A stretch of 57,209 nt of DNA from Catajapyx aquilonaris. Taxonomy: Eukaryota. The notes under the pieces are model-generated. The model was not told the DNA's origin, ran no database searches, and was given only the letters and a program-made list of their open reading frames with translations. The stretch's first letter is position 1. Each line of letters begins with the position of its first letter. The position numbers and the translations under genes are program-made. Shown here in pieces: positions 1-57,209 of the stretch. Location of the stretch: contig KZ538634.1 of assembly GCA_000934665.2 (NCBI GenBank), positions 1 through 57,209 on the forward strand, read 5' to 3'.

Positions 1-99
1 GAGAAACGTCGATCCGATAGTGCAATTCCTCCCATACTCGTGCCAGCATGTCCGTTGTCACTGACTGAACCGCAGTAACAATGCACTGGCATTGAGAGG

Positions 100-525
100 T
101 TCGCCAGTTTCTGAACAATGTGCTCCTTCGTCGTTGGATAGGTCGCAGTGACCTGCAAGACTTGGCGCTTTACTGCTGGCCCCCAAGGTTGCCGGATTTG
201 ACGCCATGCGACTTCTTCCTTTGGGGGTACGTTAAGGATGCTGTGTACGTGCCACCGATGCCAACAACCCTGGATGAACTCAAACATCGCATTGTTACTG
301 CGGTTGAGTCAGTGACAACGGACATGCTGGCACGAGTATAGGAGGAATTGCACTATCGGATTGACGTTTCTCGAGTGACCAAGGGAAGTCATATAGAACA
401 TTTATAAGGTATGAAATAAACTTTGAAACCTCCTCTTTCATTTGGTGTATAACACGTTCATGTGCGGTTGATAGGTACGGAGCTATATGCATTTGTAATT
501 ATACTATTCATTTGTAATCACCCTG
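100..525 (+). mobile_element. 3' part of Tc1/mariner (rosa/DD41D-like) transposon, degenerate transposase plus right TIR
   Basis: RWIGR...WPPRLPDLTPCDFFLWGYVKDAVY...DMLARV*EELHYRIDV..TKGSHIEHL* (stop 405-407). Terminus CATTTGTAATCACCCTG followed by TA at 526-527. Confidence 0.85.
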
Positions 526-1555
526 TATATTGCCCTATTGCTGGTCTCTGCCCTCCCCGAAATTCTGCAGCCGTTATTTATGAAGTGTTCTCAAGTGCAC
601 GTAAATGGAAGCAAACAATTAGTGCCTTACCAAATTTCTTATTGCGATTAACCATTTTCTTCTGGGCATCTTATCGGAGCCCCATTCTTAAATAACAGAG
701 AGAGGGAAAGCACAGCATTGTCAATGCCCTGAGTTGAGTGTAGAAAGTCCCCGGTATTGTAATCGGCCACTGACTTATACAAAGCCTATAGGCGCCTAGA
801 GGCCTTACTGGTTTCGGGTTTTCGGCCTGTCGGTATTATTTTGGTTTTTCTTGTAAACCTGACCCCTTTCTTGGTCACGCAGGAGACCCTATAGCACTCC
901 CGTGCTGGCTCCAAGTTTAGGGGTGCAACCCCTGCTTTTCGCAAAAAAAAAAAAAAAATGAAAAAAGAAAAGAACGGGGAAAAATAACACTTTCAGGTGA
1001 CAACTCATAATTATGGAAACGTACTTCGCATATCATGAGGACAGGTGAAAAATGGCATAAAATCTTTTGCGCATTAAAACTGCCGTGATATAAATTTATA
1101 TATATATACAAAGTTTTATTTACAAAAAATTAATTGTTGAAATGCTATGCCACGGTCTTACTCTTAGGGGCTTCCGCCCCTTAAAACGTGTTAAAATAAA
1201 ACGCACAATAACACGAATTCCAACAAGAAAATAATTTTATCATAATTATGGAAGTAGTGTGATAATGTAAAAATGGAATATGAGTTTTAACATTTGAATT
1301 TATCAATTAAATGCCACGCAATTTATTTTAAAAAGAGATCCTAGTATTATAGATTCACAATAATGAATCAACAATGCTGTATTTCCATAGTGAGTTACTG
1401 CGTAAATAATATAGGAAATAACAGGCCCTAAATCACATACAGTGTACCTCTGGCAGAATACGATGCTGAGCATGAGAAAAGAGCGTGAAAAATACAATGT
1501 TCATTTCTATATTTATAGGGCTTTTGACAGTCGGCTGGCAAGAAGACGGGCAACA

Positions 1556-3774
1556 ATGGCTCCCGCAAAGCGGAGAAAGAGTAGCGCCTTATGGAACTAC
1601 TTTACAGAAGACGACAAGACAGCAGCAGGAACAGCTAGATGCGACATTTGCAAGAAGACCATTTCTTGCAGGACATCAGTTTCCAATCTGAAATCTCACA
1701 TGCAAAAACAACATCCAACTGTAATAATCGAGTCTGAGCGAGCCCAGCAGCAAGAACATCAAGGAAGCAATCCAAACGATCCTCCCCAGCCGCCTCTGCT
1801 GCTCTCCAGTCAGGAGCAGCCATCTACATCAGCAGGCCAGCAAGGTTCTTCCACTACTCCCAGCACAAGCAGTTTTCTCAATGCTCCCAGCAGTGCAACG
1901 TCGACAACGCGACAGCAGGCAGCTATGACTTCTTATCTGGTCCAGCGAAAGCCAATGAACATCACCAAGCAAAAAGGACATGACGACGACCTGATGGGAA
2001 TGTTTTACCGAGATTACCAGCCGTTTTCCATCGTTGAAGACCCAGGCTTTCGGAAGTTTGTGCACGGGCTGAATCCCGATTACAAACTACCCGACAGAAA
2101 AACTCTATCAAATTCCAAGCTCCCTGCAATTTATGAAAGTAGCGTCACGGCTGTAAAAGAAAATCTGGTCGGGGCAGAGAAGGTGTGTTTGACGACGGAT
2201 TGTTGGACATCACTCAACAATGAAAGTTTTCTAAGCGTCACGGCGCACTTCGTGAGCAACGACTGGGAGATAAGAAACGTTTTGTTGGAAGTGGATGCCA
2301 TGGAGGAAAGGCACACAGCGGAAAATTTGGCCACTGCACTGCGACGCATAGTGGTAGAATGGAATCTGGCGGGCAAAATTTCTCTGATTGTGTCAGATAA
2401 TGCATCTAATATTGTCCGTGCTGTTGAGTCCCTCGGATATGGTCATTTTGGATGCTTTGCCCATACTCTTAACCTAACAGTCAAGAGCAGTCTTTCGGCA
2501 GCCGAGCCCATTTTGAAGAAAATTAGTAAGCAGGTAACATATTTCAAGAAAAGTCCATTGGCAATGGCGAAATTGAAGCAATCGCAAATTTCAAGTGGAG
2601 CAAAGACGCCCTTGGTCCCCATCAAGGATGTGGAGACGAGATGGAACAGCACCTACTTCATGGTGAAGAGGTTTCTTCAAATCCACGAGCACATGCGGAC
2701 CACGGCAATTTTACTGGACTCTAGCCTTCCAGTGTTTGTCGAAGAAGAGATTACAATATCCCAGGAACTCGTGGAAATTCTGGGGCCATTTGAGGAGGCG
2801 ACGAGAGCTACGAGTGGGGAGAAGTACTTAACAGGTTCTGAAGTCATACTGATGGTCCAAACCCTGCTGGACTTCTGCATGCAGGCTGCCAGTATGGCTT
2901 TTCACAACATAACTATCTCTGTGGCAACATCAATGATGTACGATTTAAGTCGACGCTACAGCGGAATCGAGCACAATGAGAATTTGTCGTCGGCCTCTTA
3001 CTTGGACCCCCGTTTTAAGATGGCGGTGTTTTCGTCGGCTACAAAGCCTGACGTGGAGAAGTGGGTCAAGGCAGCGTTATTGAAAATGTATCGGCTGGAG
3101 GAGGCAGCATCATCTGCGGAACAGCAGTCCAGCAATGCATTTGGGACCCCTCAAACCAGCAGGGAATCAACTAATGCAACTTTCTCCCTCTCTGCCAAAA
3201 TGGAGCAAAAATTGGCGTCACGCCAGCCATCCATTACTAGCCTAGAGGCTAGAGCGATTTCTGAAATGAAAAGGTGAGTCTTACGTAGGCCTATAATTAT
3301 CATCTGGCAAAAAGATTGACTACAGCATAAAATAATTATGTGGTATCACCTGTATTTTTGCCATTTACTGCCACATTCGCAATTATTATTTAATAGCAGC
3401 ACCTTTGCCTCTTGATGACAGTCGCTGTATATTAAAATTACTTCTGCTGTATTAAGTGCAATTAATCAGGGCACAAAATAAGTACTGCATGATTTATTAT
3501 GTTAGCATACTCAACATGATTTCCATTTTTCAGATATCTGGACGCTCCCTTCTTAACAAGTAAGGAAGACCCTCTTCAATGGTGGCGAGACCATGAAAAG
3601 ACATTCCCATCTCTCTCCAAGTTGGCCAAGAAGAAGCTGTGTGTGATGGCAACATCAGTGCCCTGCGAACGCGTTTTCTCGAAAGCAGCTTGCTTCATTA
3701 CAGAACGCCGTAACAGACTCAAAGCAGACAAGGTCAAGAAACTCATGTTTTTGAATGCCAACTATGAACGATAA
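1556..3774 (+). CDS. Intact two-exon BED-finger hAT transposase (ZBED1/4-like), about 652 aa; exons 1556-3273 and 3534-3774
   Basis: BED finger (LWNYF..CDICKK..NLKSHMQKQH), LTTDCWTS, IVSDNASN, CFAHTLNL, TRWNST. Phase-2 intron AG|GTGAGT (3274) to TTTTCAG (3533) joins in frame to the hATC domain DPLQWW...ATSVPCERVFS...MFLNAN*. Confidence 0.92.
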
Positions 3775-4496
3775 ACATTGTTTAGGCCACTTCCTGTTCT
3801 GAAGTCATGAAAATTAGATATCCTCTCTCACTATAAGGTCCAGTTGCACTACCTCCATGTAACTTGATCAAGAAGGGAAGGAGCCAGGGAAGTTAGCTTT
3901 TCATTGCTGTGTATCTCCTGTGTGTAGGCAGATGGTATAACTGCGAAATCTGAAAACCATGTAACTATTTGAGCAGAAATTTGTTTATTGATCTTCACTA
4001 ACCACCTTATCGATCTGATGTCCAAATCTCTGAATGCAATGCAGAAGAACAGCGATGGGACGTCGCGTCGGAAGTGTGGAGGTCGTGGAGACTGGAGATC
4101 AAAGGTTACCCATCACTGTCGTATGTATAATGCAACTGTAATGTCACCACGTTCCACTTATTCAGCACTAATAAACATACAATGTAATTCACAATTTATA
4201 TCGCTCTTTTCGTAATCTTATCTTTGCAGTACGGTACATTATTAATTTGTGCAAACTTCAGCCGATTGCCAGAATGCTACTATCTAGCTGGGTATATATA
4301 GTAGCAGCTCAGGTAAAGTCAATGACGAGGCAGCTATTGTCTGACCAGAAGCTATAGAGAGAGAGAGTCGGTGGGTTTTTCCCCCACGCCACCCCACCCC
4401 CTCGAAAATGCCCCGCTTACCAACAATATTAATCCGCAAAAGGGTTCGGAAAGATCAGTTTAAAAGGAGACGTTGCCATAATTGTGGATCTGTGGT

Positions 4497-4576
4497 CAGT
4501 GGCGGAACTTCAAATTCTGGGCCCCCCTGCAAGTAGTTGTTGTGGACCCCCCCCTCCCCTCCCCATTAAATAATAC

Positions 4577-4617
<41 letters not shown>

Positions 4618-5489
4618 TAATAAATAAGAGAAATCGATGAATTTCAGGACAGTTTCTTTTTAATGGTACGCGTGTACTAGCTAGTAAATGACAGAAGTTC
4701 AATACATTCAATATCTTCAATGAGTTCCATACAATTATTTTTCCAACAATACGAAAAAAATATTTAATGCATCTTTCTTCTTTTAGCACAGCGGTTCTCA
4801 AGGTGTGGGGCGCGAAGGGGTGATGGTAGGGGGGGCATGGGGCGAATCAAAAAATTATGTGACTCGAAACATGACAAAAGTCGCACTGCTCAGGGCTTAT
4901 TGTAGCGTGCAGTTCTACACAATTCGTGCAGTACTAAAAGCCAAATGTGCAGTTCTGAATAAGGATTTGTGCAGTCAGATAATAGCAGACAAGTCTGTTA
5001 TATCTGCATTCAACTGCACTTGCACATTAGCACTCCTGGAAACATGAAGGGGCCGATCTTTCTACTTGCTTATATCCGATGTGCTTACAGAGTTACAGTA
5101 TAGGAGGATTCCACTGTACTTGTCAGTTATTACATGCACCTAAGATTGCGTGACCTTGAACAAAAAAAAATCGCCTATGGCGGGCTTATTCGTTTGGGGG
5201 AGGGCGCGCGAAATCAGAAATTACTTTCTAGGGGGGCCCGATGTGGCAAAGTTTGAGAACCGCTGCTTTAGCATTAGCAAAGTCGTTGATAACTTCATCA
5301 ATGTTCAGTGCCTTAGCTTTCAATGCTAAGTAAAAAATGCAAGTCCACGTAGTGTGTCCTCCTTCATAGAATTGCGAAGGTAAGTTTTTATTATTTGCAT
5401 TTTTTTTTTACTTCACTCGTGTTTGGGCCCCCCCTTGCTTCGGGCCCCCCTGCGGCTGCAACCACTGCACCCCCCTAGTTCCGCCACTG
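4497..5489 (-). mobile_element. Non-autonomous hAT (Tip100-like) element
   Basis: 13-bp TIR CAGTGGCGGAACT; perfect 8-bp TSD TCTGTGGT (4489-4496, 5490-5497). Minus-strand remnant IIKTYLRNSMKED...NIDEVINDFA at about 5274-5400. Contains (TAA)n at about 4568-4625. Confidence 0.88.
4789..5265. mobile_element. hAT (Charlie/Buster-like) MITE
   Basis: TIR CAGCGGTTCTCAA / TTGAGAACCGCTG; 8-bp TSD TTTTAGCA vs CTTTAGCA (7/8 match). Confidence 0.85.
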
Positions 5490-5949
5490 TCTGTGGTTAT
5501 TATACGTATAAGAAATTGTAATAAGGCACCCTGATGGGCACCATCTTATTCCGGTCTGACCTTTCCGAACCCTTTTGCAGATTAAGATTGTCGGGAAGTC
5601 GGGCATTTTCGAGGGGGTGGGGTGGCGGTGGGGATTTTGGCTTGATGGGAAAAACCCAGCATCTTTAACTTCTGGTCAGACAATAGGTAGTAGGTAGCCC
5701 GAGGGGTAGCTATAATTTCGTCAAGCCCAATGTTACTCTGCAATTCCAATTCCATTAAAATAGTGCTTCCAATTTCACCAAAAAACACCCAGTCAATAAA
5801 TCTCCCTGAAGCTTGTGTGACCTTGAACCTGAAATTTTTTCCGCCTGCGGCGGGCTCTTGCGCCCCGCCTTCGCCGACTCTGGCGGATCTACCTTTTTGG
5901 GTTCGTTGGGTACGCGCTTTAGAACACTTTCTGTTCATCAGTCCTGACG

Positions 5950-6105
5950 GTTAGCAGTTTAGCAGGTTAGCAGTTTAGCAGTTTAGCAGTTTAGCAGTTT
6001 AGCAGGTTAGCAGTTTAGCAATAACCACTATTCATTAACAGCTTCTGACCAGTAGCAACTACTGCTATAGCTGCTAATGTTAAATAGCTGATAGTCCCAT
6101 CACTA
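5950..6105 (+). mobile_element. hAT right terminus with subterminal 9-mer array, probably the end of the BED-hAT element
   Basis: About 8 tandem TTAGCAG(T/G)T units at 5950-6020; end ...ATAGTCCCATCACTA (reverse complement TAGTGATGGGAC). Matching left TIR not found. Confidence 0.65.
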
Positions 6106-6289
6106 GAAGCGACACTTAGAAGTTCAGACGTGGCCGCCTAGGTGGCGTAGCTGCTGTTTGCCCCTAGCGGAAGGAGTCCACAACCACTCCCATTCAAACT
6201 GGTACCGCTATTTTATTGCCCCCAGAACTCCCGGACCACTTGCCACACCTAGCAAAACGGTTGCGACAAGGAGTGGTGGTTCGAATTTC

Positions 6290-6690
6290 GAAAATGGTCA
6301 AGGGGTAAAAATGTTTATTCCGGGACACCCGTGGAGACACAGAAGCCGACCGAGGTTGGATGCTAACGGGGAAGAGGCATCTCCGCCCAGCTATACCTTC
6401 ATCCAGTGCCGCCGCTATTTATTGGCCATCATGAGCGCAAAACTGTCAAGGGGTAAGAATATTTATTCCATGCCACCCGTGGACACACAGAAGCCGACTG
6501 AACTTGCGAGCGAAGGAGGAAGCAGAATCTCCCCCCAACAATACCTTCCAGTGCCGCTATTTATTGGTCATCATGGGTGGAAAACTGTTAAGCAGCAAGA
6601 ATATTCATTCTTTGACACCAGTCTCCACGCAAAAGCTGACCGAGCCTGGAGGAAGGAGGAAGCAGCATATCCACGCAGCTTCCAGTGTCG
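6290..6690. repeat. Degenerate tandem repeat of about 145 bp, about 2.7 copies, upstream of the THAP start
   Basis: CCCGTGGA(G/C)ACACAGAAGCCGAC and CCGCTATTTATTGG(C/T)CATCATG each recur at about 140-150 bp spacing. Confidence 0.75.
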
Positions 6691-7429
6691 CGTTGGTGGT
6701 ATACAGGGCAGCAGGTGTAAATGTGAATTATGCCGCAGAAATCGGGAGGGTTTGTGTGTGCCGCTCAGGGCTGCCGAGAGCACAAAAGAAAATCATCTCT
6801 CTCGTTTTTTCGTTTCCCGAGTTCGCCGAAAAGGTAAGAGATGCGTTCCTATTGGAATTTTGTATTGTAATAAGAATAACGAGGGAGGAGAGTAATTTAT
6901 ACTGTTACGTTACCCGCAGATGCCAGTTATGGTGCGTATCCTGTGGAAGACAAGATCTTGTGCAAAAGGATCCCAAGCTGTTGAACAGGAATTATCGCCT
7001 CTGCAGCTCCCATTTTGAGAGATGGGCATTTATGAATGCAGAGACTCGCAGCAGGCTCGTCCATGATGCATATCCCACCATTTTTCTCCATGGTGGAGGA
7101 ACTGGTTCTGGTAAGCGGTTGGTTTTGTGACATGCAGATTTCCATTAATATCTTACTCACGTGAACATGGCCACGCCAAATATATATATTTTCAAGTGCC
7201 TGTCTGAAATGTGGCTGTCTCAGTATTTAGAGTACTCTAGTTCTTGAACACTTTCCATTAGTGCAAGAAACAATATAAGCTACTTCACCATTCTATTAAT
7301 TTATGGCAAGCATGTCCTGTGCCACTACAGAAGTGACATGTATATACAGCCAATTGCACACTCCTGTAGCAATTTAAGTGTTGCTAAGTCCCTAAGACAT
7401 ATTACTACTAAACTTTCCTATGGTTCTAG

Positions 7430-7620
7430 ATGAAACCGTGCCACAACCCATGGATGATGAAACCGTGCCACAACCCATGGATGATGAACCTGTGCCACAA
7501 CCCATGGATGATGAACCTGTGCCACAACCCTTGGATGGACCAGTGACACAACCCTTGGATGTACCAGTGACACAACCCTTGGATGGGCCAGTGACACAAC
7601 CTATGGATGGACCTGTGGTG
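7430..7620 (+). repeat. Coding 27-bp minisatellite (DETVPQPMD-like, about 7 copies) in exon 3 of the P transposase
   Basis: GATGAAACCGTGCCACAACCCATGGAT units grading into DGPVTQPL variants. Confidence 0.9.
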
Positions 7621-8833
7621 CAGCTTGAAGTTGTATCAGGACTTCATGAGGGACTGCCAACCACTACTGACTCTCTACTGCCTGTTGATTCCCTGCTGCT
7701 GACTGGCACAGGTACGTAATGGCTCATGCCATGCATTATTTTTGGAAACTCAGTAGTAGATAGTACAACCTGGTCAGAGATTATGGGAAATATAATTATG
7801 TAGTCAGTTATTTCTGTATTAACTTTTACATGGTGCTAATTGCTGGACAAAACAAAGTTTTTAACTAAGCAATGGAACATAATATAACTTTGTAACAACT
7901 TACTATAAAATAAAACAATATTATTACACTTGTGTAATAAGATACATATTATGAAAAATAACTTTTGCCTTTTTTAAGCTGTTAAAGACATAGCATGACT
8001 TTGTTAACCCATTAAACCGTCATCAATTAACTGTTATTTGGAAAACTGCAGTGCATACAATTATTATGAAATTGTGGCTCAGGTAACTTAGTTTTTATGA
8101 CCTCCACATCACCATCTGAAACATCTTCATGCACTGGTTACTTTGATGATTCCTGACCCCATTAAAATTTTTGAGCGTCACAAAGGAGAAGTTGTCCTTA
8201 GTAGGCCTATCCACTATTTGTCTCATGAAATGTTTCAGAATATTTTTCCCACAAAATGAAACTAATACCCAATCTCCCAGGTTATAACTTTTGTTCTTTC
8301 CTTTAATGTAAGATTTTATTTAAAAAATTTGTGTATTGATGACCTTCTCCATCTCTCCAGTTACTAACAATAAGTCTATAGTTCATGAGAAACTAGGGTT
8401 CAGTGAACATTGGTTAAATATGAATTACTTAGAGTGTACGGTACTTACTTTTATGTAACATTTTACTAAGCACCCCAATGCTGGTCTGTTGGTTGGTACC
8501 ATGAAGATCACATAGTTACATGACATACAGTATGTCTCACACTACAAAAATTTGAATATTAATTGTATAATATGTTTCAGTGAGTTGGTAAAAACTGTTG
8601 TTCGGTGTACATTTCTATGAAAATAGCCTAGTACTCGTATATTCCTCATCATTCATATCATCATTATCATGCCATGTGCATCACACCTTTGTTAATACCG
8701 AGTCAATTAAACTATTTCAGTAACACCAACTAAGCGAGGAGCATGCAACAGTCAAGATGAAGATCCTCCCAGCACTGGACCAAGTCGTCCAACACCCAGG
8801 ACACGCCGCCGACTGATGAGGATGAGGACGACT

Positions 8834-8937
8834 GTGTCAGAGTTACGGCGACCCGACCATAAAGGCCCCGCGCCAATGTATCTCATCATCCACAATTATT
8901 CAAAGGCTAATCAATGAGGCTATCAAAGGGCTAATCA
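8834..8937 (-). mobile_element. 5'-truncated 3' tip of the R1-like LINE family
   Basis: 8832-8914 is identical to 57101-57183 and overlaps the 3' UTR at 41864 onward. 12-bp TSD ATGAGGACGACT (8822-8833, 8938-8949). Confidence 0.8.
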
Positions 8938-11494
8938 ATGAGGACGACTCTGAGACAAGTGCGAGGGAGGCTCTACCGAGCTGACAAAACAGTAAAACGA
9001 CTGGGTGGATGGAGGGTTACAGCTGCAGCAGAAGACAGTTGCGAGCGCCAAGAACTGCTTAAACTTTCACGCAAGTACCTACCACAGCGGTTTGCAGACA
9101 GGGTGACCACTGAGCTCAGATTGGCCACTTGTAAACCTAAGGGTCGAAGGTGGAGTGACAAGGACAAAGGTTTTTCATTAGACTGTTCTATCACAGTCCA
9201 GCAGCCTATAGACAACTGTCCCAAACTTGCACTGTACCCACTGAAAGAACTCTTCAGCGTTGGCTTTCCTGTATTCCAATGCAGTCAGGACTGTTACCTG
9301 TGGTCCTGACGGCATTGGAGAGGAAAATACCCGCAATGGAAGAGAGAGACAAAGTGTGTGCACTTGTTGTAGATGAAATGCGTATGAAACCTGGTCTTTC
9401 ATACAATCCAACCAAGGAAAGGACTGCGTGGAGGGCTTTGCAAGCCCCTCAGCTGTTCCTTCCCAGTGTAAGTCTGCGGCAAACCAGGCAACTGTGCTAA
9501 TGGCTAAAGGCCTTTTTCAGAAATGGAACCAACCGCTGGGGTATTTTTTCAGTGCAGGCCCTATGCCAGGAACTAATTTACATAAGGTGTTGCTGGACTG
9601 CATTGAAAAGATCTCCAGCATAGGTCTGAAGGTGAAGGTGGTCATTTCTGACCAAGGTTCCAACAATTTAAGGGCCTTTAGCTTGTTCGGCATCAGCTTG
9701 CAGACTCCATATATTGTCCACAATGGTGAAAAAATTTACTTCATACATGATCCCCCCCATTTACTCAAAAACCTCAGAAATAATTTGAGAAATCATGATT
9801 TGTCGTTTGGTGGGCGTATTGTCAAGTGGAAATATATTGGAACCATCTGTGAGCGTGATGCCAAGCAGTCCGCCAGGAGATTGCTGCCACGAATCACACC
9901 ATTACACTTGTTGCCCAGCCACAAAAAAAAAATGAAGGTGCGCTTGGCAGCTCAGGTACTCAGTTACTCCATGGCCTCTGCCATGGAGACGTATGTTGGG
10001 CTCAATTGCCTACCACCAGAAGCAGCCTTTACTGCTGAGTGGCTGGAGTTAGTTGATAAGTTGTTTGATTCTGTAAATAGTTCGAAGCTGTATGATAACT
10101 TGAAGCCAGCAAAGGGTGCATTGAGGAACAATTCAATGCACCTTGCTTTTTGGCAACAAGTGACAGAATCATTGAACACCTGGAAATTTCTTGGCATGAG
10201 TAGGCAACCTGACTGTCTGAAAGGGTGGAAGCTAACGCTGCAAGTCCTTCCAGAGCTGTGGTCAGAGTTGCAACTTTTGCCAGGTGTACAGCATTTGCAT
10301 TGTCGTAGGCTAAATCAGGACACTCTGGAACACCTGTTTGGGATCATTCGTGGGAAGCTGGGTGGGAACAGGGACCCTACACCTGTGCAGTTTTTCGCGG
10401 CGTTCAGGCGGGTGATCACACGTTCCCTTCTGAAGCCTTCACTGAAGGGGAATTGTGAGGCGGATGAGGGGTACGTGCTGACGGAGCTGGGGCGACTTGG
10501 GATTAACAAGGATGTAGGAATAGGTGAAGAACCCCCAAGTATGAGTGCTGCAGATTCCTTTTCCATGAGTGACTTTGATGATCCTACTGAGAATGCTTTG
10601 TATTATATATGTGGATACCTGAGTAGAAAGTTCTTAACAATGCATGACTGCTCTGCATGCAAAGCTGCACTGGTGCAGGCTGATCATGCTGTCAGCCGGC
10701 CAGAGCAGCTATTTTGCACGTTTAAAACCCTAACCTCTAGTGAAGAGAAGGCATGTGGGGGGTTGACCATGGTCACGCAAGAATGTTTTGTGTACATAGA
10801 AACCCTGGAATGTAAGTTTGATGGAATAATTGCATCACTAGCCCATGAGGAAAAGGTGGTGAAGAAGCTGTGTGACACCCTCAAAGAATGTGTCAAGGTA
10901 CCTGCATCGTTGTTTTGCTCAGAAGTAGCTCAGCAAAACTTTCTTAGACTGTACTGTAGGATTAAGGTGTTGTGGTGGATTAGATTTACAAACAGGGATC
11001 TGTATTATAAAAAATAGAATGCAGTTTCAATTTTAGTCAGAGTGTCGCAGCTGCTTCACCACCTTTTCCTTACAATAATACATAGAGTAAGCCAAGCTAA
11101 TGTGGAATACCAACTCTGTTTTGGTTAATAACTGGTTTAGTTACAGTGCTTTTTGTTTTCCTATTTAGCAGAATAACCTGGAACATATACCTGGCAAATG
11201 TGTTAAGTTTCATATTTGTACTTTGATCAGGTTTTTAAATAATTTTGACAAACTGGCAAGTTCCAAATTCCCCAAGTATGGAAATTGTGAGGATAATGTG
11301 GAATACACTGTGTGGGTAATGTGGAATGCAGTATTCACATTACCCACAGGTTGTCGTATATTGAAATGCATAAGAAAATAATGTTGATTGTAGGAACTGG
11401 ATATGTTATTAATATGTTTCCTGCCAGCATGGTATGTGGATGATAAAATCAGTATAAAAATGTAAACTAAACAAACCACAGCACAAAATTCAAG

Positions 11495-11648
11495 CTACTG
11501 GCAGAAACCACAAATATAAATTCCTCGGTTTGAAACGTTACAGCATTTCTCATGTGTCCACAACTGACATCCTACACACTGGATCCACTCACTTTCCTGC
11601 ACATCCGTGTAGAAAGTTTCGTTGCAAAATAATTATGCATTCAGCCAT
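11495..11648 (-). pseudogene. PHD zinc-finger remnant, below the ORF-track cutoff
   Basis: MAECI-(4-nt insertion)-FCNETFYTDVQESEWIQCVGCQLWTHEKCCNVSNRGIYICGFCQ*, a C4HC3 pattern with WIQC and W-x-H. Confidence 0.75.
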
Positions 11649-13654
11649 TTAAGTTTACTACAACAATGAGGGAAATGTGGAAAAACCACAATACCTAGAA
11701 CCCATTACTTCTGTTTAGAGCTGTTTTGCAACAGAAACACAACAAATAGCCACAACGTTTGTAGACCACAAGGTACTCTGTCGCTGTTAACAATGCTACA
11801 GGTTGAACTCACCCTGACCTCCGTATCAGTGCAACAAACTGCTTTTCGACAGCCTCTTCAGAAGTCCACACATGCACAAATGGCATCCATTGCTCTTGTG
11901 AAGTATTGTGGTGATAGTTGAAGAACTTGAGACTATGGCTCTGTTTCATTCAGATCATGGAAAAGAAACTTTCAGGTGAATTTCATGGCTGTCAGTAATG
12001 CTTGCAGTGATATTCATGTATTCTACATTAAACCGCTATTCCACATTAGCCTAACTTACTCTAATGCACATAAAAGTAGCTCAGCAAAACTTTCTTAGAC
12101 TTAGTCCTCCAGCCCTCTTTCCTCTCATCGGCTTGTTTCTGGTGGGGTCCTCCTTCGCCCTGGCGAGTAGAGGGGGCGCTCCTGGCGGGGTCGACGAGGT
12201 GCAGGGGTGGTGCCTTACACGTCGGCGTGGCCAGGGCGTCCGGAGTAGTGGCTGGGGCGAGGGGAGACTTGGTTTTATATTTGCGTGCTTGATCTTCCTG
12301 CAGTTTGCCCTGGTTTGCCGACAGATGTGTTTGAAGTATGTGTATTTTAGGTTTTTAATTATGTGTGAATTTGACTGATCCGTGTCAGTGGACACTTTTA
12401 TGGCAATTGTATAGCCTGGTTTCCCCCTGCGGGGGTATGTGTGTAGGATGCTAATTGTTTTCTTTCGGGTGTTTTTATACACTTGGTGAATCCCAACCCT
12501 GTGAGGGACAGGTTGGCTAGTATTATTGTACGTATATTAAAATATACTTGCAATGTTAGTGTTTTATGGATTATGAATACTTATCTGCCCTGTTTTGCTT
12601 TAATTACATACATTATGCACATTATGTACAAGTATTATTGTATTGTACAATATTATGCATTGTACAATATATTATGTATTATACAATATTATGTATTATA
12701 TTATATGTATTAGTAATGCATTGTAACTGGATGTATGTACAGCATATAGTGTGTTTGTTTTGTTCATGTCATTATATACTTATCATAATGTCCTGTGTGT
12801 GTACCTGACCAGTCGCCAGCATTGTATCGGTCATATGAAATGGATAGGTGTAAATTGTATCACCTGGCCAAAGCTGCCTATCTATTCATTGGACTAAGCT
12901 GTGACGATTGTGTGTCATGTGCATGTGTAGTACAAGTGTCAGAGTGGAAGGAAAATTTATTTGCGCATAGTTTTTGTTGAAGTCTACTTCATTTTCATTA
13001 TAGAAATAACTAATATGACATTACTGTAACAGTTCATAACCCGGACATAATAACTGCCCATATTATTATACCAGTATATAGTAATTGTTGTTGTATTTAT
13101 TACAAATGAATCATCATCATCATCACTTTATACTTTCAAAGTTATCGTAATGGCACTGAAAACCATGTGGCTGTTGCATTGTACCAATCACAAATGGGAA
13201 TTAAACTTTTCCATGACAGAAAATGAATTTCTCCTTACCTTTTGTTCTGTTGCAGATGTGTGAAGGAGGAGCTCAACAGGTTGCTTTTTTACCTATTATG
13301 GCGGGTAAAAAAAGCAACCTTTATGGTGCGTAAGTATATTTTAGTAAAGTTTCAAACAACCGCCAGTGGATACGGTACTGTATCGCAGCTCCTCGTGTGG
13401 ACTCCGCCCGCCAGGCGGCTCTGAAAATCGGGCACGCGCAATCCAAGGCTAAAACGGCCAAGTGTCGCCTCCCTAGCTTGACTTCTCCCTGTCTTCACGG
13501 CCAATGTAGCCCAGGGGTGCAAGGAGGGGACAAAAATAGAGTTGCAACATGGCTATATAGGGCACTTATCACAATGGAACATAATTAAATCCGCAATTAA
13601 TTGTTTCAGTTGTTGAACGTAATTAAATCAGTGAATAAATTAGGTGGATATGTC

Positions 13655-14370
13655 GGGTTTAAATGGAAAAACCGGGGATAAGTGGAAGAAGCGGGAATAT
13701 TTGTTCAATTTGAAGTGTAAATTAGGGCGGTTTAAAAAAATGGAAGAACCGGTTGTACCGTATTTATTGCATAGTTTTAGGTGGAAATGAGGGCGACTTT
13801 TAAAGTGGAAAACCGGTGATTTTTGTCAAATTTTTAAGTGGAAGTGTCGGTTTTTAAGTGATAAAGAGTAAAACCGGTGATTTTTTTCTTCTATTTTAGG
13901 TGGGAATGAGGGTGGTTTTTATGTGGAAAACCGGCGATTTTCTTGGACCCGGCTTTTAAGTGGAAATGAGGACGGTTTTAAGTGGAAAACCGGTCAAGTT
14001 TTTAAGTGGAAGTGTCAATTTTTAAGTGGTAAAAACGAGAGTAAGAACAGGTGATTTCTTCTCCTGTTTTAGGTGGGAATGAGGGTGGTTTTTATGTGGA
14101 AAACCGGCGATTTCATTGGACCCGGTTTTTAAGTGGAAATGAGGACGGTTTTAAGTGGAAAACCCGGTGATTTTTGTCAAAATTTTATGTGGAAGTGTCG
14201 GCTTTTAAGTGGTAAAAACTAGAGTAAAATAGTCGATTTCTTCTCCTATTTTAGGTGGAAATGAGGACGGTTTTAAGTGGAAAACCCAGCGAATTTTTTG
14301 TCCTATTTTAGGTGGGAAAGAATGGTTTTGACGTGGAAAACCGGCGATTTTATTGGACCTAGTTTTTAAG
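13655..14370. repeat. Degenerate satellite-like array with TTTTAAGTGGAAA subunits and a 170-185 bp higher-order period
   Basis: TTTTAGGTGGGAATGAGGGTGGTTTTTATGTGGAAAACCGGCGATTT recurs at about 13895 and 14067; many TTTTAAGTGGAA subunits. Confidence 0.8.
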
Positions 14371-14384
14371 TTAAAATAGGGGGG

Positions 14385-14460
14385 CAGGTATGTTGGTCTA
14401 GTGGTTACGCCACTGGCCAGCCAAGTGGGAGGCCGGGGTTCATATCCCGTCCCCGTCACC
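14385..14460 (+). mobile_element. tRNA-derived SINE head or tRNA-Gly(GCC)-like pseudogene
   Basis: A box TGGTCTAGTGG (14394-14404), B box GGTTCATATCC (14437-14447). GCCAGCCAAGTGGGAGGCCGGGGTTC resembles the tRNA-Gly(GCC) core. Confidence 0.6.
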
Positions 14461-14944
14461 TCTGCTTGGCCGGGTCTTTTTCCGCTTTTCACGCGACATG
14501 CTGGGGCAGAATTGCACTCCCTACTCTGCCCAGGGCCAGGAGAAAAGGCCTGGTGTTTAAAGGGAGCATATGCGAACAAAGACACCCGGTCTCGGCAGCA
14601 CTCAGCCCAAGGACACCTAGCCTAAACGCACTCAGGCCAAGCTCCACTCGGTAACAAATGCTACCGGACTTTGCGTCACCCAGCCCAAACGCACCTGCCT
14701 CAAGATCTCCCAGCCCAGCCGCACCGAAGCTTTGCTTCACCCGGTTTAATCGCACTCGGACTTCGCCACACCCAGCCAAAGTGCACCAGTCCGAAGTGAC
14801 CACCTCCCTGACCGCCAATTTCCTTTACCGCCAACACACATTTTCCTTTACCGCCAAAAAGTCCTGACCGCCAATTTCCTTTGGCGCCACCAAACTGAAG
14901 AGGCCTTTGCTGCAATAAGATCCCATGCGGATAGCGTGGGTGTG

Positions 14945-15300
14945 GGACAAATTTGTGCCACATTCTTGGCCTACGTCAATCAGAAATGGCTAGTGAATGT
15001 GGGCCCCGAGGGCTTCTCAGTGTTCCAACTCCAGCGGAGAACGAACAACTCGCTGGAGTCCTTCCACGCGAGCTTGAGAATGATCCATCCTCACCCAAAC
15101 GCATAGAATTTCTTGGGTAAGTCAGGTGCAATTTTCCCCAACTAACCTTGGCACAAATCATGTAAAGCATGAGGCAATAATGAGTGACTGAAAAATGATT
15201 TGCCTGAAAGCGTGTAGGGATCACCACAAAATTAAGTGGCAATGTGGCATTCTTTCCAGAGCGATTGATGGCGACAGAAATGTCGCAGGCACAAGAATGT
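14945..15300 (+). pseudogene. MULE transposase C-terminal fragment with intron, interrupted by the Sailor-like element
   Basis: FLAYVNQKW..FSVFQLQRRTNNSLESFHASL..HPHPNA*NFL|GTAAG; acceptor TTTCCAG near 15259. Confidence 0.75.
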
Positions 15301-15303
15301 ATA

Positions 15304-17170
15304 TAGTCTGACCAGAAGCTAAAGAGAGCTGGTCGGTTTTTCCCATCACCCCAAATTCCCCCACCGCCACCCCACCACCTCGAAAATGCCCCAGTTCCCG
15401 ACAATCTTAATCCACAAAAAGGTTCGGAAAGGTCACAGTGTTGCCCATCAGTAGTACAAATCTTGGAACAGTGCCGTGCGGACGTGTACCATTCATTCAC
15501 TGCTGGTCATGGCTTGTGTCCCGGAGGTGGTGCTGGAATTCAACAATACTCCTCCTTCAACTCCCCCCAGATTGTGAAGGAAACATCAAGTGCAACTTTT
15601 GTGGCAGAGTGTACTATATACCGTTTGCTCGCAAACAGTGCTGGTGACGATGGAAGTTATCGGACTCCCACGAAAAAAAAAGTGCACCGAGAGAAAAAAA
15701 TCTTTGACAAGGTCGACGACTTCACCCGCGATCTCTTAAGAAGAACTGTCTATGGCATGTTCCTGAGGAATCAAGCTCCGACGATTGTTACCCTGCTAGA
15801 TGAGATCCGCGAAAAGACTGCTGCGACGCCCTATCCTTTCCCATATTGCAAAGAAACTTTGCGACTTTTGCTTCATTCCATGGGTTTCTCACACAAGAAG
15901 AGTCGCCGTATCAATGGTCGGGCAGAGTCACTGGAGATAGTGAGCTGGCGATATAGGTATGTCGTATATTGAAACTATTATCTAATATTACATTGGAATT
16001 ATCAGCGAATTATGTGTTATGACATTAGATCTAACCTGACTCCTTACTTGATATAGGTACATTGAAGAGGTGAGAATGTGGAGGGCATTAGGATACAGGG
16101 ATATATACTTAGACGAGACGTGGTTCGACACCCACACAGGAGTAATGAAGTGCTGGACAGACGATTCGGAAAACTGCTCTCCAGATTCCCGGGGGCAAGG
16201 GAGATCGCATAGTAATCCTTCACTGTGGAGGACAAGGAGGCTTTGTGGACGGAGCACTCTTCGTTACACATAAGAATATGCTGCATGCCCCAGCTGACTA
16301 CCGCGGGACCATGAATTCGACCATATTTGAAGAGTGGTTTCGGGATCAGCTCTGCCTAGATTGGAGGAGCCGACTGTCATAGTTATGGACAACGCCAGCT
16401 ACCACAGCCGTGTCAAGAATCCACGACCAACGATGGCGTGGAAGAAAGAGGACATCATCAAATACCTGGACAAAAATGGAATCCCCCGTCCTGTTCCTCC
16501 CGAGACTAAGCCGCGTTTACTGTTAGCGGTCCACAACCACCATGGCATCCCTAAGAAGACTCATGTGGTGGACGAACTGGCGCTTAGCTGTGGACATGTG
16601 GTTTTTCGCCTACCGCCATACCATTGCGTCTTGAACCCTATTGAAATGGTGTGGTCGGAAGTAAAGCGGAGAGTGTCATCCCACAACATCAAGAGGCAAT
16701 CTACGGCAAAAGTCGTGGAAATACTCGAGGCCAGCCTGCAAGAAGTCACGCCAAAAAAGTGGGACAATTGCATTTCCCAAGTGATTACCATCGAGGATGA
16801 ATTCTTGCAGCTGCAACCAGCACTTGAAGGTCCACGCTTCCCCATCGTCATTAGTGGCGAAACTGACACAAGCTCGGAGAAAAGCGACGGTGAAGAGAGT
16901 AATTAGCGCAGTATAAATGATGATACTACTATCCCAAAAAGGTTTGAAAATATGCAGAGTATTGATATGTAAAGGGTGCCTTATTACAATTTCTTATACG
17001 TATAATGACCACAGATCCACAATTACGGCAACGTCTCCTTTTAAACTGACCTTTCCGAATCCTTTTGCGGATTAAGAATGTTGGGAACTGGGGCATTTTC
17101 GAGGTGGCGGTGGGGGATTTTGGGGTGATGGGAAAAACCCACCAGCTCTCTTTAGCTTCTGGTCAGACTA
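15304..17170 (+). mobile_element. IS630-Tc1-mariner element with DD84E spacing (Sailor-like), both TIRs present, frameshifted transposase
   Basis: Imperfect TIRs of about 130 bp starting TAGTCTGACCAGAAGCTAAAGAGAGCTGGT, TA flanks. IYLDETW, IVMDNASYHS, LPPYHCVLNPIEMVW with 84 residues between D2 and E. Intron 15957-16056; stop at 16906. Confidence 0.88.
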
Positions 17171-17699
17171 TAGATGTGCAAGTGCAGGCATTCCCATAAG
17201 ACGGGGAAGGGACCGGAACTGGATTCGCCAGGAGACAAACATCAGAAATCTTCAACAACGATTCAGCAGTGGGGAGTATGCGAACAGGCTAAAGGAATAT
17301 CTCCTCAGAGCATGCTACACGGTTCGATCATATTTGAATCAGCAAATAAACGGTAAGCATATAATCATTGAGGGTACTGGGACCTACCAGCATGTAAACA
17401 AAGTGCAGGATTGTTTCACACCTGTCTTTTATCCATCCAGCCCGGTGTGTCGCGGGGACATCAATCAATTTATAAGGGAGTTCTTCAGATAACTTAGTAT
17501 CAGAAGGTGGCGAGATTCAGCTGAAACCCCTGTGTTGTCCAATTTTGAAAAATCGCCTAAAATGAACATTTGCAATGTATCGGTTCGCCAAGCACAAATT
17601 ATCTTTGTTTCGGGCACAGTTTTTACTCCCGTACGCAATTACCAAGTCCACTTGGACGATCTCCCTCATACAGCCCCTTCTTCTGATGTATGCGGAAGA

Positions 17700-18910
17700 C
17701 CTCATCACGAACGCATGATGGCCGCAGCTCTTGTACAAGAGGGGATGACGTGTGGATTCATCTCGGACGTCCTCTATGACTTGCTGGTCTGGGGCAGGCC
17801 ACAAAGACCGCTTTGCATAGAGGATGTCCCTGGAGATGAGGCGACAAGAAACCAATTGGAGCAGGTACTTATTGTTGCTTCTCAAATTTTAGTAAAAGTA
17901 AGAGTGAAAGCCATGGTGATCTACACTGTAGGTTGAGAGAACTTGTACAATGGCTTCAGATGAAATGATTCAGCTGGCCAGTGCATGTGTGACCTTGCCA
18001 GTTTTGACGTCATCGTAGTACAACAAAATCGATTCTGTATTGCAATGTCATGAATTTCCCAGCATGCAGTGGGGCTTCTCTCCACTATAAAAGGCAGACA
18101 CAATTGTAACTCGAGGCCAGTTGGTCCTCCACTATGGGGCCACTGGTCACCCCCATTCCTACCCTCCATCATCCTGTATACCCCTACTCTCATTGTGAAC
18201 AACCGAATTAAAGAGGCTGAAAGCAGAACCCAAACTCTATTATGTGCGTATACCCTTTGTCACCCGTCATGACTACAGTCCTGGTGTTTCTTGTCGTTAT
18301 GTTACCATACGACTTGATCATCATTGGTCATATACGTACTACGTCACATAAATGTGGCGTCGGCTGTGGGTTACGTCACACTGCTGGCTATAGGAAGCCT
18401 CTCACATCCAATAACGTGCCAGAAATAATTTCTTGCATATTGGAAAACTATTGCGTAGACCGCATAATGGCTGGCATCCTGCAGTTTGCCAGGGGCCTTG
18501 CCTCACTAGGAGTTTTAGACATCATGAAGGCTCATGGTGATGCTCTCCGAGGCACTTTCTGTCGAAGGCCGGAGAAGCTCACAACAGAGTCCCTCCCGTC
18601 CCTATTTGAGGTGTTGTATTCTGATGAGGGAAACAATAACAGGGACCAGGAAGAAATTAGTGTCATTTTTTTCCAAGATTTCCTTGATGCTTGTATTATT
18701 ATTATTATTATTATTGGCATCAATAGAACTTTCATAAAGGAAAGAAGCGAAGCAAAAGAACCAGGGAAACTTGGAGATCCGCTGCGGTTTCCTACTGCTT
18801 CCACCTGCAGCAACAACCTGCGATTGCCCACATGGCATAAGTCCTATGAACCTTTTGCAGAGGATTTTGCCTTCGCAGTGATTAACTCACCATGTTTTGG
18901 TGTAGTATAG
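17700..18910 (+). pseudogene. G2E3-like HECT E3 ligase domain remnant
   Basis: MMAAALVQEG..FISDVLYDLL..IEDVP..|GT (17865); QFARGLASLGVLDIM..YSDEGNNNRDQEE..FFQDFL..TCSNNLRLP..FAEDFAFAVINSPCFGVV*. Confidence 0.8.
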
Positions 18911-21333
18911 GTGGCAAATTGTTTCTTTCTAGAGTCATAATAGGCTAATATCTTCTTTCCCGCTTTTGTTCTCCATTAGGCTACTCTGTCATTATTCTCT
19001 GCTGCATGTACAGATCAGTGCATCATGGGGAGGGGGTTCTAAACAGGTGCATCATTACGATTCGTTAAGTGTTTCATCCAAACTTCCCCCATGCTTCCAT
19101 GCTTTGACAATATTGCCTAAATAGGGAGGGATTATGCGGAGTAGTGGTCACTTAATTTAATGGTTTTTATCATGTTTATTGGTTGCATAATTACAATATT
19201 ACAATTACATATTACAATAATAGCGACTGACATCTCGGGATCATATGCTGAGAATTGAATGCATGGGACACGCAGTCTGCCTTCTTTCTTCCAGCCGAAA
19301 ATGAAAGCAAAAAAAAATACCACTTTTCATATATTTTTATCACATTTGTCATGAATCTGTACCAGAATTTGATATTATTTTATCACAGAACCGGACTTTC
19401 CTTTATGAAGTTAAAAAGTTGCATATTAAAAATTGGGTTTTTGAGATATTAATTTTTGAAATGTGCATGTTGTTGCATAAAAACAAAAATCACCGCAGTT
19501 GAAAAATTGGCATCTCACTTAATACAAATATATACCGAATTTCGATATAATTTTATAAAACAGGGCACTCAAAGAATCAGTTGTATTTTTCTTCCCACTC
19601 AACCTAGAAACATGATGCTTGGTTTAAACTGTACCTTAGTTCATGAGAATGTAACACAATTCTCAATAAATGCTGGAATTGACTCTCAATCAGTGACCCA
19701 TATACGCACGCGAACGTGACGCTACGCGAATTAGTTTATTATCGAAGGTCCTCCCATGGATATCGACATCAACAGTCCCGATTGCTGCACTGATGTTGCT
19801 TTCACAGTCTTCTAACATCAAAGCTTATTGCTGTAAGCACAACTCTTCAAATATGAGGATGAGGCCGCCAAAAGCGGCTATCTTCGCCGAAGCATATATT
19901 ATGAGGAAATGCCACTTTTGAAGTTACGAGTTGTGTAACTCTGAAAATTTGTAATTGTGATCATGTCACCATCAAGAGTTTAGGTACCGGTACCTATGTC
20001 ATGATTTGCGTAATTCAACAAAATCAGGCTCCTGTGGCATTTTTCACTCGGCTGCTGGTGGCAGTGGAAGCTGCGCTGGGCGATGTGTACCTATGGACCA
20101 GGCCCCTGCTGAGTAATGACTTGTGCCCCCAGTTGTCCTTGTGGGGGTGACCCCCCCTCCCCGTTGGGGGGCCTCGTCGTGTTTTTTTTAAACAGCCCCC
20201 CCTTTTTTGGGTAAAAAAAAAAGAACAAAAAAGAACAGAAAAAAAAGAAACGGAAAAATACTTGGACACCTGGACATAATTGGTGTTGGGGAGTGTGTCA
20301 CTCATTGTTTGTGTGTGTTTTGAGACGTTTACCCCCCCCCCTCTCTCCCCCTATGTTTGTNNNNNNNNNNNNNNNNNNNNNNNNNNNNNNNNNNNNNNNN
20401 NNNNNNNNNNNNNNNCCCCCCCCCCCCGGCGCTCTGGGCCTTTCGGTCGGTCGGCGCTGTGCGGTAGCTGGAAGGATGTTTGGAGACTCTTGGGTGTCGC
20501 CTAGCTGCCCCACCTTTGGACGTTGCCCTCTGCTCGACATGGACCCTGTCCCGGCCTTGAGGGTGGCTGGACTCCTGCCGTGCTGCGGGGACTGGCCCGT
20601 CCGTTACATTTCGCCATGGGTGCCCGGTGCGCGTCTCGTCGGGACTTTCCTTCTTTGCGGACCTCGGTGGAGGAGGAGCGGTTGGGTCGCTCCTAGCTTT
20701 GGGCTGCCCCGCTGTTATCCGGCTGCCCTGGCGCTGACCCCTTCGTCTGGTGGAGACCATTTTTCCTTTTTGCCTGGTGTGGGCGGGTGTGGATTCCCCT
20801 GCGTGTTCTCGCAGTTGGACGTTTGGGGGGGGGGGGGNNNNNNNNNNNNNNNNNNNNNNNNNNNNNNNNNNNNTTTTTTTGTTCCCCCCCCCCCCCTTCG
20901 CACTACTTTGCCCAAGTGTCTCGCAAGCTGATATATTTTTTCTTTTTCCCTGGATTTTGTATTTTGCCTTTTTTGCATTTTTTTTTCTTGTCTGTGTATA
21001 TCGCTCCTCATGGTCGCGAAGCTGGCGGAGGGGGCTATGTGGCATTGTTGCCCCCGATTGGGGTAGAGATTGTATTTCCCGCGCCTTCCCTAGGTTGGCT
21101 CCCCTGAAAAGTGGCGGTTGGTGACGGTGTGGGGAGCCGCCTAGCGGAGGGCAAGGGAGTGAGGGAGAAGCGAGTAAGCCGGAGAATAGGCCGGACGTGT
21201 ACCCAGGATTAAGAGGAATAAACGCGAGTTGTAAGGTCCACGTGAGTATTGCTTGAGTGGTCTTGTTTCCCTGTCTAGTTGGACGGGGCTTACCCTGAAA
21301 CTCCTTAACCTTTTGTCCTTTACACAGCTTTAA

Positions 21334-22528
21334 AGGGACACTCCACTCAAAAAACCAGTTGACCTCTAAAAATCAGGCAAAAAATCTTGAATCGGGTGAT
21401 ACCACGGGTTTTTTTCTACGGCGAACGATAATCCGATAAATAAATGGCAAAGTAGGCCGGCTGCAAACCCCCTGCCCCTCCACCCCCGGCGACACCTACC
21501 CCGGGCACCTGGCGGCTGCTTCAGGAAGTAGGGATCGTAGCCGCGCGGGTTTGAAATGCAGTTCGGTGGGATATTTCTGGCTGCTGCCAATACTGTCACG
21601 GAGGTGTTACTTTCCAGACCTCGCCTTTGCTTGGGTACCGGTGGGCTACATCTGTTGCTTACGCATCAGATCGCCATGACTAATAAAGGCCCGGAGGGAC
21701 ACATGTTTATGCTTAGCACTAGGGCAGGAGGTGGGTAGGTCCTACGCTTGTCATTTCTGGCTTTCATTCCGGCATATGGTGGAGGGCTCGGAAGCAAGTA
21801 GCATCATGGACGAGAAAGGCACGGAAAGGTAAGGACAAAAGGCCGTCATTCTGGGCAGTGTTTTGCTCCTCACCCTCGCACGGCTCGAATTGATAAGGGA
21901 GGAGCCCATGTGGACTGGGTCGGAGGCAGCCTGGAACTTCGGACTGTTCGGAGCTATCTCCCTCGGCAGCCTCCATGCTAGGTCGCGAACTATCCTTTTC
22001 CATTACCGTACATTCGGGCCCGACAGAATCGCTGGACTGCGCCATCTTGGAATAACCGCTACGCGATTGAGAATAGCAGCTAATATGTGTTAGGGCCAGA
22101 AGATTGCTAATGGCTCCGTTTCAATGACTAATTCCAATTTTACGGGGATCTGATGCGGCAGCAACAGAATGATGTAGCCCACCGGTACACAATTAGGAGC
22201 CAAGCAAAGGCGAGGTCTGGAAAGTAACACCTCCGTGACAGTATTGGCAGCAGCCAGAAATATCCCACCGAACTGCATTTTTTCAAACCCGCGCGGCTAC
22301 GATCCCTACTTCCTCAGGCAGCCGCCAGGTGGCGAGTACCCAACTTCCCCCGGGGGCCGCTGGTCAGGAGGGCGGCTCCACGCTCGATCAGAAGTCGAAT
22401 TTATTCCGACTTTCGCCTCTTCCCCTGTCATTACCGTTCGCCTCAGAGATAAACGGATCGCATTCTCGGAATCAGGATTCCTTGCCTGATTTTTAGAGGC
22501 CAACTTGTATTTTGAGTGGAGTGTCCCT
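21334..22528. mobile_element. Non-autonomous Kolobok-type element with long imperfect TIRs
   Basis: TTAA-AGGGACACTCCACTCAAAA...TTTTGAGTGGAGTGTCCCT-TTAA. Inner inverted arms at about 21508-21670 and 22150-22330. Minus-strand GLLPYQFEP motif. Confidence 0.82.
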
Positions 22529-22876
22529 TTAATGAAGGTGGAGTGCATCAGCTAAGATACCTATACTTTTAACTATACGGTACTTTCGAAAATATTAATT
22601 ACCGGTATAGATAATTTTATGTAGAGGTCATATGCTCATCATTTGAGACGTTCTACATAGTAAGCATATTTGGAAGTTCTTAGTGCTGTAGGTAGCTGAC
22701 GTGCTATCGATAATTTATTATCGATAATTATATATACACATTCCAGTGTATTTGCACAGTTTTTAATACTCAATCGCGTTTTATGTAAGCCTGTTCCATT
22801 ATTTCCACATTAATATTTACGTGAGCTTAATTTACATGGGATTAAAAATTTAATCACATGAATTGAAGATTAAATA

Positions 22877-22925
22877 CCGTCGAACAGGGTTACTTAAGCC
22901 GGGTGGGTAACTTAAGCCATTGTGC
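22877..22925 (+). mobile_element. Possible orphan pogo-like left terminus
   Basis: TA-CCGTCGAACAGGGTTACTTAAGCC followed by a second GGGTAACTTAAGCC; no partner end seen. Confidence 0.35.
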
Positions 22926-23344
22926 TGCGTAAATTTCGGACCACAGATTTTGAGTTGAAATGTTATTTTTCATGACATAAGTTCCATATTTAAGTGCAGT
23001 TTTGGACTGCATATTTGAATATTGTGTTTGTGTCAAAGGTAACTTTGTAAAATCTTAAATTATGTTTAGGATAATTGCATCATAAATTTATACCCTACGT
23101 AACTTTCATCGCCAACATCATCTGTTTGAATTTAATTCGCTATAAAGGTGATGAAACACAACCTGCAACAGTCCTTTTAAGGTAGTTATACTGCATAGCT
23201 TCAATTTCCATTTTGGTGTCAATATATACGGTACTTAAAAATTAATTGTTCCGTCATGTGCGGGGTAACATAGGCCACTTGTTCCAAGCCTGGCATGAAG
23301 TGCGGGGATTAGCTTCTGGGGGTCAGGAGAGTAGTTGCTAGGGC

Positions 23345-23514
23345 TGCGCGATTTCTCATGGATGGTACACATGGATCCGCATGGATGGTCCACATAGATC
23401 CACATAGGTCCACCTAGATCCACGAGGATGGTCCACGTGGATACGCGTGGACTTTTCGTGGCCGAAAAGTCCACATGAATCTATGTGGATGTCCATGTGG
23501 ATTTTTTAACTGGG
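23345..23514. mobile_element. EnSpm/CACTA-type terminus with subterminal repeats
   Basis: Many direct and inverted (G/A)TCCAC(A/G)TGGA motifs ending in TTTTTTAACTGGG (reverse complement CCCAGTT). Confidence 0.6.
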
Positions 23515-23750
23515 GTATACTTGGAGGAATCTGGTTTTTTGGCTGCCTCAAGTTCAACATCAAATTTTAAACAAAATGAATGGTCATTACGAGTTACAAG
23601 TGACCTAAGGAACATAGAAATAGCAATGAATTTTCATGAACAAAAAAGTCGATTTTTGTTGCATAGTGTTGTTGTGGTTTTTGTTGCTGTAGTAGTTGTA
23701 GTAGACTAGTCTTGTGGCTAGATTAACATATCATGTGAACATCTTTTCAC

Positions 23751-23980
23751 AGATATGTTTGGCATATGTGGTGATCGAATTTGAGCCACAGCCGGGGCAG
23801 AACGCGGCTGACAGAGAAGTTGCTGTGGTGCACAGTAATTGGCTGACTCCGAAGAAGAAGGAAGTATTTTGGCCACCTTATACAAGCAGCAGGGAACATT
23901 CAAGAAGGCTCTAACGAAGGGAGAAACGCCAGCAGCAAAGTGGACTCTGTACAGAATTAAAGATATACTATACAGCACAG
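23751..23980 (+). pseudogene. Exon of an EnSpm-associated accessory protein (N-terminal domain)
   Basis: YVVIEF..EVAVVHSNWL..VFWPPY../KALTKGETP..KWTLYRIKDILYST|GTATGA, bounded by splice sites. Confidence 0.55.
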
Positions 23981-24284
23981 GTATGAGAATCCCACATACG
24001 TAGTAATGGCAAATTACTTGGAGTGCAATGACTAGTTTCTGAGTTTATAGCCATGTTAAAAAGCAGGACTATTATGCACCATGGAGAGAATCCCTGGCTT
24101 CCTTGATGTTAATATTTGAACTCTCGCCTAATTCAATTTTCAGGGGTTGCATCAAAATGTGTCGCAGAAATGCAATGAAATATACTGTATTATAAAACAC
24201 ACTGGCAAACAAATTTTGACAAAAGTCACGGCTTTGACATTAAAGTGGCCATTTCTTAATGATCTAAGGCTTTTGATTCGGTTC

Positions 24285-25165
24285 CACACGGGCGTTTGAT
24301 AGATAAGATGGGGTCATTTGGAGTCAGCCAGGCTTTCATAATGGTCATTCGAGATATTTATAGCAAGTTCGCTATGTTTGTAGATCATGACCCTTCCATA
24401 CAGCAAAATCTAACGGTGGGATTACCGCAAGGCGAGCCTTTGAGTCCGATTCTTTTTAACCTTTCCGACCTACCTACAAGCCCGGGGAGCTCCGGGTGTG
24501 AATTTTGGACCCAATACACTGGAAGTGACATCGTTATCTTACGCTGATGACATCATTCTCCTGGTAGACAATCCCCTTTATTTACAAAAGAACCTCCGTG
24601 CATTACAGGACTAATTTAGGAATAACAAACTGACGATTAACTTGAAGAAAACCAAAGTTATGTATTTCAAACGGGCGGGAATATCCCCCAAGTTAACGTT
24701 CTATTGGGAGGGCATTACTCTGGAGTGGACGAAAAATTACACTTACTTGGGCGTCCCTTTTACTACTACGGGGAACTTCACGTTAGCAAGCAAACATTTT
24801 AAAACTAAAGCACTAGTTGCAATCAACAGCTTGTGGCCCGTTTTATTACGCCTTAAGGTTAGGGACATCCAAACGGCCATTAAATTATTTAATGCTCAAA
24901 TAGTTCCGGTGCTTCTCTACGGTTCGCAAGTGTGGGGCATATCCCAGATAAATGTGTTTGACCAGGTCCAGAACTACTTTTTAAAGAAATTCTTGAGTCT
25001 CCCAAGAAATACCGCTCTATACTTTCTCCATCTCGAGATAGGCGAGCCCCCCTTGTCGGTAGGATTTTTTAGGCTTCTTTGTAAATTCATAGTGAAATTA
25101 CAAAATTTACCGGAGGAGAGATTACTGAAAATAGCCTTTCGTTCAGCCCTAAAGGATGCTGAAGC
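24285..25165 (+). mobile_element. Non-LTR retrotransposon reverse transcriptase fragment, clade unresolved
   Basis: GLPQGEPLSPILFN, YADDI, INLKKTKVM, YTYLGV, PVLLYGSQVWG; several frameshifts and stops. Confidence 0.9.
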
Positions 25166-25169
25166 ATCA

Positions 25170-25665
25170 TACTAACTTTGCAGAAAAAAATGTGCTGTAC
25201 CTGTACCATATTGCTGGGTACGTCATGTTACGCATTTCTGAAAGTAGAAAGATATGTGATGTGTGCTGGCAATCAGCAGTTACCTCTGAGCCTTGCAAAA
25301 ACATGTATGTGTATGCCACACTAACTTCACTGCGCTGTCACCGAGAAAATTCACTGACAACTGTAAATGAGAAGTGTTTTAATCTGTTTTTGGAATGTGA
25401 CACATATTTCAGATCTGTACAGGCTCAGTTGATCAGAAAAAAAGTGTCCACAAAAGCAATTGTGGCTAGCTGTCAAAGGGTCATCATTGATTGTGGGTTT
25501 CCCAAGTGTCACTTACTATTCAATAAGATTTTGACCTATTTCTTCACTTTTCGCATGAAACTGTGGAGTGCTGAGCAACGAAAGAAGCTAAACGGAATGA
25601 AAAAGGTAGCTAGATCTAGCAAAAGTGTTTCTATGAGAGTAGATAGTATAAGGAAAAAGTGTTAA
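25170..25665 (+). pseudogene. P/THAP9-type transposase C-terminal fragment
   Basis: EKNVLY..IAGYV..KICDVC..FPKCH..KILTYFFTFRM; parallels ENALYYICGY..CSAC of the 9428-11017 ORF. Confidence 0.75.
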
Positions 25666-27032
25666 GCTGATCCAACGCAACTGTTGAGCGAGTGTATCAT
25701 TATTGTACGGTATTGTAGTGTGTAACATATGAATAGAAGCTCCAGTGCACCACTCTACCCTGCACAGCAGAACGTGGGCCGTGGGCGTTCTCCGTTTCTC
25801 GCCCGTCTCACTCAAAAACGTAAGATATTCGTTATTTTCCACTTTTAGAGACTTCACTTCTCGTCACCACTCACCATCATGACCACATTGGCAGCCCCAC
25901 GAGCCGCCAGTAGAAAAATAACGCCTCAAACAGCTCCTTTATAATTGAAGGGTTCGGGAGAAGAAGGTGACAACCCTCAATAGTCCCAGACCTAAACAGA
26001 CCAGATAGGGCAGGACTGTGTGACCGGTGCATTTTTCATGCAGTGTACATTTTACTCATGACGTCATTCGCATCACTCATATGTAAATTTATCCCATCAT
26101 GCACTTGTCTCTCTTGTATATAAACCATCCTCTGTAAATGACTCGTGGTCAGTCGGTCCCCACCTTGGGCCGACTACCCGACTTTGGCATCTACCTGAGT
26201 CGTTAAAGTACCTTTATATACCCTGCTCCTTTCACACCCATGCTGATCTTAATTAAATGTTGTCAGAGTCCATTTTATGTCTTTCCATATCCCTCTCACA
26301 CCCCCGCTCGGTGACAACTGCATGTCAATGAGCAGTGATACATGCAAGCCAAGCAGTGCAGGTAAAAGGGAACAAATCACATATTCCAGGATGGCGGAAA
26401 ATATTCTCCGCCCGTGCCTCCGTTGGATGAGTTTTTGGACATTGGAGACATGTCTGAGGACATTTCTGACGACGCGACGGCGGGAACGACAGAGAACCTG
26501 ATTATGTGCCACCCGCGGAAACAGTGTCCGCCAGGGCTCTCCTGACTAAATTGTGGTGATTAAAAGTTGTCTGACCGAACTTTGTTGTGGCGTACCTTTT
26601 TATGGAAAGCTGAAGTGGACGGAGGGACAAACGTCTAGTCAGAGGAACATGGCTCTTCTATCCGGCCAATCACAGACGGGCGCTCCCCCGCGCCACAGGA
26701 GAAGTGTGGCATGCCCTTGTACTTCTGTATACCCTTGATACAGTACCTTGGATACAGTGCTTTCCAATCTTTTTCGTCGGATGCAAGATGAAAACATAAA
26801 GAGGGCTCTAATTGTAAGTTGCACTGTATCATGAACAGTGAGGAAATGACGTGGCAGGTGTCAGAGGAAGGAAGTGGGAAAATACACACAGTCAAATAAA
26901 AAAATGTAGATCAATTATTGTGCAAAGGGCTTACTTGCCCTAAAGTGACCAGACGTTTGTACGGAGGGTGGATCGCAGCACCATCAAGCGGACGAGAGGG
27001 AAAAGGACGGTGGCGTGACCTGGCGGGATCTT

Positions 27033-29476
27033 TAGTGGAAGCGGTAAGGAATTGGGTAAGGACCATATTTCGGTAAAACCTGGCATTTGATGATGAAAGT
27101 GTGCCACTTGGCATGGTGCTTCCTAGGACCATAAGGAATGATTCCGGAAGTGGAACCGGAAATTTCGTCCATTAGGATTCAAGATGGCGGCCAATAATGA
27201 AAATTGCCTCCATTGTTACAAAATCGGTATTGTTCGCAGGAAATTGACGATTGAGATGTCAATTCCTACCAATAGGAAGTCGCTGAACACGATTCTAATG
27301 TCAGGATACAGTTTGAACATGTTTTAAAACCATTTTCACAAAAATTGCCAATTTTGAGCCTGGCGTGGGGCGAGGCTTTCCCATATCAGCGCGCATGCGC
27401 CAGCCCGTTGCGACTCGTAATGTTGCCGCCAGCGGGCATCGTTACTCACAAGTCACAAGAGAGTGTAATAAAAAGCGAGAGAAGGCATCATCGTCCATTG
27501 TACTTGGTAGGTAAGAGGTAAGTTGACTCAGCGTTTATTATTAATATCTTGCTGAGCATGTCTTGTGATGGCGAATGTCTCTGTTCTTGTATTTAGAAAT
27601 CGTGGAAAAGGGATAATCCATAATGTCAAACCCGCCAAAAAAGCTGCGGTTGGCGGTACCTGAAAATCCTGTGGATTGGTCGAAATGCTGTCTGTGTCAG
27701 TCAATGGAGGTGGACAACCTGATGTGTCCGGCCAAAAATCGCAATCCTATGGCCCAGAGTGCCGGATACAGAAGTTTGTCTGGAGCACTGGAGGATTTGC
27801 GAAAGTACGGGCACACTCTTCCCTCTGATAAGATGATAAGAGAGTCTCGGAGAGGAGGGCTGCCTTTTCACTAACCTCTGTAACAATGAGGCAAAGTACC
27901 ACAAGTACTGCATTGTGAAGTACCAAGGGGAAAAGCTCGATCGCCTCAAGAAAGCCTCTGTCACGGACGAAGCTGAAAGTCCGGGTCGCTCCTCTTCTCA
28001 GGCAGCCCGTGTGACACGGTCGTCAATGCCCTTGCCTCGTACTGTGGACAGCATATGCTTCCTATGCTCCAACCTCCAAAACAGAGCAGTGGAACAAACC
28101 ACTTCATAATGCTTCCACCGACAACATTTATCACCATGTGCAGTCCTGCGTCAATATCTTGCAGGATTCTAAACTTCTTGCAACACTCAGTGCTGGGGAC
28201 CTTGTCAGCCAAGAAGCGAAGTATCATAAAGAGTGTCTAACACGGCTCTATAACAGATGTAGAGGATCAGATGCAGTGCCTGATTCAGGGAGATCCATGT
28301 GTGAAGGTCTCGCTTTCGCCGATCTTCTTGGTTACATTAGTGCAAAATTGGAGAGTGAATCGACTGAATACATGTTCAAAATGCCAGAACTGATTCGCAT
28401 GTACCTTGATAGATTGGCGGAACTTCTTGGTGAGAGGGTGGAGAATCTCACACCTCCTCAAACTTCACGATTCCGTGGGAAAATCCTTGCATATGTTGGA
28501 GATTTGCAGGAGATCAAGTCCGGAAGAGAATTTGTATTAGTCAGGAAATCAGCTTACATTCACAAGGAAGTGTATGCAGAGGACTATGACAGTGATGCTG
28601 TGGCTTTTCTCCGGTTCATCAGAAATCTAAGGAAACAAATGTCCAGGACACAGGCAACTTTCCAGGGGACAATTCGATGAGGACTGTCAACTTCAAAGCA
28701 TTCCTCCCGCACTATTGGCAGTCGTAAATTCCATTCTGCACGGAACTTCATCTTGGACAGGAGCACAGCCAACGAAGCCTGGACTCACTCTCAGTCAACT
28801 TATGATGTTTAATTTCCATAAGAAAGAAAAAGCCCCCGAATCTGATTCAGCGCGACATGACAGATCGTTTGAACCTCCCCTGCCTGTTTACGTAGGACTC
28901 TCAATGGTGATGAGTGATGTGATGTTACCCTTTGCCTTCGAGCATCATCATACAACACCACCTGCTCACTCTGGCCAAATTACCGGTAAGAAACTTTAAA
29001 ATATCCTCAATAGTCAATTTCCGACGAAAAACACCAACGGCGGCCATATTGGTTTCAAACGTGTTCAAACTGTATTATGACATTAGATTCGTGTTCAGCG
29101 ACTTCGTATTGCTAGGAATCGACTCCTCAACTGCCAATTTCCTGCGAAAAATACCTATCTTGTAACAATGGAGGTTATTTCCATTATTGGCCGCCATATT
29201 GGTTTCAAACATGTTCAAACTGTATTCTGACATTAGAATCGTGTTCAGCGACTTCGTATTGGTAGGAATTGACACCTCAATCGTCAATTTCCTGCGAACA
29301 ATACCGATTTTGTAACAATGGAGGCCATTTTCATTATTGGCCGCCATCTTGAATCCTAATGGACGAAATTTCCGGTTCCACTTCCGGAATCATTCCCTAT
29401 GGTCCTACGAAGCACCATGCCAAGTGGCACACTTTCATCATCAAATGCCAGGTTTTTCCAGCTACCGCTTCCACTA
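27033..29476 (+). mobile_element. Internally deleted Academ transposon with both ends
   Basis: TAGTGGAAGCGGTA...TACCGCTTCCACTA ends, 3-bp TSD CTT (27030-27032, 29477-29479), arms of about 300 bp. Transposase N-terminus 27623-28900: DWSKCCLCQ, AKYHKYC, GDLVSQEAKYHKECL. Tandem unit of about 150 bp in the right arm. Confidence 0.9.
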
Positions 29477-29487
29477 CTTGGGAAACC

Positions 29488-29617
29488 AAGGGGGAGAGTT
29501 GTTGTAGATGGGAGAAATAGAGAGTGGAAACAAAGTGTGCTAGAGTGTTTCATTACTTACCCTGCCTCCGTGTCCCGGCCGTCGAAGAGGACCACTTCAT
29601 GGTGTCAGAAGTGGGAT
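29488..29617 (+). mobile_element. PPT, 100-bp LTR (29500-29599) and tRNA-Leu PBS of a Gypsy-type/TRIM-like element
   Basis: AAGGGGGAGAGT|TGTTGTAG...CCACTTCA|TGGTGTCAGAAGTGGGAT (18-nt match to the tRNA-Leu 3' end). Confidence 0.78.
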
Positions 29618-29952
29618 TGTCGAGACAGCAGGAGCAGGGAAAGGGTGAGTCAAATGAGTTGTGGGGGAGGACTACGATGGCATTGAGGTGGATGAAGGGG
29701 CGAGCTGTGAATGAAGATGGCGGCGAGAAGGCGGCCAGGAAAACTTCTAGGAACCACGAAGAGGACGATACAAGGGGCATGGTGCAAGAGACGGTACCAA
29801 CACCAAGGACATGGCTCCGAGACCGGGAGGGGACCAGATGGAGGAATAGTCCCAGTGGTGGTTGGGACCTGTTTCCTGGTATGGTAACGCCGGGGAATGG
29901 TACGATGCAGGGTGACCAAGAGGGTACACGGAGCCTGGGGTGACCAAGAGGG

Positions 29953-30550
29953 CAGTGGAAATCGGCGGCATCACCAACACCCAAAAAGGCAAAAGTCGTT
30001 CCATCAGCAAGGAAGCTTATGGTGATTACCTTCTTCGATTGTAAGGGGATGGTGTACCAACACGCAGTTCCCCGCCACACTTCTGTCACCGGACAGTACT
30101 ACCTCTCAGTGATCAAGACTCTCAGGAAGCACATCGCCAAAAAACGCCCGGAACTCCATCTGAATGGATTGAGGCTCCATCACGACAACGCCAGGCTTCA
30201 TGTTGCGAATGCCGTAACTGAATATTTGGCCAAAAAAGACATCTCCTGTGTACCGCAACCTCCTTACAGCCCTGACCTGTCTCCATGTGACTTTTTTTAA
30301 ATTCCCCACTCTGAAGTCCAAGCTACGAGGACAGCGATTTGAGACGCTGTACTGAAGAAATCTGAGGCGATCCTGAAGGAGGTCACAAAGAATGGCCTGC
30401 ACCATGTGTTTGACGAATGAAAGAAAATATTTAAAAAGTGTATTGACATGGATGGGGAGTACTTCGAAAAAAGACCATGTGCCCATTGGTCCAGTTCAAT
30501 AAATAGTGTGAGGAAAAAAAATAAGTCCTAGTCTTTTTTGATCCGCCCAT
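29953..30550 (+). mobile_element. mariner (DD34D) transposase 3' fragment
   Basis: QWK..SPTPKKAK..KLMVITFFD..LHHDNARLH..PPYSPDLSPCDFF; 34 residues between D2 and D3. Confidence 0.92.
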
Positions 30551-31179
30551 ATATGCCTTCTGCGGCATGTGTTTGAGCCTGTGAAATTGGCGTAGCCTGC
30601 GTGCATTGGCAATTACACCAATATGACACACCAATATATGTGAAGCTGCCGAACATGCTATGAATCACATTGTGTGGATGATAGATCTTACCAATTTCTT
30701 TCCCCGGCAATATGCTGTCTTATTTTTATTGCCTGCAAATCGGTGTGGTCAGAATTGACTATATATTGACATAGAAACCCATTTTGCTAGGGACATATAA
30801 ACTGACTTGCCACGAATGGTGCCCTGGAGCTTGAGCTTGGGGTGCAGCGTAAAATCCAAAAAGCACCCCCTGAACAGGCTAATTAGAGCACTTACACAAG
30901 CATGAAATGGCGATATGGTGATTTGACGAATATGACTTTGATTTAGTTTTGATTTTGACATGGTTTTGATTCTGATTTGATTTGGCGAAATGGCTACTTT
31001 TTAGCCTATTTCAAATACAGGGTGTTTGGCAGGTTTATGGTGGTTTTCCAAGCAGAGTGTTGACACTCCCCATTCTTCGAGATGCAATTTTGTATGTTTC
31101 ATCATATGAAGACCTTTTCCCAAAAACAACACATGTCAAAGAAGTAACTTTTCAGGACACACGTTCGTAACTCTCCAAA

Positions 31180-31795
31180 ACTCAATGTTTTCTGTGCTGT
31201 GTCAAAATCCAAAGTCTACGGCCTTTTTTTTTTTTTTCGCCGAAGCAACCGTGACGGGATGCATCATCTATCTGGACATGATTGAGAATTGGCTCATGCC
31301 TCAGCTGGGCACCGACAGTACGGACTTGATCTACCAACAGGATGGTGCTCCGCCGCATTTTTACCACAGACTTCTTGAACACCAGACTACCAAACCGATG
31401 GATTGGTCGTGAGGGGAACGATGATCACCAGCTGTTGTCATAGCCTCCACGCTCTCCAAATTTAACTCCGTGTGTGACTTTTTAGTGTGGGGATATGTGA
31501 AGGCTTCTGTGTTTGTGCCACCACTACCAACCTCTCTGCCACAACTGCGGGCCCGCATCAACAACGCCTTCGCTCAATTTGACACTGACAAGTGACATGC
31601 TGCATCGGGTATGGGAAGAGCTAGATTATAGAATTGATGTGTGTAGGATCACTAAGGGGGCACACATTGAGCACATGTAGGTGTCACAAAAAACTTGATG
31701 AGTTTCTCTATATATTTGTAGTACAACTTGGATCCTTTTTTTTTTTAAACCACAGTGATTTTTTGAAACCGCTGCAATCATTTGTAGACACCCTG
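31180..31795 (+). mobile_element. Second rosa/DD41D-like mariner fragment with right terminus
   Basis: YQQDGAPPHF, RWIGR, PPRSPNLTP, VWGYVK, WEELDYRIDVCRITKGAHIEH*; end CATTTGTAGACACCCTG. Confidence 0.85.
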
Positions 31796-32159
31796 CATAT
31801 ACTTGGCAGGTGCATTTGGTGTTTAGAATTGTTCATTGGCCTACCTGTATCCTAAATACTCAGAACCCTCGCACCCTAAAGTGAACATGTCACCCTGTGT
31901 GACGCAATAATTAATAAAAATTTCCTTGTTAACACTCAGGCATTTAGGAGTTATTTAAGCAAGTGCTTCATGGTAGTCGGATTACTGGGTACAGTGCGTC
32001 AGCGGAAGACACGGGGCCTACTCGCCACCCCCAACAACATATCCGAAGCACCAAGAAATTAATTTTTGGATCCTTTTTAGTATGTTTAATGCATGAGGTC
32101 CTTTGCTCATGGAACTTCTAGCCACGCCAATGAAAGTTTAAATAACACAATGGCTGACG

Positions 32160-32525
32160 CCAAAAAGAGAATTGAGGAAAACATACGCCGAATTCTCCTA
32201 ATAATTGAGACCGTCATTCTCTGTGGCCGGCAATGCATTCCTCTTCAGGCCCACAGAGATTCAGGTCACATGACTGAAAGATGAGGCGAGACTGGCAAGT
32301 GACAATGAGGGGATTTTTCGGGCTACTTCGCGCTACCGTGCCAAAGGCGACAAAGAACTCGCCCATCACCTGCAAAACAATAGCCACACCACGTATCTGA
32401 GCCCGAAGATACAGAATGAGATCATAGACTGCTGCAATCAATTCATTCGAGAGCAAGTAGTAAATCGAATTCATGCCGCCAAATGTATTTCAATCCTTGC
32501 GGACGAAACCTCGGACATATCCAAC
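32160..32525 (+). pseudogene. hAT (DUF4371, THAP12/ZMYM1-like) transposase fragment
   Basis: IIETVILCGRQCIPLQAHRDSG..DNEG..TYLSPKIQNEII..SILADETSDISN. Confidence 0.85.
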
Positions 32526-33226
32526 ATTTTGGGGACGTATGCAAAATGCTGCCGCATACCGGGTACGCCTACAAAGTTTCGTCCATACTGTATTCTCAAT
32601 TTGACAATAGTGCCATGAAGTATGGGCATGACCATGAAGATGGGGCTGTGGAGGGCGTCACAGTGGATGAGTGCGGACTGTTCATTGATCCCGACCTGCC
32701 GTACCTGGGTGCTACTCCGGATGGGGTTATTGGTGACGATGGCTTAGTGGAGGTGAAATGTCCGTCGTCAGCTTGCGACATGACACCAGAAGAAGCAATT
32801 TTGCAACGGAAAGTGACGGCATGGAATGTCAACAAAGACAAAACCCAAATCACCGGCAAAAACACCAACCACTCATACTTTTATCGGGTTCAAGGACAGC
32901 TCCACGTGACCACGAGGAAATATGCCTTATTCTGTGTGTGGACCATGAAAGGCATGAAGACGGAACGGATCATGAGGGATGACGATTTCTGGAGAAGCAA
33001 AATGGAGCCTAAGCTATCACAGTTTTATATCAACTGCCTTCTCCCGGAGATAATAAATCCCCGAAAAGGTCGAGACATGCACATCCGGTACCCACAATAC
33101 TTCCTGGAAGTCCAAGATGCCCATAGTGAACTGCAGGCGTCAAAGAAGAGGCGGCATGCTCCGGAAGCGGAGGACCAACACCTTAGCAGCAGAAAGGTCA
33201 AAGCCCGCAGAAAACTGCATCCATAG
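32525..33226 (+). pseudogene. YqaJ/lambda-exonuclease-family nuclease fragment, copy 1
   Basis: AMKYG..E, CGLFID..YLGATPDG, LVEVKCP, YFYRVQGQL, FCVWT. Confidence 0.9.
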
Positions 33227-33917
33227 GTCTTTCTGTGTATGTGTTTAGTGTTTTATGTATTTTAGTATGTAATACAGGTACAATTAACATGTTCAACATA
33301 GGTCATCAATCAAAAGAGGAGCAATATGTAAATACTTGCACAAACTAGTAAATAAGTGTGAGCGCACCAATGAATGAAGATGCTGTGGAGGGGCCTTTGC
33401 TGACGGGCAGGGTCCGCCAGTCTGGAGTTGATCCTCAATTTATTCCAGAATAGTAACATAAAATATCTAGATCAATTTTCAGAATGTCTAACAGCTACCA
33501 GATGGGTTGGGCGGCACCCAGGCGGCACCCGAGGCCGAATAGTGGCGGGCAGCCGATTTCGACCCAAGACGGCGTCAAAAGCGAAGTTGACGCCACCTTT
33601 TCTATCTAGACACCTTAGACTGACCATGTAGTTCTGAGTGAGTCGCCAGGTGACACTTCAGCCACCTGCACTCCCGAGTGGAGAGTTTAGTTTCCGATAT
33701 GGAGCTTGTCACGTAGCTTGACCGTGCGAAATATTTTCAGACTGCCAGGATGAGAAGTATTATAAGGAGAGAGAATCGGCCAGGGCGGGTCGGTGGAATG
33801 GTGGAGTTGTTGATCATAAGGAGAGTCGACCAGTCAGCAGTTACTAAGTCATCTGGATCAGTCAAGAGACACGGGAGAAGAGTCCCAAGCTATCCCTGGA
33901 GCCGAGACGCCGGCGCC

Positions 33918-33988
33918 AGTACCAGCAGTGAGTATGAGGGTGTCAATACTGTCACAGTATCGACACCCTCATACTCACTGCTGGTACT
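33918..33988. repeat. Near-perfect 71-nt palindrome (35-bp arms, 1 mismatch, 1-nt centre)
   Basis: AGTACCAGCAGTGAGTATGAGGGTGTCAATACTGT-C-ACAGTATCGACACCCTCATACTCACTGCTGGTACT. Confidence 0.95.
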
Positions 33989-34899
33989 TGGCCCAATCCT
34001 GTAGATGACGATTTCATGGCAGGTGAGTAAACTTTATTAATTTGTAAATTAATCATTGGGCGGAACTTTGCGAGAGGTGCCATTTCCATGTATACAATAC
34101 TTTTGCTCAAGTAGGAGAAACAGTATTACAAAAAAATGGTTTGCAACAACAAGTCCCACACCTAACTTATACTTACATATGCATTGGACCATTCAGCTCA
34201 AGAAGACTGCAGTGGTCAAAAATATGACACAGGCCTAATTGCCATGGTATGAGGGAGTAGCAAAGTATGAGCCCCACAGAAATATCATGTGATATAGCAA
34301 TCACAAATTGAACTTAATTCAGATAAAGATAGAATCGCTTCCATTTTTCAAAAGATATTGCAATAACAGAGACACTGATCATCATTTTCTATGGTTTAGA
34401 AACTTCCATCATCCTGGAGCTGGTACCTGTGGAAGATGCACCCGAAGATGATATGGTGATGTGGGAGCCTCCTACCAACCAATTCCCTTATACTCCCACG
34501 CAGCCCTGCACACCCATATTCACAACCTCCGTCATCCTCCCCTACATTGTCCCTTCCACAATCTGCATCCCCTCCACAGACTACCACATGTGTCGTCAGT
34601 GCGAATGCCACCCACAGGCACACCAGGGTGATCCAACAGAGACGCCGAATGCTGAATCAGCAGGGTGAATCTCCAGGTACAGTACCTGATAATTTATAGA
34701 AAAAAGCAATTGTGGTGTTGAAGGTGTTGAAGAACTCCTGAGTGTGTACCTACTGTGTTTAAGAAGTGCCCTCAAGATTTCCGATTTTTGCCAGGTCATC
34801 GAAAGCTCCTCCAGGCTATTATTCGGCATCATCATCATCAATCATCATGTATTGTGACTAAATTGAGATCTTATCCACGTGTTTTGCTGAACACAGGTT

Positions 34900-35225
34900 C
34901 ATATTCCGCAAGGTGTGGTGCTGTCATCATGCAAAAAAGAACAAGATACCTGCAAGCAAACGAAATACTTATTGTGAAGTTACCCTAGACGTAAAGATTA
35001 AAAAGTGCAATAGGGATACAAAGCGAAATGATCCATACCTAAGGAGGGATCCACCTCTTCAAGGAGAGATAAAAATAAAGAGGCATAACCATCCTCTGGA
35101 CACTTGCGGCGCCCTGCAATACTTGCGTGTCACAGATTCAACTAAGTCTCTCTTTCACGAGTACTTCAACAGTGGATTGGGCGCAGCAGATGCTACGCGC
35201 CTTCACGAGTCCAAACTAAGTTTAA
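34900..35225 (+). pseudogene. MULE N-terminal zinc-binding domain fragment
   Basis: WCCHH..KRNTYCEVTLDVKIKK..IKRHNHPL..LFHEYFNSG. Confidence 0.6.
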
Positions 35226-35294
35226 CTGGTACAAAAGTGCACTGGGTGTTATTTGCAGGAGGCATCACATCTGGACGGACACCAGAGATTATGC

Positions 35295-35498
35295 AGCCCG
35301 GAAAGGCATTGACCCTGTAAAACCACTTTGTTATCTTTGCTGACACAGCAAGAGGTAATAGAGCAGGGACTGGAGAGGTAGCAGTGGATTTAGGTGGGCC
35401 GAGACGTGAATACTTCAGGCTGCTTCTGAAGGACTTGCACAAATTTAACCTGTTCATAGGGCCTGAAAATAGCAAGACCTTTGCCCTCAATGCCACAG
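35295..35498 (+). pseudogene. HECT domain N-terminal exon fragment
   Basis: VIFAD..GEVAVDLGGPRREYFRLLL..LFIGPENSK, ending in a GT donor; absent from the ORF track. Confidence 0.8.
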
Positions 35499-36174
35499 GT
35501 ACTTTCCTTTTGCCTGGTGCAACGTATCGATAATTGATTTATTGGGAAAGAACAAAAATGCATATAGATATGGAGCCCTGTAAAAATTCCCAGTCAGGTA
35601 GTGTACACCAGGGTTAGTTATTAATGAGAAACATCATAATTGCAATGGATTTGGGCTACAAGGGCATCCGAGAAATTTTTCATCCAGCAGTCAGGTGACT
35701 ACCAAGTGAAATCTTTTTCATCCAGGCAATGCCAGGTGTTCTACTACTCGTATATAATTATAGTCGGCTCAGCTTCACTTGAGCGGTGCAGACAGAGCCC
35801 AGTGCGATATAGTCATGTACAGACCTCACAGCCAACATCCCTCAGTATTTTTGAAATACACCATAGGTCAGTGCCTGTGGTGGGGAAATGACATGTCCCC
35901 CACCGAAAAGGGAATTGTACACTCCCTCACCGCTCTAGTCAGGCTGAGCTGACTGTAGTATGCATATAAAACTTGTTACAGCCTTAAGGTCTGAAGTCAT
36001 GTGAACTTGCCAAGTCAACATGTGGATGTTCATAATTAACAGCTATGAGCCGATACCCAGTTATATTCCTATTGCTGACCTGGTTGTCGCCACCTACGAT
36101 TTTTCCCCACCCCCTCGCGCGCCTGACCCGTGACTCTGAAACACCCTGTATATTGTGTCACATAATACATGCTC

Positions 36175-36777
36175 CTTTCCATCACCAGTTGCATGGACTG
36201 AACAAAACACAAAACTTATGGTGGTCATCAGGCTGGAAATGAATGACGCATTTGAGAGCAGCCCCATCCCAAAAGTGAAGCTATGGAAGGTGTCAGAAGA
36301 GATGGGGGAGAAGGGGGTCCTGGTGTCATCTCCCGCATGTGATGCCAAGTGGCGTAACGTCAAGAAACGGTACACAGCAATCAAAGACCCAATGAAGAAG
36401 ACGGGGACCGGAGCCATTACATGGCCGTTCTTTGAACTAATGGATGAGGTTCTGGGGCACAAAGAGAATGTCTCACCAAGGCCAGAAACACTGATTTCTT
36501 CCATCCCCTGTGCTGCTCATGATGCAGAAGCAACAGAAGCAGAAGCAGGTGGCAGTTCCGAGACCCCTGTTAGGAAGAGGCTCAGGCGCCACGATGACGC
36601 ACCCCCTAGCTGGTTCCAGTCCTACCTGGTGGACAAGGCAGCAGCAGCGAGGCTCGGGAGGCCCGGGAGGAAGCGCAGCGGCAGAGGGAGGATCAGCGAT
36701 GGAAGGAACTGCGAGAATTAGAAGAGAGAAGGATAAAGGTGTTTGAGAACATTCTCAGTGTCCTGACAAAGAAGTAG
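36175..36777 (+). pseudogene. Myb/SANT trihelix protein (Harbinger accessory type)
   Basis: WTEQNTKLM..LWKVSEEM..CDAKWRNVKKRY..KTGTGAITWPFFELMDEVLG. Confidence 0.8.
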
Positions 36778-37448
36778 TGGTGATTTGGGTATAGGGGAAA
36801 GTCGGGAGCAATGGGACACTTTTTAAATATTCATTAAAATATCCATAAAATGTTTTTTGTTTATTTTCATTTATATGCTATCCATTTTCTTTGATTACGT
36901 GTAAGACGTATGCTGGGGCCTAATCGCTCTTTCTGCCTGGGGGAGGGTTCGATGGGTGGCCCAACCGACTTGTTTGGGGGCAATTATCTCGGTAACGTGG
37001 CGGCACAGACACCTTAATCAATCCTCTTGTGTCTAAAACTCATATACGTCTGTGCACTGAGTTCGGTTACACCCTGTCAGTAGCCAAAGGATTCTATCCT
37101 GAGGTCTAAGTAGTATAGGCCTTTCAACCAGTTACGGACAAGGCCGTTTTGGCGCTTTGGTTTCATGACACGATTTAGAGCATTGGATTGAATCCAGCAT
37201 CCCTACAAACATATCATTGAAGCAGTCAAAGCAGTAACCAGACATGTCCAAATTCGTCAAAATTGACGTTTCTTAGATTCGCATTGGCAATGCAGAGACA
37301 ATCGTGTGAAAGACTAGACATCCTTTTGTAACCTTCACGGAATAAGCAAATCCCGCAAGGAGAGGCTGGCCAAATATGCCAGGGAGCATATAACCTTCCC
37401 ATCAGATAACCGTGGGGTACACGTACCAACGCAATCGTAGACGACATC

Positions 37449-38200
37449 TGTCGCGGATGTCCCCCTCCCTGGTTTCCCCCAGTGCCATCGGGGGGGGGGG
37501 GGGNGGGGGGGGCACAGGAGGTCCCACCCGCTCCTGGTGGGGCCTTCCTGGTCCTCCCCAACGGGTCAGTGAGGGTCATTTCTTTTCCTCCCATCAACCT
37601 GTACAGATCCATGCTCCTCCCCTCTTCCGGCGGCTACCCCCCACTACACCTTTCTCCCGATCCCCAGTCCCTGCCTACTGATTTTGAGTGCACCGAGACG
37701 CAGATCGCCAACATACTGTAAGTAGCCTCCAACCAGTACTCACGGTAACCAATAAACATCATACCCAACCGTACTTTTCTTTCTTTGGACCCTCAACCTA
37801 CAGAAGGGAACTCGACCCTACCGTATAAGTGCATTCAGCATGCACGTCACATGGCGCCCAACGGGGTACCTTTTGTAAGTTTGGGGTCACGTATGGTGAC
37901 GTAGATTCAGGCTACATGACGCGATCAGGGTCCACGACACGCTGCACCAGGGAGAACACAGCTTCCGCAGGGGTCGAGAACGCTAAGGCAACTCCTACTC
38001 ACACAGAACAGACAGAACACGCAGACCCGCCCGCCGCGAACATACATCACTCCGACCCGCGTGACATGGCACCTCCGGATCGGTCATACAGAGCCTCGCC
38101 CCCATGTTGGGTCTCCAGCCGGCAGCCTCGATGGATGAGATCGTACAGAGAGTGCAGGAACTGCAGACGTATCGAGACGCTAACTCGGTCATACAGCCAC
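37449..38200 (+). mobile_element. LTR (about 37449-37851), tRNA-Lys PBS and leader of an LTR retrotransposon
   Basis: TGT...ACA with AATAAA near 37752; PBS TGGCGCCCAACG at 37852-37863. The left LTR boundary is tentative. Confidence 0.65.
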
Positions 38201-38439
38201 AGGATGGTCTGTCAGTTTATTCGATTTTTGCTCCGGTTTGCGACCTTATATTTAAGCTTTAGCCCTATAAAAAAATTATTCTGGCTTTTTTACTTTCTGT
38301 AACATAATCCTCGATATGCCCAAAAAAGTAAACTTATAGCTTCGGGGTAGAAGAAAGGGGCTTAAAGGATTAGTATAGTGCGTACTTGCTTGAAAAACGT
38401 AACAGGCGTCAACTGAAGCCCGTCAAGTCGGTACTGAAA

Positions 38440-39185
38440 GGCTGACACTAACAAATACGTGTACGAGTGATGCCCTAGTGCAGGTTTTGGCAGTTGCCGC
38501 ATGTGACAGTCCCGTATACAGAAGCTACTTGCACACATGTAAAGACAGCCAACTTAGTTCGGCTCCTCCTTCATATTGCCACGAAGGGAGTCACAGCGCA
38601 GGCATATTCACTAAGGGGTCAAATGTTGCGGCAAGTGAGCCCAGTAGTATACAACTTCCAGGCCTACTTCAACTGGACTGTACGGAAAATGCTACCTTGA
38701 TGGCAGAGACTTCTAAAAGCTTTACCAAGTTTTACGGAAGTTAGCAAGTGCTCTTCAGGTGACTGTCCAAATAGGGAAGTGCAGGTCGACCTCTCCCTTG
38801 TTAGAGTCACCATCTCTCCTCAAGACAACATACACTGCCTGGAAAGACTCATCAACTACTGCATTAGATGAAGAAACGTTACTCCATGCAGCTACCCATT
38901 CCATGACACAGAGAACATCGCACATAGCACATCGCACTACGTAGACCGTACCATTTCAAAAAGTCCTATTTGCAGCGGCAGCAGGTCTGTCAGTTCTACT
39001 ACAAAGCACATCTGGTACGCCTCTTCCCACTGCGAGACATTCCGACGGAAATAATCGTCACAGAGCAGAAATTCCAGCTGCGTGGCATCATCGGACCCTT
39101 TTCCACTCTGCCAAACACCACAGTGTGTCACTATGTAGCATACTGCTGAAGAGTTGACGGAAAATGGGAAAGACATGACATGACC
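38440..39185 (+). pseudogene. USP/UCH-like cysteine protease remnant 1
   Basis: Cys box TNTCTSDALVQVL; His box FQLRGIIG..VCHYVAYC*RVDGKWERHD; multiple frameshifts. Confidence 0.65.
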
Positions 39186-39700
39186 AGCAAACCTGCTGCA
39201 TCAAAGCCCACTCTCCTCCTTGTATCCCACGTAATCGTATACACTTTGTAAACTCTTGGTATTACTGTACAATATGTGAGCAGTGCTTCTCTACGAAGTT
39301 ACCATTTCCAAGGGAAAAATCCGTGAATTTCATAACTGGTTTGAGAATAATAAAGGGCGCTAGCTCTATGGGCCGGTTGCACGAACCGTTCCTAGCCCGC
39401 TCCTACGTAGGTGCTCCCTACGGGTAAGAGCACTCCTAGGTGGCCGAGGGTTGCACCAACCCAAACTAGAAGGCTTCCTACGTAGGGTCCTCCTTCCCTT
39501 GTTATCGGGCAGTCGCGCCTGGCTTCCACACCCGTCTTCATGAACTGGCTATTTATTAATGAAATAACTGTCCTTACATGCATTAAAATAATATTACACA
39601 GCTGGAGAGTATGGTTTATACCCTTAAAAACATAAACGTGCTTAATTAGTCACGCATGACGCACTTGGCTAGAATCCCGGCAGTCACATTTTGGACCAAC

Positions 39701-40147
39701 ATGGCAGGAAGTATGGACGAGAGCAAAGAGGAGCCAGGAAAGGCAAAAAAAAAAAAAAAAGCTGAGAATTACAGTGAGGACGAGAAAAATCTATTGCTGG
39801 AGCTAGTAGAAAAGTATATCGACGTCATTGAATGCAAAAAAACGGACTCGGTGATGACCAAACACAAGACTGCGGCATGGGTCAAGATCACCAACGAATT
39901 CAACGGGTACCACGTACCCTACAAGAGAATGGGTGCAATTGCGGAGGTGTTACCAGGTATGAGAACAACACTCTTGCACACAGCTGTCCATCAGACGCGA
40001 TTGACCCATACGGAGGAGGAGCATTCACTGCGAAGGTTCCACATGCGTAAGGAGCACCGCATGCAAGTGGTAGAACACAAGCTTCGTGTTAAGCTACTTG
40101 ACGGACAAATAAAGTTTGCTGAAAGTCAGGGGAGTAATAAAAATTAA
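39701..40147 (+). pseudogene. Myb/SANT (MSANTD3-like) Harbinger accessory gene, internally deleted
   Basis: ENYSEDEKNLLLELVEKYIDVIECKKTD..KTAAWVKITNEFN. Confidence 0.8.
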
Positions 40148-40277
40148 GGGAATGTGCTTTTAATTTATTTTATTTCTGCACAAATAGTTTTCATTGTATT
40201 TGTTACATGTACATTGGTACTTGAATGTAATTATGAGGGGAATAAAAATGCACTGAATGCACTTGACCTGCCCAGCT

Positions 40278-40575
40278 TCATTCGAAGTTTTCCAAAATTA
40301 AACGGCGACGATAGGTGTGGCCTGCAGCATACAATCTCCCACTGTATGCAAGCAGATCAGGTTGGTCTTGCTGCTGTCCTCCCTGATCATCATCAGGTGG
40401 TTCCTCTTCACTTCTCTGCAATGCAATATTATGGAGTACAGCTGTTGCCACAATTACTGCCAGCGATGTTTGAAGTTTGAGGCGGAGGCAGTATTTCATG
40501 CATGCAAAGCGGCGCTTCCATACACCATACTGTCTCTCAACGACATTTCTAGCGCTCTTCTGAGATTTATTGTAC
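40278..40575 (-). pseudogene. HARBI1-like Harbinger transposase, last exon
   Basis: YNKSQKSARNVVERQYGVWKRRFAC..VIVATAVLHNIAL..RRRLILENF. Confidence 0.88.
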
Positions 40576-40854
40576 CTGGAACATCAAACAAGTTATAAAT
40601 TTCCACCTCCTTTTTAAGTTCCTCTGTCATGCATATATCAAAGTTTTTACCACTTCCAATGGATTGTTGAATTTATTTCAGGTAGCGGTGGCATGCAAAC
40701 TGGAGCCTGTGTTGTGTGTATCTCCCAAGTAACCTGGATTATTTTGATATGCCGTACTCTACTGTGCTGCAACACTTTTGTGGCTTCATGCACACGTCAC
40801 ATGCTATAAAAGCTCATCGGTAGTGGTTTTGTCTGCATACACTTTGGTATAGCA

Positions 40855-40926
40855 AAAACTCTGGACATGGAGGAGAAAATTCGTGATTTTGCGTCCCGCA
40901 AAGCACGTCGCGTCAATTTCATCTAA
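40855..40926 (+). pseudogene. hAT extreme C-terminal scrap
   Basis: LDMEEKIRDFASRKARRVNFI*. Confidence 0.6.
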
Positions 40927-40944
40927 CAAGGTGAGACCACTTCA

Positions 40945-41570
40945 GTGCTTGTGTATTCGCTTCGGGCGAAGATATTATGTGACATTTCAGAAAAGGACAT
41001 CTTGCCACAAGGCGTGATCCACATCGGGGCCGAAGCCACCATAACGAAGATGGGAGAAGGTTTACTGGTTCATCATCCGAGTGTAGAAGAGATCTGCCAT
41101 TGCTCCGTCCCTGCCTGCCTCTCGAATGGTAAATATCTCAGAGGGGTAGTGTGTATAACTTTCGAAACGACTGATGTATCAAGCCTCGAGGCTAAATTGG
41201 AAGTCGCCCTTGCCATCCAGCGTGGCGTTTGCGCTGCAGGAATTCAACGATGCTCAGGCGTGAAGACTAGACAAATGACCTCTTCTCCGTCCCACATTCT
41301 AATAGAAACGCTCTGCACAGCAGAATCGGGCAGGTCGGACATATCCTTAGAGTCAATGGTTGTGCTAAGTGATATACCAAGAAACATCACAATTCAGGGA
41401 AAAGAATATTCTTTGAGAGGAGTGGTTGGCATTACAGCCAGTGGAATGTCACATAGCGTCGTGGGGCATTATATTGTAGAAGATTGGGAGAGTGTTGGGA
41501 GGCGTACGATGATCTTCAAGACGGGAAAAGTCATTGCGCAAGGTCAACTAAAGTTAATTGCGAACTTCTT
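40945..41570 (+). pseudogene. USP/UCH-like cysteine protease remnant 2
   Basis: YSLRAKIL..CHCSVPAC..SHILIE..LSDIPRNITIQGKEYSLRGVV..GHY../CRRLGECWEAYDDL; parallels remnant 1. Confidence 0.65.
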
Positions 41571-41659
41571 GTGTACACGGTTTGTTGAATAGGGAAATTG
41601 CAGTGGGATTTTGCATCGTGGTATCAGGCTGTTTGTATTTTGAGTTTCCCCTACTCGAA

Positions 41660-42780
41660 AGCGCCATGGGAAAGAGGCGTAGGATAGCCCAGCCATCACT
41701 GCCCCTAAATGCAGAGAAGTTTGCAGCCAGCGTTCTGCAACTGCCCCAGTTCTGCCTAACCGCTGATGGGAGGCCCTTCTATCTGGCCGATATTAGAACT
41801 GAGGTTGGAGCTGCCCCAAGCTTTTTTTTTTTTTTTTTTNNNNNNNNNNNNNNNNNNNNNNNNTCATCCACAATTATTCAAAGGCTAATCAAGAACAAGA
41901 ATTTACATTTACTGTCCTCACAAAAGGAACTCCAATCAAACGATAATTAGAATTTACGTTAGAGAAATTACATTTATATTTTAAAATGAAGCTGAGCCAA
42001 ATAAGATCTGAAAAGGTGATAGTTCACAACAGTTTAATTTTAATGTACATTTAATGCAAGTTTTCGGTAAATTTATGCAAATTTTAAGATTTCTAAAAGC
42101 AAAAACAAGTATGGAAGGGAAAATGGGGGGAGGGAGAAGCAATGCCCTGAATGCTCAAGGACCCAACTCTACTGCAGCACTCCCATACGCATCCCACAGG
42201 CCCTAGCCCAGTGTCCCGCCCCGAAGCTAGGCATTTATGTCCGACAGCACTGCGTCCGCCCGTAGACAAAAGGTGTTGAACACCTCCCAGACGTGAGTCA
42301 CCAGGGCAGCCCGTGAGCAGGGCCAGCCTAGTCCTCTGGACACTGCAGCGATCCTGAGCAGTTTCCGGGCCACCGTCATTTCTGGGAGGGAGCAGGTCCA
42401 GACCACGTGAGCGGCGTCCTGCCTCCCCTGTCCACACGGGCAGAGAGCCGCGTCCCCAGCATCGTCCTTCAACCGCCGGAAACGGACCAGGTAAGCTCGG
42501 AAGGGCCCGTGGCCGGAAACCATCCGGGTCACGTGCCCATGAACCCTCCTATGCGTCGATACCGCAGGAAAAAAGGAATGGTACCATTTATCGGTGTCCA
42601 CCACGTCCCACCTCGTCCGCCAAGCTGCCCCAAGCTGTCACTTCGGTGATTTTTCAGGCACCGAGGACAGTTGATGGTACGCTCCGAGGTGACGTTCAGC
42701 TACACATTGACGGAACTTTCAAGACGGCTCCGCAAATGTTCAATCAGCTTCTAACAATAGCTGTTTCAGCCCATGATTAT
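41660..42780 (+). pseudogene. MULE transposase fragment split by an R1-like LINE
   Basis: RRRIAQPSLP..TADGRPFY before the insertion; LHIDGTFKTAPQMFNQLLTI|GTGAGT after it. Confidence 0.8.
41823..42622 (-). mobile_element. 5'-truncated R1-clade-like LINE (ORF2 C-terminus plus 3' UTR)
   Basis: SGHGPFRAYLVRF..CPCG..HVVWTC zinc knuckle. 14-bp TSD AGCTGCCCCAAGCT (41809-41822, 42623-42636). N gap at 41840-41863. Confidence 0.85.
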
Positions 42781-42929
42781 GTGAGTTGTTGTCGTCGTTG
42801 CTGTTATTAATTCACATGCAAAAAATTAAAATCCTGTGTATTTACAGAATAAAGCTGATTACCTATTAATAATAATAATAAATAAATTTTGATATTAATA
42901 ATAATTTTTGTTCCCTTCAGGCCATCGCC

Positions 42930-43720
42930 CGTAAGGTGGGAAATCTTGGCCTGCGCCAGGCACCCAACAGGATTGGCCAAGTGAAGTTGGTCGTCAAGAT
43001 AAATTTTGTCAGAGATTCTCCTAAATGATTCTTCATTCAAACGGGTACCAGATTGGGGAAGTCAACGACGCTCTCTATGATATTCTCAGAAACGAGAAAT
43101 GGGACCGAGAAACCAAATGCGAAGCCCACCTTTTATGTACCAAGGTGAAGGACTTCCAATTTATTTGTTCCATCGTACTATGGCACGATTTGCTTATTAA
43201 ACCACATCAATCCAGTGAGCAAGTTGCTCCAGGCATCCGATCAAAACACTGTGACTGCGTTAACTGCGCTGGAAAACCTGAAGCAATTCCTCTCCAATTA
43301 CAGCAGCAATTCAGGTTGCTACGAGTCATTGCTTAAGACAGCTGACGGGCTTAGTCTGGAAGTTGAAGGGAAACCACAGTTCAAGACAACTGTTTAAGTT
43401 CGAAGAAAGAAGGCCACGCTATTCCAATACGAGCATGAGGATGAATCACCTCAATCAGCTGAAGAGAAGTTCCGAATAAACTTCTTCTTCACTGCGCTGG
43501 ATGCCGCTTTTTCGTCCATCAGTTGAGAGATTTGAACATCTGGAAGAGCATAACACCCAATTCCAATTTCTGTACGACATGAAGAAGCTGGTCGAATGGG
43601 AAAGCGTGCTACTCCGAAAGCACTGCAACGACCTTCAAATTCACCTTTCTCATGCTGACAAGAATGACATAAGTGCAGTTGAACTCTACGATGAACTCTG
43701 CGCACTGAAGAATCTCTTCC
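42930..43720 (+). pseudogene. hAT (Tip100/ZMYM1-like) transposase central fragment
   Basis: YQIGEVNDAL..FQFICSIVLWHDLL..VSKLLQ..FQYEHEDE..EEKFRINFF..RFEHL..FQFLYD. Confidence 0.8.
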
Positions 43721-43964
43721 GCTCCGAACTCCCATTGGTGCTGCTGCTCTCGCCGCTCCAGGTGGTGGCGGTGATGTTGTTGTTGTGTCTGATGATGATG
43801 AGCCTATTCCAGATCGCAGAGTTGACACTTCCTATGTATGCACGGTTCGGTACTGGAACTACGTACTGAGTGTGGCCATGTGTTTTGCCAAGTTTGCGTG
43901 GAGGTAATGGGCGTAATGATATCTTGCCCTGTGTGTCGCAGGGTAATAACTAATCACTTCAGAT

Positions 43965-44244
43965 CCCAGAGAACTGCAACACGCCAGTGATAGAGGTCAA
44001 AGGCAACCTTCTTTCACCACATTGTGCATTTGAGGTCCTTGGAGAAGGGGTGCACATTGTTTCCGTCCTTGACCTCACCCAAGCAGTGGAAGTACTTGTA
44101 GCCACCCACTACATCTTCAACCTTAAATACCACCCTAAGATTTTGGCAACAATGACACTACTACAGCACTGTGTGTTTGACATCCCTGCTGACGTGCTTC
44201 CTCGCCCTGTGAAGACATTTTTAAAGAACTTCGGAGAGCTGTAA
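43965..44244 (+). pseudogene. C-terminal exon of an EnSpm-associated accessory protein
   Basis: AVEVLVATHYIFNLKYHPKILATMTLLQHCVF motif. Confidence 0.55.
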
Positions 44245-44420
44245 GGTGCATGTGCATAAAGAAACGCAATGTCAAGTTTAGAATATACGTGCCCCCAGTG
44301 CAAACATTTTACCTCCGTACATATGACCCGTTTGCTGTCCCACATTAAATTCATTCATTCCAAGCAGAGAGACTTCACCATTACTTGCACAGGTGACACA
44401 CGCGCAACATGAGGGACCGG

Positions 44421-44902
44421 AGTGCCATGAAGTATGGGCATGACCATGAAGATGGGGCATCGATGCAGTCGAGGCTGAGGAGGGCGTCACAGTGGATGAG
44501 TGCGGACTGTTCATTGATCCCGACCTGCCGTACCTGGGTGCTACTCCGGATGGGGTTATTGGTGACGATGGCTTAGTGGAGGTGAAATGTCCGTCGTCAG
44601 CTTGCGACATGACACCAGAAGAAGCAATTTTGCAACGGAAAGTGACGGCATGGAATGTCAACAAAGACAAAACCCAAATCACCGGCAAAAACACCAACCA
44701 CTCATACTTTTATCGGGTTCAAGGACAGCTCCACGTGACCAGGAGGAAATATGCCCTATTCTGTCTGTGGACCAAGAAAGGCATGAAGACGGAACGGATC
44801 ATGAGGGATGACGATTTCTGGAGAAGCAAAATGGAGCCTAAGCTATCACAGATTTATATGAACTGCTTTCTCCCGGAGATAGTAGATCCCCGAAAAGGTC
44901 GA
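44421..44902 (+). pseudogene. YqaJ-family nuclease fragment, copy 2
   Basis: Near-identical DNA to 32609-33073. Confidence 0.9.
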
Positions 44903-45419
44903 AAAGAGAAGAAGAGAAAAGGTCGAAGAGAAAATGAGAGGGCCACATTACCAGCCATCTAGTGTCGAAGAGTTGCACTCAAGATTGAAATTCGCGGGTG
45001 ACTCTGTACGGGTCATCGTTCATGACCTCATCACAGAAGTTGCCAATTTGGCACCATGCAGCATGGAACTATGTCCCTATCACCGTGGATTTCTGGTTTT
45101 TGCATTAGACTGCGCGGTACAGGGTACTTCATATTCTGAGTTTCGGTCATTTTCGCTAATAGTTTCTGTTACATTAACGACATTTTGTTGATATCTGGCA
45201 ACTAAGAAACATGGCCCAGAACATGCACTACCACTAGCCTATGACAAAATAGATTTTTACATTAGTTTTAAAATTAAAGCGCTATTATCACCCGCATTAT
45301 GCCTGTGTTTGGGAGTTTTAACACAGACATATGCGAGATATTGACTTTGCTCATAATTGTTTTCTCGCCTGTTAAAATGTAATTCTTAATATATCAACAT
45401 TGGTATATCTGTTTTCAGC

Positions 45420-45700
45420 ATGCGGGAGTGAGCCATCGCTACGTGCCAAAATTATTCCAGGATAACAAAAAGGAAAGGTTTGGCGGTATCATACTTCACA
45501 TTTCCCAAGGACCCTGATATCAGACGCGAATGGATTAGGAGGTGCAAACGTTCGGATTACCTCAATCCTGACACGGGCAGAATTTGCTGTCCATTTTGCC
45601 GAGGATGATTTGGAACGGGATCTAATGAGCGAATTGATGGGGGCTCCAGCTAGGAAAAAATTACAAGCAGGCGCGATCCCGAGTCTGTTCCTGCAAGGAA
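45420..45700 (+). pseudogene. THAP domain remnant (P-superfamily)
   Basis: ATCQN..SYFTFPKDPDIRREWIRRCKR..RIC..HFAEDDLERDL..KKLQAGAIPSLFL. Confidence 0.85.
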
Positions 45701-45979
45701 GGCAAGGAAGTGGGCCCAATCAAGCAAGGCCCACCCACCTGAACGGCGACAGTTATAGGTGAAGTGAGTACCTGGCATATACGTATATCTAGAAGGAGCA
45801 TGAATAGTACATAGTGGTTACTACTTGAATATCCTGGACTAGAAGGGTAGGCGCGACGGAAGCTTTCCCATGTAGCGCTCCAAACAAACTGGAACAACAG
45901 CTAGAGAACAAACTCATCCAACTTTGGTTTGAAGGTGACTATAAAAAATTTAAGTTTTCACTTGCCAGGCATAGAGGAA

Positions 45980-46774
45980 AAATTGATATGTTCCTCCTGT
46001 CCATAAATGTTTCCCATATGTGCGAGAGGGGTGCCCGAAGTATAACTAGTCACATTAAATTTGGGAAAGCTGCAGAGTAGAAGTTTCTTCTGTACTTCTC
46101 TGTACCCGTACTCGCCACGCTATTGCCCAAGGAATATTTTGAGCATCACAACATGCTGTAAGTGGCTTGTGTTGGGATGTTATCAACTGACCAAATCCGT
46201 ACCGGGGACGTCATCATTGCAAAAAAAGCACTGAGGGAATATGTATTTAAATATCAAGAACTGTACGGAGCACGGCATATGTCAGCCAATGTCCACCAGA
46301 TAACACATTTGACTTATTCCATACGTGAATTGGGTTCTCTGTGGGCCACTTCCTGCTTTGGCTATGAGAGTGCTAACGGCAATTTACTCAGAACCACTCA
46401 CGGCACGCAACACATCCGCCTGGAACTCGGTAGTGCAATAGCAGTACATAAAGCTGAAAGCACTGATTGCGCAAGTATCCGCACACCTCCGGCCATTTGC
46501 TACGAAATTGACACAACAGAATGCCAAGTATCATGTGATGGAAGACTTGGGTGACAATTTGTTTACCATAGGTACGTATGACTGTTCAGTTCCAAGCGAA
46601 CTGCATACCATCCTTATTTCACAACTGAATGGAGACTTCTTGGCAAACGTGTGCCACTTTCAAAGAATTGTAAAATCTGGTACAGAATCATACCGCCCCG
46701 ATGCTAAGAAAAGATCTTGTTACGTGATGTACAGTTGTGGAATGTACGGTGTAATCAAATATTTTGTGAAATAG
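45980..46774 (+). pseudogene. EnSpm/CACTA transposase C-terminal fragment
   Basis: KAAE..FLLYFSVPVL..ELYGARHMSANVHQITHL..LGSLWATSCFGYESANGNL. Confidence 0.88.
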
Positions 46775-48014
46775 GACTTGAAAGGGGAATTTCATGATGA
46801 TTCCAGCATGACATATTATAGTGCTGTAATCCAGGGTTACCGCATAACAGTACCCTTCAGGACCACGATGGTTGTAAATAATGTTTCTGTTCAGCAAGTA
46901 TTGCGAGAAATTGCATAGCCTCAGAGGGTTATACCACCAGACCCATCAGGTAATGTACGAGTAGACCTACACTATAGGCTATAGCTTATTAGGCCTATAT
47001 AATAAAATACAGTAATACTGTAATAATTACTCTAATTGGGCTGTTTTTTTTTGTATTCAAGGACCGGTGGAGGCGGGAATGGTGATGTGGATCAGCAGCT
47101 ACAGAGAAGATCCTCCCTGGTACTATGTAGTGACAAAGGACTTCAAGAAGCAAAGGAAGGTGGACATCGTCACGGTCCTTTGGCCTTCCTCGAAGAAACT
47201 GATCAGGGTCCCGCGGAGCTATTTGCACCATAACTTCAAGAAGAACGTCGAGAAGTTCACTGTAAGTGCGGTCTCAGTACTATATGATGATGTGCTGTCA
47301 ATGACGAGTTTGACAAAAGAGCAGTTCGACCTTCTCCTACCCTTTTTGGAAACGTTTCGTAACAAATTTTGCGTTCACCAGCGAAACAAGTGAAGATACG
47401 ATGATTGAACGAATAGGAGGAGCGTTTGAGGAGCTCCTTCGGCACCTCCCTGATCCAAAGTAAGTGCCTGAAATACCCAAACTGCACACTTTTAATCAAG
47501 TACTAGAAAAATTTTCTATGGCGCAAGCGTATAAAAAGGTGAGCCATAGAAAAATGCGCGAGTAGCGAGTGTTTTCTAGTCTTATAATAATGCCTGATTT
47601 ATTATTCAAATCACAGATTTGAGTTTATGAAGGTGTTCGTAAACGAACTGAAGGTGCCAAATGTCCTTCCAAACAATGTTTGGAACGGAAACTTCGTCAA
47701 CCACTCTTCTAAGGACATGTTCACGTGGTCCAACTCGTCCAGTTCAGGGTAACAATGGTTGACATCGTGATACTTGCGCAGGGCTTGCATCGAACTGCGC
47801 CACGGAGCACCATTATTGTCTGGAGTTCGGTAGCCTCCCATCGTTGCCTGGGGTGCCAACCTACTATTGTTGTACAGAGTGTCAACCTCATATGATTGCA
47901 TTTTCTGAAAATTTTGGCATACCTCTGGCATACTGCCGAGAGATAATACAGATAATGTAGTGGGGTATAAAAAGGGAATGCACTGCAGAAATGGGAGGGA
48001 GGGGGGGGGGGAAT

Positions 48015-48210
48015 TCCCAGAGGGGAATGTGTGTGGTCGACGAAAGGTCCAATTGCTGCATTACAGTGGCGTGACAAACGCCTTGTGCATGTGATGAGCA
48101 CTGCTCATAAAGCAAGTGATGCTGTGCATGTGAGAAGGACACGGAAAGATAGTAGCAGAATAGCATTGCTTTCCCCTGCCATAAAAATTAGAGACTATAC
48201 AAAGTTCATG
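48015..48210 (+). pseudogene. piggyBac transposase fragment
   Basis: PRGE..ALQWRDKRLVHVMSTAH..VRR..P..IRDYTKFM. Confidence 0.8.
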
Positions 48211-48399
48211 ATTTTGACCAAATGAAGGGGAGAGACCATGGAGCAGGTCGCGTTTCAAGTTACAGGAGCTTTGACCTGCTGGAGAAGGTTGGATCCATGA
48301 GAGTCCAGTTAAGTGCAATAAAATATGGGAACGTACAAATTTATCATACCTTCGATACCTACACAACACTCGGGTCATTCTCGTTGAGGTCTTTGGCTT

Positions 48400-49100
48400 C
48401 GGACAATACACTCACACCAATAAGGCCTTTCGTCGCCCAGTAACTGGAAGATTGAGGGAAGCTATAGGTGAAATGTGTAACAAGGACACCCCGACAAGGG
48501 TAAAGGAGAACCTGTACCGATGTGCTCCAGAGGACTCCCTACGGGAGGGAAATCTTACACCATGTCCAAGTGAGTGTGTATTGAAAAAAATTAGAAGTGA
48601 AAGACAGGCTAAAGATGACAAGGGAAGGGATCACTTCCTTGACGTTGTAGCAACCCGTGACCATTTCATAGCTGAAGATGGGATCGCTGGTGACTCTGTG
48701 CAAGAGATACATTATGTTCCTTTTCGGGTTCATATGTACTCAAGTGATCACATGGCGTATGTCCGGTCCAAGGACTAGAAATTATACCTAAATAGCACAG
48801 GGTCAGTCATAATTAAGCCGAAATGGTATGACGGCAAGCGGATATAATACTATGCATTATTTTCCGGCCTATAGAGGGTGGTCTACCTGTCCCACTTGCA
48901 GAAATGATTTCAGCTAATCACACGGTCCCTTCTCTGAATCAGTTCCTGGCAGGTGTCTTGCGGTTATCGCAAGGTTGATCTTCCTTGACTGGAAATCGAC
49001 TGTAGTTTTGCACTGATGCACGCAGTCACTAGGGCAGCTAATGAAGAAAGCCTAACATCCTACATGCACCGAGCCTGGATGCTGTGTGTACAAGGACGGG
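48400..49100 (+). pseudogene. NOF/FB-like MULE transposase fragment 1
   Basis: RRPVTGRLREAI..PSECVLKKIRSE..VQEIHYVPFRVHMYS..LYLNSTGSVI..IYYYAL..VPLAEMISANHTVP. Confidence 0.65.
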
Positions 49101-50062
49101 CAGGGCATTTGACTGAGGTCAAATCTAACATCTTATCAGATGGTTTTTTTCCGGTATTAGTCCCGGAACCGGCGAGAACATGGGAATTGTCACTGAATTG
49201 AAGCTACAGGAGGCAGAGATTGTCATTGCCCACCTTCGAGATCAGAACTTGGTGTCAGTTTTCAATTTTCTAATGTTTAAGCTTTAATGCAAATAATAAC
49301 ATTAATTTGATTTTAGAGGCAAATAAACATTAACTTAAATTAACAGCTTTTAATTTGCGTCGGCCGAGTGATAATAATTTTACCCAGATTTTACCCTAAT
49401 GACACTGCAATGTCTTTAACTCGTCCACAGCAAAGTCCACATGCTGATCTTCAGCCATCCCCCCCGTACCCTCCCCCAAACTCCCCCGCTTCTTCGTCAT
49501 CTTCATCCGACTCCGACTCTGCACCTTCCCCTCTCCCNCCCCCCCCCCTCTCCTCTCCCCAAATCCCCCGTCTCGCCAGAGAGATTGTTGTATGGAGAAT
49601 AGCACTTTCCGAGGGAAGGCAACTCTGCAGTCCCAGGGACCACCAAGGTTAATGTCAAGTATGATTTTCATACCACGTTTTTGCAATATTTTTTTTCATT
49701 GCAATAATGATGCTTTACCATCTGCTTTAGATGCGGCTTGTGCTACCGGCAACCAGGGCCGAGTCACTTCTGCCTCGGACAGCCAGGGCCGAGCTTCTTC
49801 TGCTGCAGACAGCCAGGGGGGTTATGCTGGTCGAGCCTCAACGAGAGTGAGAAAGCTGCGCAGGGGAATGACGTCAAGGGGGCGGAGCGTAGGCCCTTCG
49901 CTGCTGGGGTCGCACTCACGAAAGAGACCATATTCTCGTTCCCACTTCCGGATCTCACTTGCGTTGGGGAAGTGGGGTCGGAGCGAGGCTAGCATCTCCT
50001 ATCAGAGCTCGCGGCTGGCCCCACGTGACTTGTGCTGCAGTTCACCTTCGTTACGGGCTATC

Positions 50063-50291
50063 ATGGCGACCGCCAGCACGAGCAAGAAGCGTGAGCCGCG
50101 GCTGCCGAAAATTTCCCATGGCCAGCAGGAAGTCCCTCCTGTCCTACATGGAGGACAACCGACAGCTGGCCACGGGGAAGCTAGACCGCAGTTTCACAGC
50201 ACAGGTTCGCAAGGCAAGCTGGAAGACGCTGGCGGAGAAGCTGAATGCAGAGGGGTCTGGGGCAGCCAGGAACGTAGAGCGGTGGCAGAAG
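50063..50291 (+). pseudogene. Myb/SANT first exon (Harbinger accessory type); low-complexity C-terminal part possibly at 51406-51780
   Basis: LLSYMEDNRQLATGK..SWKTLAEKLNAEGSGAARNVERWQK|GTGAGA. Confidence 0.75.
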
Positions 50292-51919
50292 GTGAGAATT
50301 TTAGCCCCAAAGCACCTTGGACTTGGGGTTGGGTTGTAGGTGGAAACATTTCTCTCAAGAATGCGAGACCATTGCATGTGTGGTTAATGCAGATATTATA
50401 AACATTTAACTACATTACATGCACCTTCAAAAGTGCTTCATGGAGCAAAGCAAGTTGTAATTCAGCCAATCAGGCACTCAGCAAGATATTGTGAATACCA
50501 TAACCATTTTGACATGAAGCTCTGAATGTACCAAGTCACGTAGCGCAAGTATGCGGATTTCCTTTGTCATTTTTTTCAGCTGCAGCGGCTTTTGTAGAGG
50601 TCGTGAGCGAGTCATTGGATGGTCATGATAATTAGAGATGGGAAGGTACTTCGCCCTCTTATTGCCCGCCGGGGCGTTTTTTGCATGAGATGTTCACCTG
50701 AAAGCGATGCTGTTCTGCTGAAGGCGCAAACGAGCACAGGTCAAGGAACCCACAATGTCCCTCCTCTGACCAATGAAGAGGCGCGCGCATAATGGCAGTA
50801 ATAGGAAGCGTGATGTCAGACCCAAAGGTGGCCACTCTTGGCCTGGCACCACAAAAACAGGTAAGCATGTTGTGCACCAACTGCATGAAAATTGCCAGTA
50901 CAACAGAGGAGTAGGAACAAAAATTCAGCCTGTGTTGTAAGGGAGGGAAAGCCAGTTACTTGGTTTGCACTCATTTTCAACAACAGCCGTATACCACCCT
51001 TTGGAAAATATCACTGTGGCAGGCCTCAATCACGCATTCCTTTTCACTTACGTGTATAAATATGCCATACACTAACAAACTGATATGACAGGTTTTTCTA
51101 TGTGAAGTCCGCTGAATAATGAAAATCTTTTTAACTGGCTGTGGTTCTCATGAAGACATATTCATAGATCTTATTAGCCAGCCTTTCAATTAATTATGTG
51201 GACTTTGCATTTTTCATTGTAATGGCACCACTCCAGTGGATATAACAGCTGCATATTCCTAAAGCACTGGAAAAACTGCCCCTTCAAGTGCTACTGTATG
51301 TGCTGCAAAAAGTTGGAATTAGCCATATGGAGGTGTTACCAACATCTTGCAGCATATTGTACATAAGTTATTCTGAATTATCATATTTCATCACTTTCCA
51401 CACAGGTAGAGCCATTTGAAGATGACGACGAGCACCGAGATGGGGATGATATGACGCCACCCCCACCCCAGACTCCACCACCCTCTCCACAACAGCAGGC
51501 TTCCACTCCACCACCCCAGACTCCACCACCCACTCCACAACCGCAGGCTTCCACTCCACAACAGCAGGCACGGGGTCCAAGTAATGCAAGGGGAGCTGTG
51601 TAGTCTGCAGCGTTGGAGCAGGATCGGGACACTCACGACCGGTAGTATACTCTGAAAGAGGAGTACTACAAAAAACAACTGGCATTGGAGGAGAGGACGA
51701 CAGTGGCCCCGGAGGAGAAGGTGAAGTTGGCTAAAAGGAAGACAGTGGCACTTGAAAACCAGTCTGCTGCAAGTCAGCAGTTCACGACAGAGGAAGCCAT
51801 ATACACCACATACGAACGGGCACGTTTAAAATTCATACCGAAATGTGGCCACCGAGCAGAAGACCTTACTAATGTCGTTCTGAATACCTTGAAACATTAC
51901 GACTTGGGATATCGCTAAT

Positions 51920-52665
51920 AATGTTCTGAAGAAGGTGTCAACATACTCCACTTACTTGAAGAAAAGTCCCAAGTCCTTAGAAACTCTGAAAGCATCCCAG
52001 CTATCCAGTGGGAGAGAGCCGCCCTTAGTGCCCCTCAAGGACTGCAACACCAGGTGGAACAGCACCTTTTACATGGTGGCGAGATTCATCAAAATTGAGG
52101 AGCACATCAGGACCACAGCCGTCCTGTTAAATGCCAAGCTTCCCATTTTTGCGGAAAAAGAGATGCAAATGTGCAGGGAAGGGAACTGGTGGAAGTGCTG
52201 TGTCCCTTTGAGAAAGCCACCGTCACAATGAGTGGGGAGATTATTGTGATGTGTCAAGCCCTTACCGAAGTGTGCATCGAAATGTTGAAGAAACATTACC
52301 ACCACCTGACCCATGCTGTCGTGGTCCAGCTGAAGAAAGGCCTCTCCGACCGCTGCGGTGGCATTGAACGGGAGTGGCCCATGGCACTTGCCACCTACCT
52401 CGATCCTCGGTACAAGAACAGCGTCTTCAGCGGTACCACGAAGGAAGACGCGGAGAAAAGGATTAAGGGTCGCTTGATGCGGGCAGTACTGGCGGAGGAA
52501 CCGGTAGGCCTATCAACACAGCACAGCTGGAGCAGCCTCCTGCACAACATCGGGTGCCAAGCCGTTCTCCGGTTTCTCCCTGGCTGCGAAGATCGCCCAA
52601 AAGGTGGCCCACTTCCAGCCTACTACTACATCCCGGGAAGCAAAAGCCATCCATGAGATGCAAAG
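51920..52665 (+). pseudogene. Degenerate paralog of the BED-hAT transposase at 1556-3774
   Basis: KKSP..LVPLKDCNTRWNSTFYMVARF..HIRTTAVLL..YLDPRYK..EAKAIHEMQR|GTGATT, with the same intron position as EMKR|GTGAGT. Confidence 0.88.
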
Positions 52666-52748
52666 GTGATTATGAGAGACAGTTTTCTTCCAATAAGCCA
52701 CATGCTGCCAGAGAGTCGATACTTTTTTTTTTTGTATATATGTACTAG

Positions 52749-53139
52749 CCTTGAGAAGTTCATCGTCCCGCAGTGGCTAGTGCCCACTGGCGAGTTTTGC
52801 ACATTCAGCAAGGGGGCATCCTTGCCTCCATGGCCCGTCTAGCCCACCACTTAGCAGAGAGAGGAGGGCTGGATGTCTTGGTGCTAAGTGGTGGAACGAA
52901 TGATTTGTCCAACATCGCCACAGAAGCAGATTCCCTGGAGCGGGCGAGGGAACTGCTTAAAAAGATGAAGGAGTTTGTTACCTTATTGTAGAAGTCCATG
53001 CAGGCTTGTCGTGTGTGAGGTGCCACCAAGGGTAGACAGGGTCACACGGCAAGTCCTGCATGAGGGCCTCTGGAGATTCTTCAACCTCCGTTTGAAGATG
53101 ATGTGCCGAGACAAGAAAGTGTGCTTTATGAACATTACT
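52749..53139 (+). pseudogene. SGNH/GDSL hydrolase domain exon, frameshifted
   Basis: DVLVLSGGTNDL..RLVVCEVPPR..FNLRLKMMC..VCFMN; AG acceptor at 52748 and GTGAGT donor at 53140. Confidence 0.75.
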
Positions 53140-53257
53140 GTGAGTTTTTATTATTATAAAATTGCCATGAGAATACAATAATTTTATGAAATTTTAATTT
53201 TGTTCTACAGCACATTGCCCAAAGAATGAGCTCTTTGGTGGGAATGCGTGTCTCGAG

Positions 53258-53990
53258 ATGAAAAATAGGAGATTTCCCGAAGATCCCATTCTGGCTATTG
53301 TGAACGACACCAGCCCATACAGTGATTTTCTGATGGATATTTGTTATGACAAATTTAGGATGCATCTGTGTAGTTCCGCGCAAGTCCATGCTGAGCGTTT
53401 GTACTGCCAAACTTCTGAAGTGTCTCGGCTATCTATTGATGCCACAGGCGGCATATGGAAGAAAATTTTGAAGAAAAAAAAATGGCGAGAAGTCCTCCCA
53501 CATATTTTTCTTGTACGAGGCAGTCATTCATGATCCTTTGACAAACATGCAGTACCCTGTGTGCAGCATGCTTTCAGAGCGCCAGGACGCAGTACCCATT
53601 AGGAACTGGTTGTCAATGTTTATGAGAGAAGGTGCTTCAGTTCCTTAGGACGTTGTCATTGACATGTCTCTGACACGGCTGGGCTTGCATCAAGTGTTCT
53701 CGGATTCTACCATGGCAGCGTATCTGGAGAGGTACTCAAAAATTCTCAACCGGAAGGAGGACACGACTTCTTTGACCTTGCCCAAGAGTTACGTCAGAAT
53801 GGACGTGGCTCATTTCATGAAGGTGCTTTCCCGGCTACCGTCACTGAAAGGCATGGGGGTGATTACCCCGTACGAGGCAGTTTTACCTCAAGTGTATGGC
53901 ACTTCTCATCCAGTGTCGAGACGTAGCTGATGTCCAAGTTCTTTTAACTCACGTTTTCACAGTGGCTTTGTGTGAGACAGAAGGCGTGGA
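53258..53990 (+). pseudogene. NOF/FB-like MULE transposase fragment 2
   Basis: RLSIDATGG..HIFLYEAV..YPVCSMLSERQD..IRNWL..VVIDMSL..YVRMDVAHFMK. Confidence 0.75.
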
Positions 53991-54329
53991 CCCGGTAACC
54001 CACAGAGAACCTGCTGCACAGAATAGGTACTGGGAAAATATCAGACACCGACGAAGGTGAACTCCAGGAATTTTATATCTCCAAAAAGTGGTACATTCAA
54101 GGTGGTGCGAAACTCTTTCTTAGTGGTACAAAACTCGCCACACTCTGTAGAGTCAGATTCTAGAATCAACTGACCTAAAAAAATATACAAGTTGGAGAGA
54201 TACAAAACTCTTTCTTGTGGGTCAGCACCAGGTTGCGCATATACAGTTGCAGTGCTGTCTAAAATCCCCAAATGAAGTGAAGTTGTGATGGTGCTGAACA
54301 GAGGCGCCATGCATCACCCAGACAGTCCC

Positions 54330-55270
54330 ACAACTTTGTCTGCGAGCGAAACAGTAAGCAGAGCGACTTCCTCAGCAATGGTCACAACAAGGCTCGCCTC
54401 ATCGAACTCTTGATGGAAAGTTTCCAGGAGATCGGTGTCACTGTGTGTCAAGCAGATACAGATACTTTCATCGTCCGTACCGCACTGGAGAAGTGCAGTC
54501 GAGGACGAGACGTCACGGTGATCTCAACAGACACCGACGTCCTTGTCATGCTTGTGGCTCGCTCAGAGGAAGCCAGCCAGAGGTCTGACGATTATACATC
54601 CAGGAACCAGCTCAGTGCCAGGAAAGATATTCCTTCCATCGAGAATCCAAGATGAGGTTGGCGCCAAGAAGAATAGCTTGCTTTTCTATCACGCTATCGC
54701 TGGTTGTGATACCACTTCCGCAATCTTTAGGAAGGGGAAGGTCTGGACATCGCTTGACAGGAATGAAGAATTGCGAGATTGCGCAGCTGTGTTTAACAAT
54801 TCATCGGCTAAGAAAGAGGACGTTATTGCAGCAAGTGAGAGGTTCGTAATGATATACAGCAGCGAGGATTTCAACAGAACTCCGCCACCGCATGTACTCT
54901 GTCTAGGCAGGCTGTGACAGCGACCTTCGAGCTCGCCAAATTGCCTCCGACAAGCACTCACTTAGGACCTACTTACAAGCAAGTCTGAATTGCGCGCTAA
55001 AATGACGTATTGTTGAGATTATACATTCCGACTTTCGCTATTTGCTTCAGGTCCAGGTTGATTGATTGATTGATTGATTAATGGTTTAATGGCGCAACAG
55101 CAGCAATGGCTATACTGCGCCAAGCACCTGTGACGTTGTAGGGGGTCCAGGAATGGTCCATTGTGCCCCTCTGACTGGGGTTGGCGTCAGGTGCAGCAGG
55201 ACTTGGTGCCAGTTCATACACATCTGCCTCCGGCTCCAGAGTCATTATTGAATGATATATCGTGCGGGAA
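54330..55270 (+). pseudogene. Academ transposase C-terminal (XPG-like) region
   Basis: FLSNGHNKARLI..DTFIV..VISTDTDVLVML..FYHAIAGCDTTSA..KGK..LPPTS..RTYLQ|VQEW..PSDWGW..PPAPESLL..ISC. Confidence 0.88.
55058..55143 (-). mobile_element. 3' tip of a LINE/SINE (I/Nimb-like) with (CAAT)n tail
   Basis: Reverse complement GGCGCAGTATAGCCATTGCTGCTGTTGCGCCATTAAACCATT(AATC)n; TSD GGTCCAGG (55050-55057, 55144-55151). Confidence 0.7.
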
Positions 55271-55389
55271 GATGTACCTGCCGTGCTGCTGTCTTATCAT
55301 GATCGATAATGTGTTCACACTGAATGGGCAAAAGTTGCCTTAATCAGTCCCAAGAAGAACATGATCTGGATGCTGAACAATGCGACACA

Positions 55390-56090
55390 TAAGTGCGCGT
55401 TATTACAAGTATTATGTATTCCAACGAGCCAGTACCTTTGCGGCATGCTTCATTTAAAGATGCTGTGCCAAAACACCCCTAAAAACCTTCACGGGTTACT
55501 CATATCACATTTAGATAGCAGTGACAAACACAATTATGATGCATATGAAAGAATATGCAATGAAAGTGTCATTCAACTGTTGTGTGAGGTGCCTGAGGCA
55601 AAAGCCCCACTGTTGTGTATTTAAGGTTAATGCAGCTAGTGATTGCAGCGTTCTCCGAGGCGATACTTCCCCAGCTCTGCGAGTAAGGAAGATATGGACA
55701 GTGTTTTCTTTTTCTTGAGAGCTTGAGAGATGTTGGCTGAAAACAAGCGAAAGCTACACTTAAACGGAGAACTTTAATCACCAGTAACAATTATTTGTGC
55801 ATCGAACTAAATGCCCAGTCTTGTAGTGTTAGCATTATATTCAGGTGTATGTAAATGTGAAGATGCATATTTGCCGGAGCTGCTAGGGTCACAACAATGT
55901 GAGTGACTATTTAGGGCAATGCGTAGTATGTCTAGTGTATTTTCGACGACTGTAAAATTTAGTATGTTAGCATTATTGCACAAAGTACATAGGTTAGATG
56001 TACAGATGAGAATAGCTGGGGGAGACCCCTCATTTACTGTCCCTGAAAGTCGTAAGGATAGTAAATTATGGTAACCAAGGCAACTCAATG
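55390..56090 (+). pseudogene. P-superfamily-like transposase fragment
   Basis: HGL..SHLDSSDKHNY..ERIC..RVRKIW..ITSNNYLCIELNA..PELLGSQQCE*LFRAMRSMS. Confidence 0.7.
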
Positions 56091-56429
56091 TACATACGAG
56101 TCACTTCCTGCCTGGAAGGGAAGAGATAATAGAAGCAGTTAAATGTGGTCAACATGATTCTGTGGTATTACTAGAAGCTGTAGGATTAGGCAACTACAAA
56201 AACAGTGTTTCAGTCGTTCCCTTAGTTAAACAAACACAAGAAGACAGTGTACGTGATACTACAGGATATGCCACGTTTCCCCCCGAATAAAATACATCAG
56301 ATAACAAACAACTTTTACTCATCAAACCTATGTACATTGGCAACTGTTTTTAGCACAGTAATCCGCAAACTGAGGTTTTGTGATATTACGCTTTAAGCTC
56401 TCTTTCTTCTCCCCCCCCCCCCTTTTTTT

Positions 56430-56609
56430 TCCTATTCAGTATATGCGACTTTTTTGTTTAATGAACACTCCATACTACTACAGGGAGCACAATATTATGT
56501 ATCATATGCAAGTGTAATGTATTTAATGTAAACATTGCGGGGACCTCCCCCCCTTATGTAAAGGCGGAAGCCTACCAGGGGAAAAGAAATAAACTAAACT
56601 AAACTAAAC
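56430..56609 (+). mobile_element. LINE 3' UTR with (CTAAA)n tail
   Basis: ...GGCGGAAGCC...GAAATAAACTAAACTAAACTAAAC. Confidence 0.5.
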
Positions 56610-56766
56610 AGTGTAAGTGATGAAGAGGATACATCAGACAATGAGGCGAAGAAGAAGAGACGCCCAGTGACGATGAACCACATGGCTTACGGAAGCACCA
56701 CAGAGCTGAGTTAGAGAGGTCATACTGTTGTGGAGCTCCTCTGGAGATAAGTGCAGCAGCGGTATA

Positions 56767-57060
56767 ATGGCGGCCTCCCCTTTAACTGGGGCAACACTAC
56801 GGCTGCTATTAGAGGAACACAAGTCCAGTCTATTGCTCGACTTAGAGCAACAGTTCCAAAATGAGGTAGTAGAACTACTGGCAGTGAAAGTGGATCTTAT
56901 CCACACAAAGTTGGAGCAAGTAAAAGGCATGTCAACCACCCTGGAACGTCAAGTTGGGGGGGGGGGGGGGGGGGGGNGGGGGGCGGGGGGGTTGTGGGAC
57001 CAAGTCATGGCACTGCAAAAAAAGTAATAATTGTGCAATTGTGTAATTTATATGGCATGT
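56767..57060 (+). pseudogene. Coiled-coil fragment resembling a LINE ORF1 N-terminus
   Basis: Heptad-rich ORF followed by a degraded NN..IYG motif; interrupted by a poly-G/N artefact. Confidence 0.45.
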
Positions 57061-57100
57061 CCCTGATTCTTACCAGTAATAATATTATTCATTGCACGAG

Positions 57101-57209
57101 CTGTGTCAGAGTTACGGCGACCCGACCATAAAGGCCCCGCGCCAATGTATCTCATCATCCACAATTATTCAAAGGCTAATCAAGAGCAAGAATTTACATT
57201 TACTGTCCT
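57101..57209 (-). mobile_element. Third copy of the R1-like LINE 3' end, running off the window
   Basis: Identical to 8832-8914; one mismatch to 41864-41918. Confidence 0.85.

Follow-up and report, generated by a model that had tools for sequence, protein, structure and literature searches.

Across the whole of the window (the complete stretch of 57,209 nucleotides that was analyzed, hereafter 57 kb), the recognizable coding remnants of transposable elements (TEs) lie predominantly on the plus strand, and this polarity is confirmed as real and strong. The window is a gene-poor accumulation of such remnants, mostly of cut-and-paste DNA transposons, in an animal genome. We consider it a candidate uni-strand piRNA cluster with a minus-strand precursor, a reading with which the polarity is consistent and to which we assign a probability of roughly 0.35; the locus is thus a reasonable candidate, and no established finding as yet.

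Strand bias of the recognizable remnants

We searched all 786 stop-to-stop open reading frames (ORFs) of at least 40 amino acids in the 57-kb window (391 on the plus and 395 on the minus strand; 362 of at least 60 residues and 424 of 40 to 59) against Pfam, blind to strand. Domains above the curated cutoffs were found in 16 of the 391 plus-strand ORFs and in a single one of the 395 minus-strand ORFs (Fisher p = 1.2e-4). After merging ORFs by element, approximately 13 independent plus-strand loci stand against one minus-strand locus (binomial p = 0.0018); the former comprise a hAT, a P element, a Tc1, a mariner, a non-LTR reverse transcriptase, two YqaJ genes, three Myb/SANT genes of the Harbinger-partner type, a second THAP finger, and one fragment each of HECT and RING type. 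Two plus-strand loci beyond those of Pfam come from homology (another hAT, and the ORF within an element that has long terminal inverted repeats [TIRs]), whereas the minus strand holds at most a Harbinger DDE fragment, a young poly(A) retroposon, a further copy of the retroposon's end and a PHD finger that fell below its cutoff. The supported totals are therefore 13 to 15 plus-strand against 1 to 4 minus-strand loci, with a locus ratio that ranges from 13:1 through 13:2 (p = 0.0074) to a worst case of 13:4 (p = 0.049). A preliminary description of this DNA had counted about 40 pieces on the plus and about 8 on the minus strand, from more than a dozen TE groups. The bias itself held under systematic annotation and binomial testing, as did the prevalence of DNA transposons of diverse families (hAT, P, Tc1, mariner and Harbinger partners, all recognized by Pfam), but the 40:8 count was not reproduced, and the supported diversity is smaller, at about nine unrelated TE groups plus three ubiquitin-system fragments.

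The same bias is seen when no database is consulted: ORFs of at least 150 residues number 22 on the plus and 5 on the minus strand (p = 0.0015; shuffled sequences give about two per strand), and those of at least 200 residues number 11 and 1. When 122 retrieved proteins were compared with the window by tblastn, matches fell exclusively on the plus strand. Plus-strand loci occur between 1.4 and 52.7 kb, populate each half of the window and lie to either side of the N runs, and the bias is present in every third of the window. The pieces are not repeats of a single unit: self-BLAST showed hardly any duplication within the window, and none, tandem or segmental, that could explain the bias. The one exception is the pair of YqaJ pieces, which lie in direct orientation and share 94% nucleotide identity across 482 nt.

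Unannotated ORFs of at least 100 residues show no strand asymmetry (31 plus, 25 minus), poly(A) signals are symmetric (AATAAA occurs 33 times on the plus and 36 times on the minus strand), and within the first 25 kb the unannotated sequence has no strand compositional asymmetry; the annotated plus-strand ORFs are A-rich and purine-rich (purine excess 7.2%). Among the unannotated plus-strand ORFs that were tried, the one searched by sequence yielded a relative and two gave Atlas leads, and homology testing of the two largest unannotated minus-strand ORFs returned no relative.

Plus-strand elements and minus-strand exceptions

The first element is a hAT transposase gene (1415 to 3771, plus strand), with a BED finger in a 620-residue open frame (zf-BED, 43.6 bits) and the hAT dimerization domain in the following ORF (Dimer_Tnp_hAT, 76.7 bits). 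It has 180 homologs at E <= 1e-10 (best identity 40%; ZBED-like hATs of insects, spiders and fish) and a plus-strand tblastn match at 1556 to 3768; the protein domains of a hAT transposon (BED finger, RNase-H-fold transposase and C-terminal dimerization domain) are present. Such elements also have short TIRs and an 8-bp target-site duplication (TSD), and the flanks searched contained no TIR with an exact 8-bp TSD. A P-element-like unit follows (6435 to 11014, plus strand), consisting of a THAP ORF (6435 to 7127; 37.2 bits) and ORFs with TNP-like RNase H and GTP-binding domains (9159 to 9497, and 9377 to 11014 with 546 residues open; TNP-like_RNaseH_N 65, GBD 64.8 and RNaseH_C 36.1 bits, all four domains being above cutoff). 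THAP together with a TNP-like RNase H carrying a GTP-binding insertion domain is the domain combination of P element/THAP9-type transposases, and we infer that these ORFs belong to a single element; neither TIRs nor a TSD were found for it, nor its ends. In the Tc1-type element at 15304 to 17170 (plus strand) both ends are intact. Its TIR arms (15302 to 15435 and 17047 to 17172) are 89% identical and flanked by a TA target-site duplication, and between them lies a DDE_3 transposase (38 bits; HTH_33 scored below cutoff), an arrangement that places it in Tc1.

Several of the remaining plus-strand pieces are isolated fragments. At 18221 to 18907 lies the C-terminal end of an isolated HECT ubiquitin-ligase domain (24.0 bits, against a cutoff of 23.9), its last 42 or so residues being followed by a stop; it has no PDB match, and no other HECT piece occurs in any ORF of at least 40 residues. 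The reverse-transcriptase fragment at 24263 to 25172 (RVT_1, 33.8 bits, with a weak RVT_1 tail at E = 0.094 in the following ORF) we take from its motifs to be of non-LTR type. The long-TIR element (27072 to 29459; 257-bp TIRs, 97% identical) encodes the N-terminal region of a large protein without an assigned family; its ORF at 28015 to 28677 is 52% identical to a 1447-residue hypothetical protein from thrips (E = 1.8e-60), and tblastn matches the element on the plus strand at 27638 to 28915. Farther along the same strand are a mariner transposase fragment (29944 to 30297; Transposase_1, 46.3 bits), the first YqaJ-type exonuclease gene fragment (32420 to 33223; 35 bits), a Myb/SANT-like type 4 DNA-binding gene of the Harbinger-partner type (36140 to 36718; Myb_DNA-bind_4, 54.4 bits), a RING-finger ORF (43826 to 43987; zf-RING_5, 28.8 bits), the second YqaJ copy (44450 to 44959; 30.4 bits), the second THAP finger (45432 to 45605; 35.8 bits), a second Myb_DNA-bind_5 gene fragment (49893 to 50336; 28.5 bits) and a second, degraded hAT transposase fragment (51809 to 52684; 41-61% identical by blastp to the hAT at 1415 to 3274, and matched by retrieved hAT proteins in tblastn at E = 5e-29). 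Two further plus-strand ORFs are leads from the Atlas feature search: a UCH-like (ubiquitin hydrolase) ORF at 40927 to 41589 (scores of 0.90-0.94, UCH clusters included; unmatched in both Pfam and PDB) and, at 46162 to 46551, a DUF4218-like transposase piece (DUF4218 clusters at 0.95).

The preliminary description had held the exceptions to be young TSD-bearing insertions or partner genes of probably bidirectional elements, and two of them bear this out. The first belongs to a Harbinger remnant of two convergent genes (39650 to 40583), in which a plus-strand Myb_DNA-bind_5 gene (39650 to 40144; 48 bits) faces a minus-strand DDE_Tnp_4 transposase (40281 to 40583; 30.2 bits) reduced to its C-terminal 50 or so residues. 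A DDE_Tnp_4 transposase with a separate Myb/SANT-like gene, both above cutoff and on opposite strands, identifies a PIF/Harbinger element; because this preserved example has its transposase on the other strand, the orientation of the elements behind the three plus-strand Myb partner genes is ambiguous. The second is a young poly(A)-tailed retroposon on the minus strand (41822 to 42623), with poly-T at its left end, which inserted into a plus-strand ORF and is flanked by an exact 12-nt TSD (41810 to 41821 and 42624 to 42635) that occurs nowhere else in the window; no protein family was confirmed for its product. A second copy of its 3' end (57155 to 57209, minus strand) matches 41864 to 41918 at 54 of 55 bases and continues past the window edge. 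The last exception, the PHD-finger-like end of a minus-strand ORF (11498 to 11632), scores 20.2 bits against a Pfam cutoff of 24 and matches the third PHD finger of MLL in PDB (MLL PHD3, E = 3e-4); it may have come with a TE or be an exon of a host gene, and the next minus-strand ORF upstream has no homolog among 1.84 billion proteins.

A candidate minus-strand precursor compared with known clusters

The most likely reason for the polarity would be one long minus-strand transcript that reads through the region, with insertions sense to it being lost over time through selection on orientation. Foremost among the candidates for this transcript is a uni-strand cluster's piRNA precursor, whose processing would yield small RNAs antisense to the plus-strand transposase and partner genes. 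The young minus-strand retroposon with its intact TSD fits a filter of this kind, which acts with time and is expected to leave young exceptions. Uni-strand piRNA clusters are defined by uniquely mapping, 1U-biased small RNAs of 24-32 nt from one strand and by one long precursor with a defined promoter. Of their features, the co-orientation of TE fragments from many families is found in the window, and the antisense relation of these fragments to a transcript is presumed. Any promoter of such a cluster would sit outside the window.

The closest parallel is flamenco (flam) of Drosophila. In the relevant parts of van Lopik et al. (2023; PMC10643416), flam-like clusters are described as long, gene-poor stretches with TE fragments of many families mostly in one orientation, as here, and TE co-orientation antisense to transcription serves as the sequence-only hallmark by which they are found, before confirmation by small-RNA sequencing. 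The same account has these clusters enriched in LTR elements, with a strand bias driven exclusively by Gypsy, whereas the window holds hAT, P, Tc1, mariner and Harbinger partners; furthermore, transcription, expression in the soma and piRNAs are demonstrated features of flam and hypothetical ones of the window. The designation flamenco-like in the sense of van Lopik et al. was considered and rejected, because that enrichment in LTR/Gypsy elements (env-bearing ERVs) is absent: no rve/integrase, gag, protease or env domain was detected by Pfam in the 786 ORFs, and the one RVT_1 fragment is the sole reverse transcriptase. More specifically, the window may be a segment of at least 57 kb of a uni-strand cluster in an animal outside the drosophilids (by protein similarity, its nearest relatives are arthropods), with a polarity carried not by Gypsy but by DNA transposons and accessory genes (Myb partners, YqaJ exonucleases and ubiquitin-system fragments), a proposal that we advance tentatively.

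Mammalian pachytene clusters, or 'TE traps', are similar in that they are uni- or bidirectional, that the orientation of trapped TEs and pseudogenes sets piRNA polarity, and that the classes they trap include DNA transposons, according to the pertinent sections of PMC4105748. The marmoset clusters described there have no overall TE strand bias (48% sense) and are biased per subfamily, in contrast to the locus-wide polarity of the window, and polarity is therefore not general to uni-strand clusters. Should small RNAs confirm the cluster, the 'oriented trap' design of flamenco would take in DNA transposons and a further animal lineage, beyond the Gypsy elements for which alone orientation bias in Drosophila is reported in those parts of PMC10643416; antisense capture in a one-strand trap would then be general and independent of the soma-to-germline ERV problem, and polarity would offer a sequence-only marker for such clusters where a genome lacks annotation. 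An intronic window or a chance grouping would instead be ordinary TE-rich DNA.

Other origins of the polarity

Two alternatives to a piRNA cluster are live, in that intronic TE bias or chance would yield the same polarity. Under the first, the window lies within one or more very long introns of a minus-strand host gene or lncRNA whose small exons went unnoticed, with no piRNA function; TEs in sense orientation, which introduce terminators and splice sites, are eliminated, and the survivors, antisense to the gene, are on the plus strand. Selection against sense TEs within a long Pol II unit is established in mammals as far as the relevant portions of PMC3517506 and PMC1794541 describe it, and the PHD-finger-like ORF end could be a host exon. 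The bias documented there is modest, however, and concerns retroelements and ERVs, whereas the window contains mostly DNA transposons; under a 60:40 bias, at least 13 of 15 loci would share one orientation with probability 0.027. No multi-exon or otherwise obvious host gene was found in the window, in agreement with the preliminary description, by ORF and Pfam scans that small exons would escape. The PHD match is under its cutoff with no homolog for the ORF upstream, and AATAAA is not depleted on the minus strand. We rate an intronic origin as unlikely, if well short of negligible.

We likewise regard chance as doubtful; here some 15 orientable insertions would have come to share an orientation in the main by accident, and that accident would have drawn attention to the window. 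Among thousands of TE-rich windows, several with splits of 13:4 or 13:2 are expected, and the independent events may be fewer than counted, as THAP and TNP, RING and YqaJ, and THAP and DUF4218 may each be one element and both YqaJ pieces stem from a single family; the even division of unannotated ORFs also fits chance. Against it stand the strength of the ORF-level test (16 of 391 versus 1 of 395), the ratios among long ORFs, and a bias shared by at least nine unrelated families and by each third of the window.

A preference of new elements for entering older ones in the same orientation, with strand-asymmetric target motifs, is improbable as the cause. Human Alu and L1 elements nest in sense about twice as often as in antisense, as the relevant part of PMC2836564 reports, which shows that TEs in TE-rich DNA can become co-oriented without selection, and the purine-rich plus-strand ORFs would supply an asymmetric target. 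That effect, however, is roughly twofold and specific to target-primed insertion, whereas most pieces here are cut-and-paste elements with symmetric targets (for example, the TA of Tc1), and the one clear retroposon is opposite in strand to the plus-strand ORF that it split. We know of no nested sense bias for cut-and-paste elements. Finally, a meaningless polarity produced by the joining of unrelated contigs is highly improbable: the N runs (55, 36 and 24 bases, plus three single Ns, all within homopolymer tracts) indicate a draft assembly, but the three large blocks free of Ns are plus-polarized independently of one another, and contiguity at the 24-N run is supported by the retroposon's TSD pair, which spans it.

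Coding remnants on the two strands

We scanned all stop-to-stop open reading frames (ORFs) of at least 40 amino acids against Pfam, blind to strand, giving 786 ORFs (391 on the + strand and 395 on the - strand), of which 362 were at least 60 amino acids long (187 + and 175 -) and 424 were of 40 to 59 amino acids (204 + and 220 -). Curated Pfam cutoffs were exceeded by 16 of the 391 ORFs on + versus 1 of the 395 on - (Fisher p = 1.2e-4). The database-free comparison of ORF length gave 22 ORFs of at least 150 amino acids on + versus 5 on - (p = 0.0015; about 2 per strand in shuffles) and, at 200 amino acids or more, 11 versus 1; the unannotated ORFs of at least 100 amino acids, 31 on + and 25 on -, are without asymmetry.

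The + strand domains above cutoff are a hAT BED finger (1415-3274) and dimerisation domain (3520-3771), a THAP domain (6435-7127), P-element TNP domains (9159-9497 and 9377-11014), a Tc1 DDE_3 domain (16331-16903), a HECT C-terminal fragment barely past its cutoff (18221-18907), RVT_1 (24263-24544), mariner (29944-30297), YqaJ (32420-33223 and 44450-44959), Myb_DNA-bind_4 (36140-36718), Myb_DNA-bind_5 (39650-40144 and 49893-50336), RING (43826-43987) and a second THAP (45432-45605); a second, degraded hAT (51809-52684) was found by homology. The + ORFs of the long-TIR element at 27072-29459 (terminal inverted repeats of 257 bp) are a real protein remnant (E = 1.8e-60), and Atlas leads on the same strand are DUF4218-like (46162-46551) and UCH-like (40927-41589). 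The THAP, P-element-type transposase and Myb_DNA-bind_5 content points to animal DNA. The closest relatives of the best-preserved transposase, that of hAT, in insects, spiders and fish, reach 40% identity at most, and another ORF shares 52% identity with a protein from thrips, indicating that the species is absent from the protein collection.

The sole - strand ORF above cutoff encodes the C-terminus of a Harbinger transposase (DDE_Tnp_4; 40281-40583) and is convergent with the + strand Myb gene at 39650-40144. An 802-bp retroposon at 41822-42623 lies on - (its poly-T start is the poly(A) tail on that strand), interrupts a + ORF and sits between the two copies (at 41810 and 42624) of an exact 12-nt duplication absent from the rest of the window; it is a young insertion. 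The preliminary description had attributed the - strand exceptions to young TSD-bearing insertions and to partner genes of probable bidirectional elements, and these two features show how well that account holds. A second copy of the retroposon 3' end (57155-57209, -) agrees at 54 of 55 bases and extends past the window edge. A related 88-bp piece at 8828-8914 is 99% identical, in direct orientation, to 57096-57183, and this shared stretch prolongs the retroposon 3' region past the poly-T point of the 41.8-kb copy, which suggests that the copies differ in tail position or subfamily. The end of a PHD-finger-like ORF (11498-11632, -) scored 20.2 bits in Pfam, below the cutoff of 24, with MLL PHD3 as its PDB match (E = 3e-4). 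For the two largest unannotated - ORFs, the searches returned no homologue of 12084-12536 in 1.84 billion representatives and none of 47614-48060, the latter a weak test in which only proteins of similar length were visible.

Several weaker sources were kept out of the counts. When 68 unannotated ORFs were compared with Pfam at a lax threshold (E <= 5), weak matches appeared on + (DUF4371, E = 0.059; RVT_1 tail, E = 0.094; ZSWIM3_N, E = 0.16) and on - (ZSWIM3_N, E = 0.042). PDB sequence searches with ORFs 40927-41589, 17493-17933 and 18221-18907 (+) and 42230-42637 (-) yielded no usable match. Codon-usage models (sense versus antisense, coding versus background) were powerless, because any open frame has a null mean of 0.17 per codon and the score of a verified + ORF is neutral. 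Pieces picked out by eye from their motifs agree with the preliminary picture: we take these to be MULE-like motifs (14750-15103 and 42635-42807), a FAR1-type finger (34862-35317), a P-like C-terminus (25153-25662), Tc1/mariner-like C-termini (near 96-338 and 31425-31677), a PIN-like motif (54281-54914) and, on -, a non-LTR C-terminal zinc knuckle (42230-42637).

Duplication and locus counts: INDEPENDENCE and SIGNIFICANCE

Self-BLAST and TRF revealed hardly any internal duplication, the sole sizeable direct repeat being the YqaJ pair (482 nt). When ORFs plausibly belonging to one element were merged (the two hAT ORFs; THAP with TNP), about 13 + loci remained. A binomial test on loci gave p = 0.0018 against 1 - locus, p = 0.0074 against 2 and p = 0.049 against 4, the most generous - count; tblastn of 122 fetched proteins matched the + strand only. 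The strand polarity is real, and its direction as first described is confirmed, because it persists in each half of the window and in every block free of Ns; the size first given, about 40 pieces versus about 8, was not reproduced.

Two single-origin readings were rejected. A tandemly amplified unit would appear as duplication in self-BLAST, where there was none of that kind, and a giant element (Maverick or Helitron) would carry polymerase B, integrase or Rep/helicase domains, which occurred in 0 of the 786 ORFs.

Possible sources of the polarity

Polarity of this kind usually arises where a long transcription unit runs along the opposite strand and insertions in its sense orientation are purged. 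Here a long transcript would run along the - strand across the window, sense insertions would be purged, and the survivors would be antisense to it, that is, on +. One version of this cause is the uni-strand piRNA cluster (PMC10643416) and another is the intron of a host gene (abstracts of PMC3517506 and PMC1794541); both predict - strand transcription at the window. We regard the window as a reasonable candidate for a uni-strand piRNA cluster, with a probability of roughly 0.35. A less likely but live alternative places the window within a - strand gene, in an intron or a lncRNA.

Several observations count against a piRNA cluster of the flamenco form: poly(A) signals are symmetric between strands, unannotated DNA in the first 25 kb has no strand asymmetry, and marmoset clusters lack overall TE strand bias (PMC4105748). 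A further point against is that in Drosophila strand bias is carried only by Gypsy (PMC10643416), whereas an LTR domain occurred in none of the ORFs scanned here. Purine excess is 7.2% in the annotated + ORFs and 1.7% in the remainder, chiefly at 25-30 kb and 45-57 kb, which is not a uniform asymmetry of the transcription type. If the piRNA-cluster reading is true, a known kind of cluster would gain a member whose polarity rests on DNA transposons.

Chance, with partial non-independence of the loci, is a serious if less likely rival, since among a thousand windows a few should show a 13:2 split. Insertion mechanics are an improbable source: symmetric targets, such as the TA duplicated on either side of the Tc1 element here (15304-17170, +), make it hard to co-orient unrelated cut-and-paste elements, and the nested sense bias documented in PMC2836564 concerns Alu and L1. 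An assembly artefact is very improbable: the window is not obviously a chimera, one N run lies between the paired 12-nt duplications, and every block is polarised alone.

Composition and other repeats

The 57,209 bases have a G+C content of 40-52% and are interrupted by Ns at six places, three of them runs of 55, 36 and 24 bases (20361-20415, 20838-20873 and 41840-41863) and three of them single positions (37504, 49538 and 56977), each within or beside long G, C or T homopolymers, as is typical of draft assemblies. The block at 20.2-21.4 kb is G+C-rich and of low complexity, and the long ORFs there, on both strands, are artefacts of this composition. Scans of the window for tRNA genes and Rfam families returned no match.

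Ubiquitin-system fragments lie among the TE remnants, all on + (the HECT C-terminus, RING and UCH-like pieces), and may represent either cargo that was captured or parts of host pseudogenes. At the window start, an inverted duplication of 84 bp (1-84 versus 289-372, 96% identical) presumably sits within the apparent C-terminal end of a Tc1/mariner-type transposase, and the piece at 31425-31677 (+) is related to this window start (1-372). A 1.36-kb element at 4331-5686 has inverted arms 82-88% identical to the TIRs of Tc1 15304-17170 and is likely a non-autonomous derivative of that family. Tandem repeats occur at 13824-14286 (173 bp, 2.6 copies), at 29039-29351 (150 bp, 2.1 copies; subterminal within the right arm of the long-TIR element) and, between the THAP and P-type transposase ORFs, at 7429-7617 (24/27-nt units, about 7 copies), the last of which looks coding, with a + strand peptide repeat rich in proline and aspartate. 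An inverted repeat at 21330-22532, with arms of about 350-390 bp that are 74% identical and without coding match, appears to be a foldback or MITE-like structure.
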